Shown here: in pieces, positions 1 through 64,000 of the stretch | Layout: each line of letters starts with the position of its first letter | Position numbering within the stretch: position 1 is the first letter of the stretch | Assembly (NCBI GenBank): GCA_964631325.1 | Contig: CAZVWJ010000012.1 | Span: 224 to 64,223, forward strand | DNA length: 64,000 bases | DNA from: an uncultured bacterium | GTDB taxonomy: Bacteria > T1Sed10-126 | Reading direction: 5' to 3' | Notes under the pieces: model-generated | Databases searched by the model: none | What the model saw: the letters and a program-made list of their open reading frames with translations, nothing else | Told to the model about the DNA's origin: nothing | Position numbers and translations under genes: made by a program

Positions 1-194
1 AAACGGAAAATTTGAGCCACTGGATAGTCGCGAGAGTTGTGAAATTTTCGTCTGTCATTATCTCTGTTTTTGCTACTTCAATCGGTCCTTGATAATTCAC
101 GCCTTCGTGATTCAAGCTGGAGGAAACGAACTTTCCTTGCGCATTTAATCTCAATCTCCATCCTGGGAAATGAATAACTTTTTCATTTTGTGTT

Positions 195-265
195 GTTGAA
201 CAACCTTATCCCCGGAAATTTTTCGATATTTGGAATAACTTAAAAACTTAAAGTACGATACCCCG
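195..265. repeat. ~60-bp direct repeat (copy A) matching 2535-2605
   Basis: ccggaaatttttcgatatttggaataacttaaaaacttaaagtacgataccccgtttta vs ccgaaaatttttcgatattttgcaataacttaaaaagtaaaagtacgagacccggtttta. Confidence 0.7.
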
Positions 266-1113
266 TTTTATCCTTCTTGTAAGGGATCAAATGAAGAAGC
301 TGACCGTCCGCCAGACCGGGAACGTCCTCGTAGAACTGAATAATCATCTGAATAACTGGCCTCCGCCTTATCCGCTACCAGAACTCAACTAAATACACAA
401 CAATCTATCCAAAATTTTGAACTACCGAATAACTAACTGTTACGCTTAAAGACTGAGTATAAGAAGATTTTGATCTTAAATAGGTTTATTTAACAACTTC
501 ACACTCGCATTTGTTCTTCAGTAGACATCTTACTCAGGAGGGGCTCAATATTCATAATTATCACATCACTAAAAAGTTTACCCTAACCCTGAATAAAAGT
601 CCAATTTTGATCCAAACTCATAGAATAGATTTTGCCCCTTCTTAAACTTCGGTCAAATTTTCATTACGTGCGCACAAACTTAAGAAAGGTGTTGACCCCG
701 GGGCAACAAAATTGGTAGGATAGGAATACAGTCAAAGAAAAATGAAGCAAGCGGGGTCACCCGCTCTTTTTTCATGTACACTTTCCTGGCCGGCCTTTTA
801 TCTTTCACTTCTCCCAATATCCCGAAAACTTCCAGCCACTGAAGATGCTAATCACACCCGGAGAACCTGGCAAACCCGTGCAGGTTTTCACAATTGTGAA
901 CAGGTGCACGGGTATAGACTGGAGGATGGGGAAATATTGGCCAATTTTTCAACGATTTGTCGGTGTAAACCTAAAACCTGGAAGGCTGGCACTGGAGTGA
1001 AGGCTGGTATTAAAGTTCAACTACGACCCAAATCTATTAGCGACATCCATTGGAATCTCAAATCTCAACCTCCGTCCCAAGAAAGAACCCGCGAGAGGAT
1101 TATCTTTCCAAAA

Positions 1114-1476
1114 TTAACTGCTTTTGTTTCTCTCTTGAAAAAAACTTCTAATAGCCCTAAAAACTTCTCCTCTATCCCTAAGCGTAAACCTATTAAAATC
1201 ATTCAATTCTAATACTGTTCTTTCAAAGGTATCTTCTTCTTTGGTTATTATCCATCCCCCATCAGGTCCACCAGACAGTTTAAATCCACCAGTTATTGAT
1301 CTCTCTACATTTTTAAAATCAATCATTTTTAAACAATTTAAATTTTTGCCAGTAAATGATATTTCCAATCTATAAAGATCTTCCGACGGTCCAGGATCAT
1401 ACCAAGTCAACTTTGTATTATTTCCTATATAAAGTTCATTTGTGCCCCAAAATTTAATTTTAGAATCCATTTTCAA
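1114..1476 (-). CDS. hypothetical small protein (AT-rich accessory segment)
   Basis: 120-aa ORF in a ~30% GC segment; no recognisable motif. Confidence 0.3.
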   Translation of the reverse strand: MKMDSKIKFWGTNELYIGNNTKLTWYDPGPSEDLYRLEISFTGKNLNCLKMIDFKNVERSITGGFKLSGGPDGGWIITKEEDTFERTVLELNDFNRFTLRDRGEVFRAIRSFFQERNKSS

Positions 1477-1493
1477 TCTCCCACTCTATTCAA

Positions 1494-2018
1494 TTAGTAC
1501 TTCCCGGCAATTAATCGATGATCACGTAAATCTTCAAGATACTTTATACATTGTTCGATATATTTGTTAAACATCCCTAATGATTCTTTTAATTTTGAAA
1601 ACTTGGCTTCTGTCTCTTCAGCAGGTAGATAAATATTTATCAACATTAAAACCGAATCCAACCATATCAATTCAATTAAATTCAGGTTCGGATATTGTGG
1701 TCCAAAAGTATTTATTACATATTGGCACCGCCTTAATGATTGATTAACTAAAATTTCAAATTTTGGCAAATCAGAGGGGGGGTCTTTCAAATAATCAAGG
1801 TACGTTTTAAGGACATTTCGATGCAAAGCAATTAATTCTTTACGCCATTCTTTCTCTTTGCCTGTTGGGGTATCTTCCAGAAAAATAATATCCGGTTTTT
1901 TCCTGGGGACATTACTATTCTTTCCATATATCCCTTGTAGATCTATAGCAAATGAAATTAATTTTTGATTATCTGACAATATTTCTTTACTTATTTCGGG
2001 GAGATCGAGTTCAGGCAC
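1494..2018 (-). CDS. hypothetical protein
   Basis: 174-aa ORF, AT-rich, no recognisable motif; 17 bp downstream of the previous ORF on the same strand. Confidence 0.35.
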   Translation of the reverse strand: MPELDLPEISKEILSDNQKLISFAIDLQGIYGKNSNVPRKKPDIIFLEDTPTGKEKEWRKELIALHRNVLKTYLDYLKDPPSDLPKFEILVNQSLRRCQYVINTFGPQYPNLNLIELIWLDSVLMLINIYLPAEETEAKFSKLKESLGMFNKYIEQCIKYLEDLRDHRLIAGKY

Positions 2019-2534
2019 ATAAGCCCCTCCTGATTGAAAATTATTAATATTTTATTTTGTTTGGCACCAGTTTTAATAGATATCACAAAAGACTCAGAGT
2101 AGTTAACCAGAACTACTGCTTGCAAGGAGACTTCTAATTGTAGAATAAAAAAAGTTAGATCCAATAACTACCAAATATCCAAACGTAGTATTCAATTCGA
2201 TGATGGATCGATTAGAAATTCTAGCATCTACAATTAATTATTCAGAACATTTTCTAAGTTCTCGTCTGCCGATATTACCCAAAGCATTAGTTTCCCCCGC
2301 GAAGCTCCCGTGTAGTATTCTTTCGTGTATTCATCTCGCAGCTTTGGATTTATTAAAAATACTACGTCTGCTTCTAAGCCTTTAAATGCTTTAATCGTTG
2401 AAAAGGGTATTTGACTTTAACTCCTAGGACGAGTCGTGAATTTGCTTAAACTTTGCTTCCCTGCAAAATCAAATTTATCATAGTTTAAGCGGGTATGCAA
2501 AACCATTGGTGATCTCCGACTCTATCTGCCAAGG

Positions 2535-2605
2535 GATAATTCACCGAAAATTTTTCGATATTTTGCAATAACTTAAAAAGTAAAAGTACGAGACCCGGTT
2601 TTAGA
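2535..2605. repeat. ~60-bp direct repeat (copy B) immediately 3' of the KAP NTPase gene
   Basis: see copy A; ~85% identity. Confidence 0.7.
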
Positions 2606-2660
2606 AACAAATTGAGATATATCTTCTAAATCCATATTTTTCTCCATTTACATAAAAACT

Positions 2661-5564
2661 TCAGTTTTCTATTCCGGTTATAGTTTTCATGTATTTCCCA
2701 AACTCTTGGACCTTCTTAATACGGCTATTTTGAAGGTCCTTTATAAACTCTCTCCATTTCTTTGTTTGTTCCCCAGACAAATCATCATAAATAATACCCA
2801 GACATTTTAAGTACCCCGCTGATCTACTGGGTATATCATCTCTTTCCATACGGTCTTTTTGGGTAGGGCTAGCGACCTTATAAATTTTTGAAGACAACTC
2901 GTTAATAGAATCTTCATCTGGATCAATCTCACTTTTCATTTGTTCGTATATCCTACCCAAATAATATACTTTCATTTCTTGTTCAGTAGCGCTATTAATT
3001 CTATTTACGGACTTGGCAAATCTTTGTGTAAAATATTGTTTGACTTCTTCAGTCAGCTTTAGTTCATCTACCATCTCGTCAGTAACGTAATCTATAACGT
3101 CTTGACTGGCATCTAAATTTGAAGAAATTGGTATTTTAAAAATGAAATCTATTAAAAACTTGGTTCTTGGTGCTCCCTTATCTCCTTTGTAAAAATGAAA
3201 GCAAGGTATTAAGAGTCTATTGTTATTCACATCCTTTAAGATTCGCGCGGTTTTACTCAGTAGCTTTTCAAACGCTTCTAAATTAATTTGGTTTTCTAAA
3301 GCTAATATCGAAGCAAAAATGTGATCTGTCTCATCTTTCTTATATCTATCATCTTCATCTTTAAACTCGTCCGCTAAATCAAGCATCTTCGAAATCATGT
3401 TTGAGCGAACTTTAACTGCTTCATCCCCTTCGAGGTAAGAATCAAGTTCCTGGTAATTGTCAAAATACTTTATTTTTCCTGGGACTGGAGCATCTGGATC
3501 AGGCTCTAACGTATCCGCATAATCCTTAAACATTACTGGCTTAACATACTTCGCAACTGCCTTTTCCTCTTCTTGTAATATTTCAATTGCCTTGTCAAAA
3601 CGGGGAGCCGGGTGATCTACGAAGAATTCACTAATACTTTTTGAAATCGTTTCAGAAACGTCGCTGTTAGGCACACTTTCGTGATGTGAAACAAATGCTC
3701 TTAGAATTTCTTCATTAAAACTATTTTCAGCTTTTTCTGAACTTATTAATCGAGCCAAATAGACAAATACCTCTTTCGAATCAACTCGATTTACTGATAG
3801 AATCTCAAAGAGGGGATTAATAGGAAAATCTGTTAAATACTCAGGATCCTGCTGAATCAAGGTGATCAGTCGATCGATTACAACTTTATAAATTTCTGTC
3901 TTCCCTTCTTTATAATCTGAAGCAAGTTTCGCTGACGAAATAAGAATATCCTTCAAATCTTCAAATCTTTCATTCTTATAACATTCGAAAAGCTCTTTCC
4001 GTAAAACCGAAGTGTATGGTTCGATATATTTGATTTCTTCAGGATGGAAATCATTCCGGAACCCTTCTGAATCATAGATAGCTTCCTGGAATACGGATAT
4101 ATTTTCCGAATCTTTATGGGATGGATCAGCGAGATCAATAAAGGGGTCAAGATCCTCCACGTCATTAACTCGGGTTTCTCTCAGAAATGACTTCAACGTG
4201 GCTCCAAGAGATTTGTTTGTAGCATGAACAGGATCATTAAGAGTCTTGTGGAGTGGCTCATACTTTTGCTCTCGCTCGTCTACATTTAAATCAAAGTAAT
4301 CCCTCAGATCTTTTAGTAGAAATTTGTTTTTTTCCAGCCTTTGATAAAAACTCGGGAAAAATTCCTGCAGAACCAAAATTTTTGCTAAAAAATCGAGATT
4401 ACTTGTCACAACATTCCTTTTAATTTCTGGTTCTTCATCATCTTCAGATGTTTCAAGCTTTTCAGCCAATTCTCTCAAAACAACAATATTGTTAAGTATT
4501 TGCTTTATTTTTCTGGGGTTTTTAATTTTTGCCTTGTATAGGACATCTAGAACCTCGTGGGGGAGTTTCACTTGGAGAGTATCGTTCTGTTCATCGATAA
4601 ATTCTTCTGTGTTTTCCGCTTCCAATTTCGGTATGCGGAGCTGAGTTTGGAACATCTTTCTTAAAAATTCTCTACCAAATTTTTCATCAGCATTTGCCTT
4701 TTGTGATATATGAGAGATGAGAGCTTCCTCATCACAAGTAATCACAAATATGCAATCTTCATTTTCCATAAAAGTTTTGACTGAGATTAAAACTTCATAA
4801 GCAATTTCTGGCTCACATCTATCTAAATTGTCAATACCTATTATCAATTTCTCGAAATTCCCTTCCCTGTTTAAGGATTTATTTACAATTGACTGAAAAA
4901 TTTTCTCGTAAGCTCCAGACCATTCTTTTCTCGGATTTAAGGCTCTAATTTGAGGCTTGGCAACATACGAAATCAATTCCTTGATAACAGATATCCCAAT
5001 AATGGTACTTATGATTCCCAGAGATTGAGCAAGACTTCCGTACCAATATGCTATACCGGCTACGACAAAACCTACCGTATAAAGTGTTACGTAAAGTATT
5101 AATTTAGGAGGATTTTTGACTAAATTTTTCCACAAAGTACTTAAATTTGACTGAATTTCCTCAGTGACATCGTATAGTTGAGAAGTAATATCGCTTTCCC
5201 CTAATATCCCATCAGATTCCCCCAATTCATCTCCAATTAATTCATCTATTTGTAAAAGTAGCTCAGTCCGAACAGAGCCCTCGGCGTGCTTCCAAGCGTC
5301 AAAGTTAACACAAATATATTCATTATTTTCTTCTTTGAGTCTATTGAATAATAATTTGACTACTGAACTTTTACCGGACCCCCAAGGACCAAAGAGACCT
5401 ATATTGAATGGAGGATCAACTTTCTCAATTATGGTTTTAAGTGTTTTGGCATATTTTTTTCTCCCAAACTCATCCTCGCCGGGTGAGCCAATTTCTTCGT
5501 CGGGTAAAAGATAATATTCCTCATTGCCGCCAACTTCATTTTGAGAGCTACTCATCAATAACAA
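2661..5564 (-). CDS. KAP-family P-loop NTPase (PifA/Kidins220-like) with transmembrane insert
   Basis: Walker A GLFGPWGSGKSS near N-terminus; hydrophobic helices (LILYVTLYTVGFVVAGIAYWY..IISTIIGISVI) inserted in the NTPase domain as in KAP NTPases; 967 aa. Confidence 0.8.
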   Translation of the reverse strand: MLLMSSSQNEVGGNEEYYLLPDEEIGSPGEDEFGRKKYAKTLKTIIEKVDPPFNIGLFGPWGSGKSSVVKLLFNRLKEENNEYICVNFDAWKHAEGSVRTELLLQIDELIGDELGESDGILGESDITSQLYDVTEEIQSNLSTLWKNLVKNPPKLILYVTLYTVGFVVAGIAYWYGSLAQSLGIISTIIGISVIKELISYVAKPQIRALNPRKEWSGAYEKIFQSIVNKSLNREGNFEKLIIGIDNLDRCEPEIAYEVLISVKTFMENEDCIFVITCDEEALISHISQKANADEKFGREFLRKMFQTQLRIPKLEAENTEEFIDEQNDTLQVKLPHEVLDVLYKAKIKNPRKIKQILNNIVVLRELAEKLETSEDDEEPEIKRNVVTSNLDFLAKILVLQEFFPSFYQRLEKNKFLLKDLRDYFDLNVDEREQKYEPLHKTLNDPVHATNKSLGATLKSFLRETRVNDVEDLDPFIDLADPSHKDSENISVFQEAIYDSEGFRNDFHPEEIKYIEPYTSVLRKELFECYKNERFEDLKDILISSAKLASDYKEGKTEIYKVVIDRLITLIQQDPEYLTDFPINPLFEILSVNRVDSKEVFVYLARLISSEKAENSFNEEILRAFVSHHESVPNSDVSETISKSISEFFVDHPAPRFDKAIEILQEEEKAVAKYVKPVMFKDYADTLEPDPDAPVPGKIKYFDNYQELDSYLEGDEAVKVRSNMISKMLDLADEFKDEDDRYKKDETDHIFASILALENQINLEAFEKLLSKTARILKDVNNNRLLIPCFHFYKGDKGAPRTKFLIDFIFKIPISSNLDASQDVIDYVTDEMVDELKLTEEVKQYFTQRFAKSVNRINSATEQEMKVYYLGRIYEQMKSEIDPDEDSINELSSKIYKVASPTQKDRMERDDIPSRSAGYLKCLGIIYDDLSGEQTKKWREFIKDLQNSRIKKVQEFGKYMKTITGIEN

Positions 5565-8500
5565 CTTCTCAGGACGAGGTTTAGGCGCCAGAGGGGGGCG
5601 GCTTGCTCAATTGGTAGGTACCAAACGAATTTATTGATACCATCCCGGAAAAGCGGAGCCATCTCAGGCCAAATTCTTACAATCTCTTCCATTCTTTCAC
5701 CGAATCGAGAAGCTGACTCTTCTGGTTCTCCTTCAGAAATTGAGGAGGATAGTAGAGCCTCAACTATTGACTCAGCTTCACCGGTTAAATTATTGTCTTC
5801 CTTTGAAGGTAATGGCTTATCAGTTTCTTCAGAAGCCTTTTCTGCTCTTTTTTTAAGATGTTTAAATAATTTCTTTCTTAGATCTTCTTCATCTAAATAC
5901 CCTATCTGTGTGCCAAAGAATTCTAACGCCAGTCGGGAATTAATATCCTCAATCTCAAAAAGTTCATCAAAATCAAATTTTTCAATAACCTCCAGCAACT
6001 TTCCCCTTAACTCTGGATACATTGACCTATGGCCGACAATGGCATTTAACAAAGTCCACGCAATATCTTTACCTGGTTCTTCAATTACATCATTAAGAGC
6101 CTGTCTTGTATATTTTTTCATTAGATCCGACGAGACTAAAAACCCCATGTCTTCTCCAAAAGTCTCTTCGACTACATCATTTCTTGCCCGACCAAGAAAT
6201 GAATTTAAAGCATTCTCCCCAAGAGATGGGTCATTCATAAATTCAGGGTGAATCGATCTTTCATCTTCCTCTCCAACCATGAAGTTTGAAACCAATTCTT
6301 CTTCTACATCCATATCTTCTATCAGGTCAATCGGGAATTTTTCATATCTTGAAAATAAGCCCATGAATAAGAAAGTTCGCTTCTTTACTTCCCTCGGATA
6401 TGCCACATCGTTCCATAACTCAAAGTCCCGATCGAATGTAAGAAGATCAGTTTGTTCCATATTAATCCTAAAATGCTTAAAAATTTGCTCATTATTTATA
6501 CCCGAACGGAGAATAATATTCTGTAATTGAGAAGCGTGTATCCAATTCGCCAGCAAGTATTCCTCTTTGGTTAGCTGTTCGTGATATTGAAGACGGTTCA
6601 GTTCTCGATTCACCCATTTAAGCGTAATCATGAATGATTCGGTATGTAGAGAATCAGGATTCAAGAGCCCGTCTAAAATTTCCTCAGCTTTCTCCAAGGT
6701 CCAGGGATCGTCTTCTTGAAATTGCATTACCAAATTAAACAGGTGAATTAATCGAACAGCCGAAGCCCATTGATCCGATAAATTCTGCAATAAATCAACG
6801 CGATCATCCGAAGACAAGTTTTGTAATTCTTGATAGAGAGGGGCAGGAAAATGTTTTGGAAGATGTGCGAACCGATGGAATGCTTCTTCAAGACCCTCTT
6901 GATTGATTAGTTTTCGTGCTGCCTCTTCTAAAGATTCGTCTATTTCAGTAGCGTCAACTTCTTCATATCGAAGGAAATTTCTGAAAGACTCGGCTTCGGG
7001 AGGGATAAAATCTTCCCTTTTTAATGTTTGCGGCTCTGTGCTGGCCTGAGATTGTAGTTCAAAGTGGTAGAACGGAAGTGATTTCTCACGATATCTATGA
7101 ACTTGTTCCATTCGTTCTTTTAACGAATCTGCTTCTAACAACTCATCTAAGACGTCTTCAAACTCTTGCCTATCTCTATCGAACCACTCCGACCAGGTTT
7201 GTTCCAGAACATCCTCGATAACTCCTTCATCCCTCGACAAAAATCCACATTCAATACTTTCAAACGTAAATTCCTCATCTGTATCTTGATCCACAAATTT
7301 AATGCTATCGCAAAATTCATATTGGGAGTCCAATTCGTTTGGAGAAATTAAAAAAGTTTTCCGACCGGTCCTATCTTGTAACTCTACCTGTTCACTCTCT
7401 CTGTTTACTATAGTTGCGAGCGTCGGCCAAATTTCATTTGGCTTAAATTCGAATCCTGCAAACTCTATGGTTCCTTGAGGCTCTAAAGCAAGTGGATCGG
7501 CTATTCCAGCTAAATTTATATTTTTTTGAATTTTGACTGGCAAATCCCGAAAGAACCGCTGAAGTTGTGCCCGCATAGTTTTCTCTCGCGATTCATCTTC
7601 TAAATCCTCGTCTAAAAAACTAATTAAAAATTCTCGTATCGCTTCCCCCACAGAATTAATGAGAACCCCTTCGTTTAATTCTCTCGGAGCTAACATCCTA
7701 TTGTACAGCCATTGTAAATAATTTTTTCGAAATTTTGACTCCACTTGTGAATCCCCGTGAGTTATTTGAATAGCGTTGCACATAACCCTTCCTATATTTT
7801 GTCCATAAAAGACAAGATCATCCTGTTCATACTTCGTGAGTTCAAGAATTCGACGTATACCAAGCATATCAACAAACAGATTCGAAAATATCCAATTACT
7901 ATATGCTCGCTTCTCATTTTTATTTAAATTACCACTCGACCATATTTCAATTAATACAGCAGATATTTCATGAAATAGATTCATCGTATATCTTACTTCC
8001 CCCATTGAATTTTCAGCTTCAGTATCACTGGGGAATTGCAAATTGTCTTTGTCAATTTGAGTCCCACTAACGTATCGTCTTAAAACTTCAAGTTCATCTG
8101 TTCCTTCCACTGATAGCCCAAATCTATTTTCTTCAAAACTACTCTCATTAAGCCAATACAATATTTCCTCTGAATCTACGGGTAGATACCGTAAATCAGC
8201 TTCCCGCATATAAATCAAGTCACGATAGTAATGCTCTTCACTATAAAAATTATCTATCGTTGATTCAGATGATTCATCTTCTTGATACCTTTCTTCATGG
8301 CTTTGTCTTATCTTCTTTAAAACCTCTGGCATGCCGACAATTGGATTGCCCTGTATGTTCCCATGCCCACTTACATATCTATCATCAGTACAAACGACAC
8401 TCTCTTCTGAAAAATCACCGGTTAAAAGATCCACAAGTACTCTATAATTTGGTTCACGCATTTGTTCATTACTTATTTTTCCTTCCTGATCTTCGGCTAG

Positions 8501-10000
8501 TTCAAGGAACTGATACTTTTCTGGCTGATTTTCCTGAATATGATCGATCAGCGTTTCAATTTCTCCAGCCAGTGATAATCCCTGTTCGATACGCTTTAAA
8601 TTTTGTTCGATTTTCTGTTTTTCATTATTCGTAATAAAAACATTTGGGAAATACTCCAAAACCGACTCCAAAATCCCTTGTCTTTCAAGTTGTTCAATAG
8701 TGTTTCCGCCAAAGTACAAATCATCTTCAAGACTGGGAAGAACATCGTGGTCAACTTCTTCTCCATAACCACCTAAATCTTCTACCTTTGTTTCATACTC
8801 TTCTTCTGACCATTCACCAGATTCATAAATAGCTTTAAGAATTGTTTTGTTATTAACTACCAATTCTTCATATTCCCCAAGTTTGATTTCAGTCAAATTA
8901 CCATGATCATCTCTGACTGGAAGATACTCCACAATAACCCCATCTTTCTTCTTTGCTGTTTCGGCCATATGGATCCAGTCAATATCTTTAACGTCTTGAA
9001 AATCATGCCCTTCATATTCACTCTCGGAAGCATCTAAAACTTTAATTTCATCCTCTTTTATCCGCTCGGATAATCTCTCAAAATTTTCCTTTTGTATCGG
9101 TTGGTGCTTTGACTCACTTTCGGCCTGCTGTTGTAAAAATAAGATTGCAGACTTTGGCAATTTGATAGTTTCAAAGATCTGTTCGATGTGTTCAATCACT
9201 TCCAATTTCCAACCAATCAGTAAACTTGTCATATCCATCACAAATTTTTCAGTTCCTCGATCAATGAATGGATCAGTTCTGTGAGTTAAATCCCTTTGAT
9301 CGGAGGTTAATGATAGCGTTCCGTGTCGATTCATGATTGGAAAAGTCTTCCAATGGCTTTTCAATTGAGTATTTTCATCAAACACTTCCCAGAAAATATA
9401 CGGAAGGGTCGTCCCCATCGCCCCAATCCAAAAATGAAGCGGCATCTTCCCCTGATAATATCGATTCAATATTTCTCTATTTCTTTCTTTTTGCTCCTCC
9501 AGCATTTCCTTTGTTTCTTCAAGGGAGACTGCTCTTAATACATCTGGATCTTCTCCGGCGGACTCTCTCATCTTCTGAAACAGTTCCTTCATCTCATCAC
9601 TATCGTCAAGCCCCAGATTTGTACCGACCGTTACAGCACTTGCGATTAATTGAGGCGTATCAATTTCAAACTCTAAAGCTTTTTCCCAAAGTCGTTTGCT
9701 AATTACTCCCTCATCACCATCTTTTGGTAATAAATGTGCCACTCGTAGTAATAAAAAGGGATCTTCTAACTCCTGAGCTTGACCAAGCAACTCTTCACCG
9801 ATCCTGACAATTTCTTCCTCATCCCCCTTGTAAAGCAGTGATTCAATGTAAAGGTGATAATTCTGGGAGGTAGGCTTATCATCAACTAAATCTTTTGCCT
9901 CACTCTCTGCCTGATCAAAGTTACCAATTTGCAAAAGGGACTTAATTTTTACCTGCCGAAGTTGATTATCCATTTGAAGTTTATTCGTCATAGTACTCAC
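5555..10000 (-). CDS. giant hypothetical protein (1481 aa), acidic, predicted helical/TPR-like N-terminus, no catalytic motif recognised
   Basis: long uninterrupted ORF overlapping both neighbours by 10-20 nt (translational coupling); no Walker A, no nuclease/protease motif found by eye. Confidence 0.6.
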   Translation of the reverse strand: MSTMTNKLQMDNQLRQVKIKSLLQIGNFDQAESEAKDLVDDKPTSQNYHLYIESLLYKGDEEEIVRIGEELLGQAQELEDPFLLLRVAHLLPKDGDEGVISKRLWEKALEFEIDTPQLIASAVTVGTNLGLDDSDEMKELFQKMRESAGEDPDVLRAVSLEETKEMLEEQKERNREILNRYYQGKMPLHFWIGAMGTTLPYIFWEVFDENTQLKSHWKTFPIMNRHGTLSLTSDQRDLTHRTDPFIDRGTEKFVMDMTSLLIGWKLEVIEHIEQIFETIKLPKSAILFLQQQAESESKHQPIQKENFERLSERIKEDEIKVLDASESEYEGHDFQDVKDIDWIHMAETAKKKDGVIVEYLPVRDDHGNLTEIKLGEYEELVVNNKTILKAIYESGEWSEEEYETKVEDLGGYGEEVDHDVLPSLEDDLYFGGNTIEQLERQGILESVLEYFPNVFITNNEKQKIEQNLKRIEQGLSLAGEIETLIDHIQENQPEKYQFLELAEDQEGKISNEQMREPNYRVLVDLLTGDFSEESVVCTDDRYVSGHGNIQGNPIVGMPEVLKKIRQSHEERYQEDESSESTIDNFYSEEHYYRDLIYMREADLRYLPVDSEEILYWLNESSFEENRFGLSVEGTDELEVLRRYVSGTQIDKDNLQFPSDTEAENSMGEVRYTMNLFHEISAVLIEIWSSGNLNKNEKRAYSNWIFSNLFVDMLGIRRILELTKYEQDDLVFYGQNIGRVMCNAIQITHGDSQVESKFRKNYLQWLYNRMLAPRELNEGVLINSVGEAIREFLISFLDEDLEDESREKTMRAQLQRFFRDLPVKIQKNINLAGIADPLALEPQGTIEFAGFEFKPNEIWPTLATIVNRESEQVELQDRTGRKTFLISPNELDSQYEFCDSIKFVDQDTDEEFTFESIECGFLSRDEGVIEDVLEQTWSEWFDRDRQEFEDVLDELLEADSLKERMEQVHRYREKSLPFYHFELQSQASTEPQTLKREDFIPPEAESFRNFLRYEEVDATEIDESLEEAARKLINQEGLEEAFHRFAHLPKHFPAPLYQELQNLSSDDRVDLLQNLSDQWASAVRLIHLFNLVMQFQEDDPWTLEKAEEILDGLLNPDSLHTESFMITLKWVNRELNRLQYHEQLTKEEYLLANWIHASQLQNIILRSGINNEQIFKHFRINMEQTDLLTFDRDFELWNDVAYPREVKKRTFLFMGLFSRYEKFPIDLIEDMDVEEELVSNFMVGEEDERSIHPEFMNDPSLGENALNSFLGRARNDVVEETFGEDMGFLVSSDLMKKYTRQALNDVIEEPGKDIAWTLLNAIVGHRSMYPELRGKLLEVIEKFDFDELFEIEDINSRLALEFFGTQIGYLDEEDLRKKLFKHLKKRAEKASEETDKPLPSKEDNNLTGEAESIVEALLSSSISEGEPEESASRFGERMEEIVRIWPEMAPLFRDGINKFVWYLPIEQAAPLWRLNLVLRSCY

Positions 10001-12182
10001 CTAGCATTCGCAACGTCTCGCGAGGCCTCCCACTGTTAAAAGCCCCCGCCACAGCCATTCTTTTAGCGCTATCAGTCATAACCTTTTCAATCAACTTTTG
10101 TTTATGATCATAAACAAATTCCCAGTCTCCCTGCTGGGCCTTCAACTCGCATAATTCATACAAAAAATCCCCTCGCTCTGTTTCTTTATATTTGGATTCG
10201 AGATATTCTTCCAAATCCTCATACTTTTCGTCTTCATAACCTTTTCGGTGATAAGACATATTTTGAATCTGTTCAAAATAACTGAGATCTTGACATGACT
10301 GGACGGTATCTAAAGCCTTTTCATATTCTCCTTGGAGCAATAGAATTCTGGCTTTCCAATATTTCCATAATTCTTTTGAATCCCCACCAAATATTTCTTT
10401 ACTTTCTTCATGCAGCCAAATGGCATCATCTATATTCCCTCTAGATAATAAAGCAACCAATAATCCAATTACTTCATTAACCCCAGGAGAATATTTTTCA
10501 AAACGCTGAATTACTTCATTAGCGGTAAGTTGGTTAACTACATTAAAATCTCTGGCTGTCCCCCAAATAAAAGCCCCATAATGAATCGAATTTTCGGAAA
10601 GCAATTTTTCAGCGTAATTATTAGCACTTTCTGTATTGCCGGGGTCTTCCAACTCATCTAAATTTGCCTTACAGGCTAATTTCCAGACTTCTAAATCTAC
10701 TGCCTCTCTTTCATTTTCAGTTGCAATATCAATCAATTCATCAAAAGTATCCTGGGCTTCCTGAAGTCTCTCTCGAATATCTTCGTCTTTGATTAGATAA
10801 TGTCTGAAGACAGGCATGGGGGGATTTAAAGGCTGATCTGGGAGAATGACAGGAGAGAAAGCTGAATGATAATAAATTATTCCTTTAGTCCGCTGAACTT
10901 CAAAATTGTCTGGCTCCTCTTCCGCAATTTTCTCGATTTGGTCATATGCCTTTCCTAAATTTTCTTGTAATAAAAATGCTATAGCTTTTAATCGCTTGGT
11001 TTCATAATTTAAGGTGAACTCATCTTCAAATTCATCAAGGCGACTCCAAAAATCTTTGATTTCATTCATTTCCAACAAACAGGCAAGTATTAAATTACCT
11101 GCTTCTATAGTGGAGGGGTCTTCTAGTTGATTTAAAACCTTGCTAGGATTTTCTTCATGGTATAGTACTACAAATTTTTCGTATTCAGTGTTTATATCAA
11201 CCTGTAATTGATCAATTTCTTCGAAAATTTTTCTTGCTTCCGGAAAATCTTCCTCAATAGTGGCTTTTAAAACAGCTTCAATTTTTAATATTTCTGCTCT
11301 AACTTCATTATCATTTAGAAATTTTTCATTTTCTCGGAGGTTTAAAATTTGTTCATATGCACGTCGTGTCCTACCTTGTTTTAGAAGATTTTTCACCTCC
11401 TGAAGTTCTTCAAAAGTCATTTCGGTAATTCTTTCGAAAGCTTGCTCGTTAACAATATTTTTCTTTTTTAATTTTTGTTTTAAGTTTCTATCTGTATTTG
11501 GATTTTCCTCACAAATTACATTAATCCAATGATCTGCCGGTTCCAAAAAACGAGCAACTATATGAGGATGGTCCATCAATTTATCTTTTAATTCTCTAGC
11601 TGACCAAACTTCAAAATCAATTCCATGTTTTTTTAATCTTTGTATTTGGTTTTCAATTACATCATGCACTTGAGTCCGTTGGATATCACTCGCTAAAAAT
11701 AAAATAATTTTCTTAACTCGCTCAAAATCCCAATGATCTTCATTTTCTTCTAATATTCGATTCACAACATTTGTAATAAGTTTTGGTTCTACTTCTACAT
11801 GAGATTTACATTCACCTAAAATAATCTGGTCTTCTGAAGTAATTGCTTTAAGATCAACTCCAAAATCAGATTGGCCTTCTATACCATATAACTCACAAAA
11901 CTCGATATGATTCTCTTTTCTAAGAATATTTAGACAAAGTTTTTCAAATCGTTTTGGAGTCAATTGATAAAAAGGGGGGGATAAATCTAGTTTTATATTC
12001 GGGGTAATAAACTCAGCTTCATCATAAATTGGAAAATCCTCAGGATTAGATTTAGAGTTCTGAAAAACTTTACTACTTGCCTTTTTGTTATAATTTTTAT
12101 CCATTTTTTTCACCTCAGGATCACTGTTATGATCTTTTCTTTTCAATTTTTTCATTGAGTTCACTAAGCGACTCACATTCAT
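9981..12182 (-). CDS. Mrr-like PD-(D/E)xK restriction-endonuclease domain fused to C-terminal TPR/helical repeats
   Basis: N-terminal FEKLCLNILRKENHIEFCELYGIEGQSDFGVDLKAI...ILGECKSHVE matches Mrr_cat (D...E-x-K) pattern; remainder TPR-like; true start may be the internal MDKNYNKK. Confidence 0.65.
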   Translation of the reverse strand: MNVSRLVNSMKKLKRKDHNSDPEVKKMDKNYNKKASSKVFQNSKSNPEDFPIYDEAEFITPNIKLDLSPPFYQLTPKRFEKLCLNILRKENHIEFCELYGIEGQSDFGVDLKAITSEDQIILGECKSHVEVEPKLITNVVNRILEENEDHWDFERVKKIILFLASDIQRTQVHDVIENQIQRLKKHGIDFEVWSARELKDKLMDHPHIVARFLEPADHWINVICEENPNTDRNLKQKLKKKNIVNEQAFERITEMTFEELQEVKNLLKQGRTRRAYEQILNLRENEKFLNDNEVRAEILKIEAVLKATIEEDFPEARKIFEEIDQLQVDINTEYEKFVVLYHEENPSKVLNQLEDPSTIEAGNLILACLLEMNEIKDFWSRLDEFEDEFTLNYETKRLKAIAFLLQENLGKAYDQIEKIAEEEPDNFEVQRTKGIIYYHSAFSPVILPDQPLNPPMPVFRHYLIKDEDIRERLQEAQDTFDELIDIATENEREAVDLEVWKLACKANLDELEDPGNTESANNYAEKLLSENSIHYGAFIWGTARDFNVVNQLTANEVIQRFEKYSPGVNEVIGLLVALLSRGNIDDAIWLHEESKEIFGGDSKELWKYWKARILLLQGEYEKALDTVQSCQDLSYFEQIQNMSYHRKGYEDEKYEDLEEYLESKYKETERGDFLYELCELKAQQGDWEFVYDHKQKLIEKVMTDSAKRMAVAGAFNSGRPRETLRMLGEYYDE

Positions 12183-12564
12183 CAGCCAATTGTTTTAATT
12201 CTTCCCAATCTGTATCTTGAACAGTCTCTTCTGTATCACTTGGATTTGAATCCGGGGTATTATCTGGAGCGAAATTCTGTCTTAGTTCTTCCCCAAACCA
12301 ATTCTCGGTAAATAAAAAAATATTTACTTGGGGTGTATCTTTTCCATCGCTTTTTAAAAAAGGTATAGAACTCCAATCTAAACGAGCTTTCCCAACTTTA
12401 CATAACCAGAAAATTAAGCAAAAAACTAATAAATGAATAAATAAATGTGAAAACCAACGAATATTGTATCCTTCTGGATAAACAAGATCGCTATAGTAAA
12501 ACCTCACCTCATCAATAAATCGAGGTAAACCAAATTGCTTATACTTAATCGTATTGATCCTCAA
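12127..12564 (-). CDS. small membrane protein (one TM helix, acidic tail)
   Basis: 145-aa ORF with hydrophobic segment HLFIHLLVFCLIFWLC; overlaps MTase stop by 20 nt and next gene start. Confidence 0.35.
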   Translation of the reverse strand: MRINTIKYKQFGLPRFIDEVRFYYSDLVYPEGYNIRWFSHLFIHLLVFCLIFWLCKVGKARLDWSSIPFLKSDGKDTPQVNIFLFTENWFGEELRQNFAPDNTPDSNPSDTEETVQDTDWEELKQLADECESLSELNEKIEKKRS

Positions 12565-15500
12565 TTATTTGAATTTCTTCATTTGTGAGTCCATATAGCT
12601 CATAAACTATCCGATCAATTTCTTGGTCGGTTTCTTCGATTTTTTTCTCAATGTTTAATTTTTCGGAGTCCGATGTTACTTGAGTAAGACTTCCATGTAA
12701 ACTGAGCATCCTATCGGCTTTTTCGGCGATTTGATCGCGCAGTTCAACTTCAGTTGAGTTCGATTCATCGATTTGTTTGATGGGGAGTTGCTCCATGTAT
12801 TGGTAGATATAGCGAAGATATCCGCCTCGGTAAGATGAACAGATGTTTTCGTAATAAAAGGCAAGTAGTTTCGAGTTGAGTAAACCCAGTAAATAAGGAT
12901 CGTCACTGGATATTATGTAAGCCGTGTTTACACAATAATAATTGCCATCTCGATCCAGTGTGAAGTTACCCCTTTCAGCAATATCTGGAACTATTAATTT
13001 GGGCTTTTCAAATTCATCGTAATAATCGCAGGCTCGAAGTTCCCACCAGTATTCTCCTTGATCGTATCGTTCCCGAGCTCTTTCCTCATATTGACTCAGG
13101 TATCCGGTAATAGCTGGATACTGTTGCTTCAACCATTGCCATTCATCCGCGTCTTTTGGAGCATTTTCATTAGTCCAACCGTTGGGGAAGAAAATTAGAT
13201 AATGTTCTGGTGACAAGGATGCATATCGCTTGATATCGCGGCCCTTCAAAAATGGTTTAAGCCGTTCATCGCTGGCTGGGTTTTTATCAATTAATTCCTG
13301 ATACTTAGCCGAGTCAATTACAAAGGCTTTGTTCAATCCTGTTTTAATCCCGTAGTGAATTCCACCATTTACGACTTTTTTTAAAGGCTTGGACTGATCC
13401 CTTACTTTACGAAGCAAATCTTGAGTTTCTTTACCTACAAGTGTCCAACTTCCTCCCGTTAGGAATTCCTTATTCATAGGAAATGAATCTTCCCGGAAGA
13501 GAACAGATAAATCTCCGAGAATATCGTCTTGTTCATTGGCAACGTCGAGGGCGGTGAATTCACCATTAAAAGAAGTCGGAGACATCATCAGAATACAGGG
13601 GTAAGTCGTGGCGGTATCGAAAACTGTATAATCGCCGAAATTGATCAGTTTTCGAATCGGTTGGTCATCGAGCCAACTGCGAAGATTCTTTCCGTATTTG
13701 GCTCGCATCCATTTGTTGGACACAATGTAGCAGAAGGTCCCCTCCTGGTTCAATAACTTGTAACCACGTTCGATGAAATAAGTGTAGAAATCCGCGGTGC
13801 CATAATAAGTTTCATAATGATTCTTAAAATATTCTTTCTGTTCTCCCAAGTCCTCCTGTCTGACGTAGGGCGGATTAGCGATAACTACATCAAACCCGTT
13901 ATTTTCCAGGAAGACTTCGGTGAAGTAGAGTTCCCAGAGGAAGAACGGGCGACGGCGGGACTGTTTTATTTCTTCGAGTTCTTTTAGTTTTTCTTCTTCG
14001 TCGTGTTCCTCCAGGGTGGCTTCAATGAGTTCCCAGTGTAGCTCTTCAATTTCTTCGCGTAATTCTCGTTTTTCGCTCTTGCGGACGGCATCCGCGAATT
14101 CTTTTTGAAGTTGATCCAATTCTTCTGCCTTTTTACGGGCCTCACTGTGGCGCTGGAAGAGGTCAGGGGTTCCATGCTGGTTTTGTTGTTCACTCTCTAA
14201 ATTTCCTATTTCTTTTTTTATCTTTTCCAATTCATTGTCCAAACGTTTCTGTTCGGCTGATGGAAGATTACCGGACTGGTGGCGGTCTATATATTGTTTT
14301 TCAAGGGACCGTTGTTTCTCTTTTAATTCTCGGCGGCGGGCTTCGGTATCGGCTTGCCGGTCACGGATAAGTTCGGAGTCAAACAGTTCAATCCCCTCGT
14401 ATTCCTCGACCAGCGAGTCGCCCTGCATAATTCGGTACTCGAGGTTGGGTAGGGGTTTAATCTCTTCATAGTCTTCCTCATCAACGACCAGGGAGAGCCA
14501 GAGGCGGAGCTTGGCGATATCAACGGAACTGGGATCAATATCAACGCCGTAGAGATTATGTAAAATAGCGTGGCGCTTGAGCTCATACTGGCTGCGATCT
14601 TCACCGGAATCAAGATAGGGAGTGAGCAGGCGGCGCAGTTTGACGATCTCCTGCATCAGGCCGACCGGGAAGGCGCCGGAACCGATTGCCGGGTCGCAGA
14701 CTTTAATCTCGGCAAGTAGCGCGTCAATTTTGTTGACCCGCTCACGGATAGAATCGGGAATTTTTTGTTGGCGTTCGGCAAGATCACCTTCCGCAACGGC
14801 CGCTTCGTGTTGAAGCAGAAGATCACCGTGTTCAACGACTAATCTTATGTCCGCTTCAGGAATGTCCCCCCCATCTGTATCTTCCCCCACCGGGGGGGAA
14901 GAGCTTTCACCCTCACCCCGGCCCTCTTCCATCGAGGGAGAGGGAGTTTGGTCCCCCTCATCCGCCCTGCGGGCACCTTCTCCCACCGGGGGAGAAGAAT
15001 CACCCCCATCTTGCTCTTCCCCCATCGAGGGGGAAGAGCTTTCACCCCCACCTGTGTCCTCCCCCGTCGAGGGGGAGGAGATGTTTTTGCTATCTGGGGA
15101 GAGATTATTTTTATTGTTCAAATGTGTGGAGAGGTAATTGACCAGGCTTTCCTGGCACATGTAGTGGACTATTTCGCGGGGGGTGTAGAAAGCGCCCTTT
15201 GATTTGCGGTCCTCGACGTCAAGCATGCGCTCGTAGACCTTGCCCAGCATCTCGGGATCAACGGCGACTTCTTTTTCCAGCGGTTCATCCTCGCGGATGG
15301 TGAAGTTGTAGCGGTCGAAGGTGTCAAAAATCTCGGCGAAGAGTTCGTCGGGGAGGGTGAGTTCAGTCTCGTCCCAGGCGTAGTTATTTATCGGTTCAAA
15401 TAAACCGCCGTTTAAAAAGGGAATGCGGCACTCCAGTTTTGAATCCATGGCGCCCCGGCCGCGGTCGACGGCAAGCGAGTTGTAGAACAGGTGTTCGAGC

Positions 15501-16402
15501 ACGTCGTTGTAAAAATTGTCGTAAGCACAGTATTCGCCCGCAAAGAGCCGGCGGAGAAAATCTTTCGGACCGGTGCCCCACTCGTGGAAAGAGCCGGAAG
15601 CATCGCGTTCGACGCCCAGCCAGCCTTTTTTCTGAATAAAATAGAGGAAGACAATCTGGCCGAGGAGCTTCTTGGCAAAACTGGTCGGGGTAATATCCTT
15701 CTTGTCAAACTCCGCCCGGATTTTATCGTCCGCCGTTAATACCTCTTCGGTGGCCTCTTTGGCTTCCAGGAACAGCTCCCGGTATTGCTCGAAGAACTCG
15801 TCGGAAACCGGTTCAACGCTAAAGGCTTCTTCAAGTTCAGCCAGGCTGGGTTTGCTCTCCTGATCAAGAACCCGGGCGAGCTGTTTCTGGGCCGTATGAT
15901 TTGGTTCGTTGGCCCCGACAAGATAGGAAAAGCGCTTGGCCGGCGATAGCTCCCGCCGGGGCCGGGTCTTCCCGGCCTCAGTTTCCTGGAGGCTGTAGTC
16001 AACCTTGACCAGGGAAAACCGCCAGTCGGGGTGGCCCTCGGTGTGAAAGGCAACCAGCGCCCCGTCCTTCTGATAGCCCCGGCTGTCCCGCAGATACCAG
16101 CCAACAAAATTACGCTGGGCGGTGCGGGCGCGGCGCAGGTTGGAAACCTGGTTGAGATGGACAACCAGCACATGGATGTATTTACCGTTTGGTTCGTCGT
16201 ATTTTCCGAGGCGGCGGTAGGACTTGACGTATTTTTTGTAGGCTTCGGGGATGTTGTAGCCGGACATACTTTTCTGGGCTTCCTCGGAATCATCAAAATC
16301 GCGCTGGAGGAGGTTATTGATAAAGTTATGGTAGCGGGCCTCGTCAAACGGTTGGTCGAAGGTGTTTTTAATAACGTTTTTCGTGGCTTCCTGAACAGTC
16401 AT
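12545..16402 (-). CDS. gamma-class N6-adenine DNA methyltransferase, PglX / Type IIG (Eco57I-MmeI)-like, with TaqI-C-like target recognition region and internal acidic tandem-repeat linker
   Basis: motif I VCDPAIGSGAFP; motif IV DVVIANPPYV; C-terminal GIHYGIKTGLNKAFVI typical of TaqI_C-type TRD; 1285 aa; repeat SPS/PVGE-D/E-GG-ESS inserted upstream of the MTase core. Confidence 0.8.
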   Translation of the reverse strand: MTVQEATKNVIKNTFDQPFDEARYHNFINNLLQRDFDDSEEAQKSMSGYNIPEAYKKYVKSYRRLGKYDEPNGKYIHVLVVHLNQVSNLRRARTAQRNFVGWYLRDSRGYQKDGALVAFHTEGHPDWRFSLVKVDYSLQETEAGKTRPRRELSPAKRFSYLVGANEPNHTAQKQLARVLDQESKPSLAELEEAFSVEPVSDEFFEQYRELFLEAKEATEEVLTADDKIRAEFDKKDITPTSFAKKLLGQIVFLYFIQKKGWLGVERDASGSFHEWGTGPKDFLRRLFAGEYCAYDNFYNDVLEHLFYNSLAVDRGRGAMDSKLECRIPFLNGGLFEPINNYAWDETELTLPDELFAEIFDTFDRYNFTIREDEPLEKEVAVDPEMLGKVYERMLDVEDRKSKGAFYTPREIVHYMCQESLVNYLSTHLNNKNNLSPDSKNISSPSTGEDTGGGESSSPSMGEEQDGGDSSPPVGEGARRADEGDQTPSPSMEEGRGEGESSSPPVGEDTDGGDIPEADIRLVVEHGDLLLQHEAAVAEGDLAERQQKIPDSIRERVNKIDALLAEIKVCDPAIGSGAFPVGLMQEIVKLRRLLTPYLDSGEDRSQYELKRHAILHNLYGVDIDPSSVDIAKLRLWLSLVVDEEDYEEIKPLPNLEYRIMQGDSLVEEYEGIELFDSELIRDRQADTEARRRELKEKQRSLEKQYIDRHQSGNLPSAEQKRLDNELEKIKKEIGNLESEQQNQHGTPDLFQRHSEARKKAEELDQLQKEFADAVRKSEKRELREEIEELHWELIEATLEEHDEEEKLKELEEIKQSRRRPFFLWELYFTEVFLENNGFDVVIANPPYVRQEDLGEQKEYFKNHYETYYGTADFYTYFIERGYKLLNQEGTFCYIVSNKWMRAKYGKNLRSWLDDQPIRKLINFGDYTVFDTATTYPCILMMSPTSFNGEFTALDVANEQDDILGDLSVLFREDSFPMNKEFLTGGSWTLVGKETQDLLRKVRDQSKPLKKVVNGGIHYGIKTGLNKAFVIDSAKYQELIDKNPASDERLKPFLKGRDIKRYASLSPEHYLIFFPNGWTNENAPKDADEWQWLKQQYPAITGYLSQYEERARERYDQGEYWWELRACDYYDEFEKPKLIVPDIAERGNFTLDRDGNYYCVNTAYIISSDDPYLLGLLNSKLLAFYYENICSSYRGGYLRYIYQYMEQLPIKQIDESNSTEVELRDQIAEKADRMLSLHGSLTQVTSDSEKLNIEKKIEETDQEIDRIVYELYGLTNEEIQIIEDQYD
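14860..15085. repeat. intragenic imperfect tandem repeat (encodes SPSxGE(D/E)xxGG(E/D)SS units) with C7 and G7 homopolymer tracts
   Basis: repeated tcttcccccatcgagggggaagagctttcaccc-like units visible in the sequence; tgtccccccc and caccggggggg tracts. Confidence 0.7.
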
Positions 16403-16454
16403 GTGAAACTCCTCAAAACCATTATTGGACAGGATTTACAGGATAAACAAGATC

Positions 16455-16540
16455 TTAATTTAACGCAAAGGCGCAGAGGCGCAAAGAAGTATCTCCGTGG
16501 GGACGGAGGTTGATTATTGATTAACTTTTTTAGCTCGCGG
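16455..16540. repeat. dispersed intergenic repeat cluster (aacgcaaaggcgcagaggcgcaaag + ggggacggaggttgattattgattaacttttttagctcgc)
   Basis: same motifs recur at ~21980-22155, 28329-28354, 28707-28750 and partially at 25558-25600. Confidence 0.75.
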
Positions 16541-16658
16541 GTGGGCGCTGATTAGAGATTAACTCCTCTGCACTATTGCGCGATTATACAAATTTTGCGT
16601 CCGAGCCTGCTGAAGTTTTTTTCGGAGACAATCATTCATTAGATTCTCAAACATGTAA

Positions 16659-16900
16659 TCAGTCAAGCTGAAGTTCCCAGTGCCCCTCTTTTCTGCCGCC
16701 AATACGTTCTAATACATCCTTTTCTCTCAATTTCCTGATATTTTTCTGCACAGCTCGCTGACTTATTCCTATATCTTCAGCAAGTTCCGAAATCGTTGTT
16801 TCTTTATTTTGTCCAATCAATCCCAGAATTTTCTTCTCACTTTTCCCGAATCTTTCCCCGTTAAGTACCCTGGCATGTATTCCATCAAGTATCCTGTATC
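16659..16900 (-). pseudogene. 3'-terminal winged-helix fragment of an AlbA_2-family gene (no start codon, upstream in-frame stop)
   Basis: translates to ..GKSEKKILGLIGQNKETTISELAEDIGISQRAVQKNIRKLREKDVLERIGGRKEGHWELQLD*, aligning with the C-terminus of the 505-aa AlbA_2 protein at 25693-27210; stop and 3' flank (~85 bp) are identical to that gene. Confidence 0.55.
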
Positions 16901-16930
16901 AATGTTTCAGTCAATATCCAGCTCACCTTT

Positions 16931-16978
16931 TACTGTGACATTACTGTGACATTACTATGACATTTACTATGACATTAT
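16931..16978. repeat. 11-bp tandem repeat x4 (tactgtgacat / tactatgacat)
   Basis: directly visible immediately 3' of the AlbA_2 gene stop (16987). Confidence 0.7.
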
Positions 16979-16986
16979 GTTCAAAA

Positions 16987-18402
16987 TTAGTTTGGAAATT
17001 GATAAAACGCAGTTGGGTCAGTTTCCGATTCTGCCTTTCTTTCCAAAACACCTTTTTCCTGTAAACTTGTTAGTTTTCTATTCACAGTTCGCTTTACTTT
17101 CCCTATCAACTCAACGGCTTCCTTAGTGGTTATTTTTTGATTTTTTTGGATGTAATTAACAATTTTTTGCTCATCCTCATCAAGATCAACCTCATTTATC
17201 CCGTCATTTATCCCGTCATCCTTCTTTGTCGGTTTCAGTGGAATAATGGTCTTAAAAATGTCATCCTCAATTAATTTCGGGGTGGCCCCGGAAGTATAGA
17301 TTCCACAGTATTTAAAGGTATTGCGGACGCCGGAACCAAGCTCATCAGCACGTCCAATCTCCTTGAAAAAACTGGCAATCACCGGGTTCTTGGGATAGGG
17401 CGAGAAATTATCCGGGTTGATTTCCCCCACGTTGCGGGTGCGGTTGGCGTTCTCCGTCAGAACTCTGTCTTCCTCAATGATCAACTTAGCTGGATAGGGA
17501 TTCGTGTATTCCCGGTGAATCAACAGGTTCCCGATGACTTCGTGAAAAATAAGATCACGGACGCTTATTCGTTGATCGCCTTCGTTGTAGTATTTATCGG
17601 GAAGATGCTTTTTCACGAAGGCCATGAGCCGATCGTAACTTTCAATTAAATTCGTCCGCACGTCATCTCTGTCGTCGTAGCGATCCTTATTTTCAACCCG
17701 CTTGATCGCATCCGTCCGGTGATGTGGACACACGTCCCGAATAACCTCGTCCTTTCCCAGCAACAGAACGGCTGCCAACGTATACCCGGATTTGTTTGAC
17801 TGGCGGTCCTCCCGGTAAAGACCGGCTGAACGAAGAAGCTCCCGGTCCTCCAATTCCAGCCACGGATGGTTCTTACGTTCACTACGGGCAAGCTTCCGTA
17901 TTCGCTCAAACAGATCGTTTTTGAAATCGCCCATTTCTACAAACGGGTAAATCTCGTTCTCCGTGTAGGTCGACTGCTTGCGCCTGTAAAGCTTACTTAC
18001 CTGCTCAGGCTGGTCCGTTATATCCAGATCCCCGTCCTCATTACGGTCATAGATTTCCCCACATGTCCGGTGGACCTGTGAGCTTTCCGGCACGAAAGTG
18101 TGGAGGACGTGCTTTCCCTCGTATTCAATGGTCTCCGGGGACAAATAAAATGGCGGATTGAGTTTTTGTGAATTGTTGGCATTGTTCACGATGCTGTTAA
18201 TGACATCCTGAACACATTGTTCCAAAACGCCCACTACTTCCTTGTCGTCATTGATTCCCAGGAACAGGTGACCTCCGTTGCGGTTAAGGAAGGCACAAAT
18301 CGTTTCAAAGGCGTTCTCATTGAGTTTCGAGCGGGATTCCTTGAACTCAACCTCAATTCCCTCGCCCGCCTGGAGATATTGCTCGAGTTCTTCCGGTTCC
18401 AT
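16987..18402 (-). CDS. AlbA_2 (Schlafen-like divergent AAA/putative DNA-binding) domain protein with HATPase_c_4-like and C-terminal wHTH regions
   Basis: N-terminal VEFKESRSKLNENAFETICAFLNRNGGHLFLGINDDKEVVGV matches AlbA_2 pattern; C-terminal HTH; abuts helicase gene (stop 18403 / start 18402). Confidence 0.7.
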   Translation of the reverse strand: MEPEELEQYLQAGEGIEVEFKESRSKLNENAFETICAFLNRNGGHLFLGINDDKEVVGVLEQCVQDVINSIVNNANNSQKLNPPFYLSPETIEYEGKHVLHTFVPESSQVHRTCGEIYDRNEDGDLDITDQPEQVSKLYRRKQSTYTENEIYPFVEMGDFKNDLFERIRKLARSERKNHPWLELEDRELLRSAGLYREDRQSNKSGYTLAAVLLLGKDEVIRDVCPHHRTDAIKRVENKDRYDDRDDVRTNLIESYDRLMAFVKKHLPDKYYNEGDQRISVRDLIFHEVIGNLLIHREYTNPYPAKLIIEEDRVLTENANRTRNVGEINPDNFSPYPKNPVIASFFKEIGRADELGSGVRNTFKYCGIYTSGATPKLIEDDIFKTIIPLKPTKKDDGINDGINEVDLDEDEQKIVNYIQKNQKITTKEAVELIGKVKRTVNRKLTSLQEKGVLERKAESETDPTAFYQFPN

Positions 18403-21400
18403 TTAATCCGCCCCCCGTTGCCCGGAATTTTCAGCGTTAACCAAATACTCGGAGAGGATTATTTCCCGGGGCTGATCCTCCCGGCTACTGCCCGGGGACT
18501 CCTTTTCCAGCAGGCCGTCCGGGATGTGACAGCGGAGAACTTCTAAAATTTTTAGGGGATTGCCGGTTGGATTATCAAGCGACTCCAATTTCTGTTTTAT
18601 TTTCCGGGTTGTCTGCCGGGCCGGACGCGCCCCCTGGACAAGATCTATTACCGAGCGAATGTATTGTTGATCGGATTCAGTAAATTTATCGTGGTTTTCC
18701 ACCGCCTGTAGATACTGGACGATGAACTGTTCATTTGTTTGCCCGCCCTGGCGCGAATGTTCAACTTCTTCCTGAAAAAGCTCCTTGAACTGCTGTTTGT
18801 TCTGATTTAATTTTGAATAATAATCGTCCGGCAAATCAAGCCGCTCGGTGCCCTGTTCACATTCCATCAGCGTGGCCGCCCTGTAAAAAGGAAGCGCCTG
18901 GGCCCCGTCCTCTTCGCAGAGGTAGAAACTCTTAACATTCCCCTTGCGAAAAAAGGACAGCAGGCCGGAAGCGGAATTGTCGCCGGTTATTTCTCGAGCT
19001 GTGCGGGCTTTCTTCGGCAACTTCTTGAGCCGGTCAAATAACTCCGGGTTTTGATCACGAACCTCGCGGATTTTGGCCAGGTAATCAAGTTCCGGCGAGG
19101 CTTGATCGCCGCCCTTCTCGTAGGTCTCGGGATCATTGAGCTTCTCATACAACTGTTCCCCGAAAAAACTGTGCGTGGTAACTTCCTCCGCTTCCGTCAG
19201 ATATTTGGCGTCCTCGCCGAGGATATCGTGGAAGGATTGCAGTTTACTGGTCACAATTGCCTCAAGGTTCAAATGTTCCTCCGCCTGGCTGGTCGGGAAG
19301 AAATTAAAAATGTGGATCTCTTCAAAAGGGGTGCCAATACGATTGACGCGGCCTGAACGCTGAAGAACCTTGGTCGGATTCCAGGGTAAATCGTAATTTA
19401 CAATTAAATTCGACTGGTGCAGATTAATTCCCTCGGAGAGAACATCAGTGGTGACAAGGAAACGGATTTCGTCCGCTCCGTTTTCCGGTTCAATACCGGG
19501 ATCAAAATTCTCCCGAATCCTGTCCCGGGCCACCCGCTTGCCCACGGTAGCACCCTGGTAAAGTCTTCGGCTGCTGGAATAAAACATCACCCGGTCCGGG
19601 TAACGCTCGTTAAGCTCCTCGTATAAATACTCCCCCGTCTCCGCGGACTCGGTAAAAATTACAGCAGGACTTTTAGAAAATAGCTCGTTTGATTCAATCT
19701 CTTCCAGCAAACTCTCCAGCTTGGGATCAGTGGTGACATTATTCCAGAGGTGTTTGATTTTCCGGAGAAGCTGGAGATCTTTATTAATGTCAGCAATGAA
19801 ATTATCCGAGAATTTTTCCGCCGCCCAGCGCTTGGCCTTATCCTCCTCAACCAGCTCCAGGAGCCGGGCTTCATTGTCTGCTTCCGCCGAATCCCAGAGT
19901 TCATTTATATTCACGTCTTTACTTACGTAGACTGCTCCCGATTCATACATATCAACAAAATTTTCGTAGGACTCAATAAACCGGCCGAGAGTATTCTTGA
20001 ACGCCAGAAAGCTGCTCTCAAGTCTTTTCACAATTAAACTTTTCATAAACCCCCGAATATTTCGCTGGGACTGCTTCTCGAACTCTTCGACCGGTTCTTC
20101 CAGGTATAAGAGGGGCACATAACGGGCATAGTCCATTTCCTTCAACAACTGAATTGTTTCCTCGAAAACTTCCTCGGTTCCGGAATCAAAATTATATAAG
20201 AGCCGGTGGGGAGGCTTGACCTCGGGGAACTGCACGCCCCGCTTTTCCAGGTCTTCCTTGTAATGTTTTTCCACGTCGGAGCGGGTCCGGCGAATCATTA
20301 CATACTTGAGAATCTTTTCCCTGACCTCTTCGGCCACTTCATCCAGGACATCCTGGTAGCCGGGATCATCGGGGTCGTAATTGCGTTTGCGTTTTTCCAA
20401 TCCTTTGAAAAATTTATGGAGATTTTTGACCCCGGGAATGGTGCTCTGCTTGGGCTCCTGGAATAACTTCAACTGCCGGTAAATATCCTGTTCCGTGTTA
20501 TTGAATGGTGTGGCGGTGACAAGGATAACATCTTTGCCCCAGCAAATCTCCAGCAATTTTTCGTATTTTTCCGTCTGTTCATTACGGAAGCGGTGCGCTT
20601 CATCAACAAGGATTGTGCTGTATTTATCGGGGTTGTTTCTGAGAACGTGATGGAGCTTACCGTGGGACTGGACTTTATAACCCCGGACGCCAAATTCCCG
20701 GAAAGTATCTTCCCAGTAATCCTCCAGCACAGGAGGACAGAGGATTAGTTTCTGCCCTTTCATTTTCTGTGCTAAGAGAGCGGCAATAAAAGTTTTACCC
20801 AAACCGACCACGTCGGCGATAAAAACTCCGCCATATTCATTTAGGATTCTTTGGGCCTGGGCAACCGCCTGTTTCTGATACTCAAGGTCGATGTAGCCCG
20901 GCGGCAGATAATCATCAAAGTCGCGGTCAAGATTGATTTCTTCCTCAAAATATTCGTATAAAAATTTGAGGTACAGCTCATAAGGAGTGATTTCATCATT
21001 CAACCAGGTCTTTCGCGGAATTTGCTCGACAAATTTTTCTGTTATTTCCGTGGATTCCTTCCAGAGCTGTTCAAACTGGTCCTCGGCAAAACGGACGTCC
21101 TCTCTATTTTTAAGCTCCACGTTAAATTCCCGCCGGCCAACCAGACCGGACTCGGAGAAATTGCTGGAACCGGTTATTACCCGACCATAATCCCGGTCAG
21201 CTTCGGAAAAACGGCTGATATAAACCTTGGCGTGGATATCTTCAGAGGGATAGACTCGGAGTTTCAATTTGCCGGACTGAAGCCAGTTGATAAAGGTCCG
21301 GATTCCCGTTTCAACTTCAGGTGCGTCCTCGGAAAGCTCCAGTTCTTGTTGGACCTGCTGTAAATACTGTTCTTCGGCCTGGGTAAAGTTCTCCATATCA

Positions 21401-21648
21401 AGTTTTCGCTGGGCCGACTGATAATGTTCAAAAGTCTTTTGGCCCACGTTGATTCCAACTAAAATATGAATTTCCTCGACGGACTCCAGGTGTTCGTAAA
21501 GGCGATGGAAACCGGAAAGACGAAAATAGCCGACGAGGACATCAAAAGTTCTGGCGTCGGGGAGTGTACTTACAAAGCGATCCAGCAGAGAGGAATGTTC
21601 CTGGTTGGTGAAGAAGGTCAGGTCAGTATCGGTTTCTGAACCGTTCAC
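18403..21648 (-). CDS. PLD-family nuclease domain fused to SNF2-family (DEAH) helicase
   Basis: HxK PLD motif DIHAKVYISRF...GSSNFSESGL; helicase motif I GLGKT, motif II VDEAHRFRN, C-terminal helicase motifs (QRSGRVNRIG); 1081 aa. Confidence 0.8.
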   Translation of the reverse strand: MNGSETDTDLTFFTNQEHSSLLDRFVSTLPDARTFDVLVGYFRLSGFHRLYEHLESVEEIHILVGINVGQKTFEHYQSAQRKLDMENFTQAEEQYLQQVQQELELSEDAPEVETGIRTFINWLQSGKLKLRVYPSEDIHAKVYISRFSEADRDYGRVITGSSNFSESGLVGRREFNVELKNREDVRFAEDQFEQLWKESTEITEKFVEQIPRKTWLNDEITPYELYLKFLYEYFEEEINLDRDFDDYLPPGYIDLEYQKQAVAQAQRILNEYGGVFIADVVGLGKTFIAALLAQKMKGQKLILCPPVLEDYWEDTFREFGVRGYKVQSHGKLHHVLRNNPDKYSTILVDEAHRFRNEQTEKYEKLLEICWGKDVILVTATPFNNTEQDIYRQLKLFQEPKQSTIPGVKNLHKFFKGLEKRKRNYDPDDPGYQDVLDEVAEEVREKILKYVMIRRTRSDVEKHYKEDLEKRGVQFPEVKPPHRLLYNFDSGTEEVFEETIQLLKEMDYARYVPLLYLEEPVEEFEKQSQRNIRGFMKSLIVKRLESSFLAFKNTLGRFIESYENFVDMYESGAVYVSKDVNINELWDSAEADNEARLLELVEEDKAKRWAAEKFSDNFIADINKDLQLLRKIKHLWNNVTTDPKLESLLEEIESNELFSKSPAVIFTESAETGEYLYEELNERYPDRVMFYSSSRRLYQGATVGKRVARDRIRENFDPGIEPENGADEIRFLVTTDVLSEGINLHQSNLIVNYDLPWNPTKVLQRSGRVNRIGTPFEEIHIFNFFPTSQAEEHLNLEAIVTSKLQSFHDILGEDAKYLTEAEEVTTHSFFGEQLYEKLNDPETYEKGGDQASPELDYLAKIREVRDQNPELFDRLKKLPKKARTAREITGDNSASGLLSFFRKGNVKSFYLCEEDGAQALPFYRAATLMECEQGTERLDLPDDYYSKLNQNKQQFKELFQEEVEHSRQGGQTNEQFIVQYLQAVENHDKFTESDQQYIRSVIDLVQGARPARQTTRKIKQKLESLDNPTGNPLKILEVLRCHIPDGLLEKESPGSSREDQPREIILSEYLVNAENSGQRGAD

Positions 21649-21733
21649 ATTTCCAACCTCAAATATATTTTTAAAATGATTAGCTCTTCATGCCTAACTC
21701 CGTAAGAACAACATTCAATATTTTAACATCGGA

Positions 21734-22160
21734 AAAAGCTAAATCGAGGATTCTGTCACGGTAAATCAATCTTACCTGATTTTTGGGGGAATTTTAATTA
21801 TTTTTATTGAGGGACAAAGGGGAGCGTGATGGGGGGACCGTCGCAGAGGCGACATAGCGCAGAGGCGGAGAGGCGAAAGAGCATTAAACCTCGTGATGAG
21901 GGAAAATCAAAGGCAACGGCAAAGTCAAAATGGATTGCCGGGTCAAGCCCGGCAATGACGTCGTTGTATGGATTTCCGTGGGGACGGAGGTTGATTATTG
22001 ATTAATTCTTTTAGCTCGCAGATTAGCGCAGAAAGTGCGGATTTATTATTTTTGTAAATCAAGTTCAAAACCTTCGGATCCTCAGATTAGTGGGATTACA
22101 CGGATTGAAGTTCAAATTCAAAGGCAAGATAACGCAAAGGCGCAGAGGCGCAAAGGAAAT
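21734..22160. repeat. composite intergenic repeat block (several repeat families, hairpin ccgggtcaagcccgg)
   Basis: 21734-21810 recurs at 27408-27482; 21860-21960 recurs at 28550-28644; 21980-22020 and 22131-22155 recur at 16461-16536 and 28329-28750. Confidence 0.75.
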
Positions 22161-22412
22161 TCAATTGAGTAATTGAAAAATTTTAACCCTTAGTTTTTCT
22201 ACTTCCAGAACATCTTGAACATTATTTTGTTGACGAATTTGTTCCAGGGAGAGCAAAGTTTCCAGTTTTCAGTTTAAAGTTTCAAGTTACAGGTTGAAAT
22301 TCAAAATCAATAAGGATTTTGTTCAGGCCGAAGAACTTATTGAAAATTTTACCGAGCATGGGTTCCCCCCAACATACTCCGATTATATTTTCCGCTTCCA
22401 AACCAAGAGCTG

Positions 22413-23171
22413 TTAACCGTTCAACTGGAGGCCTTCTTTGACGCCGAACTTCTTCTCCAGTTCCGGTTCTTTTTCGCCTTTGACGATAATGAGCAGATAG
22501 TCCCCGGTTTCCAGTGTCTCCGAACCCTCCGGATTCTTGATCAGTTCCCGCCCACCGTCACCGTTAGCCTTACTCATCCCCACACAGACACAATTTTGCT
22601 CGTTTTTAATTTCCCAGAAAGCTTCGTCGTAGGTAGAATTAAGATACTTGCATTCCTCAGAAATTAAATACTGCTGTAAATCATAATCCTCATCCCGCTG
22701 GGTACCCCGTAAGATATCATCCTCGAAGAGAGCCACGTCAGACTCATACATATAACTCGTGACCAACTTAGAAGCAACTACAAACTTGGAGACAGCGTAA
22801 GAGACACCGGCATTTTTAAAGGTCTGCTCCAGGTCGTCGTTTTCAAGCACAGCTACGTATTCCAGTTCTTTGTAGTGTTTTTTCATATTCAAAATAGCGA
22901 TCAGGCTCTCATCGTCGGTGTCAAGATTAACAAACACCCGGAGCGAAGCTTCTATGTTAAACTCGGAAAATTTTTCAAATCCGGTTAACTCCCGGTGAAC
23001 AGCGTGGACGTATTCTCCGGGAAATTCTTCTTCTATTTCATCCACGAACTCCGGCTCCTTGGCGACTACAACAACGTTACGGCGCGACGCCACTAAACGC
23101 TGGATAATCATTTCACTGAATGCATCCCAGCCTAAAATAACGACGTGATTTTCAAGTTCTTGCGGTAACAT
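22413..23171 (-). CDS. soluble RCK/TrkA-N + TrkA-C domain protein (K+ channel regulatory subunit)
   Basis: HVVILGWDAFSEMIIQRLVASRRNVVVVAKE Rossmann-like RCK start; no TM segments; 18 bp downstream of the channel gene. Confidence 0.65.
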   Translation of the reverse strand: MLPQELENHVVILGWDAFSEMIIQRLVASRRNVVVVAKEPEFVDEIEEEFPGEYVHAVHRELTGFEKFSEFNIEASLRVFVNLDTDDESLIAILNMKKHYKELEYVAVLENDDLEQTFKNAGVSYAVSKFVVASKLVTSYMYESDVALFEDDILRGTQRDEDYDLQQYLISEECKYLNSTYDEAFWEIKNEQNCVCVGMSKANGDGGRELIKNPEGSETLETGDYLLIIVKGEKEPELEKKFGVKEGLQLNG

Positions 23172-23189
23172 TGAATTCCCTCCGGAAAA

Positions 23190-24245
23190 TCAGAATTTAA
23201 TTCCCTGACTGACTCCAAAAAAAGCTTCAATTTCCTCCATGTTTTCGCCCGTAGCAATTAAAACGAGATAATCTCCCGCCTGCACCTTTACATCGTCAGG
23301 CGGGAGTTTTAACAGCCGGTTATCTTCGGGCTGATTCTTACGGAGCCCGACAACCGGTTCACCATATTCCTCGTAAAAATTTTTAAAAACTTCTCCATAA
23401 TTTCTGTCGTCAAATTCACAATTTTCCGTAACCTGGTATTGCTGGAACTCATGGTCACCATTTTGAGAAATAGAGGCCATTAAATCATTCAGATAATCCG
23501 CCACGTCCGGCTCAAAAATGTAGCTGGCAATCACGCCGGAGGCCGCATCATGTCTGGAAATAACATAGTCAGCACCATTTTCCTTCAGCGTGTCCACCAG
23601 CTCAACATTTTCAACAGTAACAACGTACTCCGGCTGAGAGAATTCGTCCCGAAGATTCAACAAGCCAACCAGAGTATCAGTATCACTATCTGGACTGATC
23701 AGGACCCGGGCCGCTTCATTGACATTGACTTTGGAATAATTATCAAAGTTGTCAAGATCCGTGAACAGGGAAAAAACTGTGTCCCGGTCGAACTCGTTGC
23801 GGATTAAATCAATACTATCCCGGCTATCAGTGATGATCGCCACTTTTTTGCCGGAAAGGACTAACTCCCGGACCACGAGCTCGGTAAAATTATTCCAGCC
23901 GATGACTACGAAATGGTTTACAAAATCAGTGCCATCGTAACCGAGCCGTTTGCGTTCCCGATACTCGGCAAACTTATCCCCGATTTTGCCAACAAGGAAG
24001 CCCAAGAAGCCAAGGCTGGCGAGCACGAAAGCGCCACCGATTATTCTACCGTAGAGCGAGACCGGAAAGTAGTCCCCGTAGCCAACCGTGGTCAGGGTGA
24101 CCAATGAATACCAGAAAGCGTCTCCAAAATTTTGGATATTGGAATCAGCATAAGGTTGTTCAACCACAACCAGCAGTTTCAACAGTAGGAAATAAGCAAC
24201 CACACCCAGAATGCAGTAAAGGGTTCTCTTTACTTTTTTATCCAT
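23190..24245 (-). CDS. RCK-gated K+ channel (2TM pore + TrkA-N/TrkA-C), MthK-like
   Basis: selectivity filter TLTTVGYGDYFP between two TM helices; RCK domain VVIGWNNFTELVVRELVLSGKKVAIITDS. Confidence 0.8.
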   Translation of the reverse strand: MDKKVKRTLYCILGVVAYFLLLKLLVVVEQPYADSNIQNFGDAFWYSLVTLTTVGYGDYFPVSLYGRIIGGAFVLASLGFLGFLVGKIGDKFAEYRERKRLGYDGTDFVNHFVVIGWNNFTELVVRELVLSGKKVAIITDSRDSIDLIRNEFDRDTVFSLFTDLDNFDNYSKVNVNEAARVLISPDSDTDTLVGLLNLRDEFSQPEYVVTVENVELVDTLKENGADYVISRHDAASGVIASYIFEPDVADYLNDLMASISQNGDHEFQQYQVTENCEFDDRNYGEVFKNFYEEYGEPVVGLRKNQPEDNRLLKLPPDDVKVQAGDYLVLIATGENMEEIEAFFGVSQGIKF

Positions 24246-24246
24246 T

Positions 24247-25323
24247 TTAGAATCGCAGCCCCTGTTCTACCTGGAAATAATTTCCAACCGCGCCCATTAT
24301 TTCATTGGTCACAATTAGAACCAAATAATCCTCCGCCTGGATCGTATCTGCGTCAGAAGGTAAAATTTCTAAATGTCGTTCTTCGTCCCCGGGCCGGCTA
24401 TAACCAACCAGCAAACAGCCAAGCTCATTGTACAAGAATTCAAATGCTTCTCCGCAATTTTCACCAACCAATTCACAGTCAGGTTTCACATAATATTGTT
24501 GCAATTCATGATCCCCTTCCGATTCTACGGAGGTCATAAGGTCATTGAGGTAAGCGGCCGCATCCGGTTCAAAAATATTACTGGCAATCAGCCCGGAAGC
24601 AGCGCGGTAACGTGAAACTACATAGTCAGCTCCATTTTCTACCAGAGTCTCCTCCAAATCCTCATTACGCACGGTAACTACGTATTCGGGGCCGTCATAG
24701 TCATCCTTCAAATTCAAAAGGGTGACCAGTGTATCGGAGTCACTGCCGGGACTGACCAGAACCCGGCTGGCAGCTGAAATATTCACCTTTTCAAATCTTT
24801 CGTAATTATCCAACTCCGTAAATAAAACAAAAACATCCTCGGTCCCGTACTCATCGTAAATAAGGTCAATATCGGCTTTGCGATTGGTGACGACTGCAAC
24901 TTGCTGATTGGATTTTAGCAGCTGTTTTACAACCAGCTCAGTAAATTGATTCCAGCCGATAATTAAATGGTGATTTTCAAAATCAGTTCCCGCGTAACCG
25001 AGCCGACGATATTCACGATACTCATTGAACATGTCACCAATTTTACCAATAAACACACCGAGCATCCCCAGACCGGTAAGGACAAAGACCACGGAAATAA
25101 TTTTGCCGAAAAAAGTCGAAGGAAAGGTCATGAAATTACCAGCGCTCCCCAAGCCGGTCGGATTAAGAACTACATACCAGAGGGAATCAACCAGAGTGGC
25201 ATCAGGCTGGGAAGGAGAGAATTGTTCGAATTGAAAATAAGTATAGACGAGTAACACGTAGACAACCAGGACAAGGACAGCATACAGACAATATTTGAGC
25301 CACTTTTTATGCTGAGGGGACAT
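24247..25323 (-). CDS. paralogous 2TM+RCK channel subunit with degenerate selectivity filter
   Basis: same architecture as neighbour but filter region reads VVLNPTGLGSAGNF instead of TVGYGD; 1-bp intergenic gap to the next gene. Confidence 0.7.
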   Translation of the reverse strand: MSPQHKKWLKYCLYAVLVLVVYVLLVYTYFQFEQFSPSQPDATLVDSLWYVVLNPTGLGSAGNFMTFPSTFFGKIISVVFVLTGLGMLGVFIGKIGDMFNEYREYRRLGYAGTDFENHHLIIGWNQFTELVVKQLLKSNQQVAVVTNRKADIDLIYDEYGTEDVFVLFTELDNYERFEKVNISAASRVLVSPGSDSDTLVTLLNLKDDYDGPEYVVTVRNEDLEETLVENGADYVVSRYRAASGLIASNIFEPDAAAYLNDLMTSVESEGDHELQQYYVKPDCELVGENCGEAFEFLYNELGCLLVGYSRPGDEERHLEILPSDADTIQAEDYLVLIVTNEIMGAVGNYFQVEQGLRF

Positions 25324-25557
25324 ATTTAATGCTCCCTTCGGAAGCCAAAATCATTCACCTATGTGAACGGTCTAGCAGACATCAGTCAAAAGGCAGACAA
25401 CTCGTGGAGCGTTCCGGTTTACAAACTGATTCCTCTTTATAGAGTCACTCTTCTTTGGATTTTATACTCTACCTGAATATTTTAGATAAAAATTCAAATA
25501 AGGAAAACACTTTCTTGGTTGGGGGATTGAGGAAAAATTTCAAATTCCTGTCAGAAG

Positions 25558-25690
25558 CTCGCAGATTGGGGCGGGTGGACGCAGATTAATGATTAATTTC
25601 TCTGCACTATTGCGGGATTATACAAATTTCGTGTTCGAGCCTGCTGAAGTTTTTTATGGAGACAATCATTCATTAGATTCTCAAACATGT
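25558..25690. repeat. intergenic repeat (ctcgcag...tctgcactattgcgggattatacaaattt...) shared with 16536-16660
   Basis: near-identical block continuing into the 3' end of the AlbA_2 gene. Confidence 0.7.
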
Positions 25691-25692
25691 AA

Positions 25693-27210
25693 TCAGTCAA
25701 GCTGAAGTTCCCAGTGCCCCTCTTTTCTGCCTCCAACTCGCTTTAAAATTTCTTCCTCCCTGAGTTTTTTAATATTCCTCTCTACTGACCGCGGGCTTAT
25801 TCCAATGTTATTTGCGAGCTTTTGAATGGTAATGTTTTCATTCTCGTATATTTCCTGGCATATCTCTCTTTGGTTTTGATTCATCCTAGCCCAATTTTTC
25901 CCAACCTTTTCCGACGCTTTTCCGACGCTTTTCCGACGCTTTTCCGAACCTGTGTCCACACCTTTAAATTCAGAATGAATGGGTAGGGTTGCAAGAAAAT
26001 AAGTGCGATTTCTGTCCGTTTCAAAGCGGGCCTCCGGAGAACCATTTTGTTGCATGTTTCTCCGGATCTTGGGGACGCCTGTGCTGCGGCCCTCGGAGAG
26101 GTCCAGTTCCTTGAGGAAATCACCAATTCTGCGATTGCGGTAGCGCCGGGCGATGACTTTTCCCTTCTCAAAATCCTCCATATTTACGGAGCGAACCGGT
26201 CCCGGAATACTCAGGACATTGATTTCGTTCGGGGATATCCGGACCTCGATCGGTTCCCGTTCCTGGTAACTCCGGTGGTAGGCCGCGTTAACGATAACCT
26301 CTTCCAGGGCGGGATAAGGATAGTTGTAGAATCGTTCGGCTTCGGCCCGGTCATCGTGCTTAATGACCCGTTCCTCGATAACGGAGTTTTTCAAGTATGA
26401 GAGGGTTTGCTGGATCTGATGGTCCAGCGGCCCCTGGAAAATCTTCTCGTCGAAGACGTCTCCGCCTTCCTGGTCGCGGAAGTGGACTACTTCAATTTGT
26501 GCTGTCGGAAAGTATTCGTGCGGTTCCGGCGTGAAGAAAAGAAGGCCAACGTTCCGGGGAGCAAGATGGGAGTTTATTTTATCGGCAATTTCCATCTGCT
26601 GACAGAGTTCACCAAACGGAACGTCATCGATGTCCTCATACAGTTCACTATTGACTTTTTTCAGAAATTGGCGGATCAGTTGCTTGTCCAATTCATCAAC
26701 GTCAACACGCTGATTAATCCGATCATCAAAAGGTATGTTGGCTGTTAACTCAATTAACTCCGTCCGAGTTTGGCCGCGAGCTCTAACCGTTTCGGCCCCC
26801 TGGCGGATATAATATTCATAGTCGGGGTTGTCACCAAAAGAATCTGGTGCCTGATAGGGACGATTCTGGCCGCCGGGAATCCAGATGACAAGGATGTTTT
26901 TGCCGTCGTAGACCTCAGGAACCGGGCGAGGTTGATACTCCGGATCGAGCCGTTTGCATTTTCCACGCAGTTCCTTCTGAATCTGCTCGATCTCGGTGGG
27001 ATTTAATCCGGCAGGAGGAAGCACCGGCTGACCGCTGTCACTGTCAATACCGAGAATTACGTAACCACCGCCCAGGTTGTGAAAATCATTAGCGAAAGCA
27101 CAGATTTCCTGGATGGTAGAAAGAGGCTGCCAGCCCTTTTTGAATTCGAGCCTTTCCGACTCCACCGCTCGGCCGTGGATAAGACCATCCAAGCTAACTG
27201 GTAAACTCAT
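25693..27210 (-). CDS. AlbA_2 (Schlafen-like) domain protein with HATPase_c_4-like and C-terminal wHTH (paralog of 16987-18402)
   Basis: LEFKKGWQPLSTIQEICAFANDFHNLGGGYVILGIDSDSGQPV; EEVIVNAAYHRSYQEREPIEVRI; C-terminal HTH ...GGRKEGHWELQLD. Confidence 0.7.
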   Translation of the reverse strand: MSLPVSLDGLIHGRAVESERLEFKKGWQPLSTIQEICAFANDFHNLGGGYVILGIDSDSGQPVLPPAGLNPTEIEQIQKELRGKCKRLDPEYQPRPVPEVYDGKNILVIWIPGGQNRPYQAPDSFGDNPDYEYYIRQGAETVRARGQTRTELIELTANIPFDDRINQRVDVDELDKQLIRQFLKKVNSELYEDIDDVPFGELCQQMEIADKINSHLAPRNVGLLFFTPEPHEYFPTAQIEVVHFRDQEGGDVFDEKIFQGPLDHQIQQTLSYLKNSVIEERVIKHDDRAEAERFYNYPYPALEEVIVNAAYHRSYQEREPIEVRISPNEINVLSIPGPVRSVNMEDFEKGKVIARRYRNRRIGDFLKELDLSEGRSTGVPKIRRNMQQNGSPEARFETDRNRTYFLATLPIHSEFKGVDTGSEKRRKSVGKASEKVGKNWARMNQNQREICQEIYENENITIQKLANNIGISPRSVERNIKKLREEEILKRVGGRKEGHWELQLD

Positions 27211-27407
27211 AAAAACCTCTTCTCAATCCTGGTGGACAATGGAATTTTTTGATCTTTTTATAGAAAGACAGAACCAACCTGGAAAATACACACACCACCA
27301 GAACTCCGGGCTCAAACAGTCTTTTAGTTCCGGATTGGCGCGTTAAAACCAACAATGACAAATCGTTAGAAGACTCCGCTTGTGAGACATCAACTATTTT
27401 AGCATTG

Positions 27408-27482
27408 AAAAAAACTAAATCGAGGATTCTGTTACGACAAACACAATATTACCTGATTTTTGGGGGAATTTTTAATTATTTC
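27408..27482. repeat. intergenic repeat (aaactaaatcgaggattctgt...acctgatttttgggggaatttttaattatt) shared with 21734-21810
   Basis: direct visual alignment, ~85% identity. Confidence 0.7.
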
Positions 27483-27582
27483 AGGGGTGCAACGGCTATT
27501 TATTTTATTGCCGCAGGCCCAGGATTTAGAAAATTCTGAGTTGAAGGTGGAAAAATTAAGAGCTAAATAGCTATAATATAAT

Positions 27583-27843
27583 TCAGGCGAGTTTTTCTGT
27601 CTGGTGAGAAATAAATCTTAGGAAAATTCTCTGTTCTCTGTCAGTTAATTCTTCGAAACGTTCCTTGAATTCAGACGGAGAGAGATTATTTAGTTTTATA
27701 TCCCCCTGCAGAGCATCCACCGGAGCCGGCAGAGTCTCCGCGGTTACTTCTTCGTAGTTTTCCTCGAAGTAATTGGTTTCAGATTCTATCTGCTCCCGCT
27801 CATTCTCCCAGTAACGCACATCCGAATCATCAATCATCATCAA
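27583..27843 (-). CDS. small acidic hypothetical protein, possible antitoxin-like partner
   Basis: 86-aa ORF overlapping upstream small ORF by 4 nt (ATGA). Confidence 0.3.
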   Translation of the reverse strand: MMMIDDSDVRYWENEREQIESETNYFEENYEEVTAETLPAPVDALQGDIKLNNLSPSEFKERFEELTDREQRIFLRFISHQTEKLA

Positions 27844-28121
27844 CTCTCCCAGGCCGTGATAAAATCACTGGAGTAAAATTCTGTCTCCGGTAATAGTTTA
27901 ACACATACTGTTAGCCTTTTTCCACTTTGTGTTTGTCCTTTAACAACATAATCCGCGGCGGCTCTTCTTTTATTCTTATAAACTGAGCGGTTTGGGTCTT
28001 GTAAAACTTCAACAATATCCTCAGGCGTAATATGACCTCGCCCTGATTTTTTCCGGACGTGTTGTATCCGTTTTTGCCGAATTTTAACCGGCATAAAATC
28101 AATTTTCAAAATTAACTCCAC
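27840..28121 (-). CDS. small basic protein, DUF4258-like (toxin-like) candidate
   Basis: 93 aa; pattern H..KK.GRGHITPEDIVEVL....V......AADYVVKG....GKRLTVCVKL resembles DUF4258 small proteins; assignment from memory only. Confidence 0.35.
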   Translation of the reverse strand: MELILKIDFMPVKIRQKRIQHVRKKSGRGHITPEDIVEVLQDPNRSVYKNKRRAAADYVVKGQTQSGKRLTVCVKLLPETEFYSSDFITAWES

Positions 28122-28328
28122 CCTTTTGATATTTTATCCCCGGAAGCTTCCACAATTCCTTCCTAATTACTTTCTAAAATCGGGGCTCCCCCTGTAGATT
28201 AATTTTACCTGACTCCCAGAAAAATTTAAATTTTCACGGAAATAAATAATTTTTTAGAGGAACGAGGGGATAAAATCGTGCTGCGGGTTCTGAGTTGCGG
28301 GGTGGAGATCAAGTTCAACACCAAGGAT

Positions 28329-28750
28329 AACGCAAAGGCGCGGAGGCGCAAAGGGGAACGTGATTGAGTGACGAGGGGAAACCGTATACCGTGACGAGGT
28401 GATGGGGGAACTGTCGAAGAGGCGAAGATGCGAGCAGGCAGAGAGGCGGAAGAGCATTGAATCTCGTAATTGAGTAATTGAGTGATTGAATAAAAGCAAA
28501 GGCAAAGGGAACGCGGAAGAACTCGGAGAGGCGAAGATGCGAGCAGGCGGAGAGGCGAAAGAGCATTAAACCTCGTGATGAGGGAAAATCAAAGGGAACG
28601 GCAAAGTCAAAATGGATTGCCGGGTCGAGCCCGGCAATGACGGTCTTTCGTATTCTGAATTCCGGGAGCAAACCCCGGAATGACGTGCTTAATGCTGGAT
28701 CTTCTCGGGGGACGGAGTTTGATTATTGACTAACTTTTTTAGCTCGCAGT
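28329..28750. repeat. composite intergenic repeat block with internal ~115-bp duplication and hairpins (ccgggtcgagcccgg, ccgggagcaaaccccgg)
   Basis: gaggcgaagatgcgagcaggc(a/g)gagaggcg... unit appears twice (28395-28460, 28508-28575); 28550-28644 matches 21860-21960; 28707-28750 matches 16497-16536. Confidence 0.75.
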
Positions 28751-28899
28751 TTGGGGCGAATAGAGACAGCTTTTGGTCGAAATTTATGACTTTTTGTAAT
28801 ATTTGTAGGTTATAGCCTATTAATTCTTGACTTTTAAGTAGGTTTTAGCCTACACTTTTAGTGATTTAATGAAAGTTATAACCTAAGGAGCTGATATAT

Positions 28900-29370
28900 A
28901 TGTCTGAAAGAATGAATAAACTAGCCCTACGGCAGATGGAAAAAAAATTAGATAAAATTAAATTTGATGCCAAAATCCCGGACAAGGGCTGGGTGCGCTC
29001 TATCCGGAAAGCCCTGGGAATGACTTTAAAGCAATTAGCAAAACGAATTGGTGTGACCAGGCCAACGGTTTCCGAATATGAAAAACGGGAGGCGGCAGGT
29101 ACGATTACGCTCAACAGTCTCAGAAAAGCGGCAGAAGGGCTGGGCTGTCGGTTCAGGTATGCCCTGGTGCCGAAGGATAGTAGCTTGAAGGAATTCCGTG
29201 AAAAAGCCGCCCGGAAAGCGGCCGCGAAGCTGGTTGAAAATACTTCCCGCTCGATGGCCCTTGAAGACCAGGAAGTTTCAGAATCGGAAAAAGAGAAGCA
29301 GGTGGAAGAACTAAAACAGGAATTTCTTAATGAGTGGGATAATTCAATCTGGGATGTTGAAGCCGAGTAA
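28900..29370 (+). CDS. XRE-family HTH protein (mobile mystery protein A-like)
   Basis: GWVRSIRKALGMTLKQLAKRIGVTRPTVSEYEKRE HTH; overall resemblance to TIGR02612-type proteins is from memory. Confidence 0.5.
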   Translation: MSERMNKLALRQMEKKLDKIKFDAKIPDKGWVRSIRKALGMTLKQLAKRIGVTRPTVSEYEKREAAGTITLNSLRKAAEGLGCRFRYALVPKDSSLKEFREKAARKAAAKLVENTSRSMALEDQEVSESEKEKQVEELKQEFLNEWDNSIWDVEAE

Positions 29371-29477
29371 TGGTTCCCCCGGACGAAGCGACGCCTTTAG
29401 CGCCGGAGGAACTCGTTTGGGCTGGTTTGTGGTCCAGATTAAAGTCCGGAAATGACAAACTTTAGAAACAAGCTGGG

Positions 29478-31880
29478 TTAGAGGGTTTCGATGGTGGAGC
29501 CCCTGGTTTCGGTGCGGGTGGTGAGCATAACATTTTCCAGGCGATCTTTGACGTCTTCAGCGTGGGTGATGAGGAAAATCTGGTCGAACAAATCATCCAG
29601 GTTTTTGAGGGCCTGGAGAATTTTCAGGCGGCGCTGTTCGTCCTGACTGCCAAAAACTTCGTCAAGGGCAATGAATTTAATTTCCCGGCCGGCCCGGCGA
29701 GCTACCAGCTCGGATACAGCGACCCGCAGGCAGAGGTTAACCAGGTCAGTTTCACCGCCGGAGAAACGGCCGAGCGAGTGCCATTCACCGGAATCTTTTA
29801 CCTGCACATCGTAGTCTTCGCCTATCTTTACTTCGCTGTAGAGACCGCCGGTTGTCCGATCCAGCAGACGGGAGGTCCGGCCGGCCAGGGCGGGACGAAT
29901 CCGCCGGAGTAAATTTTGCCGGAAATCTTCCAGGTAATTTTTGACCCGGTGAAGATGCCGGGACTCCTCACGCAGACGTTCAATCCGGCCCTGTTTTTCC
30001 CGTTCTTCTTCCAGCCGCCTGGCCGTCTGTTCAACCTCTTTAGTCGTGCCGGCAAGGGAGCTTTTTAATTCACTTAACTCCTCCGTCAGTTCTTCTTTTT
30101 GGGAACGAATTTCGTCGAGTTTTTGGCGGGATTCTTTAAATTCAGCCTCATCAAAATCCAGCTCTGTAGTTGCGGTTTTTAGTTCTTCAATTGTTTCCCG
30201 GGTTTCTTCCACTGTCTCCTCGCGGCCCTCAATCTTTTCTTCCAAATCGTCAATTCGTTCAGTTTCAGTTGCCAAATTCTGATAAGTTTCGTGAACCTCT
30301 TCAAGCTCCTCGAATTCACGGGAGACAGCCGCGTAATTTTCTTCGTCAAAATCCACCTCGCCTATTTCTTCAAGTTCAGTTTCCAGGTTTTCGATTATCT
30401 TTTTCAGTTGTTCAATATCTTCCTGGAAAGTATCACGGCGACTTTTAAGATTTTCAAATTGCTGACTTTGTTCACGCAGTTCATCCAGCTTATTATTTTC
30501 CGCTTCCAGGGACTCTTTCAGGCTGGATTTCTCAGCTTCAAGTTCTTCAATTCCTTCCTCCAGCTCGTCGATCTTAGCTTGTTTTTCCTCGATCTCTCTG
30601 TTGAAATGGCCAATCACTTCTTGATAGTCATCACCCAGTTTCTGGGTACAGACCGGACATTCTCCGTCTTCCCCAATATTTTCCACTTCTTCCCGGTCCC
30701 CCTGCAGAGTCTCGACCTGGTTTTCAAACGTTTCAATTTGCTGGCGGTTGCGACTGATTGCTTCCCGAACGTTGGCAACTTCTGTTTCCAGTTCGCCGAC
30801 GGTTGCTTCCTGGTCCTGCAATTTCTCTTCCAGTCCGGCAAAATCTTCAAGGTAATTCTCAACTTCATCCCGGTTCTTTATCTTTGCATTTAATTCCTCT
30901 TTCCGTTCTTCAAGCTGATCAATTTTGTTCTGACGCCTGTGGTAATCGTCCCGGACTTTTTCCAGCTTGTTTTTACGTTTCTTCAGTTCCCGGTAGCGTT
31001 TTTCCCGGTCCTCTAATTCCCCCATTTTTTTCCGTTTTTTCTTAAGCTTTTGCAGTTCGTCTCTTTCGCTTTGTAATTGATTGCTGGTCTCTTCGAGTCT
31101 TGTTTTCTCAGTTTTTAAATCTGCGGCCAGGTCCCGGTAGTGATCGCGAGTTTCAGCAAGCTCGTCGTGGCTTTCCTTTCGGGCTTCGAGCTTATTCTTG
31201 ACCTCCTCCAGCTCCTCTTCCCTGTTCTTTACCTTTTTCTCCTGTTTTTCCGCTTTTTCCTTGAGGGCAGTGAGCTTTTCCTCTAATTCATCAAGATCAC
31301 GCAGGTCTTCTTCCTTGCTTTCAGCGGCCTCACTTTTTGTCTTTGCGTCCCGGCGAGCCTGAAGACGGGCCTCCTTAATCTGGTCAATATCGAGCATCCG
31401 ACTGAACATCTCGCGGCGTTTTTCAGCATTAGCTTCGGAGAGAGCGGCGACTTTTTTCTGCTTGGAAAAAACGCTCTTAAAAAAAGAATCACTCTCCATG
31501 TTTAACATTTTATTTTCGACGTATTCATTCACCCCGGAGACCGACTCCGCGACTTTATTACCGGCGGAGTTTTTCACCCAGCCATGGGGAGTAAGGCTCT
31601 TACCCCGAAAGGACCGTTGGACTTCATAGGGTTCGCCGTCAATTTCAAGTTTCAAAGTGACACGACATTCCGCTGATTCCCCGGCCCCGTCGTAGCGAAT
31701 GGCCGCCTTATCCGTGCGGGAACCGGAGGAACCATACAACACCCAGGCCAGCGCCTCCAGGATTGAGGATTTCCCGGAGCCATTAGGTCCGAGAATTCCG
31801 ACCAACCCATAGGGAAACTCCAGGACTTCCTCTTCAAAACAGCGAAAGTTCTTCAATTCAAGTTCACGGATTTTCATCAA
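29478..31880 (-). CDS. sbcC: SbcC/Rad50-family ATPase (DNA double-strand break repair)
   Basis: N-terminal Walker A GILGPNGSGKSS; long coiled coil; zinc hook GECPVCTQ; C-terminal ABC signature/D-loop (FSGGETDL...LDEVFGSQD). Confidence 0.85.
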   Translation of the reverse strand: MMKIRELELKNFRCFEEEVLEFPYGLVGILGPNGSGKSSILEALAWVLYGSSGSRTDKAAIRYDGAGESAECRVTLKLEIDGEPYEVQRSFRGKSLTPHGWVKNSAGNKVAESVSGVNEYVENKMLNMESDSFFKSVFSKQKKVAALSEANAEKRREMFSRMLDIDQIKEARLQARRDAKTKSEAAESKEEDLRDLDELEEKLTALKEKAEKQEKKVKNREEELEEVKNKLEARKESHDELAETRDHYRDLAADLKTEKTRLEETSNQLQSERDELQKLKKKRKKMGELEDREKRYRELKKRKNKLEKVRDDYHRRQNKIDQLEERKEELNAKIKNRDEVENYLEDFAGLEEKLQDQEATVGELETEVANVREAISRNRQQIETFENQVETLQGDREEVENIGEDGECPVCTQKLGDDYQEVIGHFNREIEEKQAKIDELEEGIEELEAEKSSLKESLEAENNKLDELREQSQQFENLKSRRDTFQEDIEQLKKIIENLETELEEIGEVDFDEENYAAVSREFEELEEVHETYQNLATETERIDDLEEKIEGREETVEETRETIEELKTATTELDFDEAEFKESRQKLDEIRSQKEELTEELSELKSSLAGTTKEVEQTARRLEEEREKQGRIERLREESRHLHRVKNYLEDFRQNLLRRIRPALAGRTSRLLDRTTGGLYSEVKIGEDYDVQVKDSGEWHSLGRFSGGETDLVNLCLRVAVSELVARRAGREIKFIALDEVFGSQDEQRRLKILQALKNLDDLFDQIFLITHAEDVKDRLENVMLTTRTETRGSTIETL

Positions 31881-31923
31881 TAACCCTCGTTAAAAACTCA
31901 CAGATAGAGGCGAATCAAGCAGA

Positions 31924-33090
31924 TCAAACTTCGTCTTCATCACCAAGAGCCCGGCCGAGGTATTTTCGGCCGGTTTCCAGAATAGCCTCTGCTTCCTCGG
32001 CCTCGGCCAGTTCACAGTTATTAATATAATTTTCAAATTCCTGGCGCAAGTCCTGAAATTCCAGGTCCTCCCCGGTGGTCAGCTCTCCTTCTGCTCCGAT
32101 TAACCTAATTTCGCTCTCAAAGACTTGCGTTCTCAGCTCCTGAAGATACTGTTCCTCCAGCAGTGACTGGGTACTCGTATCAAGGTTTTTCACTGTTAAG
32201 GAGAGGAGAGCCTCCGCCCGGGCGATCGTTTCCGGCCACTGATTTTCAATAGTTTCGATCAGTTCATCGACGGAAGATTCAGCCGCATCGATTTGTTCTA
32301 TCCGCAGGAAAGGTCGAGTTTCGATCGGGTGCTCAGTAATTGAGATATCTTCGGCCAGGGTCAATTCCAGAAAACCGGGCTGATAATCAGATTCATTAAA
32401 AGAAAATCGTTCAGTCGCACCACAATAACGGGCATTGATCCGCTTGCTCACTGGCATTCGCTTATGATAATGGCCGAGCGCCAGATAATCCATATCCAGT
32501 GATTCCAGCAGTTCCAGGGGGACGTAGTGTTCGTTAAACTCACCGGAATAGACCTGGTCCCGGACCTGGCGGACGCCGGCGTGCAGGACGAGGAGGTTCC
32601 ATTTAGCTTCCGGGTCCGGCTGGACGGATTTTAACCGCGCCTCGAGCTGATCAGATACAGGAGCGTCAGCAACGGCGTGAACGGTTATTTCTCCCAGTTT
32701 GAAGTCCTGGTAGCCCTCTCCCCGGCTGGTCGGATCGGAAGTTACGGCATTTATTCCGGATAACTGATCAAGCGACTGCATAATTGTGCCAGTAGTGGCC
32801 ATTTTCGGGGTATCGTGGTTACCGGCAATTACGACGGTGGGAATTTCTGCCCGGGATAATCGGGCAAACTGATTAGTGGCTACATTTATTGCCCGGTTGG
32901 TGGGCCGGACCGTATCAAACAAATCGCCGGCGTGCAGAACAAGATTGGGGCCGAGACTAATAATTTGATCAACCGCCCGTCCAAATGCATTATAGACGTC
33001 CTGCTCGCGCTGGTTGACCCCGGTTTCCGGGTCTATTTTATGAAACTGTCGATAACCGAGATGGGTATCGGAGAGATGGATAACTTTCAC
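31924..33090 (-). CDS. sbcD: SbcD/Mre11-family nuclease
   Basis: calcineurin-like phosphoesterase motifs IHLSDTHLG, HAGDLFD, GNHD; immediately upstream of sbcC. Confidence 0.85.
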   Translation of the reverse strand: MKVIHLSDTHLGYRQFHKIDPETGVNQREQDVYNAFGRAVDQIISLGPNLVLHAGDLFDTVRPTNRAINVATNQFARLSRAEIPTVVIAGNHDTPKMATTGTIMQSLDQLSGINAVTSDPTSRGEGYQDFKLGEITVHAVADAPVSDQLEARLKSVQPDPEAKWNLLVLHAGVRQVRDQVYSGEFNEHYVPLELLESLDMDYLALGHYHKRMPVSKRINARYCGATERFSFNESDYQPGFLELTLAEDISITEHPIETRPFLRIEQIDAAESSVDELIETIENQWPETIARAEALLSLTVKNLDTSTQSLLEEQYLQELRTQVFESEIRLIGAEGELTTGEDLEFQDLRQEFENYINNCELAEAEEAEAILETGRKYLGRALGDEDEV

Positions 33091-33168
33091 TAAAAATCCC
33101 TCAAAAAAATCTTAAAGTTTGGCGGCTGGACTATAACCGTACAAAAAGCTTACGTTCTTTACGCAGTT

Positions 33169-33384
33169 TTAAACGGATAGATACAGATATTCTAATTGAC
33201 CCCGGGGGAAAATTAAACTGTTCCGGCAACTACAATTCTGTTTTTCTTCTTTACGGAAAGCTTCTTTACGGCGAGCTTGAAAGTCATTAGCCAGCAAATC
33301 AAAGATATAATAAGAAACTAAAAAACCGGCCAGCAGAACGAGTAAAGAATAAAAATATAGTTTAAACTTAGAAATCCGAGACAT
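33169..33384 (-). CDS. small membrane protein (single TM), uncertain
   Basis: 71-aa ORF with hydrophobic helix upstream of sbcD. Confidence 0.25.
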   Translation of the reverse strand: MSRISKFKLYFYSLLVLLAGFLVSYYIFDLLANDFQARRKEAFRKEEKQNCSCRNSLIFPRGQLEYLYLSV

Positions 33385-33538
33385 AATTTGTCACCGGAGA
33401 TATTTTTTTCTTGCTTTAAATTTGGTATAATTTGTTTATTGTTTATTGAATGAGTGGCAAGATTTAGTAATGCCTATGTTATTGATTTTATCACAGAACT
33501 TTGAGCTTTGAATAGTTTACGATATGAGGTGCTTTAAA

Positions 33539-33901
33539 ATGCAAATAGAAGTATTAAAAGGAAAAATTCACCGGGCGACGGTGACGGACGCTAATTTAAA
33601 TTATACCGGGAGTATAACTATTGATAAAAAGCTAATGGACGAAGCAAATATTTATCCCCATGAACGAGTTCAGGTAGTTAATATTACTAACGGTGAACGC
33701 CTGGAGACTTACGTGATCGAAGGAGAGAAGAACTCCGGAGTAATCTGTCTCAACGGGGCGGCCGCCCGCAAAGCTGCTGTCGACGACAAGGTTATTATTC
33801 TTTCCTATGCCTCAATTGATCCCGCCGAAGCTGAAAATTTCAATCCGAAATGCGTGTGGGTTAACGGAGCAAACGAGATTGCCGACCGGCGGAAGCTCTG
33901 A
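33539..33901 (+). CDS. panD: aspartate 1-decarboxylase (pyruvoyl-dependent)
   Basis: [29 protein letters not shown]... aligns closely with E. coli PanD including Gly-Ser self-cleavage site. Confidence 0.85.
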
Positions 33902-34110
33902 GTGAATTCTAATTCGGAAAACTGAAAGTCTTATAGATCACAGATAAACGCAATGTACGGAAAGGAAAAAGCGCGGACAAGTCTAAATACAAAAATCTCT
34001 TAAAACTAAATGAGTCCACTCTAAAAAGGTATTAAACCAATTTTTAAAATCCCAGAAGGACTTTAAAACCCGTTTCCCCCCCATCTAAATAACACGTACG
34101 CGTCACAGGT

Positions 34111-34130
34111 CTTCCCCCCTCAGGGGGGGA
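34111..34130. terminator. GC-rich hairpin (cccccc-tca-ggggggg) between convergent panD and carbamoyltransferase genes
   Basis: seen in sequence; convergent gene ends at 33901 and 34348. Confidence 0.35.
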
Positions 34131-34145
34131 TAATTTTTAGAGGGA

Positions 34146-34193
34146 GCTAATACTCTAATACTTGAAAAATTTTTCAAGTATTAGAGTATTAGC
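34146..34193. repeat. perfect 48-bp palindrome gctaatactctaatacttgaaaaa|tttttcaagtattagagtattagc
   Basis: exact inverted repeat with no spacer, in convergent intergenic region. Confidence 0.8.
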
Positions 34194-34347
34194 CCAGATC
34201 ACCCACGATATTTTAGAATTTTGTGGATGATGTGTATCTACGATACAGCACTCAAGACTGTATGAGCGAATAAATTAAGTTGTAATATTGGCCCGAAAAA
34301 TTACAGTTGTTTTTAATTATATATATTCTCTTTGCTTGAGTGCTGGT

Positions 34348-35265
34348 TTAGTCGGTAGTGACGGTTCCGAGCAGATATTCGAGGATCGCCTGCTGGCTGT
34401 GCATCCGGTTCTCGGCCTGTTCAAAGATCCGGGAGTGCGGGCCGTCCATTACCTCATCGGTCAGCTCCTCGCCTCGATTGGCCGGCAGGCAGTGCAAGAC
34501 AATACATTTCTCTTTTGCCTGTTCAAGCAGAGACGAGTTAACCTGGTAAGGGCCAAAAGTCTCGTACCTCTGCTCGGCTTCGTCCTCGTCCCCCATACTG
34601 ACCCAGACATCCGTGTAGATGGCATCGGCCCCGCTAACTGCGGCCTGCGGATCAGTAGTTACCTCGATCCCGGAATTTCTTTCCTGCATTGGTTTTAGGA
34701 CTTCGTCTTTTGGAGCAAACTGTTGGGGGGCGCAGACAGTAAGGTCAAAACCAAATATTCCGGCGGCATTAATCAGGGAATGGCAGACATTATTTCCATC
34801 GCCGATATAAGTTAATTTAGCCTCTTTCAGACTGCCGGTAACTTCTTCCTGGATAGTCATCACGTCCCCCATTGCCTGGCAGGGGTGACAGAGATCTGTC
34901 AGGCCGTTAATCACGGGAATACTGGCACCGGCGGCAAGATCCTCAACATCACTGTGCTCAAAAGTACGGATCATCATAATATCCACGTAACGGGAGAGGG
35001 TTTTACCCGTATCGCCGATAGTTTCCCCACGAGAGAGCTGAAGTGTTTCTTCGCCCAGGTACATCGACGTTCCTCCCAACCGATGCATAGCCATGCGGAA
35101 GGAAACATTGGTCCGGGTAGAAGGTTTAGTGAAAATCATGGCCAGAGCTTGATCTTCACCCCGGCGTGGAGTTGCTCCCTGTTTTAGTTCAATGGCTCGA
35201 TCAATAATTGACTGCAGGGTTTCCCGTTCATAATCGGTCAGAATAACAAGATCACGTTTACTCAT
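34348..35265 (-). CDS. argF: ornithine carbamoyltransferase-family protein
   Basis: STRTR motif (FTKPSTRTNVSF), HPCQ, HCLP motifs; 305 aa. Confidence 0.75.
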   Translation of the reverse strand: MSKRDLVILTDYERETLQSIIDRAIELKQGATPRRGEDQALAMIFTKPSTRTNVSFRMAMHRLGGTSMYLGEETLQLSRGETIGDTGKTLSRYVDIMMIRTFEHSDVEDLAAGASIPVINGLTDLCHPCQAMGDVMTIQEEVTGSLKEAKLTYIGDGNNVCHSLINAAGIFGFDLTVCAPQQFAPKDEVLKPMQERNSGIEVTTDPQAAVSGADAIYTDVWVSMGDEDEAEQRYETFGPYQVNSSLLEQAKEKCIVLHCLPANRGEELTDEVMDGPHSRIFEQAENRMHSQQAILEYLLGTVTTD

Positions 35266-36455
35266 GTTTCAAGCACCGCCTCAACGTCTTTTAATCCATT
35301 CCCGGTAACCAGACAGACAGCGGGAGTGGGTATTTCGCCTTGATTACTGCTGAATTCTTTTAAACCGGTAATACTGGTTACACCAGCCGGTTCGGCAAAA
35401 ATTCCGGTACTGCTGGCCAGTTCCGGAATCGTATCCAAAATCTCATCGTCAGAAACTGTAACAGCGTCTCCTCCGGTTTCAACCACGGAACGCACGGCCG
35501 CGACACCATCGCTGGGTGAATCTACGGCAATAGAATCGGCCCGGGTGGAAGCAGAAACAGTTTCCATTTCAAAATCCTCCGAAGTTTCCCGGCCGGAATT
35601 AATCTTTTCCACAGTCCGGGCAATTGCGGCGGAAGAATCGCTCTGAACCGCAAAGATTGCCGGGAGCGAGTCAATTAATCCCAACTGCTTGAGGTCGCGG
35701 AAACCTTTCCAGACACCGCTGATAATATTTCCATCCCCGACCGGAACAAAGACTGAGCCGGGGGCCTGGAAACCAAGCTGTTCCCAGATTTCAAAAGAAA
35801 CAGATTTTTTACCTTCGCGGGTAAAGGGATTAAACCCGGTATTCCGGTTAAAATACCCGTGTTCCTCGCATTCCTCCACACAGAGCTGGAAAGCCTCGTC
35901 ATAAGTGCCGTCAACTTTGCGCACGTCAGCGCCATACACTTCCAACTGGGCAATTTTTGCCTTCGGAGCAGAAGCGGGCACAAAAATAATCACAGGCATA
36001 CCGCAAGCGGCTCCCATGCAGGCCCAGGAACAACCGGCATTCCCGGTAGAGGCGCAGGCGACTTTATCAATCCCTTTCTCAATGGCCACAGTCATCACCA
36101 CACTGCTGGCTCGGTCTTTAAAAGAAGCAGAGGGCATTCGGGAGTCATCCTTAAGATAGACAGCACCGGTCCCGGTTTTATTTTCCAGGTCACGAGCCCG
36201 GTAAAGAGGAGTAACTTCCATGTAAAGACGCGGCACATTTTCCACGTCGGCAAAGGGAAACAGGGGACTATAGCGCCAGACCTGGCTGTTGTAGTTTTGT
36301 TTTAAGACCTCAACCGAAAATTCCTCTGAGATTCCCTGGTAATCGTAGTCAGCGTCAAGTTTACCGGAGCATTTACTGCAGATGTAGTCCGCGTAATCAG
36401 CAGGATATTCGGCTCCACATTCCAGGCAGGTAAATCCGGTGTGATAATTAGCCAT
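35262..36455 (-). CDS. threonine-synthase-family PLP-dependent enzyme with N-terminal zinc ribbon
   Basis: PLP-lysine motif SFKDRASS; ASTGNAG motif; N-terminal CLECGAEY...CSKCSG. Confidence 0.65.
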   Translation of the reverse strand: MANYHTGFTCLECGAEYPADYADYICSKCSGKLDADYDYQGISEEFSVEVLKQNYNSQVWRYSPLFPFADVENVPRLYMEVTPLYRARDLENKTGTGAVYLKDDSRMPSASFKDRASSVVMTVAIEKGIDKVACASTGNAGCSWACMGAACGMPVIIFVPASAPKAKIAQLEVYGADVRKVDGTYDEAFQLCVEECEEHGYFNRNTGFNPFTREGKKSVSFEIWEQLGFQAPGSVFVPVGDGNIISGVWKGFRDLKQLGLIDSLPAIFAVQSDSSAAIARTVEKINSGRETSEDFEMETVSASTRADSIAVDSPSDGVAAVRSVVETGGDAVTVSDDEILDTIPELASSTGIFAEPAGVTSITGLKEFSSNQGEIPTPAVCLVTGNGLKDVEAVLET

Positions 36456-36458
36456 GGG

Positions 36459-37403
36459 TTAAGGCCTCACAGTGGTTCCGGCTTCCCCTTCAAGAGCAGA
36501 TTCAATTTGTTCGGGGGAAGTAATGATAGCCTCTTTGCCGCCCTGTTCCAGGTAATCAACAGCAGCTTTAACCTTGGGTTTCATACTGCCGGGGGCAAAG
36601 TGACCTTCTTCGGTGTACTGCTTGGCCTCAGCGACGGACATTTCGTCGAGTTCTTCTTCGTCGGGCTCGCCAAAATTAAGGCAGACCTTATCGACGGCCG
36701 TAGAAATCAAGAAAAGGTCGGCGTCGATATTAGAGGCCAACACAGCCGAAGCTGCGTCTTTATCAATCACAGCTTCAATACCAGCGGTAATTCCGTCTTC
36801 CCGTTCATAGACGGGAATTCCGCCTCCGCCAACGGCAATAACCGAGTCACCGCGATCAACAAGCGCGTTAATTTGGTCTTCTTCAATTATTTCTTCAGGC
36901 TTGGGTGAAGGAACAACTCGCCGGTAGCCACGGCCAGCGTCTTCAACCACGTCCCAGCCGTCTTCTTCTTCGTGCTGGTTTGCTTCATCTTTTTCCATGA
37001 AAGGACCAATCGGCTTGGAAGGATTGGAGAAAGCCGGATCATCTTTATCGACTTTGACCCGGGTGACTACGGTGACAGCGTCCTGGTCAATATCACGGCG
37101 ATCAAATTCGTTTTTCAGAACCTGCTGAAAGGTATAACCAATTGCGCCCTGGGTATCGGCAACGCAGGAGTCCAGGGGAACCTTGTGAAGACCAGCCTGT
37201 TTCTGAGCCAGTTCAGCCCGCAGGAGAATGAAACCAACCTGGGGACCATTTCCATGGGTAACAACCACATTCCAGCCCTTCTCTATCATTCCGGCAATAT
37301 GTTTTGAAGTTGCAACCACGGCCGAATACTGGTCGGGAACACTTTCCTTACCTTCCTCGGCGATTAATGAATTTCCTCCAACTGCAATTACTGCTGTAGG
37401 CAT
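36459..37403 (-). CDS. arcC: carbamate kinase
   Basis: N-terminal AVIAVGGNSL...VVTHGNGPQVG typical of carbamate kinase; 314 aa. Confidence 0.85.
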   Translation of the reverse strand: MPTAVIAVGGNSLIAEEGKESVPDQYSAVVATSKHIAGMIEKGWNVVVTHGNGPQVGFILLRAELAQKQAGLHKVPLDSCVADTQGAIGYTFQQVLKNEFDRRDIDQDAVTVVTRVKVDKDDPAFSNPSKPIGPFMEKDEANQHEEEDGWDVVEDAGRGYRRVVPSPKPEEIIEEDQINALVDRGDSVIAVGGGGIPVYEREDGITAGIEAVIDKDAASAVLASNIDADLFLISTAVDKVCLNFGEPDEEELDEMSVAEAKQYTEEGHFAPGSMKPKVKAAVDYLEQGGKEAIITSPEQIESALEGEAGTTVRP

Positions 37404-37515
37404 TATTTTGCCTCCTTAGAATAAATTAATTTTCTTCGCACACAAATATTCAATCAAGTTAAGCATTAAGAGATTCGTTAAAACAAACCAGTAAAAGAGA
37501 TATATAAGACAATAA

Positions 37516-37557
37516 GATGGCTTGCCCGGACCGGCTGAACCGGTCGGGCAAACCATC
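37516..37557. terminator. long GC-rich hairpin between carbamate kinase and upstream carbamoyltransferase genes
   Basis: gatggcttgcccggaccggctgaaccggtcgggcaaaccatc, ~17-bp stem. Confidence 0.35.
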
Positions 37558-37594
37558 TTAGTTACACAAAAAAGGGGCAGGGTAAAATCTAAAC

Positions 37595-38632
37595 TTAACC
37601 CATCGAAAGAGCCATGTAAGCTTTCTGGACGTGAAGCCGGTTTTCGGCAATATCCAGAATAATCGAACGCGGGCCGGAAGCAACTTCATCAGTTGCTTCG
37701 TGGGTCCGGTCCACGGGCATTGGATGGGAGAAAACGCCATCGTCAGTAAGCTTCATCTTCTCCTCGTCACAGATCCAATCCGTGTATTGCATGGCCTTTT
37801 CGATCTCTTGTTCTTTCTTAAATTCACCGTCCTGGTAAGCATCTTCGCTCATCCAGTTCCGAGAATAAACAATGTCCGCGTCCTCGTAAACGTCGACGGG
37901 ATCGTGAGAAATGTCAAAACTGGTCCCGTTTTCCTTGCAGTTCTCCCGGGTCCAGCTGACAACCTCCTCGTCAAGCGCATAGCCTTTCGGGTAGGCGGTG
38001 CGGACATTCATTCCCAACCGGGAACTAATGAGCATACTTTCCTGGACGGAACAGTGGGACCGGGCAAGAGCGCCATGGCCCCAGACGTGGGCAATCGTCA
38101 AGTCCTCGAGATCTTTATCGAAGTGCTTGCGGTAGCCCATCACGTCGGCCAGGCCCTGGCAGGGATGAAACCTGTCGTGGGCAAAACTGACCAGCGGTTT
38201 ATCGAGGTACTTGTCGTATTCCCGAAGCACCTCGTCACCGCGTCCGTAGTAATCAATTTTATCCTCGAGCATGCGGATCCCGACACCGGTTCCGTAGCGG
38301 TTCATCACACCGGCGACGTCTTCAATCGTTTCTCCGCCCTGCTTTTCGGCGTCTTCGTCCAGGGATTCCAGACGCATACTGCCAGGTTCAATGTAGAGTC
38401 CGTGTCCGCCCAGCTCGGTCGCAGCAATCTCAAAGGACTGCCGGGTGCGGACGGAGGGATTGTAAAAGAACATGAGGAAGCTTCGGTCCTGGAGGACAGA
38501 ATTATACTTGTCCGAATACCGGTCCTGCTGCATTTCCTCAGCCAGTTCCACAATCTCCATAATTTCATCGCGAGAAATATCCTGAGTAGTAATCAGGGAC
38601 TTGCCGTTTAAACTGCTATCGCGCAAGGTCAT
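37595..38632 (-). CDS. YgeW-like (knotted) carbamoyltransferase paralog
   Basis: FYNPSVRTRQSFE, HPCQ motifs; 345 aa. Confidence 0.7.
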   Translation of the reverse strand: MTLRDSSLNGKSLITTQDISRDEIMEIVELAEEMQQDRYSDKYNSVLQDRSFLMFFYNPSVRTRQSFEIAATELGGHGLYIEPGSMRLESLDEDAEKQGGETIEDVAGVMNRYGTGVGIRMLEDKIDYYGRGDEVLREYDKYLDKPLVSFAHDRFHPCQGLADVMGYRKHFDKDLEDLTIAHVWGHGALARSHCSVQESMLISSRLGMNVRTAYPKGYALDEEVVSWTRENCKENGTSFDISHDPVDVYEDADIVYSRNWMSEDAYQDGEFKKEQEIEKAMQYTDWICDEEKMKLTDDGVFSHPMPVDRTHEATDEVASGPRSIILDIAENRLHVQKAYMALSMG

Positions 38633-38634
38633 CG

Positions 38635-39675
38635 TTACATCAGCGCTCCCATTACTGCTTTTTGAGCATGCAGTCGATTTTCGGCCTGGTCAAAGACAAC
38701 AGACTGATCGCCGTCCATTACTTCATCAGTGACCTCGAAGCCACGGTCAGCCGGCAGACAATGCATGTAATAGGCATTATCCTTAGCCTTGGCCATCTTC
38801 TCCTGGTCACACTTCCAGTCCTTGTTAGCTTCAAACAGTTCCGTCATCCCGGAATCATCTCCGGCGGCGACGTTCTGAAATTCGTCCTTGGCGCCCCAGC
38901 ACTTGGGATAAACCACGTCGGCGTCTTCGAAAGCCTCGTCCATGTCGTAAGAAACTTCAAAGCTACCGCCGGAATCCTCCGCGTAAGTGTCACAGGCGTC
39001 AAGAATGTCATCGTCCAGTTCGAAGCCTTTCGGCTGAGCCTGGACAACGTCCATTCCCATCTTCGAAGCGGCAATAATAGCCGACTGCGGCACACTCAGC
39101 GGTTTCTCGTAGGAAGGAGAATAGGCCCAGGACATCACAAACTTCTTGTCCTTCAAACTGCCCAGCTTCTCCTTCATTGTCATAACGTCCGTGAGTGCCT
39201 GACAGGGATGGTATTTGTCACATTCCATGTTGAGAATTGGAACGTCAGTCCAGCGAGCAAATTCTTCCATGTAGTTGCTGGCCCGGCCGTAAACCCAGCC
39301 TGTCGGGGGACCATACATCCGGATGGCAATGGCATCCCCGTAACGTTCCAGGACCCGGGCGACGTCGGAAACGCGTTCCGTAGAATACGCTTCCTCATCA
39401 CCTTCTACGGCGGGTGTGTAAATCTTGTCAGAAGCCAGGTAGTGAGCATGGCCACCGAGTTGAGTCATTCCGGACTCGAACGAATTACGGGTCCGAAGCG
39501 ACTGGTTATAAAAAATCATGTAAAGTGATTTATCCTCGAGAAGATGCGAATGCTTCTCCTCCAGGGCAAATCTCCTCTTCAGGTCAAGTCCCAGGTCAAT
39601 AAAAGTACCAATCTCTTCCTGGGAAAAATCCCTTAAGGTAAGAAAATCACGACCACGTAAACTTTTCGTTTGCAT
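38635..39675 (-). CDS. YgeW-like carbamoyltransferase paralog
   Basis: FYNQSLRTRNSFE, HPCQ, HCLPADRG motifs; 346 aa. Confidence 0.7.
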   Translation of the reverse strand: MQTKSLRGRDFLTLRDFSQEEIGTFIDLGLDLKRRFALEEKHSHLLEDKSLYMIFYNQSLRTRNSFESGMTQLGGHAHYLASDKIYTPAVEGDEEAYSTERVSDVARVLERYGDAIAIRMYGPPTGWVYGRASNYMEEFARWTDVPILNMECDKYHPCQALTDVMTMKEKLGSLKDKKFVMSWAYSPSYEKPLSVPQSAIIAASKMGMDVVQAQPKGFELDDDILDACDTYAEDSGGSFEVSYDMDEAFEDADVVYPKCWGAKDEFQNVAAGDDSGMTELFEANKDWKCDQEKMAKAKDNAYYMHCLPADRGFEVTDEVMDGDQSVVFDQAENRLHAQKAVMGALM

Positions 39676-39877
39676 ACAAAAAGCCTCCTTAAAAAAGTAA
39701 GTGTTTTAAAAATAAGATTTGGTCCAGTGTTTCGTGGGCAGTACAGGGGAAATACTGGCCAGAAGCAAACAAGAGTATAAGAAGATAGGAATAATTACTC
39801 AAACTGTCAAGCACAATCCCTGCAAAAGCCAAAAATTGTTCAATTTTCTCAATAGTAAAAAATTGAATACTAATATT

Positions 39878-41260
39878 TTAGGAAATCACCAGAATCAGAT
39901 AATCGTAAATTAAGTTTGGTAAAAATCCCAGCACCAGCACTACCCCTGCTGCGGTAAACAAAACCGCTTTATTGCTCCAGTATTTTTTTTCATCCATTTT
40001 TAGTTCTCCAGCCTCATTTTTCTCCGAAAATAGCAAAGGAGAAAGTAGTCTAAAATAGCAGGAAACCACAATTAACAGACTGACTAAAGCAAGACCGGTA
40101 AAAACAAAAAAATTAGCCCCAATGCCTGCCAGACATACGATTGTTTTTGCTGCAAAACCTGCCAGAGGCGGGAAGCCGGCCAGGGAAAGAAAAAGAATCC
40201 CCCCGGAGAAGGAGATTAATTTATTAGCTGACGGAAGTGAACTTATTGTGGCTATTGCAATTTTTTCTTCGCTTTCGGATTTAATTAACTGCAGGAGACC
40301 GGCAACCCCCATAAAAGCAGAAGTCGAGACGGTAAGGTAAAAAAGAACAGCCCGAGCGCCAGGTAAAGTCCCGGTTGCAAGTCCCAGTGTAACAAAACCG
40401 GAACGAAAAACTACCGTCCAGGCCAACAACCGTTTAAAATAATTTTGAGCAAAAGTGAAAAGACTACCTACAAGCAGTGAAATTATTGTAAAAAACAGAA
40501 ACAAATAAATCCAGGCAACGGGTATACCAGGACGTAAATAAAGCATCACTCTCAAAAGGAAACTTATTAAAGCAATTTGATAAGAGGTGGAAAGGAGAGC
40601 AAAAAGTGGCAAGGGTATCCCTTCCAGAACATCAGGTAGCCAGAAATAAAACGGTCCCAGACCAAGTTTTATCGCAACTCCGGTAACTACAATTAAAACC
40701 GAAAAGGTTACAACCGGAGACTGTGCACCGGTAAGAGCTGCTAACCCGGCCGAATGGGTGGCCAAATAAAATAAGACAATCCCCAGTAAAACAACTGCGC
40801 TGCCAATAAGATTAAAAAGATAAAATTTCAATCCAGCTTCAACAGTATGATTGCCGGGTTTATAAAGACAAAGAAAATAAAAAGCAACGGACACAAGTTC
40901 CGCTCCTACCAGGAAAACAAAAAGATTTTCAGTATAAACTACAGCAAGCAGTCCAACAGTAAGTGAAAGAACAAAAAATGACCATTCGCTATAGTTGAGT
41001 TTGTGGGTCTCCAGGTAAGGATAAGAATAGCCAAGCACCCCCAACTGAGCAACCAAAACAAGCACTCCCGCATAATTAGAGAGAGGAGAAAATTTAAATC
41101 CGGAGATGGAACCGGTAAAATTTACAAGAGTCAGACCTATTGCGATAACAATTGCAACCCCGGCCCAGACAAGAACTGTTGGAGTATCCGAGGCCACAGT
41201 TCGCCAGAGCAAAATGGCAAGAGCAGTAAAAATAATTATCCCGGGGGCAAATAAGCTCAT
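39878..41260 (-). CDS. nuoN: complex I antiporter-like subunit N
   Basis: polytopic membrane protein; position and size (460 aa) in nuo operon. Confidence 0.6.
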   Translation of the reverse strand: MSLFAPGIIIFTALAILLWRTVASDTPTVLVWAGVAIVIAIGLTLVNFTGSISGFKFSPLSNYAGVLVLVAQLGVLGYSYPYLETHKLNYSEWSFFVLSLTVGLLAVVYTENLFVFLVGAELVSVAFYFLCLYKPGNHTVEAGLKFYLFNLIGSAVVLLGIVLFYLATHSAGLAALTGAQSPVVTFSVLIVVTGVAIKLGLGPFYFWLPDVLEGIPLPLFALLSTSYQIALISFLLRVMLYLRPGIPVAWIYLFLFFTIISLLVGSLFTFAQNYFKRLLAWTVVFRSGFVTLGLATGTLPGARAVLFYLTVSTSAFMGVAGLLQLIKSESEEKIAIATISSLPSANKLISFSGGILFLSLAGFPPLAGFAAKTIVCLAGIGANFFVFTGLALVSLLIVVSCYFRLLSPLLFSEKNEAGELKMDEKKYWSNKAVLFTAAGVVLVLGFLPNLIYDYLILVIS

Positions 41261-42810
41261 AGAGTGTCCCCGCCCTTCAAACTATATCCCCGGGTAAAAT
41301 GGACCGGTCTCCGGGCCCGGGAAGGAAGCTGGTGAGGTAACTGTTGAATACTTTGATTGCGGGTAATAATCCTATTCACAACCGGTCGCAGAGGTTGGTA
41401 AAGATATTGAGGAGCAACTCCCAACCAGAGGATCAAAAAAACAAAAATGGCCAGAAGAACATATCCCAATCTGGAAACCGGTTTATCTTTAAGAATACAT
41501 TCAGAACCGGATACAAAAACCGCGTGGTGAATAAATTTTAAAGCAAAGGGAAGCGACAGAAGAACAGTCAGCAAACTGGCGCCCAGCAGGAGAGGATTTG
41601 CAGTTAAAGTCGAAAAAATTGCCACTCTCCCGATAAAACCGGAAGTGCCAATCAAACCTATAGAAGCAAATAAAAGAAAAATAAGAATAGCAGCCATTCC
41701 CGGGTGTGAGTCAGCCAGGCCCTGAAAAACCGATAAATTAGCAGGGGCGGCGCGATTTCTAAAAAATCCAACAAAGAAAAATAAACCGGTAACAATTAAA
41801 CTATAACTGAGCGCCTGATACAGGGCTCCGGTAATACTGCTGGTTGAGAGGTTGAACAGTCCCAGAAATACAACCCCCAGTTGTCCGTAAGCCGAATAAA
41901 TTATCAATTTTAAATAATTATCCTGCAACCAGGCAGCCAAGAAACAATACCCGGTCTGAAATATAGCCAGTAAACTCAGCCACCAAGTATAATCTACCAG
42001 CCAGGAATAGGTCAGGGGATATAAAAAACGGACAAAACCATAAATACCGGTATTAATAACAATACCGACGAATAAAACCGCAAAAGCCGGAGAAAGCTCT
42101 TTTAACAAAGCAGTAGTTTTACCATGCAGAGGAAACAGGGCTGACCTGAGTCCAAAGCTCAAAAGCAATCCCAAAAATATCCAGCCCGTGCCGGGCACTT
42201 CAAGGGCGGAAAGCTCAGAAAATCTCAAACCACTTCCCGCAAGCTGTTGTAAGTTCAAATAGTAGATAAACATAACTACAAAAAATAGCAAAAAGCTGCC
42301 GGCCAGTGAACGAATCAGGTAACGGTGAGCCACTTTTTCATCACTTGACCGAACAACGAGCAAGTATACAGGAATGAGCAAAAATTCCCAGAAAAAGTAA
42401 AAAAGGAATACGTCCCGGGAAAAATAAAGTCCAAACAGGGTTCCGGCAGCCAGAAGGAAAGCCGGATAAAAATAAGCGGGCTGTTCAAGTTTTTCCAGGA
42501 GAAGATAAAGGAGGACAAGTAAAAGTAAAAAAACTGTAAAAAAGAAGAAAACAGAGCTGAGCAAGTCAGCAGCCAGAAGGAATTTTGAGTCAAGTGGAGC
42601 GAGAAACCAGTTGAAATTTACCGCTGACCAGAAACCAATCAGAGGCCGCGAACTGTGGGCGGGAAGCCAGCTCCAGACCACAGCTCCAACCACTCCCGGG
42701 AGCCCAACCGCCAAAAATGTCCACCAAATTGAGTAGCGTTCCGCCGGTGAAAAATAAAAAAGAGCCGTGGCAATTAGATAGGGAAACAAAACAATAAACA
42801 AAAGTAACAT
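41257..42810 (-). CDS. nuoM: complex I antiporter-like subunit M
   Basis: 517-aa polytopic membrane protein, operon position. Confidence 0.6.
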   Translation of the reverse strand: MLLLFIVLFPYLIATALFYFSPAERYSIWWTFLAVGLPGVVGAVVWSWLPAHSSRPLIGFWSAVNFNWFLAPLDSKFLLAADLLSSVFFFFTVFLLLLVLLYLLLEKLEQPAYFYPAFLLAAGTLFGLYFSRDVFLFYFFWEFLLIPVYLLVVRSSDEKVAHRYLIRSLAGSFLLFFVVMFIYYLNLQQLAGSGLRFSELSALEVPGTGWIFLGLLLSFGLRSALFPLHGKTTALLKELSPAFAVLFVGIVINTGIYGFVRFLYPLTYSWLVDYTWWLSLLAIFQTGYCFLAAWLQDNYLKLIIYSAYGQLGVVFLGLFNLSTSSITGALYQALSYSLIVTGLFFFVGFFRNRAAPANLSVFQGLADSHPGMAAILIFLLFASIGLIGTSGFIGRVAIFSTLTANPLLLGASLLTVLLSLPFALKFIHHAVFVSGSECILKDKPVSRLGYVLLAIFVFLILWLGVAPQYLYQPLRPVVNRIITRNQSIQQLPHQLPSRARRPVHFTRGYSLKGGDTL

Positions 42811-42879
42811 TTAAGTCCTCCGAATCAGCCAGATAAATTCAACAGCCAAGTGCAACATAAAACATCAACGACTTCCACT

Positions 42880-42990
42880 ATAGCTCCCCTCCCCTGATGG
42901 GAGGTAATTAAGGGAAGGGGGATGATAACGTGAACAGTGTTCACCCCCACCTAACCTCCCTCATCAGGGTGAGGGATGTTGGAAGGGAAA
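42880..42990. repeat. GC-rich hairpin repeat in nuoM-nuoL intergenic gap (related copy at 60375-60535)
   Basis: cccctgatgggaggtaattaagggaagggggatg vs cccttgatgggggaggactaaggtgggggtgaaa; local hairpins ccctca..tgaggg. Confidence 0.5.
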
Positions 42991-43056
42991 TTGTTGCATT
43001 TGTTAATTGAATCCAAGGCTCATAATTTAACGCAGACACACATATTATTTACCACT

Positions 43057-44895
43057 CTAATACAAACAAAGTAAGTACAGGCACAGAATTATAAAAGTAA
43101 GACCGAAAACACAAAAGCGGAGATACCGGCTAAGCTGACCTGGCTGTTGAAATCGAAGCAAAGTGCTGCACACTCCGAGAATTTTTTCCACACTGTTCCA
43201 GGCCGGTTCAATAATATTTTTCTCGCTAATTTGTATACTTTTTCGAGTAAAATTTTGAACCGGATAAACGAAAATCCCAGTAATCATCTGTCGTGGGGAA
43301 AAATTAAAAATGGATATTTTCTGAGACAAACCTCTAAAACTACTTGTAAATCGAAGCCAATTTACTTCCCGAACATAAAGTAAATAAGCAATAAAAATAA
43401 TCCCAATTTCAAACATTACTTCCAACAGAAGGAAATAACCGTTTAGAGCCCAAAAATTTAAAAAAGTGAGCGGGAAATAAATAGTTCCCATCAAAAATCC
43501 CCCGAAAATAGCGAAAGGAGATAATCCCAGGATAGAATAACGAAGTAATTTTCTATCTTCATGTACGGTGCCGGGGGGACGGCGGTTACTGACAAACAAA
43601 ACAAAGATAAGCCGAAAAGAATAAAAGATAGTCAGGTAGCGAACAACCAGAAGACCAACAAAATAGATGAAATTAAGGCCGCTGAAAATTTTCCCCACGG
43701 CTGGAAACAAAGAGATGTAGGACCAGAAGCCACCAAACGGAGGAATACCGGCGAGACTGAGAGAACCAACAATTGTTCCAAAGGCAGTTACCGGAACAAT
43801 CTTTCCCAGCCCCCCCAGTTCAAATAGATCGTATTTTTGACAGGTCAAAGTTAGCACTCCAAGGGAAAGAAAAATCAATATTCTCGCAAAAGCCTGGTTT
43901 AGTAAATGAAAAATTGCGCCGGAAAACAAGCTATTTCCGACCACGGCAAACAATAAACCAAGCTGACTCAGGGAAGAAAAAGAAAGGAATTTTTTCAAAT
44001 CTCGTGCCCTGGCGGCAACCAAAGCTCCGAAAATTGCCGTTACTAATCCTACGGGAACAATTATCCTTTTAAACCACAAGAAGCCTGAGAATATAAAATC
44101 AAAACGATGCAGAAAATAAATACCGCAAATCGGCAAAATAACAGTTTGAATAAAGCCGCCGCCCGGGAGGGGTCCGGAAAGGGTATTAGAAAGCCAGGCA
44201 TAAAATGGAAACTGAGCAGTTTTAATAATTATTCCAAACAACAAAAGTGTTCCCAAGTAAAATTGAGTCGCGGGCTGAAGTTCGGAAATTAAACTGACCA
44301 GCCCATCTATTTGCGTGCTTCCACCAAGTTCAGCAAGGTAAATAAAACCGGCAAACAAGAATACTGAACCCAGTAGATTAAACGAAAAAGTTACGTTGGA
44401 ACGGGCTCCAGTCTCTTCGCTCTGATTCCAGTAGCCGGAAAACAGGTAAAGGAACACAGACAGCACTTCCCAGGTTAAAAGAAGGAGAAAAAGATCACCG
44501 GCGGCAAGAAAAAAGAGAAAATTCACGGTCAATAAATTTAAAAACGTAAAATAGGTCGAGGGACGAGAAGATTCAACAAAATCAAGTGAATAAAACTGAA
44601 CGAAAAAATTAACAGTGGTTACAACCGTGTAAAATATCAGAGTGTAAACAGTAAAAGAAAAAGTAAAGGTAAAAGTGAATTCATCGAGTTGAATCAGTTG
44701 ATAGAAGGGCCAGGGATCAGTAGCACCAACTCCAACTAATAGTGATATCCAGGCAAGGAGAGCAGCAACACAGGCTCCGGTAACTGAAAGTCGTGATTTC
44801 AACCTGAAGTCATAGGCGTTAAAATTCACCAGGTTGAACAGAGCCGGATAAACAAGAGCGAGTGTCATCAAGATAAAAAAGATTAATGTGACCAA
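43057..44895 (-). CDS. nuoL: complex I antiporter-like subunit L
   Basis: 612-aa polytopic membrane protein, operon position. Confidence 0.6.
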   Translation of the reverse strand: MVTLIFFILMTLALVYPALFNLVNFNAYDFRLKSRLSVTGACVAALLAWISLLVGVGATDPWPFYQLIQLDEFTFTFTFSFTVYTLIFYTVVTTVNFFVQFYSLDFVESSRPSTYFTFLNLLTVNFLFFLAAGDLFLLLLTWEVLSVFLYLFSGYWNQSEETGARSNVTFSFNLLGSVFLFAGFIYLAELGGSTQIDGLVSLISELQPATQFYLGTLLLFGIIIKTAQFPFYAWLSNTLSGPLPGGGFIQTVILPICGIYFLHRFDFIFSGFLWFKRIIVPVGLVTAIFGALVAARARDLKKFLSFSSLSQLGLLFAVVGNSLFSGAIFHLLNQAFARILIFLSLGVLTLTCQKYDLFELGGLGKIVPVTAFGTIVGSLSLAGIPPFGGFWSYISLFPAVGKIFSGLNFIYFVGLLVVRYLTIFYSFRLIFVLFVSNRRPPGTVHEDRKLLRYSILGLSPFAIFGGFLMGTIYFPLTFLNFWALNGYFLLLEVMFEIGIIFIAYLLYVREVNWLRFTSSFRGLSQKISIFNFSPRQMITGIFVYPVQNFTRKSIQISEKNIIEPAWNSVEKILGVCSTLLRFQQPGQLSRYLRFCVFGLTFIILCLYLLCLY

Positions 44896-44899
44896 AATA

Positions 44900-45196
44900 T
44901 CACCATTTTAACTCCGAATAACAATCCGGATCCGGGACTTCTCCAACCCGGGTTAAATACACCATCAACAGAGAACCACAAACAAAATTACAGAAAAAAG
45001 CAGTAAGAATAAAAAGGACATACCCCCGGTCAGATTCAAGGGCAAGAAACTGGGCCATGACACTGACTAAAAAACTGAGTGCAATTATCATAAGTTCGGC
45101 GGAAAGCAAAATATTCAATAAATTTTTCCGGTAAAATAGACCAAAAAAACCTATTAAAAAGAGCAACAATCCAAGCAGTAGATAATAAAAATACAT
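44900..45196 (-). CDS. nuoK: complex I subunit K
   Basis: 98 aa, 3 TM, operon position. Confidence 0.6.
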   Translation of the reverse strand: MYFYYLLLGLLLFLIGFFGLFYRKNLLNILLSAELMIIALSFLVSVMAQFLALESDRGYVLFILTAFFCNFVCGSLLMVYLTRVGEVPDPDCYSELKW

Positions 45197-45213
45197 TATT
45201 GCTTACTCCTCCC

Positions 45214-45726
45214 CTACTCTTCCCCGGAAAAATCAAGTAAATATATACTGCCCACGAGGGTGACAACCAGCAAGAGGGCAAGTAATGAAAATACGGCAAA
45301 ATAATTTTGAGCGGCTAATTCGGCTGTAAACTGTAATGCTCCGCCACCGGCCAGAGAAAAAGCAAAATCTCCAGGCAATCCGGGAGCGTAACTTAATTTC
45401 AAAAAGATAAGTAAAAGGAGCAGTCCCAGAAGTAGAACTTGGAGAAAGATAAAAAAATTCACAGCGTCTAAACGCAAAAAAGTTTCACCAGATGATTGTG
45501 AACACAAAAGTATAGCAAAAACAAAAGCACCACTGGTGCCCCCACCAAAAAATACCATCAAAAACAATCCCAGAAAAGGACGGTTCAACAGAAAAAAAAG
45601 TACCCCGAGGCCAAATAGTACTACCAGCAGACCGAGTAAATTCTGAAAAAACGAACGGCTAAAGATTACAACGGTTGCTCCAACAAGAGAAATTAAAGCC
45701 ATGAGAAAAAATAAAAGCTGTTCCAT
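45214..45726 (-). CDS. nuoJ: complex I subunit J
   Basis: 170 aa membrane protein, operon position. Confidence 0.55.
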   Translation of the reverse strand: MEQLLFFLMALISLVGATVVIFSRSFFQNLLGLLVVLFGLGVLFFLLNRPFLGLFLMVFFGGGTSGAFVFAILLCSQSSGETFLRLDAVNFFIFLQVLLLGLLLLLIFLKLSYAPGLPGDFAFSLAGGGALQFTAELAAQNYFAVFSLLALLLVVTLVGSIYLLDFSGEE

Positions 45727-46934
45727 TATTTTTCACCTGACCGTGCCCGTCGAGGTTCTATCAATTTAACAGTATTCGTATTATCAGGATAAAGTTGCCC
45801 TGAAACAAGGCTCAAAAAAATAATTACAAGCCAGACAAGTTGAACAGACACCCAGTAAAAAACTGAAACGGGAAAAATCAACTTAAGCAGCCCGGCTAAC
45901 AAAAGATTACACCAGGTCAGAGGAATTAAATACTGCCAGCACAAATTCATTAATTGAGGATATTTTAACCGGGGGTAAAAAGTAGCGAGCCGGACCAGTA
46001 AATAAATAATCAGCCCTGTTTTAAGCCCAAACCAACCAAGGTGCCAGAATAAATTAAATCCCGGAAAAAAACCATCAATGACCGGGGGAAACAAACTGCT
46101 TACCGGGGGGACCCAGCCACCGAGAAATAGAACCGTAAACAAACTGGCCTGTGCAAATAAGACAAGATACTGAGTAAACACAGTAAAAAAGCTAATTTTA
46201 CGGTTGACCGAAAATTCAGGTTCTAATCCTTCTAAATAGAAAGTAAAACGCCGGTGGAAGAAAAAAATGATAATTAAATAAAGAACAGCTAACAGAGGCT
46301 GATAAAACAATAACCACCCCTGGTTCAGTTGATATTTAACAATTTGAAACAAATTAAGGGAGCCGGAGCAAATTACCAGACCGGGGAGAACGAAAACCCA
46401 GGCAAACAAGAGGGAAAACAGTAAAGCCAACTCCCGGATTTTACTCCACCCTGACTCCGAGCTCCAGAGCCTGGGGAGCTGGCCGAGAAAAAACAGAAAC
46501 ACACAGACCACCACAATGAGCAGACCTAATTCGGGAGTGGCGACAACAAGTAGAGGAAACTCGGATAGTCCGGGATGTAGTTGTGATAGTGAGAGGCTAA
46601 CTCGACCAAACGGAAGCACAGCAAACAGAAAAAGAAAACCAGTGACTGAAATTACGTTTCCAAGTCGAACAAATAAATGGTAATTGGCCGATTTAGTTCC
46701 GGTTTCATCCAGCCTCCCCGGGTTATTCGTTCCAACTGGAGGCAACCACTTTTGAGAATTAAATGGGGATATTATAAAGTCAGTAACTTTTATTTGAGCG
46801 GAGAAAAAATAAACCAACCCCCCGATTATGACTAAAATTAAAATTAAAAAAAACAGGGATTTAGAGACCAGGGCAATGCAAAATAAAAACCAGTAATAAA
46901 TTTTAACCACTTCCCCCGGAAATCGTAAGGTCAA
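45726..46934 (-). CDS. nuoH: complex I subunit H with N-terminal extension
   Basis: C-terminal LVRLATFYPRLKYPQLMNLCWQYLIPL matches NuoH R-x-PR-x-R-x-DQL motif; 402 aa. Confidence 0.7.
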   Translation of the reverse strand: MTLRFPGEVVKIYYWFLFCIALVSKSLFFLILILVIIGGLVYFFSAQIKVTDFIISPFNSQKWLPPVGTNNPGRLDETGTKSANYHLFVRLGNVISVTGFLFLFAVLPFGRVSLSLSQLHPGLSEFPLLVVATPELGLLIVVVCVFLFFLGQLPRLWSSESGWSKIRELALLFSLLFAWVFVLPGLVICSGSLNLFQIVKYQLNQGWLLFYQPLLAVLYLIIIFFFHRRFTFYLEGLEPEFSVNRKISFFTVFTQYLVLFAQASLFTVLFLGGWVPPVSSLFPPVIDGFFPGFNLFWHLGWFGLKTGLIIYLLVRLATFYPRLKYPQLMNLCWQYLIPLTWCNLLLAGLLKLIFPVSVFYWVSVQLVWLVIIFLSLVSGQLYPDNTNTVKLIEPRRARSGEK

Positions 46935-48039
46935 AACTTGAAATTATGGCCCGACTATCGGCAAGGCTGGTAGCTTCAACTAATTTTTGTAAAACAAAGT
47001 AATTATGGGATGCCGGATTTCGTTGGTAGAACCGAAGACAATCAGATTGGGGGCGGGATTCGACAGACCAACCTAATTCTCCGGCCGGGGCTTCCAGACA
47101 ATAATAAAATTCCCCGGTCGGAAGGTCGTTATCTTTAACCTCAAGAACAAAATCGTCGGATTTTTTAATGTTGGTTAACGGCCGGAGTGCTCGACCAGAA
47201 TTCAGCGGTCCCTCCGCCTCTATATTCTCCAGACACTGCTCAAGAATATATAGGCTCTGCTGGATTTCCTTGAATCGAACCAGAAACCGATCATAACTGT
47301 CCCCGTGTTCCCCGACGGGAAGACTGAAATCAACAGAGTCAAACATAAAATAAGGTTCAGCAGAACGCAAATCCCAATTAACCCCCGTAGCCCGCAAACA
47401 TGGACCGGTTAACGACCAGTCGAGCGCCGGCTCAATCGCCAGTTCACCCACCTGCCGGGTGCGTTTTTTAAAAAAAATGGAGAAAAAGTATCTCTTTTCA
47501 AAAAACTGTAAAGAAGAAGTGAGTTGATCCAGAACAGATTGAAAAACTGAATGAAAGTTTGTGGGTAATGGTCCTTTGAAACCACCCATTCGAACCAGGT
47601 TCTTACCAAAGGGGGTGCTATTAATTTGAGCAAGTGCCCGGGAAATAACCTGGTGGGCTGAGAGAAGATTATCTGCCGGTAAAGCTGCTCCTAAATTTCG
47701 AAATCCACCGGCCAATAAACTCAGATGAGCCCGGATTCGAAACAATTCACTAAAAAATGTCCGCAGCCAACTGGCCCGGCGGGGAATTTTCCGGTCCAGA
47801 AAATTTTCAAGCGCCATAACCAGAGCCAGTTGAGACCAGGAAAACTGTTGCAGGTCCGGAGACTCAGGAGGCTGTTTTTCAGTCGACGCCGCAGTAGATA
47901 TTTCTACCGGGAGTTTAGCGGCTTCTATAAACTCAGCAGTCTTTACCCGGCCATTTTTAAGATGAAGTTTAATTGCCCCGGCTTGATTGTTTCCCGGTAA
48001 AGGAACCAGAAAAGTTGAAGCTTCAACTTGAGTAATCAT
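46903..48039 (-). CDS. nuoD: complex I 49-kDa subunit homolog (NuoD-like), divergent, lacking conserved quinone-site His/Tyr
   Basis: aligns with Nqo4 over ALENFLDRKIPRRASWLRTFFSELFRIRAHL, VRMGGFKGPLP, LTGPCLRATGVNWDLR, PTGEFYYCLEAPAGELGW; N-terminal GPQHPxxHG replaced by LPGNNQAGA. Confidence 0.7.
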   Translation of the reverse strand: MITQVEASTFLVPLPGNNQAGAIKLHLKNGRVKTAEFIEAAKLPVEISTAASTEKQPPESPDLQQFSWSQLALVMALENFLDRKIPRRASWLRTFFSELFRIRAHLSLLAGGFRNLGAALPADNLLSAHQVISRALAQINSTPFGKNLVRMGGFKGPLPTNFHSVFQSVLDQLTSSLQFFEKRYFFSIFFKKRTRQVGELAIEPALDWSLTGPCLRATGVNWDLRSAEPYFMFDSVDFSLPVGEHGDSYDRFLVRFKEIQQSLYILEQCLENIEAEGPLNSGRALRPLTNIKKSDDFVLEVKDNDLPTGEFYYCLEAPAGELGWSVESRPQSDCLRFYQRNPASHNYFVLQKLVEATSLADSRAIISSFDLTISGGSG

Positions 48040-48515
48040 TTTGATTTATTTTTTACCAGATTAATTTCGAATGGTTCAGAAGAACTCACTTTGCCAGCTT
48101 CAAGGGGAGACAATTTTTCCGTTACTTCCAGGTTGAAACGATGACTGATTTTTGCTTCGTACTGGCGGGCCCCGGGCCAGAGAGGAGAAACCGAGGGGAA
48201 CCGACCCCGGGCTTCCAACGTAGTAGAGACGACAGCTCGGCCGGCTAAATTAAACGAATAGAGCCAGTAAAAGAGTTCAATCAAGTTATTTTCGGGAACA
48301 GTTACAGCAGCACTAATAGTTGAAAGATGGAGAAAATAATAAGGTTTACCATCTTTAAGCGTCCGGCAGACCGGCAAGATATTTTCAGCAGAGACCTTAA
48401 TTTTAACTATATTTTGGGGAGTAAGAGTAGTTTTTAGGGAACCAGAGTCAGCCAGCTTTTCCTCAAGAAAATCAGCTATCCTGGTGGGGGATAAAAAATC
48501 CTCGGAAGGACACAT
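48036..48515 (-). CDS. nuoC: complex I 30-kDa subunit homolog
   Basis: PSVSPLWPGARQYEAKISHRFNLEV matches NuoC core. Confidence 0.6.
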   Translation of the reverse strand: MCPSEDFLSPTRIADFLEEKLADSGSLKTTLTPQNIVKIKVSAENILPVCRTLKDGKPYYFLHLSTISAAVTVPENNLIELFYWLYSFNLAGRAVVSTTLEARGRFPSVSPLWPGARQYEAKISHRFNLEVTEKLSPLEAGKVSSSEPFEINLVKNKSK

Positions 48516-48544
48516 TTAATTTTGCGCTAACGTTTTATTAAACT

Positions 48545-48889
48545 TCATTCCCACTGAAAGACACCATGTTTCCAGGCATAAAGATAGCCAGCCGTAAAAC
48601 TAATGGCCAGGGGGAGAAAAGCAGTGACAATGACCGGTTCAGTAAAGAGGGAGGAATTTAAGAGGAGTGCCCATCCAAAAACAAAAATTAGAGAAAAACT
48701 AAGGAGCAAGCAAACAAACCAAAATTTTAAAAAATCGCCAAAAAAATTAATGCGCGAAAGAGAGAACGTAAAACCAGGGGCCTTGCTTTCCCGGAAACAA
48801 AGCGTTACCAGTGGAAAGCAGACCAAGAATGCAACAGCAATAATAAATATAACCACTGGAAGCCAGGTGAGAATTAGTTCCTGTGTCAT
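48545..48889 (-). CDS. nuoA: complex I subunit A
   Basis: 114 aa, 3 TM, first gene of cluster. Confidence 0.55.
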   Translation of the reverse strand: MTQELILTWLPVVIFIIAVAFLVCFPLVTLCFRESKAPGFTFSLSRINFFGDFLKFWFVCLLLSFSLIFVFGWALLLNSSLFTEPVIVTAFLPLAISFTAGYLYAWKHGVFQWE

Positions 48890-50644
48890 TCACAATTTAC
48901 CGACAGTTTTTTGCCAGAATTCTGGTAAAATATCTGAGAACTTACGATCTTTTATTTCTCCAATATTGTCCGCGTCTTTGTTTGCTTCAACAATTTCCCT
49001 GGTTTTTTCTTCCCGGATATCAATATATTCTTCCAGTTCAATAATAGCCCGGAGCATTTTATCCTTGTTCCAGTTTTCCCATAAACCACGACCAAATAAT
49101 CGGCCCAGGAGAGCCACTTTTGAAGATTTAAGAACATGTAGTTCAGGGATTTTATCTTCAATACCGGCATAACTTCCCTGGACCAAACTTTTAATCAGGT
49201 GGTGAACCGGCCAGGAAGAAAGTTGATTCTGAGCAATAAATCTAACCATTTTAAAGCAGGAAAGAATATTAATCCCTCCGTGAAATTCCCTGTCTCTAAG
49301 AGCCGGGTAATTTTTAAGAGCGGGAAGCCAGTGTTCAATCAACTTGCTCTCGTCAACCGCTTCACACCGAAAATAAGGACAATCAGTTAACACTCCGTCC
49401 TCATACATTTTTTGAAACCAGCGCGAGGCAACGGGGCGATCAGCTATTTTTAACATCTCCTCGGTTATTCGTTCTTTGCTCACAGTTTCCAGGCGAGAAA
49501 TATTTGAACGAATATTTTTCTGAAGCTGTTCGGAGAAGTTCAACTTATGATCAGCCGCGAGGCGGTAAGCACGAAGGATTCGAAGAGGATCATTTTCCAG
49601 GGCATCCTCCCGGGTAAGACGGAGAACCCTCTGGTCAGCATCAGCCCGCCCCTCCACAGGATCAACCCAGGCTTCCCTGTCCATATCAAGGGCAATGCTG
49701 TTAATAGTAAAATCACGACGGCGAAGATCATCAACAACTTTTTCTTCACCTACCACGGTTAAATCCACCTGAGTTTTATCACCCGGCAACCGGTACATTT
49801 GACGCTCCTCATCAAGAGTAAACCACTTGCCGGCCAGTTCATCAGCCAATTTATTCTGCACTGATTCCGGAAATTCTGAGGCCATCAGATCGTAATCTTC
49901 CGGCTGTTTACCGGTAAGTAAATCGCGAATAGTCCCACCAACCAGAAAAACTCCAATATCCTCGTCCAGAAAGGGACGGGTAATTACTTCAATTCTTTCC
50001 CGCTCCTCACGAGCAGTCCGGTCAGCCAGGCGGAGTGGCTCAGGGAGACGGGATTTTTCAGAAAGCAGGGGCTCAATCACTTCCGGAATATAATTGGGCT
50101 CAATCATGTGGCCCGGGGAAAGAAATATGGGGGAGGCGCCTGCCTGAGACCGGACAGCAAAACCGACCGGTTCACCGTCCCAGATTGAAGTATGCTCCCC
50201 TACCTCTTCTCCCGGTTCATCGCACTCGCCCACCAGAATATTTTTTGCACAACCAATGGAGGGGGTATCAAGGAACAATCCCACGTGGGAAGCAAGGCCC
50301 ATGCGCCGGGGATGCGCGTAACCATGGCCGTCAATTAGAAAACAGTCCGGTTCCGTCTCCAAACACATTGCCGCGTCAATCATCGGGGGAGCTTCCCGAA
50401 AGGCAAGCAAACCGGAAATATAGGGGAAATTTAACTCAGAAATCAGGACAACTTTTTCGTGGATTCTATGGTCAGCGACGGAGTAGTTAATTGCCGAAGC
50501 GATGCAAATCCGGCTCTCGGGATAAAAAGAAACGTCCAGCGCAGCAATTAGATTAATATCCGGTTCACCTTTGAGGAGACAATCTTCAGCCAACTCTTCC
50601 TGCAACATGCGAGCCTCGTCTTCATTCAGGTCCCAGGGGTGCAC
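48890..50644 (-). CDS. fusion protein: N-terminal endonuclease V (Nfi) + C-terminal class II tRNA nucleotidyltransferase (CCA/poly(A) polymerase head-neck-body, no HD domain)
   Basis: DGHGYAHPRRMGLASHVGLFLDTPSIGCAK aligns with E. coli Nfi [30 protein letters not shown]; then VGGTIRDLLTGKQPEDYDLM (GGxVRD...DxD) and RRDFTINSIALDM of pol-beta-type CCA enzymes; 584 aa. Confidence 0.75.
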   Translation of the reverse strand: MHPWDLNEDEARMLQEELAEDCLLKGEPDINLIAALDVSFYPESRICIASAINYSVADHRIHEKVVLISELNFPYISGLLAFREAPPMIDAAMCLETEPDCFLIDGHGYAHPRRMGLASHVGLFLDTPSIGCAKNILVGECDEPGEEVGEHTSIWDGEPVGFAVRSQAGASPIFLSPGHMIEPNYIPEVIEPLLSEKSRLPEPLRLADRTAREERERIEVITRPFLDEDIGVFLVGGTIRDLLTGKQPEDYDLMASEFPESVQNKLADELAGKWFTLDEERQMYRLPGDKTQVDLTVVGEEKVVDDLRRRDFTINSIALDMDREAWVDPVEGRADADQRVLRLTREDALENDPLRILRAYRLAADHKLNFSEQLQKNIRSNISRLETVSKERITEEMLKIADRPVASRWFQKMYEDGVLTDCPYFRCEAVDESKLIEHWLPALKNYPALRDREFHGGINILSCFKMVRFIAQNQLSSWPVHHLIKSLVQGSYAGIEDKIPELHVLKSSKVALLGRLFGRGLWENWNKDKMLRAIIELEEYIDIREEKTREIVEANKDADNIGEIKDRKFSDILPEFWQKTVGKL

Positions 50645-50802
50645 TTTTTTTCACCTTTAAATTATAAATTTTGTTCTGAATTTAACTTTTCTACAATCAA
50701 AATAAAATAGAGAGTCAAATATTGCTTTCAAAAGATAATAAATTTTATCCTAACCAGACAAAAAAAGACAGCGGAAAATAATATTTCTCAAGACAAGTAA
50801 AA

Positions 50803-51186
50803 TTAAATTTTTAAGCTCCTGGTAGCAATCACATCCGCTCCGGTGTCGCAAACGTTGTGTATGAGTGTTTCTCCCCGCTTAACCGGTAATTCAGGCCGGT
50901 ATTTATTAATTTCTCTATATACTTCACATATTTTTTCGCGAGGAACCGGTTGACTGGTAAGGACACTGGTAACTTTGTTTCTTTGGGATTTTATGGGAAG
51001 CACGGTCATTACCGACCGACGGGGATTGAGCAATTCCTCCACGGCATAGTCTTCACCGCGGGAACAAACGCAGTTTTCTACTGTTAGAATCTCTTCTTTC
51101 TTCGGCGCGTATTTTACTTTTAAATTACAGGCGTTGGGACAAAGTGTGCAAGTTAAAGAGAGCCATTCAGGCATATTATTTTTCAT
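50803..51186 (-). CDS. DUF1667-like Cys-rich protein
   Basis: CTLCPNAC...CVCSRGEDYA Cys pattern; downstream partner of two FAD oxidoreductases; start trimmed to internal Met. Confidence 0.55.
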   Translation of the reverse strand: MKNNMPEWLSLTCTLCPNACNLKVKYAPKKEEILTVENCVCSRGEDYAVEELLNPRRSVMTVLPIKSQRNKVTSVLTSQPVPREKICEVYREINKYRPELPVKRGETLIHNVCDTGADVIATRSLKI

Positions 51187-52423
51187 CCTTTTCGAGATAA
51201 ATACTGACTTCTTCAAGCGATGAATTTGCTTCAATTTCTACCTGCTTCATTTCAGCGGGCAGGAGGGTGGAATAACTGTTTTCAAAAAGAGTTTCCGGAC
51301 CTTTACTGACAACCAGACGAACGTTGCGGCGCGGACGATCCACGCGAAATTTCAAAGTTGTGGAACGACAATCAACCCGTAAATATTGGGGAAGCACGTA
51401 TTGAATTCCCCGTCCGGCATGAAGGGGATGCTTTTGAGACTGGCTCCAAACCTGTCGGACAAAATTCACTGCCGCTTCTCCGGCTTCATAGCCTTCAAAC
51501 ACAGCATAATCGGCGACGTCGTGGATGTGGAGCACGTTGCCGGTACTGAAGATTCCGGGAACAGTAGTTTCGTAGTTATTATCAACCCGGGCGCCGCCAG
51601 TCAGCGGCGAGATCTCCACGCCCGCCTGGCGAGAGAGTTCATTTTCCGGAATCAGGCCGACGGACAGCAGCAGCGTATCACAGGAGACTGTTCGCTCAGT
51701 CTCCGGCAACGGCTGATAGTCACTATCAAGGTCGGCCACAGTTATTTCTTTCAGCCGGTGCTTGCCCTTTATCTCCGTTACCGTGCTCGAAAGATGAAGG
51801 GGAATGTCAAAATCATCGACGCACTGGACCTTGTTTCTCAACAAGCCCCCGACGTAGGCTTCCCGTTCAAAAATCCCCTTAATTTTCATCCCCTGTTCGA
51901 GCGCGACATGGCGAGCCATAATCAGACCAACGTCCCCGGAACCGAGAATTACGACCTCGTTACCCGGCTTGATATTTTTCAGGTTCATCAGATTCTGGGC
52001 CGTGCCGGCGGTAAAAATTCCGGCCGGCCGACTGCCGGGAATTTCTACGGCGCCACGGGGTCGTTCACGACAGCCCATGGCAAGAATTACCGCTCCCGCC
52101 TCGATCTCCCGCAACCCCTGCTCGGTCGCCACCCGGAGGTGCCGCTCCGGGGTTAACTCCAGCACCATGCTGTTGGTCAAAATATCAACGCCGGCCTCTC
52201 CGGCCGCTTCCGCAAGGCGGCCGGCATACTGGGGGCCGGCCAGCGATTCCCCGTAATGGTGCAGACCAAAACCATCGTGGATACACTGGGGCAAAATCCC
52301 GCCCAGCCAATCGTTGCGCTCCAGCACCAGGGCCGCCGCCCCGGCTTCGCTGGCTGCGGTAGCCGCGGCCAGGCCGGCCGGCCCGGCGCCAATAACGACT
52401 ACGTCCACTTCAATTCTGCGCAC
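51176..52423 (-). CDS. NAD(P)/FAD-dependent pyridine-nucleotide-disulfide-type oxidoreductase
   Basis: VVVIGAGPAGLAAA dinucleotide fold at N-terminus; second Rossmann VVILGSGDVG. Confidence 0.7.
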   Translation of the reverse strand: MRRIEVDVVVIGAGPAGLAAATAASEAGAAALVLERNDWLGGILPQCIHDGFGLHHYGESLAGPQYAGRLAEAAGEAGVDILTNSMVLELTPERHLRVATEQGLREIEAGAVILAMGCRERPRGAVEIPGSRPAGIFTAGTAQNLMNLKNIKPGNEVVILGSGDVGLIMARHVALEQGMKIKGIFEREAYVGGLLRNKVQCVDDFDIPLHLSSTVTEIKGKHRLKEITVADLDSDYQPLPETERTVSCDTLLLSVGLIPENELSRQAGVEISPLTGGARVDNNYETTVPGIFSTGNVLHIHDVADYAVFEGYEAGEAAVNFVRQVWSQSQKHPLHAGRGIQYVLPQYLRVDCRSTTLKFRVDRPRRNVRLVVSKGPETLFENSYSTLLPAEMKQVEIEANSSLEEVSIYLEKDEK

Positions 52424-52428
52424 TAAAA

Positions 52429-53898
52429 TCAGTCCTTAATATAGCCCCGGAAAAGTTGTGATTCCCGGTTGTTTTTAAATATTTCGGCGGGCTCCCTGTC
52501 GTATTTTTCGATTAACAGGCGGGCAATTCGCGGCCCGCAGAAGCCCCCCTGACAGCGGCCCATGGTTGGACGAGCACGACGTTTAATAGCGTCCAGGGAC
52601 TGAACCCCGAGGGGGTTTTCAATGGCCCGGATAACTTCCGCCCGGGTTACCTGTTCACAGCGGCAGTCAATTATCCCGTGTTTCTCGTTTTCCTCAATTA
52701 ACCGGACCTGTTTTTCCGGGGGAAGGTGGGCGAACCGGACCGGCTGTTCCCGCTCCGGATTAAAATCCTCCCGTAACTGGAGAGAGCGCTGTTCACCGAT
52801 TATTTCGGCCACGTCCTCGGCAATCGCCGGAGCGGCGGTAAGGCCGGGGGACTCGATCCCCAGCAGTTCGATGAACCGGCTGAACTGCGGATTTTCGCGG
52901 ATTACAAAATCAGCAGTTTCCCCGCTATCGGGCGGAGTTAACTTGGGTCGGATGCCGGCGTAGTTACGGATGAAATTAACCTCCGCAAGCGGCGGCAGGT
53001 AATGTTCTATCTCTCCCTTGATGGTCTCCATGATTTCGCGGGTACTGGCCGTATCCTCGCGTTCCTCTATGTACCGGGCCGAAGGCCCGAGCAGGATATT
53101 TCCTTCAACCGTCGGGGTAAAATGAATGCCCAACCCGGCCCCGTCCGCCGGGGGCACGGGATAGACGAGTCGCTCCAGTTTCTCGGGAGCCTTGTCGGTG
53201 ACATAGTATTCACCCCGGCAGGGGTAGTGCTGGTATTCCGTCTCCCCGAGCAAGCCGGAGACCCGGTCGGCCTGGATGCCGGCCGCATTAATCAGCCAGC
53301 GACAGCGAAAACTCGCGCCGGTTGAAGTTTGCAAACGGAACCCCTTCTCGCACTGGCTGAGCGTAGTAACTTCAGTTTCAAAGTTAAACTGGACGCCGTT
53401 GGCGTGAGCGTTCTCGGCCAGGGCAATAACAAACTTGTAGGGCTTGATAATTCCGGTTTCCGGCGAATAAAGGGCGTATTTGCCCTTGACCCCCGGTTGG
53501 AGTTTTTTAAGCTTCTTTTCCCCGATCAGCTCGAGCGGCGGACAGTCGTTTTTCTGTCCCTGCTCGTAAAGTTCTTCCAGCGTAGCCTTCTCGGCTTCAT
53601 TCTGAGCGACGACGACTTTGCCGGGTGTTTCCATACGAAAGCCAAGCTCCGCAGAAAGCTGTTCAAAACGACGCAAACCGCGGACGTTGGTTTCCGCCTT
53701 CTTGCTCCCCGGTTTTACGTTAAACCCGGCGTGCAGGACCCCGCTGTTTGCCTTGGAAATCCCGCTGGCCACGTCCTCTTCCTTCTCCAGCACGAGGATA
53801 TCTTCGGTGTAGCGGGCCAACTCCCGGGCAATCGCACAGCCAATTACCCCGCCGCCGATAATGATAAAGTCAGTTAAATTATTCTGTTCAGAAGCCAT
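52429..53898 (-). CDS. FAD-dependent oxidoreductase (GlpA / L-2-hydroxyglutarate-oxidase-like) with C-terminal BFD-like [2Fe-2S] domain
   Basis: FIIIGGGVIGCAIA; C-terminal CRCEQVTRAE...GRCQGGFCGPRI. Confidence 0.7.
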   Translation of the reverse strand: MASEQNNLTDFIIIGGGVIGCAIARELARYTEDILVLEKEEDVASGISKANSGVLHAGFNVKPGSKKAETNVRGLRRFEQLSAELGFRMETPGKVVVAQNEAEKATLEELYEQGQKNDCPPLELIGEKKLKKLQPGVKGKYALYSPETGIIKPYKFVIALAENAHANGVQFNFETEVTTLSQCEKGFRLQTSTGASFRCRWLINAAGIQADRVSGLLGETEYQHYPCRGEYYVTDKAPEKLERLVYPVPPADGAGLGIHFTPTVEGNILLGPSARYIEEREDTASTREIMETIKGEIEHYLPPLAEVNFIRNYAGIRPKLTPPDSGETADFVIRENPQFSRFIELLGIESPGLTAAPAIAEDVAEIIGEQRSLQLREDFNPEREQPVRFAHLPPEKQVRLIEENEKHGIIDCRCEQVTRAEVIRAIENPLGVQSLDAIKRRARPTMGRCQGGFCGPRIARLLIEKYDREPAEIFKNNRESQLFRGYIKD

Positions 53899-53960
53899 TT
53901 AACAGAATTCACCTTAACCAAAATATTAGTCCAAAATGCTTCTTAACATCAGTTTTACTT

Positions 53961-54392
53961 CTATTCGGGCGGGGGAATGTTTTTCAGTTTGGTTTTTAGA
54001 TACTCATGTATTCTCCGCAGCACTTTTCGGCTTTCCTGTAAAATTTCTGTTACTTCCTCAGAGGTAAAATCGTTCCGAGCAGCATAATCCGCCTGGATTC
54101 TATTCTCCATTAACTTTTGAAAAACAGCAACATAATCAGGCTCCACCTCACCGGTTTTCACAAAATGTTGACTGAACAGGTTAACACTTCCCTGGTGAGA
54201 CTTGGGATGTTTACCAATTAGCACCAGGCAGGCCTGCACAGCGTAAAAGACTGCGTAATAGGCCCGGTCAATCGCTGTTTCGAGGTGGCCACCTTCAAAG
54301 TTGAAGTGCGCCGCCGAATCAGCTTCAAGTGCCTGTTGCCAGCGACTTTGTGCTTCCCGCTTCTCGCTGGTAGAGCCGGAGGCCACGTTCAT
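53961..54392 (-). CDS. HEPN-domain protein (toxin-like)
   Basis: ENRIQADY-type HEPN motif; 143 aa; paired with MNT. Confidence 0.65.
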   Translation of the reverse strand: MNVASGSTSEKREAQSRWQQALEADSAAHFNFEGGHLETAIDRAYYAVFYAVQACLVLIGKHPKSHQGSVNLFSQHFVKTGEVEPDYVAVFQKLMENRIQADYAARNDFTSEEVTEILQESRKVLRRIHEYLKTKLKNIPPPE

Positions 54393-54954
54393 TCACCTCG
54401 CTTTTAAAATTAGAAGAGTCGCCTGCCCATTCATTCACCGTATAAACCTGCAGTGAAACATAAATGTCAGTTGATAATAAAATATCCTGCAGTTCCCGGT
54501 AGAATCGGAGCCACCAGCGCTGTTTACTGAGACGGTCTGTTCGGACAACAATCGCCAGGTCCAGGTCACTGTCTGCCCGGGCCTGAACTCGGACGGTAGA
54601 CCCATAAAGAAAAATAGTCTCGATAATTTCCGGGGCAAGCTCGGCCAGCTTTTCTGTAATTTGAGTGGCCAACTCAAGCCGTCGCAGGGCGGGCAGAAGA
54701 ATTTCTTTCTCTTTACTATCCTGATAAAAAACAAGATCACTGCTGACACCCAACACCTCCAAAAAGCGACTTAAACGGGCCAGGGTCAGTCCGCTTTCAC
54801 CACGTTCCACTTCTCCAACCGCCTGGGCGCTAATTCCCAGCCGCCTTCCCACTTCCTCCAGGGTTAAATTTTCCGCCTCTCGAATATCTCGTAGTTTTTT
54901 TCCTATATCTCCAACAGCATTGGTGGTTAGTTCTAATTTTCGCATACCTGCCAC
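54325..54954 (-). CDS. XRE-HTH fused to minimal nucleotidyltransferase (MNT antitoxin-like)
   Basis: N-terminal HTH LTLEEVGRRLGISAQAV; NTase motif LYGSTVRVQARADSDLDLAIVV. Confidence 0.7.
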   Translation of the reverse strand: MAGMRKLELTTNAVGDIGKKLRDIREAENLTLEEVGRRLGISAQAVGEVERGESGLTLARLSRFLEVLGVSSDLVFYQDSKEKEILLPALRRLELATQITEKLAELAPEIIETIFLYGSTVRVQARADSDLDLAIVVRTDRLSKQRWWLRFYRELQDILLSTDIYVSLQVYTVNEWAGDSSNFKSEVNERGLRLYQREAGSTKSLATGT

Positions 54955-55077
54955 CGCCCACTTGTTTCAGTCAGTTAAAATACTTTTTGAAACTCAAAAT
55001 AGTTTCTTACTATAAATTTAACCTACTATGCCAAAAAAATAAAGTTATAACTTTAAAAATATAGTAAAATTACTATA

Positions 55078-55495
55078 ACCTAAATTGAGCGATTCTATGG
55101 TGAGTCTGCAAGATATCACCTGTTTCTATCATTCTCGCAATTAGCCATTGAGGCTGTCTCAACTACGGTGATAGATAAGGTCAATGTTATTCTGGCCAAA
55201 AGCCGTACATTGAATACGTCACCGGGGACTCCCCGGTCGTGTCGTCTCCGAGGTATACAGCCCCTGGACCGCCTCCTGCGGCCCAATACAGGGCTGTATA
55301 AATCCAGAAACAGGACATCTTACATCCTCACCATAGCGGTGAAGAGAAGAACATATTGCTCTCCGGTGGATTTTTGTATTCCTCTGGATTCATGAGGAAT
55401 CCGAATAGAGGAATACATACCTCAGAGCAGCCCGGATGGCTGCGAGAATGAATCCGGAGAGTGATGTGTTCTTCGATAATAATCGCTCAATTTAG
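55078..55495. other. ~415-bp hairpin-rich non-coding element bounded by 13-bp terminal inverted repeats (aaattgagcgatt / aatcgctcaattt): candidate structured ncRNA or MITE
   Basis: inverted 13-mers at 55081-55093 and 55482-55494; nested stems tatacagccc..gggctgtata, attcctct..agaggaat, ggattc..gaatcc, ccggg..cccgg. Confidence 0.45.
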
Positions 55496-55555
55496 GAATA
55501 AATTAACAAAACCTGCTGATTGAACTGAAAATATAGATCTAAAGGATGGTTTCAA

Positions 55556-56515
55556 ATGCGCGAGTTAATTGAGCAGTTTAAAGAGTTAAAAGTTGCGGTG
55601 GTAGGGGATTTGATTCTTGACAAATACACCTGGGGAGAAGTGGGGCGAATCAGTCCGGAGGCCCCTGTTCCCGTCGTCCGGGTGCAACGCAAAAATGATA
55701 AATTGGGGGGAGCCGGGAACACGGCCCAGGTAATAAATGCTCTTGGTGCGAATCTTACCCTGTTTGGCCGGTTGGGAGATGACCGGGGCGGCCGGGAGTT
55801 TAAACAACTTCTGGCTGAACATGGGATTGATTTTCAGCCCCTGCCCAACGATGATCATCATCCGACCACGGTGAAAACCCGGGTGATTGCGGAAGGACAG
55901 CATGTGGTCCGGATTGATGAGGAAATCCACTCTCCGATCAAAGAAAGCAGTTTGCGAAAAAAACAGGCAGAACTTGAGGAAAACCTGGAGAATTTTGACG
56001 CCCTTCTGCTGTCCGATTATGGCAAGGGAGTCTTTTCGCCTGCTACTTTGCCACTCTGGCTTTCCGCGCTTCAACATTTAGATTTACCCACTGTGGTGGA
56101 TCCTTATACTGAACATTTCCCCAGTTACCGGGACGCAACTATTCTTACTCCAAACGAGGCTGAATTTCGCACTGGCCGCCGGCTTCGCGAGTCAGATACT
56201 ACGCCGCTCTCGGAACTGGCTGAGCACGGATTGGCTGACCTCAACCTGGAAGCTTTGTTAATCACCCGGGGCGAGGAAGGGATGACTCTGTTTGAAGCTG
56301 AACGTTCCGAGTTTCACCTGGATACTGAGGCCAGGGAAGTCTATGATGTCACCGGGGCCGGCGATACTGTTGCCGGGATCGTCGCTCTTGGTGAAGCACT
56401 GGAAGCTGATCGCCGGGAAATAGTCAAATTGGCTAATATTGCTGCCGGTCTGGTGGTTGGTCGGATGGGCACCGCGGCGGTTACTGTGGAAGAATTGGAG
56501 GAGGAACTGGACTGA
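55556..56515 (+). CDS. hldA: D-glycero-beta-D-manno-heptose 7-phosphate kinase (RfaE domain I, PfkB family)
   Basis: VAVVGDLILDKY...GGAGN; C-terminal DVTGAGDT. Confidence 0.8.
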   Translation: MRELIEQFKELKVAVVGDLILDKYTWGEVGRISPEAPVPVVRVQRKNDKLGGAGNTAQVINALGANLTLFGRLGDDRGGREFKQLLAEHGIDFQPLPNDDHHPTTVKTRVIAEGQHVVRIDEEIHSPIKESSLRKKQAELEENLENFDALLLSDYGKGVFSPATLPLWLSALQHLDLPTVVDPYTEHFPSYRDATILTPNEAEFRTGRRLRESDTTPLSELAEHGLADLNLEALLITRGEEGMTLFEAERSEFHLDTEAREVYDVTGAGDTVAGIVALGEALEADRREIVKLANIAAGLVVGRMGTAAVTVEELEEELD

Positions 56516-57012
56516 TGGCTCTTATTTCCCGGAAACAGGCCGGTGAAAAATGCGAACGGCTTCGTGAGGCAGGAGAACGAGTGGTTTTTACCAATGGTTG
56601 TTTTGATTTGCTTCACAGCGGTCACGTCCAGCTTTTTCGTCAGGCCGCCGAGCAAGGTGATTATTTGATAGTTGGTCTGAACAGCGATAGTTCGATTCGA
56701 GATTTAAAAGGTCCCCCACGGCCCCTGCTGCCGGAGACGGAGCGCGGGGAACTGCTCGATGCCCTGGGATTTGTAGACGATGTGACAATATTTTCCGAGA
56801 CAACTCCCCGGGAATTAATTGAGGCTGTAAAACCGGATGTTCTGGTGAAAGGGGAGGACTACGATAAATCTGAGATTGTCGGAGCTGATTTTGTTGAATC
56901 CCGGGGGGGAACTGTTTACCGGGCTCACCTGAAAGAAGGCCGGGGAACCACTGAATTAATTAACAAAATTTTGGCCGCCCATGACCGGAAGCAGGCAGAA
57001 ATTAATGAGTGA
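56515..57012 (+). CDS. hldC: D-glycero-beta-D-manno-heptose 1-phosphate adenylyltransferase (RfaE domain II)
   Basis: FTNGCFDLLHSGHV cytidylyltransferase-fold motif; 165 aa. Confidence 0.8.
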   Translation: MALISRKQAGEKCERLREAGERVVFTNGCFDLLHSGHVQLFRQAAEQGDYLIVGLNSDSSIRDLKGPPRPLLPETERGELLDALGFVDDVTIFSETTPRELIEAVKPDVLVKGEDYDKSEIVGADFVESRGGTVYRAHLKEGRGTTELINKILAAHDRKQAEINE

Positions 57013-57727
57013 TGTTGAGGTGCTGGGTGTTATCCCCGCCCGTTATGGATCAACCCGGTTTCCCGGCAAACCACTGGCCGAAATCAAAGGTCGGCCAATG
57101 ATCTACTGGGTGATTGAGGCGGCTGAACAGGCTGCGGAAATTGATCAGGTTGTAGTGGCTACTGATGACGAACGAATTCTTGAAGCCGTGAAGTCTACCC
57201 CGGCCCGGGGACAGATGACTTCGGCTGATCATACTTCCGGCAGTGACCGGGTGGCGGAAGTCGCTGCTGACTCAGACGCTGAAATAATTGTCAATGTCCA
57301 GGGAGATGAGCCTTTAATTAAGGGAGAACAGTTGGACCGGGGAGTGCGGGGTTTAAAACAAAATCATGGTCTTCCTGTAGCTACTTTTAAAGCTCCCTGC
57401 CCGGAATCTGAGTATGATGACCACGATGTTGTAAAAGTGGTTACTCGCTCCGACGGTCGCGCTCTCTATTTTAGTCGTTCTCTGGTTCCTTTTCCCCGGG
57501 GGGAGATAAAACACGAGGTATATAAACATATTGGTATTTATCTCTACCGGCGCTCCGCCCTGCTTGATTTTGTCAGTAATTCTCCCTCACAGCTTGAAAA
57601 AATTGAGTCGTTGGAACAGCTTCGACTGTTGGAAAATGGTCAGGAAATCCTGGTAATTGATTTACCCGAACCGACCCTCGGGGTGGATCGTCCGGATGAC
57701 ATCCCTCCTGTTGAAGAGCGGCTCTAA
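56981..57727 (+). CDS. kdsB: 3-deoxy-manno-octulosonate cytidylyltransferase (CMP-Kdo synthetase)
   Basis: VIPARYGSTRFPGKPL, NVQGDEPLI, YKHIGIYLYR, LEQLRLLENG align with E. coli KdsB; true start may be internal MSDVEV. Confidence 0.8.
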   Translation: MTGSRQKLMSDVEVLGVIPARYGSTRFPGKPLAEIKGRPMIYWVIEAAEQAAEIDQVVVATDDERILEAVKSTPARGQMTSADHTSGSDRVAEVAADSDAEIIVNVQGDEPLIKGEQLDRGVRGLKQNHGLPVATFKAPCPESEYDDHDVVKVVTRSDGRALYFSRSLVPFPRGEIKHEVYKHIGIYLYRRSALLDFVSNSPSQLEKIESLEQLRLLENGQEILVIDLPEPTLGVDRPDDIPPVEERL

Positions 57728-57731
57728 ATTT

Positions 57732-59372
57732 ATGAATTCTTTCTTTCGTCGTTATCTTTTTCCTTTTGACATAAATGAATTACCTCAGTCTACCGTTGAG
57801 GTGGCGGTGATTGGGTCCGGTGTGGCCGGTCTTCAGGCGGCTCGTAAATTAGCTGATGTGTATTCAGTCCGGGTATTTACCAAGGGCGACCCGCGGGATT
57901 CTAATACCTGGCGGGCCCAGGGGGGTGTTGCTGCTGCACTGAACGAGGACGACAGTCCCCGGCTTCATTATGAGGATACCCTGGAAGCCGGAGCCGGGCT
58001 CTGTGATCAACCGGCCGTTGACTTGCTGGTTAATGAGGCTCGGGAAAAGGTTAGAGATATTGTTCGGGCCGGGAAAGAGTTTCATTACGGCGATAATGGC
58101 CTGGAACTGAGCCGGGAAGGGGGGCACAGTAAAAATCGTGTTGCTCACGCCCGGGGAGATGCAACCGGGGAAGAAATAGAAGAGGTTCTTCTTAAAAAAG
58201 TTAAAGAAAAGCATACCGTTCAGTTCTGTCCTCGGACAATGGTGGTTGATTTTCTCGTTGACGCCGGCCGGGTTTGTGGTTTGCTGGTTTTAGCGGAAGA
58301 CAACCTTGAGGTGGTCTGGACACGGGGAGTTGTTTTGGCTACGGGGGGGCTCGGCCAGCTTTACCGGGAAACTACGAATCATCCCGTGGTTACCGGGGAT
58401 GGCCTTGCTGCGGCTCTCCGGGCGGGTCTTTCGCTGGAAGACCCGGAGTTTATTCAGTTTCATCCGACTGTGCTTTACCTGGCCGGAGCACCGCGGTTTT
58501 TAATTACTGAGGCTCTGCGTGGTGAAGGCGGTCTTCTGCGGGATATCAACGGTGAGCGGTTTATGGACTCGGTTCACCCCCGGGCTGAGCTGGCCCCCCG
58601 GGATATCGTTAGTCGGGCTATCCTGGACCGTATGATTGCCACAGATTCTTCTTACGTTTACCTGGATGTAACTGAATTGTCCCCCCGGAAATTACAACAG
58701 CAATTTCCCACTGTAACTTCTATGTGTGCCCGCTATGATATTGATGTTACCCGCGACTTTATCCCGGTTCGTCCCTGTGAACACTACTCAATGGGAGGAG
58801 TAGAAGCTACTATCCACGGTGAAACAGGACTTGATAATCTTTATTGTGCCGGAGAAGTGGCCTGTACAGGGGTCCACGGGGCCAACCGGTTGGCTTCCAA
58901 TTCCCTCCTTGAAGGACTGGTTGTCGGGGCGGAAGCGGCTGAAAAGATGAAGCAGGGCCTGCCGGAAGTAAAGAAAATAGAATTTTCAGAAACTACGGAA
59001 ATTGATCCCGATTATCAGCTTGACTTTTCAGATATGCGAAAATCATTGCAGAGCTTACTCTGGCGGAATGCCGGTATTCTGAGAGAAAAGGAAAAATTAC
59101 TGCTTGCCCGGAGCCAGATAAATAAATGGTTTTCCATGATTAACCAGGTTTTTCCCACCGACAAAACTGAGCTGGAGACGGTTAATATGGTTTACCTGGG
59201 AGCCGCAGTGATTAAAGCGGCCCTGGCCCGGGAAGAAAGTCGTGGTGCCCATTACCGTAAGGATTTTCCTGAGCCCGAGGAACAGTGGCGTAAGCACACT
59301 ATGCTTTCACTCGGTGAGGAAAGAAATTCGCTGGAAGTGGACTATAAACCGATTGCCACACTTGCTGATTAA
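57732..59372 (+). CDS. nadB: L-aspartate oxidase
   Basis: VAVIGSGVAGL, RAQGGVAAAL, LTREGGHS, ATGGLGQLY, HYSMGGV, GEVACTGVHGANRLASNSLLE align with E. coli NadB; start moved to internal Met after kdsB stop. Confidence 0.65.
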   Translation: MNSFFRRYLFPFDINELPQSTVEVAVIGSGVAGLQAARKLADVYSVRVFTKGDPRDSNTWRAQGGVAAALNEDDSPRLHYEDTLEAGAGLCDQPAVDLLVNEAREKVRDIVRAGKEFHYGDNGLELSREGGHSKNRVAHARGDATGEEIEEVLLKKVKEKHTVQFCPRTMVVDFLVDAGRVCGLLVLAEDNLEVVWTRGVVLATGGLGQLYRETTNHPVVTGDGLAAALRAGLSLEDPEFIQFHPTVLYLAGAPRFLITEALRGEGGLLRDINGERFMDSVHPRAELAPRDIVSRAILDRMIATDSSYVYLDVTELSPRKLQQQFPTVTSMCARYDIDVTRDFIPVRPCEHYSMGGVEATIHGETGLDNLYCAGEVACTGVHGANRLASNSLLEGLVVGAEAAEKMKQGLPEVKKIEFSETTEIDPDYQLDFSDMRKSLQSLLWRNAGILREKEKLLLARSQINKWFSMINQVFPTDKTELETVNMVYLGAAVIKAALAREESRGAHYRKDFPEPEEQWRKHTMLSLGEERNSLEVDYKPIATLAD

Positions 59373-60346
59373 ACTTTTCTCATTTCTTCGGCCAGTTTTA
59401 TGGCATTGTCAATGTTTCTCATTCCCGTGAAGCTTATGTTTATTCCCATGGGAATGGAAATAGAGAGTTCTTCGTTTGTTTTCTGGATTCTGGACCAGAT
59501 GTTCTTGGCGTGATCAATAGAGGCTTCGACCGGGGTGTCGCTTCCAAGAATTTTTTCTTCTACTTCATCCGGTATTTTAACTCCCAGCCAGCGCATAAAA
59601 TTCACATCTTTCTGTTTGGCAATTGGAGCAAAACTCCAGAAGAACATCGGGGGGCTCAGTTTTTCCTGCTGGAGTTCTTCCTCCAGGTCCTTAAGAAGAG
59701 TTACCGTAGACTCCGCTTCCTGCAGAATCTGAGTGGTGAAAAAATCGGTTCCCGCTTTTACTTTGTAAGAGATACGCTGGGGCTCATCGAGTATTTCCAG
59801 CCGTCGCGTGGGAATGCAGATGTTTCCAATTAAATAATCAGTGGCCGGCTGTTTTTCGTTCACTAATTCTGTTTCCCCGTAATTTAATTTCTCCTTGATT
59901 AAGCTGTCTCCTTCCGGCACGGAAAGACCGTCGTATGCATCGGCCTCTTTTTCGCCCCCCACTAACACGAGGTTGTGGATTCCGTACTCGTTTGCCGTTT
60001 CCAGGAACCATTTTTCCTGGTTTCGGGCGGAATCGTGGACAATCACCCGGCAAATTACGTATTCCGTCTCCAGGTGTTCACTGAGTTGATGAGCGTATTC
60101 TCTCGGGGCAACCCGGGGAGCAAAATCGCTTTTTCTCTCCCCCTCGTCGCTTTTAGCCGATTCCTCCCGGACTTCCGGCAGGTTGATTCCGTCCACTTCA
60201 ACTCGCGCAGTCAATTCCTTCAACTTGTTTATTCGCCGGTCAAGTACCTCGGGCTCCGCTCCCTTCTCCGGGGGGATGATCTCAAAGAGCAGAGGTTCTT
60301 CAGAAAATCTCCTTTTAACTTCCTTTATCCGCGGTTCGTTTTGCAA
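59369..60346 (-). CDS. methylenetetrahydrofolate-reductase-family protein (tentative)
   Basis: LFEIIPPEKG...LDRRINKLKEL resembles MetF N-terminal FxxFPP pattern; weak. Confidence 0.4.
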   Translation of the reverse strand: MQNEPRIKEVKRRFSEEPLLFEIIPPEKGAEPEVLDRRINKLKELTARVEVDGINLPEVREESAKSDEGERKSDFAPRVAPREYAHQLSEHLETEYVICRVIVHDSARNQEKWFLETANEYGIHNLVLVGGEKEADAYDGLSVPEGDSLIKEKLNYGETELVNEKQPATDYLIGNICIPTRRLEILDEPQRISYKVKAGTDFFTTQILQEAESTVTLLKDLEEELQQEKLSPPMFFWSFAPIAKQKDVNFMRWLGVKIPDEVEEKILGSDTPVEASIDHAKNIWSRIQKTNEELSISIPMGINISFTGMRNIDNAIKLAEEMRKV

Positions 60347-60652
60347 AATTTACAGCCTCCTTATTAAAGCTGGATAACTACTCACCTAATCTTTTCCCCC
60401 TTGATGGGGGAGGACTAAGGTGGGGGTGAAAAAGGGTTTTGAAAGGCCCTTAAACTCAGCTATTTTGTCGAAAAAGCTGGGTTGTCCCTCTCACCCTGGC
60501 CCTCTCCCACCAGGGGAGAGGGAATAGTGAGTAGTTACAAAATAGGATATTCCGTGTAAAATTACCTGTGTTATTATAAAATTTAAGTCCAGCTTCTGAA
60601 AGAGATTAACGACTGATGGTTTTACAGTTATATTTTCCGGAGGTAATTTTTT

Positions 60653-60997
60653 ATGTATTTGTTATTTGCTACTTCTGCTCATGCAATGGCCGGCGGAGAC
60701 GTTGGTGGAGGAAACAGTATTGTTTCTTACGTGTTGATGATTGGGATTATTTTTGCGATATTTTACTTTCTGGTAATCCGTCCCCAGCAAAAGCAACAGA
60801 AAGAACACCAGAATATGCTCAATCAGTTAGAGAAAGGGAATCGGGTTGTTACTGCCGGCGGTATTCACGGTAAAATAACTTCTGTTCAAGAGGATACAGT
60901 TAAGTTGCAGGTTGCCAAGGATTTTAAACTGACCATGAACAAGTCCTCAATTTCTACGGTCAAAGGAGCCACTTCAGAAGATGTGGAAGGAACTTAA
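60653..60997 (+). CDS. yajC: preprotein translocase subunit YajC
   Basis: single TM then QQKQQKEHQNMLNQLEKGNRVVTAGGIHGKI typical of YajC. Confidence 0.75.
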   Translation: MYLLFATSAHAMAGGDVGGGNSIVSYVLMIGIIFAIFYFLVIRPQQKQQKEHQNMLNQLEKGNRVVTAGGIHGKITSVQEDTVKLQVAKDFKLTMNKSSISTVKGATSEDVEGT

Positions 60998-62129
60998 TTA
61001 TTTGCTGAGGCGACCGCTATCGGTTTTGTTGGTTTGCTTTGTGCTGTCCAGTCTTTTAATGGTGCCAGCTTCGGCCTCTACTTTTCAGGAAGGACTGCAC
61101 AATTATTTTCGTGAAAATTTTGAAAAAGCTCGTCGGAAATTTCAACAGGCGGTTCAGGCAAATCCGAGAAAACCAAAGTATCATTTTTTCCTCGGGAATG
61201 TCTTTAACCGGCTGGATGATGTAAACCAGGCTGAGTTGGCCTATAAAAAGGCGCTGGAACTTGACACTACATATACGACCGCTCGCCGCCGGTTGGCTTT
61301 CCTCTATTTCAACAGCCGGCAGTGGAAGGAAGCAGCCGCTCAGTTCAAACACCTGTTGTCCTCCAATCCGCAAAATTTTGAATATCGCTTCCACTACGGG
61401 GTTGTCCTCTTCAAGCAAGGAAAATACGAGTTGGCCCGCGGGGAACTTCTTCGGGCGCGAGAAATCCGGCCTGAAGCTGCCGAGGCCCATTATTATCTGG
61501 GTCGGATAAGTCTGGACCGGGGACAGAAGTTAAACAGCATCAGTCGATTTGCCCGCGCAATTGAACTTGACCCTTCCACGGGAAAATATTACTTTTACCG
61601 GGGGGTGGCTTACTTTAGGAATGAAGATTACCGGGCCGCACCGGGGGCCCGTTTTAATTCAGCTCAAAATTTTAGGAAGGCAGTTGAACTGGAGTTTAGC
61701 CTCTCCCGATCCCGTTTTATGCTGGGGAATTCTCTGCTGAGCCGGGGGCTTTATTTGCTCCGACAGGAAAAAGCAAAAAACGGAATTGATTTTCTCAAGC
61801 GGTCTGTCCAACAGTTTCGATTTGTTCTCCTCGATGACGCCCGGGCCAGCAATGCTTACCATAATATGGGCATAGCCTACCTGGGGATTGGCAAGCTGGA
61901 GTTGGCCCGCCAGGCTTTTCGTGAAGCTATCGGAATTGAACCTTCGGTAGCTTTTTTTCACGACAGTCTTGGTCTTGCTCATTATCGGCTTGGTAACTTT
62001 AAACAGGCCCTCAGTAGCTGGACGTTTGTTCATGAAATAGACTCTGATTATTCCGGTCATCCATTCAAGAACTTGCTCGGTATAAAACCGCTTGATAAAC
62101 GCCTCCGGGAGGCCCGTATTCGGAATTGA
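60981..62129 (+). CDS. secreted TPR-repeat protein
   Basis: signal-like N-terminus; multiple TPR-like 34-aa units (AELAYKKALELD..., EAHYYLGRISLD...). Confidence 0.6.
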   Translation: MWKELNYLLRRPLSVLLVCFVLSSLLMVPASASTFQEGLHNYFRENFEKARRKFQQAVQANPRKPKYHFFLGNVFNRLDDVNQAELAYKKALELDTTYTTARRRLAFLYFNSRQWKEAAAQFKHLLSSNPQNFEYRFHYGVVLFKQGKYELARGELLRAREIRPEAAEAHYYLGRISLDRGQKLNSISRFARAIELDPSTGKYYFYRGVAYFRNEDYRAAPGARFNSAQNFRKAVELEFSLSRSRFMLGNSLLSRGLYLLRQEKAKNGIDFLKRSVQQFRFVLLDDARASNAYHNMGIAYLGIGKLELARQAFREAIGIEPSVAFFHDSLGLAHYRLGNFKQALSSWTFVHEIDSDYSGHPFKNLLGIKPLDKRLREARIRN

Positions 62130-63382
62130 TTACTCGCCGTTTTGTTGTTTCTTTTTTCGTTGTATTTCTGTTGCTGACTTTGGGGTTTTACTGCACTTTG
62201 AAACCCGTCTATGCCAGCCCACAAGGTTCCCCCTTATTTAACCTCCGTAATCAACCTGCCGGCTCCCCGGAAGATACAGTCCCTCAAGAATTGGAAGAAA
62301 AGGTTTCCTCTGTCTCTTCGGTTTCAGATACTTCTGTTACCGGCGAAACTTTGCCGGCTGATACCGCTTTTCCTTCGGATACGTCCACTATTCCGGCTAT
62401 CTCTGATACAGAAGCAAAAGGTGATACTGCTTCAGTGCCGGGGGTTGAAAAAGCTGATACGCCGGTAGGACATCAGAAACAGCCATCGTCCCAGGCCACC
62501 GGAGATACTCCGGTTACGGGTTCCGAAAAGAAATCACCAGGGGAAATAGCAGCAGAAACAATCAAACCCGATTCACCGGCAAAACTTGAAAAAACGGATC
62601 AGAAAAAAGAAATTTCGCCCGTTCAGGCAGTAGATGAATCAACCCACCCGGTCAAGGAAACAGCCCCTTCCACCACTCTATCTTCCCCCGGAAAATCCGA
62701 CAAGACCACGGCAGATAAACCGGTTCAAAAAGAGGAACCGGCCCCGCCGCCGGTGCGCGAGATAACCGGTGGAGAGACGTCTATAACTGCTCCCCCCTTA
62801 CCCGGGCCGCTCTGGGCTGATTTGGGAGATACCGTTGGGCAATTGGTAACTACCCCGGAAACGTTTAGCTGGCCAAAAGCCGGAGCTGCGGAGACTCTCC
62901 CTCCTGCGCCTGCCGCCAGCCTTGATCAGCCCACGCGAACTTCAAATTTGGGGACCTGGGGCTGGGGAGTTGGTAGTGCTTTTGGTATTGGGATATTTTT
63001 GTTTGGAATTTATCTCTGGCTCAGACTTTCACGCCCCCGGGTTTTTGACTCCTCCTTTGGAAAGAGCAGTTCAAGTTCCACTACAACAGTCTCTTCCCGG
63101 ACCTCGGTGCCGCCGTCTGCTCCTCGAAAAAAGAAGACCAAGCCGGTTCAAAGTTCGGCCAGTCAGGAGTCAGAGACAAAAGAAACTGGCCCCCGGGTAC
63201 CAATCTGGCGGTATCCTGATGAAAAATTGGAAGAGCTGGGAATTGATCCCAAATACAGGGAAGTATTTAAACTTTACTACGGCCGGGATAAATCAATAGA
63301 AGAGATCGCCGGTGAAACGGACTTTGGTGCCGGCGAAGTAGGACTGGTCCTCAATTTAAGCGATTTAATCAGCAAAACTTAA
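62126..63382 (+). CDS. membrane protein with S/T/P-rich low-complexity region, second TM and short C-terminal sigma70-region-4-like segment
   Basis: N-terminal hydrophobic helix, PT-rich stretch, TM WGWGVGSAFGIGIFLFGIYLWL, C-terminal KYREVFKLYYGRDKSIEEIAG. Confidence 0.4.
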   Translation: MITRRFVVSFFVVFLLLTLGFYCTLKPVYASPQGSPLFNLRNQPAGSPEDTVPQELEEKVSSVSSVSDTSVTGETLPADTAFPSDTSTIPAISDTEAKGDTASVPGVEKADTPVGHQKQPSSQATGDTPVTGSEKKSPGEIAAETIKPDSPAKLEKTDQKKEISPVQAVDESTHPVKETAPSTTLSSPGKSDKTTADKPVQKEEPAPPPVREITGGETSITAPPLPGPLWADLGDTVGQLVTTPETFSWPKAGAAETLPPAPAASLDQPTRTSNLGTWGWGVGSAFGIGIFLFGIYLWLRLSRPRVFDSSFGKSSSSSTTTVSSRTSVPPSAPRKKKTKPVQSSASQESETKETGPRVPIWRYPDEKLEELGIDPKYREVFKLYYGRDKSIEEIAGETDFGAGEVGLVLNLSDLISKT

Positions 63383-64000
63383 GACATGTTTTCTCGAAGA
63401 TACCGGGTTGCTTCTTCCGGGGAAGTAGGGTTAATGTAAAAGCCGGTTCCCCATTCAAAACCGGCTACCCGCGTAATTCGTGGGATAATTTCCAGGTGCC
63501 AGTGGTAATCGTTTTCTATCGTGGCGAAATATCCCGGCCGTTCACTTTTTAGATTGGGGTTGGGGGCGGTATTAATCAAGTAATTATATGGCGGGTACTG
63601 TAGAGCTTTGTTTAGCCGGTCCACGGTTGATTGTAAAACTTCTCCAAATTTTTTCCGCAACCGCTCATCAATGTTGGCAAAATCGTGGTTGTGTTTGCGG
63701 GGAAGAATCCATGTTTCAAACGGGAACCGGGCGGCAAACGGGGACCAGACCACGAAATCTCGGTCCTGATAAACTATCCTTTTTTCTTCCTCTGTTTCCT
63801 CGCTGATAATATCACAGAAGATACAGCGCTTTTTATCATAATAGTGTTTCCGGGCTCCATCTAATTGTTCTTTGACCCGCTTCGGGGTTACTGAAAGGGC
63901 TATAATCTGACTGTGGGGATGTCGGAGAGTTGCCCCGGCTTTCTGACCGTGGTTTTTGAAAATAAGTATGTATCGGAACCGGCTGTCTTTGCGTAAATCT
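63379..64000 (-). CDS. galT: galactose-1-phosphate uridylyltransferase (HIT family), 5' end beyond window
   Basis: FETWILPRKH and HWHLEIIPR motifs; reading frame continues without stop to window edge (..KRCIFCDIISEE..). Confidence 0.7.
   Translation of the reverse strand, partial: DLRKDSRFRYILIFKNHGQKAGATLRHPHSQIIALSVTPKRVKEQLDGARKHYYDKKRCIFCDIISEETEEEKRIVYQDRDFVVWSPFAARFPFETWILPRKHNHDFANIDERLRKKFGEVLQSTVDRLNKALQYPPYNYLINTAPNPNLKSERPGYFATIENDYHWHLEIIPRITRVAGFEWGTGFYINPTSPEEATRYLRENMS

Follow-up and report, generated by a model that had tools for sequence, protein, structure and literature searches.

A probable composite immune operon with a predicted split giant TPR-PIN protein at its core, from a probable haloarchaeon

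The AT-rich block studied here lies in a 64,000-nucleotide stretch of DNA (the window) and is interpreted as a composite immune operon whose core is a split member of a family of ~2,100-aa giant proteins, a reading to which a probability of about 0.6 is given. The host is probably a halophilic archaeon and the locus probably lies on the chromosome. Judged from sequence, the giant family is a sister architecture of the TGP (TPR-GreA/B-C-PIN) systems, and the locus would combine a split TGP-like sensor/effector with accessory slots whose genes can be exchanged. The preliminary description had proposed a novel defense operon outside the named systems, built from a nuclease, a scaffold-like protein and a membrane NTPase. 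To call it a defense-type operon without a match among PADLOC or named systems is fair. However, the triad does not hold as a unit, because the nuclease-TPR protein and the supposed scaffold appear to be two halves of one protein.

The block consists of four minus-strand ORFs (2661-5564, 5555-10000, 9981-12182 and 12127-12564), which are real and packed with overlapping junctions as first described. The REase-TPR gene overlaps the giant gene by 11 nt, the giant stop and the KAP start share 1 nt (TGATG), and the last ORF, ORF145, overlaps the stop codon of the type IIG gene that precedes it. The order of the five-gene row is type IIG R-M enzyme, slot 1 (ORF145), REase-TPR, giant and slot 2 (KAP). 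The GC content is 30-41% across ~1.2 to 14 kb versus 45-55% in the rest of the window, which agrees with the AT-rich block of ~35% GC reported earlier. Scans of the locus for bacterial promoters and terminators were uninformative. The features are given below, with the domain numbering of the C-terminal half following the 1481-aa ORF.

12545..16402, minus strand: type IIG restriction-modification enzyme, 1285 aa, assigned by Pfam and PADLOC; first gene of the packed row
12127..12564, minus strand: slot 1, ORF of 145 aa with a single hydrophobic helix; starts with TTG, doubtful as a gene
9981..12104, minus strand: predicted N-terminal half of the split giant; 707 aa if started at the ATG at 12104 (longest ORF 733 aa from 12182)
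~11505-11975, minus strand: Mrr-like PD-(D/E)xK nuclease domain (motif, Pfam matches of homologues, AlphaFold)
between nuclease domain and TPR solenoid of the 707-aa protein, minus strand: disordered linker
~9990-11435, minus strand: TPR solenoid, aa 224-705 of the 707-aa protein (AlphaFold)
5555..9991, minus strand: predicted C-terminal half of the split giant, 1478 aa (longest ORF 1481 aa)
9551-10000, minus strand: TPR-like N-terminus of this half, aa 1-150 (weak TPR matches)
9320-9523, minus strand: HTH, aa 160-227
8276-9253 (approximate), minus strand: PIN-type alpha/beta nuclease region, aa ~250-575
C-terminal half, listed between the PIN region and the beta-rich domain, minus strand: winged-helix-like and helical parts
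7259-7468 (approximate), minus strand: beta-rich domain at the Permuted_GreAB-C position, aa ~845-914
5558-6733, minus strand: conserved C-terminal extension, aa 1090-1481
2661..5555, minus strand: slot 2, membrane-inserted KAP-family P-loop NTPase, 964 aa (Pfam KAP_NTPase)
~4467-5462, minus strand: NTPase domain of KAP
~4959-5108, minus strand: two hydrophobic helices of KAP

Collinearity with single-chain relatives indicates that the 733-aa and 1481-aa proteins are two halves of one giant protein. In a search with a profile of the core, 1,721 clusters scored E <= 1e-3 and 712 scored E <= 1e-30; most are proteins of ~2,100 aa. Among the best 150 relatives, the TPR part of the 733-aa protein is present in 135 and the C-terminal extension in 141, while 51 carry the REase domain at their own N-terminus (53 when the window protein and its homologue from the one close relative, L001, are included). 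In 133 of these 150 the homology blocks of the two proteins lie directly next to each other on a single chain of ~2,100 aa, and the median gap between them is -4 aa, equal to the 11-nt overlap of the two genes. The N-terminal half is collinear with residues ~2-680 of the single chains, and the window protein totals ~2,185 aa over its two genes. The cut falls inside the TPR array and leaves proteins of 707 and 1478 aa. Word-indexed searches with the giant, an alignment of it and the REase-TPR protein had falsely suggested an orphan: nothing turned up beyond self, L001 and a single relative at 22% identity, and the search that covered 5.8 billion proteins gave 3 matches. This was overturned by the exhaustive profile search. 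A genome scan found one locus among 185,579 species genomes, and no locus was found in the first scan of metagenome contigs or in a scan of viral contigs with a six-sequence alignment.

The N-terminal half carries the nuclease and the TPR repeats that were first noticed, and both are upheld. Pfam Mrr_cat matches the window protein at E 0.0098 and the domain alone at 0.001, both below the cut-off (16.4-19.6 bits on the window protein versus 21). However, 11-12 of 19 homologous domains match Mrr_cat or Mrr_cat_2, and the motif D84...E98-C-K100 is kept in 49 homologues as D...Q/E-C-K. The AlphaFold model of the 707-aa protein (pLDDT 88.6) has the REase topology alpha-beta-beta-beta-alpha-beta, with D84 and E98-C-K100 on strands 2-3, followed by a TPR array for which TPR scaffolds are the best Foldseek matches. 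The D...(E/Q)xK motif on this predicted core places the domain among the Mrr-like PD-(D/E)xK nucleases. A profile-versus-PDB sequence search with the REase segment gave only noise.

The 1481-aa protein was first thought to have no recognisable domain. It matches PF24407 (E 8e-8), has a PIN fold and belongs to a large family, so that description no longer applies. PF24407 is matched by 24 of 24 relatives, PIN-TPR-GreABC by 9 of 24 (best 3e-8) and Permuted_GreAB-C by 6 of 24; the PIN-TPR-GreABC match of the window protein itself is not significant (E 1.6). The GreA/B-C-like segment of the window protein gave no match to PF24388, no GreA-like structure was recovered for it, and its profile-versus-PDB sequence search returned only noise. 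Foldseek with the core against the PDB found nothing significant. The domain order of the family is a variable N-terminal effector, a TPR solenoid, an HTH, a PIN-type RNase module, a helical region, a permuted GreA/B-C-like domain and the C-terminal extension.

TGP systems have been predicted to be conflict systems by Kaur, Iyer, Burroughs & Aravind (2021, eLife; PMC8195603). Their genes are mostly stand-alone, with an effector repertoire like that of the relatives found here (PMC8195603). Agp, a canonical TGP protein from the Bab/Agp system, confers protection against phage T5 on E. coli, for which its GreA/B-C domain is required (bioRxiv 10.1101/2024.11.07.622273). Both TGP and the giant family combine constant TPR, PIN and GreA/B-C-type regions with a variable N-terminal effector, and in both the REase is the commonest effector and TIR, PNPase and trypsin also occur. 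In the window the constant part has its TPR region in the AlphaFold solenoid and in the weak TPR matches at the N-terminus of the giant, and the effector is a REase; the relatives carry REase, TIR, PNPase (PNP_UDP_1), trypsin, EAD11 or caspase. The PIN domain of the relatives matches PF20698, the Pfam model built for TGP, and the logic proposed is the same for both: sense, cut RNA and release a suicidal effector. However, the family is about twice as long (~2,100 versus ~1,100 aa), the order is reversed, with HTH and PIN preceding a circularly permuted GreA/B-C-like domain, and a conserved C-terminal extension of ~390 aa is added. A canonical TGP protein is a single chain of ~1,100-1,700 aa with TPR, GreA/B-C and PIN in this order, usually encoded by a stand-alone gene, whereas the window chain is in two genes within an operon that also holds a type IIG enzyme and, at its end, one further gene. 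Because the order differs and ~2,185 aa are spread over two genes, the window protein is filed as a sister or variant and not as a canonical TGP. Beyond the TGP papers, the HTH/double-PIN/permuted-GreAB-C architecture was found in the literature only as the Pfam entries PF24407 and PF24388.

The slot 2 protein is, as first described, a membrane-inserted KAP-family NTPase. Pfam KAP_NTPase matches at E 3.6e-35 (122 bits versus a gathering cut-off of 20), and two hydrophobic helices (aa 150-199) lie between Walker A (GPWGSGKS) and Walker B (IGIDNLDR). PADLOC profiles match the NTPase part, namely QatA (1e-25), PDC-S20 (3.5e-24) and PifA (3.7e-23), and all three share with it a P-loop NTPase with TM helices inserted between the Walker motifs. 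The likeness to PifA stood as a profile signal on the NTPase part but not over the full length: it is limited to positions 7-315 of 720 of the PADLOC profile, and assignment to PifA was rejected. Assignment to Qat was rejected as well, as the QatA score of 108 bits is under the NCBIfam cut-off of 600 and no match to QatB, QatC or QatD was found among the neighbour genes scanned. The C-terminal ~600 aa are without a known domain and are common only to stand-alone haloarchaeal homologues. The closest plasmid-borne homologues are those of Haloterrigena, Natrinema and Halococcus (29-33% identity over 81-91% of the length), which are monocistronic and located beside integrases and restriction genes. 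Because these nearest plasmid-borne homologues stand alone, KAP may act alone.

Comparison with L001 points to an exchangeable last gene. Its split pair is 48-50% identical to the window pair and has the same +1-frame, 11-nt overlap, and its type IIG gene, in the same position, is 68% identical. Slot 1 of L001 is a 241-aa PycC-like cyclase (PADLOC 2.8e-5) unrelated to ORF145. In its slot 2 the gene of a small TIR protein begins at the identical TGATG junction; this protein matches CAP12/Pycsar-TIR weakly. The DNA of the two loci is ~80% identical as far as TGTTATTGATG and the identity collapses directly past the ATG, which opens the KAP gene in the window but the TIR gene in L001. From these sequences the gene after the giant is probably an exchangeable slot at a conserved TGATG overlap (n = 2), the split archaeal-type loci known being two plus one identical fragment. 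The PycC-like cyclase and the TIR of L001 resemble Pycsar (cyclase plus TIR/TM effector), but in L001 only; the scores are weak, the 6.5-kb split giant separates the two genes and the window has nothing comparable.

Conservation of the triad across genomes had been set as a check, and it went against the triad on both sides. TIR replaces KAP in L001, the closest KAP homologues on plasmids are all haloarchaeal and stand-alone, and the family member is a stand-alone gene in 31 distant metagenomic loci with neither KAP nor a slot-2-type gene beside it. The family is also stand-alone on cyanobacterial plasmids. As it stands alone in bacteria, operon partners are not needed in general. The stand-alone state of these KAP homologues and of the giant family, together with the listing of KAP proteins in PADLOC as the single-gene candidate PDC-S20, is what would be expected if the locus were a defense island in which the split TGP-like protein, KAP and the type IIG enzyme are independent modules, co-transcribed and with no dependence between the giant and KAP. 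This is a possible though less probable explanation. It is countered by the identical 1-nt TGATG overlap in two loci at ~50% protein identity, which is kept despite a different downstream gene and points to selection for coupled expression and not to chance adjacency. For the composite operon, a further and tentative suggestion is that the split giant sits in a fixed operon frame of halophilic archaea, that recombination at precise gene borders puts new genes into the slots and that the giant acts as a general sensor of infection, licensing whichever effector pair the slots contain. If this is true, it would be a modular, multi-layer archaeal immune system of an undescribed kind.

The split itself appears to be old, as the +1-frame overlap of 11 nt recurs in L001 although the proteins are no more than 48-50% identical. 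The ORFs are exactly collinear with single chains and an overlap of 11 nt in different frames fits a +1/-2 frameshift, as if a single ~2,185-aa gene had been broken into a non-functional remnant or misassembled. This is very improbable, since besides the shared frame geometry both halves are open throughout in each locus (707 and 1478 codons without a stop), every junction provides an ATG, the catalytic residues of PIN and REase are preserved, and an independent assembly of a different sequencing run gave an identical 733-aa ORF. Programmed frameshifting is also unlikely: no slippery motif was seen at the junction, the giant's frame begins 3 nt after a stop codon, and each locus has an in-frame ATG.

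In the proposed mechanism, the two halves would be made by coupled translation, and we infer that they reassemble physically through the TPR solenoid. The complex would then monitor the transcription machinery or another infection cue, its presumed trigger, through the GreA/B-C-like and TPR parts. The PIN site would cut RNA, its likely substrate, and the DNase would be released as a second, suicidal line of defense. The slot 2 gene is most likely an additional abortive-infection effector or module that would be co-expressed with the giant and possibly licensed by it. With the type IIG enzyme heading the same row, restriction and abortive layers would be expressed together. The sense-and-kill logic proposed at the outset survives in this form, with an exchangeable last gene and not as a three-component triad. 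A housekeeping or regulatory role, for example in an RNA-processing or transcription-associated complex, is highly unlikely given the very patchy distribution (3 in 5.8 billion proteins, 1 among 185,579 species genomes), the foreign-looking AT-rich block, the varied toxin-type N-terminal effectors (TIR, PNPase, trypsin, caspase, REase) and the neighbours, which are R-M, PLD-SNF2, toxin-antitoxin and IS elements.

GreA/B are bacterial factors and, to our knowledge, are absent from archaea, so a TGP-like giant sensor in a probable haloarchaeon puts the 'RNA-polymerase guard' model of TGP to the test; an RNAP-docking role of the giant in an archaeon is speculative. Beyond CRISPR and R-M, very few antiviral systems of archaea are known to have been characterised. 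The locus suggests that an immune-type protein of ~2,100 aa, elsewhere a single chain, can remain stably divided within its TPR array. The exchange of KAP and TIR at a conserved stop/start overlap would be a natural, exact cassette exchange, and the idea of effector licensing is therefore directly testable by gene swaps. The family of more than 1,700 protein clusters is without a model in PADLOC v2.

The genes at the upstream end were described as a small TM protein and a PglX-like MTase. The latter has to be revised. The gene is a type IIG R-M enzyme (Pfam Eco57I 7e-47, TaqI_C 1e-18; PADLOC REase_MTase_IIG 6e-235, full-length), and its NCBIfam PglX scores of 77-95 bits are far under the cut-offs of 400-900. 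BREX was rejected on these grounds, and no match to PglZ or BrxC was found among the seven genes scanned. The 1285-aa product matches known type IIG enzymes (Eco57I/MmeI-like) over its full length, but it differs from them in being translationally linked to non-R-M genes and in having a low-complexity acidic, Gly/Ser-rich insert and an internal GC jump. For the small TM protein, a TM-like segment (aa 34-60) was found and ORF145 is called by the gene caller on the NCBI contig, but it has a TTG start with no internal ATG, no homologue and no match in Pfam, PADLOC or NCBIfam, and the gene is doubtful. Adjoining the locus are a PLD-SNF2 gene and a Schlafen/AlbA_2 gene (Pfam, PADLOC), which speak for a defense context. 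DISARM was rejected, as neighbour genes gave partial matches to DrmD and DrmMI with no DrmA or DrmB gene among the genes scanned; the lone DrmA match (1e-17) falls on the helicase domain of the PLD-SNF2 protein.

An uninterrupted series of ORFs is read on the minus strand of the window.

Minus-strand ORFs of the gene row (coordinates, strand, product)
21648-18403, minus, PLD + SNF2 helicase
18402-16987, minus, Schlafen/AlbA_2 + wHTH protein
16402-12545, minus, 1285-aa ORF, type IIG restriction-modification (R-M) enzyme
12564-12127, minus, 145-aa ORF
12182-9981, minus, 733-aa ORF, REase-TPR
10000-5555, minus, 1481-aa ORF, the giant
5564-2661, minus, 967-aa ORF, KAP NTPase

The TTG start of the 145-aa ORF and the stop codon of the type IIG gene overlap. 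The ATG of the giant falls, in the +1 frame, within the ...TAC TAT GAC GAA TAA that ends the REase-TPR gene, so that the two overlap by 11 nt, and the giant ends in ...TGT TAT TGA with the ATG of the KAP gene within TGATG, a 1-nt overlap. Since the ORFs and overlapping junctions are present and identical protein sequences are recorded from a single 64,789-bp NCBI contig, the packed block of four genes noted in the preliminary description is real. Its AT-rich character was also confirmed (GC 30-41% at ~1.2 kb to ~14 kb versus 45-55% elsewhere in the window). Inside the type IIG gene (12545-16402) GC is ~41-46% on the 3' side and 53-56% on the 5' side, with the jump at ~14000-14400, thus the AT-rich block seems to start within that gene. 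The gene may accordingly be a mosaic whose methyltransferase/TRD end moved together with the downstream genes.

The giant had been described as an orphan without a recognisable domain, which did not hold. HTH_upst_double_PIN (PF24407) is matched at aa 160-227 (Pfam, 8e-8), with a faint PIN-TPR-GreABC match directly past it. A word-indexed search with the giant returned three proteins only: itself, P0002, the 48%-identical giant of the close relative locus L001, and a 1718-aa protein of 22% identity, in which a TIR (N-terminal), PF24407 and, faintly, Permuted_GreAB-C and PIN-TPR-GreABC were matched. When the core (aa 150-1100) was used for an exhaustive profile search, 1,721 cluster representatives passed E <= 1e-3 and 712 of them E <= 1e-30; these relatives are mostly of ~2,100 aa, with the core at ~residues 830-1740.

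The window halves were compared with the top 150 family representatives by a local phmmer run. Of the 150, 135 contain the TPR part of the 733-aa protein (~residues 190-680) and 51 carry its nuclease domain N-terminally (E down to 2e-38; 53 matches with the window and L001 proteins counted). The first 150 aa of the giant are found in 100/150 and the last 390 aa in 141/150. In 133 representatives a single chain carries both homology blocks end to end; the extrapolated gap between them has a median of -4 residues (interquartile range -4 to -4), the exact equivalent of the 11-nt overlap. For example, the 2106-aa relative P0018 matches the 733-aa protein over residues 2-674 and the giant over residues 686-2102. 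Because both halves are collinear on single chains of relatives, sequence comparison places a split form in the window, cut inside the TPR array. The halves in L001 are 50% and 48% identical to those of the window and have the same +1-frame 11-nt overlap (...TAT TAT GGT CAC TAA). A separate assembly of a different sequencing run also yielded an identical 733-aa ORF. This makes the split an old and maintained one, not the product of a sequencing error or a recent frameshift. Two other relatives, L005 (from a Pyrinomonadaceae MAG) and L031, have 1356 and ~1330 aa and start at the HTH without the effector-TPR part, so the family may have further split points or shorter forms. In L005 the giant is followed by an Xre-HTH gene and a PD-(D/E)xK nuclease gene.

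TPR-GreA/B-C-PIN systems were described by Kaur et al. 2021 (PMC8195603); the name TGP is used in the 2024 Bab/Agp preprint. They combine a constant region of TPR, GreA/B-C and PIN with a variable effector (REase, HNH, TIR, SIR2, PNPase, peptidases) or an EAD at the N-terminus, and the genes are mostly stand-alone. REase+TPR+GreAB-C+PIN of ~1,100 aa is a very frequent architecture in the source table. It has been proposed that GreA/B-C docks on RNA polymerase, that PIN cleaves the transcript and that the effector is freed on failure (PMC8195603). In the 2024 preprint the TGP protein Agp and Bab shield E. coli from T5, and GreA/B-C mutations abolish protection. The giant family has the same parts list and effector repertoire, with TIR, PNP_UDP_1, trypsin and EAD11 seen among 24 relatives and a caspase annotation in a Leptolyngbya plasmid relative. 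However, it is twice as long, has HTH and PIN ahead of the permuted GreA/B-C-like domain, carries an extra conserved C-terminal extension and, in the window, is split into two genes. The Pfam names PF24407 and PF24388 show that the domains are already known to curators, while no published description of the architecture was found in the literature searched and PADLOC v2 has no model for the family. For these reasons the family is treated as a sister or variant of TGP and not as a canonical member. That the window protein is a split member of this TGP-like family is very probable.

The giant core was modelled with AlphaFold from a 65-sequence alignment (pLDDT 87.3, pTM 0.76). A three-helix HTH, an alpha/beta region and a helix-helix-hairpin (winged-helix-like) are followed by a helical region, a beta-rich domain with one helix and more helices. 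Across 152 family members, acidic residues are conserved at D256 (98%), E273 (92%), D539 (99%), D540 (100%) and E559 (96% acidic), and all five are present in the window giant. They are read as a PIN-like catalytic set, thus the giant is likely an active RNase; a decayed gene is unlikely. Permuted_GreAB-C is matched in 19/30 relatives (Pfam, best 9.8e-9), and the segment concerned is aligned with the beta-rich domain of the window giant (aa ~845-914). The window's own segment gave no match to this model, and structure and profile searches recovered no GreA-like structure, so the equivalence is indirect. In the REase-TPR half (pLDDT 88.6) the nuclease domain is alpha-beta-beta-beta-alpha-beta-alpha-beta; D84 precedes strand 2, and strand 3 contains E98-C-K100. 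Next come a disordered linker and a TPR solenoid, the latter with Ctr9, APC and Ski3-type scaffolds as best Foldseek matches. The motif D...Q/E-C-K occurs in 49 homologues of the nuclease domain and Mrr_cat or Mrr_cat_2 is matched in 11-12/19 homologous domains; given the predicted fold, motif and matches, the name Mrr-like nuclease, fused to TPR, stands.

The 967-aa protein is assigned to the membrane-inserted KAP NTPases, as previously suggested, by Pfam KAP_NTPase (3.6e-35), the motifs GPWGSGKS and IGIDNLDR and two hydrophobic helices between them. PADLOC matches it to QatA (1e-25), PDC-S20 (3.5e-24) and PifA (3.7e-23), each time over the NTPase part. QatA identity is ruled out (108 bits versus a cut-off of 600), and the likeness to PifA is confined to the first 315 of 720 model positions. 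The 1285-aa gene, taken earlier for a coupled PglX-like MTase, is assigned to type IIG R-M (PADLOC 6e-235; Eco57I and TaqI_C domains) and a BREX PglX identity is rejected. The row matches no PADLOC or named system. An acidic Gly/Ser/Pro-rich low-complexity insert at aa ~440-515 of the type IIG protein comes partly from a 42-bp tandem repeat (15000-15080). The 145-aa ORF has a single hydrophobic helix and no homologue in Pfam, PADLOC or NCBIfam. All proteins of the row are very acidic (D+E 17-21%), the nearest plasmid homologues of the KAP protein are haloarchaeal, and chromosomal genes, nuo and sdh among them, occupy the remainder of the window, all of which makes a halophilic archaeon the probable host.

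The giant of L001 ends in the same TGT TAT TGATG, but there a 153-aa TIR gene (Pfam TIR_2 2e-21) begins at the ATG. DNA identity between the loci is ~80% up to this ATG and collapses immediately past it. The stretch from the type IIG stop to the conserved PPFYQL of REase-TPR is also exchanged, with the 145-aa ORF in the window and a 241-aa PycC-like cyclase in L001 (PADLOC PycC 2.8e-5; Pfam Guanylate_cyc 1e-3), while the type IIG gene is kept at 68% identity. With type IIG and the split halves conserved, these two loci are suggestive of a common frame of type IIG, slot 1, REase-TPR, giant and slot 2 with differing slot contents. In L001 the cyclase (1387-2112) and the small TIR protein (8564-9040) flank the split giant and look like a Pycsar-like signal/effector pair divided by 6.5 kb, the giant's two genes; a 116-aa gene without matches follows the TIR gene.

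Gene order, overlaps, domains, folds, conserved catalytic residues, collinearity with single-chain relatives and the slot exchange are observed; the mechanism is a proposal. In it the halves, made by coupled translation, would reassemble via the TPR array into a complex that may sense infection, possibly via the transcription machinery. RNA would be cut at the PIN site, and the Mrr-like DNase would serve as a suicidal fallback. The membrane KAP NTPase would be a co-expressed abortive-infection module, whose licensing by the giant may or may not occur, and the type IIG enzyme a first, non-suicidal layer. We give this whole reading, functional KAP link included, a probability of about 0.55-0.6. 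That the giant and KAP are independent neighbours without a functional link is rather unlikely. In 31 metagenomic loci, as on cyanobacterial plasmids, the gene for the giant stands alone, with no KAP or TIR neighbour detected, and no KAP fusion occurs among the representatives examined. The closest plasmid-borne KAP homologues (Haloterrigena, Natrinema, Halococcus; 29-33% identity over 81-91% length) are monocistronic, near integrases and restriction genes. These data do not bear out a conserved KAP, Mrr-TPR and giant triad. In favour of a functional link, suggestively with two loci compared, are the shared TGATG junction, the loss of identity immediately past the ATG, the exchange at slot 1 and the kept type IIG gene. 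The preliminary description thus points at a real, defence-like locus, and a non-defence role is unlikely. Its novel triad with an orphan scaffold gives way to a split, operon-embedded and probably archaeal variant of a large TGP-like family, with a last gene that appears exchangeable.

Other genes were noticed in the window. A second defence-like pair lies directly upstream of the type IIG gene (16987-21648, minus strand), a 1081-aa PLD(HKD)+SNF2 helicase (PADLOC 'C3a139 HKD+Snf2' 7e-58, partial DrmD matches) and the abutting 471-aa Schlafen/AlbA_2 + wHTH protein. The intergenic region that separates the latter from the type IIG gene has 4.3 copies of an 11-bp unit (TTACTATGACA; 16930-16977), which could regulate the operon. 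A second Schlafen/AlbA_2 + HATPase_c_4 + wHTH protein (505 aa, 25693-27210) is paralogue-like to the 16987-18402 copy. An SbcC/Rad50-like ATPase (800 aa; AAA_23, SbcC_Walker_B) and, after it, a calcineurin-like phosphoesterase (388 aa) at 29478-33090, adjoined by an Xre-type HTH gene (28900-29370), could be housekeeping Rad50/Mre11 or defence-associated. The strong positive AT skew at 40000-47000 (+0.3 to +0.4) fits the T-rich codons of membrane proteins and is no anomaly; the minus-strand genes there encode NADH:quinone oxidoreductase or Mrp-type membrane subunits (Proton_antipo_M x3, NADHdh). A 584-aa ORF at 48890-50644 joins an Endonuclease V domain (6e-57) to a poly(A)-polymerase/CCA-adding head domain (1e-18) and is either an unusual fusion or a GTG-start ORF-calling artefact.

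Follow-up and report, generated by a model that had tools for sequence, protein, structure and literature searches.

Gene organization at the locus

The window analyzed here, by which we mean the whole stretch of 64,000 nucleotides of contig CAZVWJ010000012.1 from an uncultured bacterium, contains three tightly packed genes on the minus strand, listed in the order of transcription:

9981..12182, minus strand: Mrr-TPR gene, ORF of 733 aa (Mrr_cat, E 0.0098, plus TPR matches)
5555..9991, minus strand: giant core gene, 1478 aa, likely ATG start at 9991
2661..5555, minus strand: gene for a KAP-family P-loop NTPase, 964 aa (PF07693, E 3.6e-35)

The reading frame of the middle gene can be extended to a GTG at position 10000 (ORF 5555..10000, minus strand, 1481 aa). 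The ATG at 9991 is the likely start, as it is preceded by GGTGAG and yields a protein of 1478 aa, the same as in the public gene call P0001. With a length of 4.4 kb in DNA of 38% G+C and dozens of end-to-end homologues, this ORF is far beyond what chance would produce and is genuine. In agreement with a preliminary description of this DNA, which reported a very large acidic protein without a Walker motif, the product of 1478 to 1481 aa is strongly acidic (173 kDa, pI 4.52, 307 D+E vs 158 K+R), and a sequence motif check of the 1478-aa protein found no Walker A motif. The same description held that start and stop overlap both neighbors, and this is correct in detail: the TAA stop of the upstream gene at 9983-9981 leads to an overlap of 11 nt with the giant ATG, and at the TGATG junction at 5555 the TGA stop of the giant gene and the ATG of the KAP gene have the A in common. 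The G+C content of all three genes is similarly low (0.34-0.38), and scans for promoters and terminators scored no better than shuffled sequence.

The proposed defense-island setting is also confirmed, with genes for an HKD-SNF2 helicase, a Schlafen/AlbA_2 protein and a type IIG restriction-modification system in addition to the Mrr-TPR and KAP genes. The giant protein is plausibly the core of a system that is translationally coupled to both neighbors. An analogy to DruE or BrxC, which had been suggested for this core, does not hold: neither an ATPase or helicase motif nor a Walker A motif is present, and PADLOC gives no match.

A large family of proteins of about 2,100 aa

Word-index searches returned just P0001-P0004, that is 3-4 homologues, and a third search of this type was empty. 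Furthermore, PADLOC and NCBIfam contain no match for the giant core, there is no PADLOC model for it, and PDB sequence searches gave no match. These results favored a true orphan without recognizable domains, as the preliminary description had supposed, but this impression was false and arose from the small number of homologues found by the word-index searches. It was corrected by an exhaustive HMMER search, which identified 1,721 cluster representatives at E<=1e-3, 712 of which reach E<=1e-30; the family comprises at least 1,700 clusters at 50% identity. Using BLASTP, at least 25 metagenomic or plasmid relatives align with aa 6-1476 in a single HSP with E-values down to 1e-132. This is a family match over most of the length, which had been named beforehand as the finding that would speak against an orphan, in a family that has been described computationally only. 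Together with a PF24407 match above threshold, these data refute the orphan interpretation, to which we attach a negligible probability.

Most of the HMMER relatives are about 2,100 aa long and carry the core region at about residues 820-1740. The usual order in a single chain is a variable effector, a TPR region of about 600 aa, an HTH (PF24407), two PIN-like units, a helical linker, a small domain with the Pfam name 'permuted GreAB-C' and a conserved C-terminal module of about 570 aa. The N-terminal effectors vary between Mrr-REase, TIR, HNH, PNP, caspase and alpha/beta-hydrolase domains, and a Metallophos protein is encoded separately. Among 24 members, PF24407 was matched in all 24, PF20698 (PIN) in 10 and PF24388 (permuted GreAB-C) in seven, and the PF20698 and PF24388 matches of the relatives fall at aligned positions. 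Members are found on cyanobacterial megaplasmids, in Firmicutes and Acidobacteria and in many metagenomes, and are located in defense-island or mobile contexts. The protein of the window is among the most divergent members, with about 22-25% identity. The locus search gave one genome locus and no metagenome locus with query A2 and 27 loci with query A7.

The family is related to the TPR–GreA/B-C–PIN (TGP) conflict proteins (Kaur, Iyer, Burroughs and Aravind 2021, PMC8195603), from which it differs by its large size and rearranged domains. It has been described computationally so far, and its members are predicted to be anti-phage sensors. In the literature searched we found no description of a 'double PIN' or 'permuted GreAB-C' form.

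The protein is encoded by two genes

The upstream protein starts with an Mrr-like PD-(D/E)xK domain (DFGVDL ... GECK) and continues with TPR-like repeats over about 480 aa; its homologous part comprises aa 58-731. Colinearity with residues 1-675 of the fused members of about 2,100 aa extends over residues 58-730 (E 7e-81), and residues 258-724 align with the TIR-fused protein P0003 (E 4e-24). Because the 733-aa protein corresponds colinearly to about the first 675 aa of the fused proteins, we conclude from these alignments that the giant protein is the larger of the two parts of a protein of roughly 2,100 residues, which is split into two genes in the window. The effector and most of the TPR array are supplied in trans by the upstream gene. 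The split junction with its 11-nt overlap is kept in the closest relative, locus L001, at about 50% amino-acid identity, and the upstream protein itself is 50% identical to its L001 counterpart. Further split members are found at L009, L010, L017, L028 and L014/L015. Programmed +1 frameshifting at the overlap was considered and rejected, as there is no slippery or hungry-codon context and what is conserved is an ATG preceded by a ribosome-binding site of its own.

Domain architecture of the giant protein

Alignments with the relatives, Pfam searches and AF2 models (pLDDT 84 and 87.5), which contain two beta/alpha units and a small alpha+beta domain, resulted in the following map:

9557..9991, minus strand: TPR-like helical N-terminus, aa 1-145 (weak TPR_19/TPR_14 matches)
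9320..9523, minus strand: HTH_upstream_double_PIN (PF24407), aa 157-224 (32.9 bits vs cut-off 27)
8792..9256, minus strand: PIN-like unit 1, aa 246-400 (D253, T255, E270 and E355 conserved)
8267..8734, minus strand: PIN-like unit 2, aa 420-575 (invariant D536-D537-R538 after a beta strand)
7487..8266, minus strand: conserved helical linker, aa 576-835 (invariant R596, E609, E665, W684 and W761)
7256..7474, minus strand: small alpha+beta domain, aa 840-912 (aligned with the Permuted_GreAB-C, PF24388, of relatives)
5555..7255, minus strand: C-terminal module, aa 913-1478 plus stop (conserved across 24 members, mostly helical)

The TPR-like N-terminus noticed in the preliminary description is retained: the Pfam match is weak (TPR_19, E 0.61; TPR_14 reaches E 5e-4 in the 48%-identical P0002), and aa 1-145 align with the end of the TPR array in the fused members and in this way continue the array of the upstream gene. 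The preliminary remark that no nuclease signature is visible by eye is correct, but it does not extend to profile searches. Nor is the protein domain-less: PF24407 exceeds its gathering score, and the AF2 model has three helices at aa 157-208 in this region.

At PIN-like unit 1, which has the order beta-alpha-alpha-beta-alpha-alpha-beta-alpha-beta in the AF2 model, the giant protein gives a faint PF20698 match (E 1.6), and the relatives P0156 and P0012 match this family at the same position. PIN-like unit 2 lacks an acidic residue after the first strand, and at position 531 the D that is conserved across the family is replaced by S. The PF20698 match of P0004 (48 bits, two stretches) spans the region aligned to this unit. 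When the two units were compared by hhalign, they matched only weakly, though in register (E 0.005, probability 7%). The putative active-site residues D253, T255, E270, D/E355 and D536-D537-R538 are all present in the giant protein and occur in 23-24 of the 24 sequences.

The helical linker is shared with P0004 of S. fredii (hhalign probability 98.3%). The PF24388 matches of the relatives map onto aa 840-896, with P0156 reaching 37.9 bits vs a cut-off of 27 (its residues 1481-1531), and a Pfam search of the window protein gave no match to PF24388. In the AF2 model aa 842-911 have the order beta-beta-alpha-beta-beta-beta-beta (pLDDT 87.5) and are followed by helices at aa 913-995. The C-terminal module of about 570 aa has no Pfam or PDB match; W1150, H1152, D1195, S1264 and G1267 and the motifs WAHA, HPRR and SFLGGDR are conserved in it.

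We could not confirm the PIN and GreA/B-C folds of the giant core, which are named by Pfam in relatives, by independent methods (Foldseek, HMMER, hhalign). For the PIN-like units, the AF2 topology and the conserved acidic residues would agree with such a fold. Foldseek against PDB and BFVD found nothing at E<0.27 for either AF2 model, and searches of PDB sequences with an HMM profile for each unit recovered no PIN or Gre protein and only weak TPR/ankyrin-like noise. The hhalign probability was below 1% both for the GreAB-C-like domain against the tandem E. coli GreA CTD (1GRJ) and for the PIN-like region against a provisional Shigella VapC sequence.

The downstream KAP NTPase occupies an exchangeable position

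The start of the KAP gene at the TGATG agrees with the public gene call of 964 aa. The protein, a membrane-associated NTPase, contains a Walker A motif (GPWGSGKS, aa 56-63) as well as a pair of hydrophobic helices near aa 150-200 and matches QatA, PifA and PDC-S20 in PADLOC and NCBIfam; no match was found for its C-terminal part of about 600 aa. At the identical TGATG junction the third gene encodes a KAP protein here and a TIR protein in L001, and because of this exchange we regard the position as an exchangeable operon slot. Furthermore, in L017 an nSTAND1 NTPase gene starts 4 nt after the core gene. A 145-aa ORF of the window is unrelated to the cyclase-like ORF of L001. No KAP homologue was found among 37 other related loci, and it is possible that the KAP protein is independent of the system.

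Proposed function and alternative explanations

Sequence comparison establishes family membership, the split, effector swapping among the relatives and the exchangeable third gene. We estimate at about 70% the probability that the 1478-aa protein serves as the core subunit in a split representative of a large family of giant conflict proteins, probably directed against phages, and acts by the following mechanism. By analogy with the TGP model and with Bab/Agp, an experimentally tested TGP example (bioRxiv 10.1101/2024.11.07.622273), the TPR/helical solenoid together with the GreAB-C-like domain may sense an infection cue, possibly a hijacked RNA polymerase. The PIN-like units with their conserved D253/E270/E355 and D536/D537 would then cleave RNA as a first response, and the toxic modules, namely the partner-chain REase and possibly also the KAP NTPase, would subsequently be released and lead to abortive infection.

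The two-gene arrangement could also be explained by decay, with a frameshift having broken a gene for about 2,100 aa into a non-functional pseudogene. The split points indeed differ among lineages, as would be expected of accidental breaks, and the two reading frames are offset by +1 at the junction. However, neither of the two ORFs, with 733 and 1478 codons, is interrupted, and L001 keeps the same junction (ATG inside TAT-G) despite 48-50% identity, including a ribosome-binding site that reads GGTGAG or GGAGAA in the window and L001, which makes a pseudogene very improbable. It is less easy to dismiss that the functional unit consists of the 733-aa and 1478-aa proteins alone and that the KAP gene is a single-gene defense of its own, similar to PifA or PDC-S20. 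The 37 related loci have no KAP homologue alongside, most of the fused members are solitary, with no co-oriented and tightly coupled neighbor, and PADLOC and NCBIfam tie the KAP domain to PifA, PDC-S20 and QatA. The shared base of stop and start codon, the other defense gene at the same junction in L001, the similarly coupled nSTAND1 NTPase of L017 and the common low G+C content of the three genes argue against this separation. We consider an independent KAP protein less likely than not.

A related question is whether the core itself is catalytic. It might be a sensor or scaffold in which degenerate PIN-like units bind a ligand or nucleic acid and the killing is left to the partner REase, the KAP protein or both. 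This would fit with the loss of the first acidic residue and of D531 in unit 2, with the failure of Foldseek, HMMER and hhalign to recover a PIN protein and with the behavior of the TGP protein in Bab/Agp, which acted merely as a sensor activating a separate executioner. On the other hand, the conservation of D253, T255, E270, D/E355 and D536-D537-R538 in almost every sequence is what one would expect of a catalytic or metal-binding site rather than of a scaffold, and we consider a non-catalytic core somewhat unlikely. More speculative, and in our opinion clearly unlikely, is the idea that the PIN and GreAB-C labels are wrong for this large-form family, as neither was recovered by the fold and profile searches. 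The core, including the C-terminal module, would then be a new infection sensor in a three-chain machine, with a detachable effector-TPR arm and a third subunit that can be exchanged (KAP NTPase, STAND NTPase or TIR) at the conserved TGATG junction that gates or executes cell death in an NTP-dependent manner.

With the core placed as a subunit of a split conflict system, an apparent orphan becomes a handle on a very large and experimentally uncharacterized family, in whose 2,100-aa proteins the toxic head (REase, TIR, HNH, PNP, caspase) is exchanged while the sensor body stays constant. In the naturally split three-gene form, effector arm, sensor core and accessory NTPase are polypeptides of their own, and this form is a convenient entry to genetics and biochemistry, asking which part senses, which part kills and whether the NTPase gates the response. 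In addition, this case illustrates that word-index homology searches can give a populous family the look of an orphan.

Comparison with known systems

The likeness to the KAP proteins PifA, QatA and PDC-S20 concerns the downstream neighbor only and consists of the KAP P-loop domain with inserted hydrophobic helices. For the Qat system, the QatA score of this neighbor is 108 bits vs a cut-off of 600, and genes for QatB, QatC and QatD were not found in positions 1-21.6 kb of the window.

The closest counterparts are the fused PF24407 proteins, for example those of Desulfofundulus thermobenzoicus (WP_152944953.1) and Leptolyngbya boryana (WP_190711077.1, 'caspase family protein'), whose annotation does not go beyond TPR, HTH or hypothetical protein. 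Their sequences are colinear with the 733-aa protein joined to the 1478-aa protein, and they have the same Pfam domains, conserved residues and defense-island or mobile context. They differ in being a single polypeptide, whereas the window has two translationally coupled genes and, in addition, a coupled KAP NTPase.

The TGP proteins (PMC8195603) resemble the family in the variable N-terminal effector (REase, HNH, TIR, PNPase, peptidase) on a constant, fast-evolving TPR core, in a PIN type of the same Pfam family PF20698, in a GreAB-C-type domain according to Pfam naming and in being mostly standalone genes. Their order is TPR, GreAB-C and a single C-terminal PIN, whereas here TPR, HTH, PIN, PIN, linker, permuted GreAB-C and C-terminal module follow each other. 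The constant region is about twice as long as in the TGP archetype, which lacks the extra HTH and the 570-aa C-terminal module. The tables of PMC8195603 contain just one TPR+PIN+PIN protein.

Bab/Agp of E. coli ECOR25 likewise combines a TGP-type sensor with a separately encoded executioner in a defense island, and mutations of its GreA/B-C domain abolish signaling (bioRxiv 10.1101/2024.11.07.622273). Agp activity independent of Bab, that is of the PIN type, was not seen in this system. In Bab/Agp the signal passes to a membrane protein with a Bell domain by way of a shared BASS11 amyloid motif, whereas the core described here is partnered by an REase-TPR chain and a KAP NTPase.

The gene and its surroundings

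The preliminary description had reported a very large acidic protein of 1481 aa at 5555-10000 that has no Walker motif and overlaps both neighbours, and all of this is confirmed: the ORF lies on the minus strand and comprises 1481 codons from a GTG, and the protein has no Walker A motif. In the start region GGTGAG precedes an ATG at 9991, and initiation at this ATG yields 1478 aa in exact agreement with the public gene call P0001. The protein has a mass of 173 kDa and a pI of 4.52 (D+E 307 vs K+R 158). The stop codon of the upstream ORF (9983-9981) lies 11 nt inside the giant gene, while downstream a single base is shared: in the TGATG junction the A of the TGA stop is also the A of the ATG of the KAP NTPase gene, and this ATG reproduces the public gene call of 964 aa. 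From 2661 to 21648 every gene is located on the minus strand and is of a defence type:

Defence-type genes between 2661 and 21648
2661-5555, minus: KAP NTPase, 964 aa
5555-9991, minus: core protein, 1478 aa
9981-12182, minus: REase-TPR protein, 733 aa
12545-16402, minus: type IIG restriction-modification (R-M) protein
16987-18402, minus: Schlafen AlbA_2 / HATPase_c_4 / winged-HTH protein
18403-21648, minus: HKD(PLD)-SNF2 helicase (PADLOC C3a139, E 7e-58)

Membership in a large protein family

The giant protein had been regarded as a domain-less orphan, and neither attribute holds. A match to PF24407 ("HTH_upstream_double_PIN") at aa 157-224 reaches 32.9 bits, above the Pfam gathering score of 27, and the segment directly C-terminal to it faintly matches PF20698, the "PIN domain associated with the TPR-GreAB-C-PIN system" (E 1.6); PADLOC and NCBIfam gave no match to the protein. 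A word-index protein search returned the protein itself, P0002 (48% identical), the TIR-fused P0003 (22%) and P0004, annotated as an "esterase/lipase family protein" of Sinorhizobium, and a further search of this kind returned no relatives. An exhaustive HMMER search with a profile of aa 146-1101 recovered 1,721 cluster representatives with E<=1e-3, of which 712 reach E<=1e-30, mostly proteins of about 2,100 aa in which the matched core spans approximately residues 820-1740. Metagenomic loci (n=27) were fetched before the BLASTP comparison, in which residues 6-1476 were aligned in single HSPs to at least 25 proteins (best E 1e-132), a clear family match over most of the length. Full-length relatives, labelled "hypothetical" or "caspase family protein", were also found by tblastn on closed cyanobacterial megaplasmids of Nostoc, Leptolyngbya, Gloeocapsopsis and Allocoleopsis. 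Family-wide conservation extends into the C-terminal 380-570 aa (W1150, H1152, D1195, S1264, G1267).

Among 24 aligned members, PF24407 is matched in all, PF20698 in 10 (best E 3e-8) and PF24388 ("Permuted_GreAB-C") in seven (best E 5e-7). In P0156 and P0012 it is the first unit that matches PF20698, whereas P0004 has two matched stretches located mainly in the second unit; the PF24388 matches map onto aa 840-896 of the window protein. The N-terminal heads vary and comprise Mrr-like REase as the commonest type, TIR, HNH, PNP/nucleosidase, caspase and alpha/beta-hydrolase, and in one locus (L010) a calcineurin-like phosphoesterase is encoded separately upstream. PADLOC matches within the family are confined to the heads (ThsB-like TIR, PN-superfamily effector), and the constant body was never recognised. 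Conflict systems are characterised by this very pattern, in which the toxic head is exchanged and the body stays constant. A role of the giant protein in defence is likely, and its earlier reading as the mechanistic core of a defence operon is plausible.

The TIR-fused P0003 (1718 aa; loci L002-L004) ends just before the C-terminal module at the same point on three independent contigs. As each of these contigs stops 22 nt past the stop codon, truncation of the gene by a repeat or IS insertion is suggested. On Leptolyngbya boryana plasmid p1 (L038, 1175-11317) a caspase-fused member of 2213 aa directly follows a bacterial ubiquitin-like defence cluster (multiubiquitin, ThiF, DUF6527) and adjoins an IS110 transposase.

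A family protein split into two genes

The upstream 733-aa protein consists of an Mrr-like PD-(D/E)xK head (motifs DFGVDL...GECK; Mrr_cat E 0.0098) and a TPR body. Its residues 58-730 are colinear with residues 1-675 of the fused members of about 2,100 aa, for example P0156 of Desulfofundulus (E 7e-81), and residues 258-724 align to the TPR part of P0003 (E 4e-24). Therefore, the 733-aa and 1478-aa proteins together correspond to one family protein, and it is close to certain that the latter is the core subunit in a split protein of the large-form, TGP-like type (TGP, TPR–GreA/B-C–PIN).

The split is due neither to a sequencing error nor to a frameshift of recent origin: the closest relative (L001) keeps the same two genes, at 50% and 48% identity respectively, and the same 11-nt overlap, and its ATG is likewise set in a TAT-G context. 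Other lineages are split at different positions:

Split members in other lineages
L017: PNP+TPR protein, 869 aa; core, 1370 aa
L028: caspase+TPR protein, 708 aa; second protein, 1699 aa
L014 and L015: 1356 aa and 745 aa
L009 and L010: also split

Predicted structure and candidate active sites

An AF2 model of aa 146-600 from a 14-sequence alignment (pLDDT 84.3, pTM 0.79) consists of a three-helix bundle and two beta/alpha units, both with a predicted strand-helix order compatible with PIN. In unit 1, D253-x-T255 follows the first strand, and conservation of E270 and D/E355 reaches 23-24 of the 24 sequences. The first strand of unit 2 is not followed by an acidic residue; the invariant D536-D537-R538 comes after a strand. 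In the family motif G-D-V-x-W-x-D-D-R, 22 of 24 sequences carry Asp at position 531 (about 8399-8401); the window protein has Ser there and its closest relative has Cys, and the second PIN-like site may accordingly be altered in this subclade. In a second model (aa 796-1000, pLDDT 87.5), aa 842-911 form a small domain of beta-beta-alpha-beta-beta-beta-beta order with helices behind it.

Foldseek searches of the models against PDB and BFVD gave nothing below E 0.27, the unit profiles found no PIN or Gre protein among PDB sequences, and hhalign was negative against an unverified VapC sequence and assigned a probability of 0.4% to the GreAB-C-like region versus tandem E. coli GreA CTD (1GRJ sequence); PIN-like units 1 and 2 match each other weakly, in register. 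As these comparisons confirmed neither fold, the PIN and GreAB-C labels rest on Pfam's models of these families and on homology to the members that match them. Compared with PDB sequences, the family profile of the "HTH" region (aa 157-224, 9320-9523; YxxGxxPLHxx...PLxxIYH) shows a weak similarity to ankyrin repeats (1N0R, E 3.8e-4), and the HTH label may deserve a second look. In a possible mechanism, the core would sense RNAP, the PIN-like units would cut RNA and the KAP NTPase might contribute to the system.

An exchangeable third gene

The three genes at 2661-12182 have a low G+C content (0.34-0.38 vs 0.45-0.53 further along). Gene order is conserved in the L001 locus, where a type IIG R-M gene, a small variable ORF and the REase-TPR and core genes are followed by a third gene, which begins at the identical TGT TAT TGATG junction. 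In L001 this gene encodes a TIR protein of about 155 aa. In the window it encodes the 964-aa KAP NTPase, whose Walker A is intact and which has the pair of inserted hydrophobic helices usual in KAP NTPases; the 37 other related loci contain no KAP homologue. L008 and L034 also have TIR genes downstream of, or facing, family members. In L017 (3102-10671) an nSTAND1 NTPase gene begins 4 nt downstream of the core gene, and this arrangement of PNP-nucleosidase+TPR, core and nSTAND1 parallels the KAP coupling. Most fused members stand alone.

The type IIG R-M gene contains a G+C step (14-16 kb, 0.53; 12-14 kb, 0.39). The C-terminal 435 aa of its product share 67% identity with a partial IIG gene upstream of the L001 operon (74-1390), which exceeds the 48-50% of the operon proteins; judged from these identities, the R-M gene is part of the conserved island and may be mosaic. 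The slot between R-M and REase-TPR (12127-12564, minus) is occupied by an ORF of 145 aa that includes a hydrophobic stretch and has no homologue within the window; the same slot in L001 (1387-2112) holds an unrelated, class III nucleotidyl cyclase-like ORF of 241 aa (PF00211, E 1e-3). The Schlafen-type gene abuts the HKD-SNF2 gene with zero intergenic bases, and the pair may form a separate two-gene defence module. Two small ORFs 3' of the KAP gene (1114-2018, minus; 174 and 120 aa) had no Pfam, PADLOC or NCBIfam match and no homologue in related loci. The AT skew of +0.34 on the plus strand at 39878-48039 lies over minus-strand complex I genes (three Proton_antipo_M, NADHdh, 49-kDa subunit) and reflects the usual compositional bias of membrane-protein genes.

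Comparison with TGP proteins and Bab/Agp

TPR–GreA/B-C–PIN proteins with variable N-terminal effectors have been described by Kaur, Iyer, Burroughs and Aravind (2021; PMC8195603), whose tables contain a single TPR+PIN+PIN protein. The sole tested TGP system is Bab/Agp of E. coli ECOR25, in which Agp acts as the sensor of T5 infection and, via an amyloid motif, triggers Bab, a Bell-domain protein; mutation of the Agp GreA/B-C abolished signalling, and Bab-independent Agp activity was not found (bioRxiv 10.1101/2024.11.07.622273). Our literature search found no publication on the large-form PF24407 family. The window protein resembles these proteins in overall logic, but it differs from the TGP archetype in domain order, in having two PIN-like units and in two additions, an HTH and a C-terminal module of 570 aa, and it is a member of the large-form PF24407 family outside this archetype. 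The kind itself is known computationally, and what is new here is the two-gene split together with an exchangeable, translationally coupled third gene.

Follow-up and report, generated by a model that had tools for sequence, protein, structure and literature searches.

The 64,000-nt stretch of DNA analyzed here (the window), from an uncultured bacterium, carries a gene train at 2661-21648 in which every large ORF sits on the minus strand, as an earlier note on this DNA had described. The eight large genes counted there are seven ORFs and one gene fragment. The train is also not uninterrupted, as a 584-bp gap parts the Schlafen-like (SLFN) gene from the methylase (MTase) gene. Overall, the genes form three tightly coupled blocks, helicase/SLFN, the methylase, and Mrr-TPR/giant/KAP, separated first by the 584-bp gap, which holds a gene remnant and repeats, and then by 440 bp in which a doubtful ORF lies (Table 1). 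At the helicase/SLFN junction, TAA abuts ATG (TAAATG) with 0 nt between them. The Mrr-TPR and giant genes overlap by 11 nt, an overlap also found in the related locus L082, and the giant TGA and the KAP ATG have one base in common (TGATG, 1-nt overlap). We refer to the first part of the train as Module A (21648-12545) and to the last three genes as Module B (12104-2661).

Table 1. Features of the gene train and its flank, in window coordinates
Feature	Position	Strand	Basis
PLD(HKD)-SNF2 helicase-nuclease, Module A gene 1 (1081 aa)	18403..21648	-	Pfam, PADLOC, motifs
Schlafen/AlbA_2 protein, Module A optional middle gene (471 aa)	16987..18402	-	Pfam, synteny
Anomalous SLFN-MTase gap, 584 bp	16403..16986	.	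Repeats, SLFN paralogue fragment
MTase codons 1-690, Module A	14333..16402	-	PADLOC, Pfam, GC3
MTase codons 690-1285, Module A	12545..14332	-	Pfam, structure profiles, GC3 change-point
Doubtful ORF (145 aa if started at TTG 12564, 126 aa if at GTG 12507)	12127..12564	-	
Mrr-TPR, Module B gene 1 (707 aa from ATG 12104)	9981..12104	-	Weak Pfam, L082 synteny
"Giant" protein, Module B gene 2 (1478 aa)	5555..9991	-	Pfam PF24407, AF2, Foldseek
KAP-family P-loop NTPase, Module B terminal gene (964 aa)	2661..5555	-	Pfam, PADLOC
Duplicated region just upstream of helicase start	21711..21804	.	Repeat search

The helicase has a single HxK motif (HAK at residue 139), a Walker A motif (GLGKT at 282) and a DEAH motif at 349. 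It matches PLDc_2 (3.6e-9), SNF2-rel_dom (1.5e-12) and Helicase_C (7.8e-15) in Pfam and 'HKD+Snf2' (7e-58) in PADLOC. The SLFN product consists of Schlafen/AlbA_2, HATPase_c_4-like and winged-helix parts (Pfam SLFN_AlbA_2 1.2e-17, HTH_DeoR 2.6e-6). The gap behind it, which is about 35-170 nt long in L024, L030 and L037, contains in the window an 11-nt tandem repeat (16930-16977), host intergenic repeats at 16491-16551 (a hairpin) and 16459-16487, and 272 bp that duplicate, at 79-83% identity, the 3' end of a second SLFN gene (25571-25842). Inside this copy lies a wHTH remnant ORF of 53 aa (16659-16820), which matches wHTH Pfam families and shares 63% identity with the C-terminal end of this SLFN paralogue (505 aa). 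A second copy of the segment that immediately precedes the helicase start lies at 27387-27481, ahead of the second SLFN gene, with 82-87% identity. Other intergenic repeats are common to 21841-22156 and 28326-28760.

The methylase comprises two parts. Codons 1-690 encode a family-specific N-terminal region, a helical region and the first MTase lobe (DPAIGSG at 570), matching REase_MTase_IIG in PADLOC (6e-235) and MmeI_Mtase/Eco57I in Pfam. Codons 690-1285 encode a coiled-coil linker, the second MTase lobe (NPPY at 843) and a TaqI_C-type target-recognition domain (TRD), with Pfam matches to Eco57I (7.4e-47) and TaqI_C (1.3e-18) and profile matches to the CamA, BseCI and TaqI structures. The MTase showed no canonical nuclease domain at its N-terminus. 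An insert of ~85 aa with acidic Ser/Pro/Gly-rich repeats (about 14845-15100) is absent from the ~1195-aa homologues. The best relative of the MTase is 50% identical, and its nearest full-length relative, P0002, comes from a locus with a canonical overlapping helicase-MTase pair.

The MTase and the next gene had been proposed to be translationally coupled, from an overlap with the MTase stop, the sole basis of which is the TTG at 12564 that opens the 145-aa ORF. This ORF has no ATG start, encodes one hydrophobic stretch, lacks a match in Pfam, PADLOC or PHROG, and has no counterpart in the syntenic locus L082, where an unrelated 241-aa gene is found instead. The most likely start of Mrr-TPR is ATG 12104, which follows a GAGGTG site and lies 440 nt past the MTase stop. 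The proposed coupling is not supported.

The Mrr-TPR protein combines an Mrr-type PD-(D/E)xK nuclease domain (GVD...GECK) with TPR repeats, the Pfam matches to Mrr_cat and TPR being weak. Its counterpart is the N-terminal ~690 aa of fused ~2100-aa family members. Its residues 232-706 align to the N-termini of two of these proteins (P0126 and P0128), a third (P0130) has a weak N-terminal Mrr_cat match, and the start of the giant aligns at residue ~630-700 of most giant-family matches. The giant family numbers 942 clusters at an E-value cutoff of 1e-3 and 391 at one of 1e-30, most of them fused proteins of ~2100 aa, and stands alone in bacterial loci among toxin-antitoxin and IS genes; the best relative of the giant itself is 48% identical. 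The giant runs from TPR repeats (1-150) through an HTH_upstream_double_PIN region (157-224) and two PIN-like alpha/beta domains (about 249-560), with invariant D253, E270, D536 and D537, to a small beta-rich domain (842-910, a candidate permuted GreA/B-C) and a HEAT/ARM-like solenoid. The PIN and GreAB-C domains are candidate assignments, drawn from one above-threshold Pfam match (PF24407, whose name refers to its context; score 32.9 bits, cutoff 27), sub-threshold matches in giant homologues (PIN-TPR-GreABC in 4 of 7, Permuted_GreAB-C in 3 of 7), the acidic residues and the AF2 model. The Permuted_GreAB-C match maps to giant residues 844-869, the beta-rich domain of the model. The AF2 models are of medium confidence (pLDDT 73.6 and 77.4), and Foldseek returned TPR and solenoid matches for the giant and neither PIN nor GreA folds. 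Mrr-TPR and the giant make Module B a split representative of the TPR/HTH/double-PIN/permuted-GreAB-C ('TGP-like') family, and it is a rarer system than Module A. The KAP protein has a Walker A motif (GPWGSGKS at 56) and matches KAP_NTPase in Pfam (3.6e-35) and QatA (1e-25), PDC-S20 and PifA in PADLOC, with E-values of 1e-25 to 4e-23 and single-gene defence models included. It is the 1-nt overlap with the giant gene that suggests its membership of Module B; in L016, a KAP gene directly follows the MTase.

The abrupt GC shifts seen earlier were borne out when GC and GC3 were computed per gene. GC3 is 0.56 in the helicase, 0.54 in SLFN, 0.64 in MTase codons 1-690 (0.54-0.72 across codons 1-700) and 0.41 in codons 690-1285 (0.36-0.54 across codons 700-1285), followed by 0.24 in the doubtful ORF, 0.26 in Mrr-TPR, 0.33 in the giant and 0.31 in KAP. 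The best single change-point in the MTase is codon 690 (window ~14332), with an LLR of 35.3 against a maximum of 7.5 in 300 permutations. A second, weaker step lies near codon 955 (0.48, then 0.35 past ~955), and GC3 falls from 0.59 to 0.29 in the last ~70 codons of SLFN (change-point LLR 11.2, permutation maximum 7.1). GC3 in the block 2661-12564 is below that of every other tested ORF in the window, the lowest value outside being 0.35, in a complex-I-like membrane operon.

Related loci put these steps into a wider frame. Of 80 related loci from many phyla, nearly all have a helicase homologue directly before the MTase, and SLFN sits between the two in at least six (L024, L030, L037 at 43% identity, L038, L041 and L049). 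The MTase C-part has the lower GC3 in 39 of 43 distant loci regardless of host GC, by 0.11 on average and by as much as 0.41. Sharp breaks occur close to residue ~800 or ~1000, depending on the locus, and the variable linker that holds one of these two classes of breakpoint also holds the window break at codon 690. Pairs of MTase homologues with ~100% identical N-parts have TRDs only 60-81% or 47% identical, and in other pairs an N-part identity of 95% goes with 52%/40% in the second MTase lobe/TRD. In 35 loci, the slot behind the MTase is occupied by defence cargo of various kinds (among them OLD/AAA_21 ATPases, KAP, DarT, RhuM, HipA and Abi_C), whose GC3 averages 0.12 below the MTase N-part. 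The GC steps of the window match the pattern of the whole methylase family and are not evidence of a recent one-off assembly.

GC3 differences could also arise without transfer if individual genes are constrained, for instance by their expression level, by the amino acids they encode or by selection that favours AT-rich variable regions. Within the window, host genes span GC3 0.35-0.65, with complex-I membrane genes at 0.35-0.42, Mrr-TPR and the giant have low GC3 in both the window and L082 lineages, and the lower C-part is family-wide, all of which fits such constraints. However, GC3 is largely synonymous, the break is abrupt and varies in position by locus, the protein-level N/C discordance in near-identical homologues represents real exchange, and P0002 has no GC3 drop. 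We therefore consider constraint without transfer very unlikely. The mosaic nature of the locus proposed in the earlier note holds, both in composition and in evolution, and TRD swapping holds as exchange of the C-terminal module at the family level. The nearest-neighbour analysis does not identify this particular MTase as a chimera, P0002 being the closest relative to both halves. Because the halves share this relative, it is composition that points to intragenic recombination near codon 690 as the possible origin of the window allele.

The shifts had been taken as the mark of a recently assembled chimeric locus, with donors of different GC joined lately and a fresh TRD swap in the window MTase. 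The sharp GC3 steps, above all at codon 690, would fit this, as would the rearrangement debris (the paralogue fragment and repeats between SLFN and MTase, the duplicated upstream region) and the uniform GC3 of ~0.41 in the P0002 MTase, which resembles the C-half of the window MTase and not its N-half. Against a recent origin, L082, an independent assembly from an unrelated sample, likewise has the MTase C-part, Mrr-TPR and the giant in this order, at protein identities of 68%, 50% (a 696-aa gene in L082) and 48% and DNA identities of 64-70%, with a similar GC3 dip; at the KAP position it has a TIR_2 protein (TIR_2 2.1e-21). The junction is therefore old, neither recent nor an assembly artefact. 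The earlier note had also named the same train with the same composition in distant genomes as a finding that would speak against it; the helicase-MTase pair with a low-GC3 C-part recurs at 39 of 43 loci, which argues against a one-off event. The searches found neither a donor nor a close relative of any segment, and a recent chimera seems unlikely. A misjoin of the metagenome assembly inside or just after the MTase gene, bringing in the low-GC left part from another organism, has extremely little probability. The source is a 64,789-bp MAG contig with the low-GC block at its end, the independent Logan contig L001 covers the helicase and SLFN only, and host-specific intergenic repeats are confined to the higher-GC part. 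Yet the MTase ORF is intact and collinear with its homologues across the codon-690 break, such breaks occur in long and closed assemblies of other organisms (e.g., L029, L060), and L082 reproduces the MTase-3'/Mrr-TPR junction.

Our data suggest that the train is probably a defence island of an ordinary kind, in which two separate systems are placed head to tail, with the GC steps marking where a conserved core meets exchangeable parts. The helicase, SLFN and MTase codons 1-690, with host-like GC3, would make up the core, and the MTase C-terminal module and the cargo slot behind it, both AT-richer throughout the family, would be exchangeable. Alternatively, the helicase/MTase and Mrr-TPR/giant/KAP genes may act together as one integrated system, for example with methylation gating the Mrr nuclease or the giant sensor. 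All the genes are co-directional, the MTase C-part, Mrr-TPR and giant are adjacent in two assemblies despite about 50% divergence, and layered designs of RM and backup effector have been reported for BREX-related systems (PMC12839542). However, Mrr-TPR or the giant lies downstream in none of the 80 other helicase-MTase loci, an MTase neighbour is absent from all five other giant homologues whose context was checked, and a 440-nt spacer with a non-conserved filler gene parts the modules. The two co-occurrences are the only ones and possibly come from related organisms, and an integrated system appears highly improbable.

In the two-system reading, Module A would be a conserved, widespread restriction-modification-like system. 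Its Eco57I-family gamma-type N6-adenine methylase with the TaqI_C TRD may recognize an asymmetric site and mark host DNA, and the PLD-SNF2 partner, presumably a dimer because of its single HKD motif, may translocate with ATP to cut unmarked DNA; the Schlafen/AlbA_2-wHTH protein would be an optional third component. Known loci of a PLD-SNF2 helicase with an Eco57I/Cj0031-like Type IIG methylase (PADLOC HKD+Snf2, REase_MTase_IIG) share with the window both proteins, their order and strand, the MTase motifs, the TaqI_C TRD and the variable C-terminal module. The window differs by the intervening SLFN/AlbA_2 gene (a minority variant), the 584-bp insertion of paralogue debris before the MTase and the acidic repeat insert. 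The helicase-MTase pair has already been described as a target of programmed inversion (Milman et al. 2023, PMC9881135). Inverted repeats and silent TRD cassettes were looked for in the window locus and none were found, so programmed inversion is unsupported here. Type ISP enzymes (LlaGI/LlaBIII) combine a nuclease, an SF2 motor, a gamma-class adenine MTase and a TRD and act on asymmetric sites; in the window these functions are on two polypeptides, and the nuclease is of the PLD type, not the Mrr type. In MANTIS, or BREX-related type 2 (Gao_RL; MtsA-D), the single-HKD PLD nuclease is a dimer and acts on unmethylated DNA (bioRxiv 10.64898/2026.09.23.753747; PMC12839542). The window resembles it in having an N6-adenine MTase and a helicase-like ATPase fused to a single-HKD PLD nuclease. 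However, its seven ORFs include no DUF499 AAA+ ATPase (MtsA) or DUF3870/DUF3780 protein (MtsB) by Pfam and PADLOC, and its MTase, with NPPY and TaqI_C, belongs to a different family.

Module B, with Mrr-TPR and the giant as separate polypeptides, might by analogy with published predictions sense infection, possibly via RNA polymerase, and its candidate PIN domains might degrade transcripts. The Mrr domain and the KAP NTPase would be the nuclease or abortive effectors that it fires, the latter proposed because of its 1-nt start/stop overlap with the giant. TGP (TPR-GreA/B-C-PIN) conflict systems with variable effectors have been described (Kaur et al. 2021, PMC8195603), and one TGP protein of E. 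coli has been validated (Agp/Bab, E. coli ECOR25; bioRxiv 10.1101/2024.11.07.622273). Common features are the TPR repeats, candidate PIN-type nuclease and GreA/B-C domains, a variable effector at one end (REase in the window, TIR in the L082 neighbour) and a fast-evolving, mostly stand-alone family. The window proteins differ in their order (TPR, HTH, candidate double PIN, candidate permuted GreAB-C, long solenoid), are about twice the size (~2100 aa in total) and are split into two genes, as in L082. Behind them comes a KAP NTPase, a protein absent from the effectors listed in the TGP passage of PMC8195603. The window KAP protein lacks the QatB, QatC and QatD partners of QatABCD, shares the KAP P-loop domain and intact Walker A with QatA, PifA and PDC-S20, and differs from them in a ~600-aa uncharacterized C-terminal extension and in a start that overlaps the giant stop.

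Computed per segment, the GC and GC3 steps that the earlier note had described in this gene train are real. The region holds seven ORFs instead of the eight large genes counted before, all of them on the minus strand as had been claimed. The remaining ORFs of the window have GC3 values of 0.35-0.65, so the left block of the train falls under the local range and the C-half of the methylase (MTase) lies within it. The lowest local values belong to a complex-I/Mrp-like membrane subunit operon at 39878-48515 (GC3 0.35-0.42; very strong AT skew, +0.29 to +0.40 on the plus strand), which indicates that low GC3 is also possible in core genes of this organism. A likelihood change-point scan places the main break of the MTase at codon 690 (window ~14332), where GC3 falls from 0.64 to 0.41 (LLR 35.3; the highest value among 300 permutations is 7.5), and a second, weaker step near codon 955. 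The same scan gave no significant internal GC3 break in the helicase, the giant or the KAP gene.

Genes of the train and a second Schlafen-type gene nearby, with window positions and GC3
Feature	Position	Strand	GC3	Remark
Helicase	21648-18403	minus	0.56	
SLFN/AlbA_2 protein	18402-16987	minus	0.54	
Methylase (MTase)	16402-12545	minus	0.54-0.72 (codons 1-700); 0.36-0.54 (codons 700-1285)	
145-aa ORF (orf145)	12564-12127	minus	0.24	
Mrr-TPR	12182/12104-9981	minus	0.26	two candidate starts
Giant	9991-5555	minus	0.33	1478 aa
KAP NTPase	5555-2661	minus	0.31	
Second Schlafen/AlbA_2-HATPase_c_4-wHTH gene	25693-27210			505 aa; 4 kb upstream of the train

The intragenic step is not special to the MTase of this window. 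The C-part (residues above 800) has a lower GC3 than the N-part in 39 of 43 near-full-length related loci, with a mean drop of 0.11 and a maximum of 0.41. Depending on the locus, abrupt drops start around residue ~800 or around ~1000. Among 120 homologous proteins, some pairs are ~100% identical in the N-part and 60-81% identical in the target-recognition domain (TRD); other pairs show identities of 96%/91%/47% or 95%/52%/40% in the N-part, second lobe and TRD, respectively. This discordance shows that C-terminal modules are exchanged, with two classes of breakpoints; the window's break at codon 690 is of the upstream class and falls in a variable coiled-coil linker. The C-half is 50-53% similar to ~1000-aa Type IIG enzymes that share it and carry HSDR_N, about as similar as to its own family, in a non-exhaustive search whose matches include neither the query's own protein nor the L082 fragment described below. 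The module is thus common to more than one architecture.

For the allele in the window, the nearest full-length relative, P0002, is informative. Its gene has a uniform GC3 of ~0.41 and lies in a 38%-GC island as part of a canonical overlapping helicase-MTase pair. Therefore, uniform mutation pressure does not explain the difference between the N-half (0.64) and C-half (0.41) in the window. With summed HSPs, P0002 is also the nearest relative of both MTase halves (57% and 49%). An apparent discordance between the nearest neighbours of the two halves was an artefact: an acidic insert splits the N-half alignments, and only the first BLAST HSP had been counted. The remaining negative rank correlation is biased by a set picked on total score. 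Swapping of the TRD, raised before as a possibility, is thus borne out at the family level by the homologue pairs; for this allele the support is purely compositional, and its two halves share one nearest relative.

The junction between the MTase and the genes 3' of it is found in another assembly. L082, a Logan contig of 9.5 kb that stems from another sample, begins inside an MTase C-part (68% identical to residues 823-1281) and continues with an unrelated 241-aa gene where the window has orf145, then Mrr-TPR (50% identical), giant (48%) and a TIR_2 protein replacing KAP. Its Mrr-TPR and giant genes overlap by the same 11 nt, its DNA is collinear with the window at 64-70% identity, and its GC3 dips at the corresponding position (0.48 in the MTase C-part, 0.31 in the 241-aa gene, 0.33 in Mrr-TPR, 0.40 in the giant and 0.54 in TIR). 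Together, the collinear order at this divergence and the shared dip rule out a misassembly at the MTase/Mrr-TPR junction and show that the adjacency is old. A recent assembly of the locus is therefore not supported, since L082 keeps the MTase C-part, Mrr-TPR and giant side by side at 48-68% identity. The 241-aa gene (L082 1387-2112) overlaps the MTase stop by 4 nt and has a weak adenylate/guanylate-cyclase-like match (E 1e-3); the doubtful orf145 takes this place in the window. Exact-protein look-ups with the MTase, giant and Mrr-TPR gave no match, and a 4.8-kb Logan contig with the helicase and SLFN (L001) was the sole one found, so no independent assembly spans the junctions of the source organism.

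Across the family, the slot 3' of the MTase is a cargo position. The 35 downstream ORFs include OLD/AAA_21-type ATPases and KAP, as well as DarT, RhuM, HipA-like and Abi_C proteins. Their GC3 averages 0.12 below that of the N-part and correlates weakly with the drop in the C-part (r = 0.32). The idea of a mosaic locus is right in spirit, with a conserved core of host-like composition and, after it, exchangeable parts that are richer in AT, but this arrangement is ordinary for loci of this kind. The MTase is a worked example of sharp intragenic GC3 steps in restriction-type methylases as a family-wide sign of exchangeable specificity modules. Such steps flag neither a unique recent event nor a misassembly, which helps to calibrate genome scans.

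The conserved 5' two-thirds of the MTase might serve as an anchor for homologous recombination. One crossover within the variable linker, close to codon 690, would then bring in a new specificity module and the downstream defence cargo as one block, and the cargo swapped in here would be a split system like those termed TGP (TPR-GreA/B-C-PIN). Such an event would account for the position of the GC3 break within the MTase gene, and for the joint occurrence of MTase C-part, Mrr-TPR and giant in L082. We consider it rather unlikely that a 5' anchor brought specificity module and cargo together by one crossover near codon 690; if it did, a single event would confer both restriction specificity and a second immune system. 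The helicase-SLFN-MTase part (Module A) and the Mrr-TPR-giant-KAP part (Module B) may also cooperate, and their co-occurrence has been seen twice, in the window and in L082.

Neither Module A nor Module B is a new kind of system. In Module A, the helicase combines a PLD domain containing one HxK motif with an SNF2 motor. The MTase matches PADLOC REase_MTase_IIG (PDLC03596 type) over its full length (6e-235) and Pfam Eco57I (7.4e-47). It carries the gamma-class N6-adenine motifs I (D/E-P-A-x-G-S-G; DPAIGSG at 570) and IV (NPPY at 843) and ends with a TaqI_C-type TRD (Pfam TaqI_C 1.3e-18). The closest solved relatives of its second lobe and TRD are CamA, BseCI and TaqI (profile positions 746-1164). 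Classical Type IIG fusion enzymes (Eco57I/MmeI type) carry a PD-(D/E)xK endonuclease domain in one polypeptide with the methylase; here, no Pfam nuclease family is matched before residue 549, and the family consensus of the N-terminal ~180 aa, judged by eye, lacks an E-x-K following the conserved Asp. When 5.8 billion proteins were searched with the MTase, thousands of ~1195-aa homologues came up, the best only ~50% identical. Between its N-terminal region and catalytic lobe, the window MTase has an ~85-aa acidic repeat rich in Ser, Pro, Gly, Glu and Asp (residues ~455-545, window 14845-15100) with SSPSxGE-D-GGD units, which the ~1195-aa homologues lack. At the DNA level it comprises a tandem repeat of 42-nt period and a 79-nt direct repeat, and it splits BLAST alignments.

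Nearly all of 80 loci (GTDB genomes, family alignment) have a helicase homologue directly 5' of the MTase and co-oriented with it. In the window, the helicase likewise precedes the MTase on its strand, and SLFN and a 584-bp gap lie between them. An SLFN homologue stands between the two genes in the related loci L024, L030, L037 (43% identity), L038, L041 and L049. The window thereby adds a three-gene helicase-SLFN-methylase variant of a widespread, uncharacterised RM-like pair. The helicase-MTase pair has been noted as a target of programmed inversion in bacteria (PMC9881135); we looked for inverted repeats pointing to a TRD shufflon and found none. MANTIS is the closest characterised mechanism to Module A. 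There, a single-HKD PLD/SF2 dimer cuts DNA not methylated by an adenine MTase, and MANTIS, or BREX-related type 2, requires a DUF499 AAA+ ATPase (MtsA) and a small DUF3870/DUF3780 protein (MtsB) (bioRxiv 10.64898/2026.09.23.753747; PMC12839542). Neither MtsA nor MtsB has a Pfam or PADLOC match in the seven ORFs of the train. Class 1 DISARM, in which DrmA (a DUF1998-associated helicase) and DrmB (DUF1998) accompany DrmD/DrmMI/DrmC, was rejected, as the PADLOC matches are DrmD-like and DrmMI-like only and the seven ORFs include neither a separate DrmA gene nor DrmB.

Module B resembles the TGP systems. As described in PMC8195603, these join a constant TPR/GreA-B-C/PIN region to an N-terminal effector, for which there are many options, REase and TIR among them; they are mostly stand-alone, and their predicted action is to engage RNA polymerase and to cut transcripts. 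For an E. coli member, a role as anti-phage sensor has experimental support (bioRxiv 10.1101/2024.11.07.622273). The giant and its homologues match Pfam HTH_upstream_double_PIN (PF24407) above cutoff in 7/7 members; PIN-TPR-GreABC is matched, only below threshold, in 4/7 homologues. Permuted_GreAB-C scores 14-19 bits (cutoff 27) in three homologues and maps to giant residues 844-869, exactly at a small beta-rich domain (842-910) that is the only one in the C-terminal AF2 model and precedes a long HEAT/ARM-like solenoid. The AF2 models (pLDDT 73.6 and 77.4) also predict an N-terminal TPR array, with the helical-repeat region at residues ~9-145, and then two alpha/beta domains with invariant D253, E270 and D536/D537 at strand ends. 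Foldseek aligns ~135-150 columns of the 1-700 model to designed TPR proteins and MamA with a probability of 1.0; Foldseek and PDB profile searches of the giant returned no PIN or GreA fold. TPR matches in Mrr-TPR and in homologues are weak in Pfam, and the Mrr-type domain with GVD...GECK at the N-terminus of Mrr-TPR is a variable effector of the TGP type.

Exhaustive HMMER searching of 1.84 billion representatives places the giant in a family of 942 clusters at E<=1e-3 (391 at E<=1e-30); a word-indexed search found six relatives only. Most clusters are 2000-2300 aa long. The giant start aligns at their residue ~630-700, and Mrr-TPR aligns to the N-terminal regions of fused members, one of which has a weak N-terminal Mrr match. 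Therefore, the window holds the split form of a normally single polypeptide. Distant homologues of the giant occur singly, surrounded by toxin-antitoxin, IS and ImmA/HTH genes, and no methylase is close to them. The effector position at the 3' end is also variable, KAP in the window and TIR_2 in L082. KAP itself is a P-loop NTPase of the KAP family (Pfam KAP_NTPase 3.6e-35, 122 bits against a cutoff of 20; Walker A GPWGSGKS at residue 56). In L016, a Geobacteraceae MAG locus, a KAP NTPase 25% identical to it (13250-15046) directly follows the MTase with no Mrr-TPR or giant, so KAP may be cargo in its own right rather than Module B's effector. The window provides a split, Mrr-headed member of a little-studied giant TPR/HTH/double-PIN family, and the terminal gene after this member is either KAP or TIR.

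The junctions within the train are partly tight: helicase and SLFN meet at TAAATG, Mrr-TPR and giant overlap by 11 nt, and giant and KAP share TGATG. The train is not uninterrupted, as the 584-bp gap separates SLFN from the MTase, and the translational coupling proposed from the overlap at the MTase stop is not supported, since the overlapping orf145 starts with TTG, lacks an ATG and has no family match. Mrr-TPR most plausibly starts at the ATG at 12104, behind GAGGTG. Scans for promoters and terminators did no better than chance, and there is no Rfam family in 1-30 kb and no tRNA within the window. The gap contains an 11-nt tandem repeat (TTACTATGACA x4.3) at 16930-16977, a few bases 3' of the SLFN stop; L001 terminates near it. 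A further part of the gap is a 272-bp copy of the second SLFN gene's 3' end (79-83% identity), which leaves a 53-aa wHTH remnant ORF. In addition, ~95 bp directly 5' of the helicase start (21711-21804) are duplicated 5' of the second SLFN gene (27387-27481) at 82-87% identity. This duplication, together with the 3'-end copy before the MTase, suggests recombination between paralogous cassettes. Short intergenic repeats of the gap are found again at 21.8-22.2 kb and at 28.3-28.8 kb. Their families lie at 16459-16551, 21841-22156 and 28326-28760, 5' of the MTase, the helicase and the second-SLFN region, and comprise units of the GCGCAAAGGCGCAGAGGCG type as well as a 61-nt element that has a CTCCGTCCCCACGGAG hairpin.

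Other features were seen around the train. The space from the helicase to the second SLFN gene is occupied by three adjoining K+ channel-like genes with TrkA-N/TrkA-C and ion-channel domains (22413-25323), an unusual filling of a defence neighbourhood. A 44-nt direct repeat (209-252 and 2541-2584, 75% identity) flanks 2.3 kb downstream of KAP, with two small ORFs of no family match between its copies; it could be the boundary of the low-GC block, and the contig ends <800 bp beyond the window. A cluster at 34348-39675 has three carbamoyltransferase paralogues (one ornithine type, two N-acetylornithine/YgeW-like), a carbamate kinase and a threonine-synthase-like gene. Taxonomic signals conflict at 29478-33090 and 48890-59372, archaeal-like versus bacterial-looking: an SbcCD/Rad50-Mre11-like pair scores best with archaeal Rad50/Mre11 models, below their cutoffs, and the bacterial-looking genes are an rfaE-type heptose kinase, a PcnB/CCA-type nucleotidyltransferase fused to endonuclease V, and nadB.
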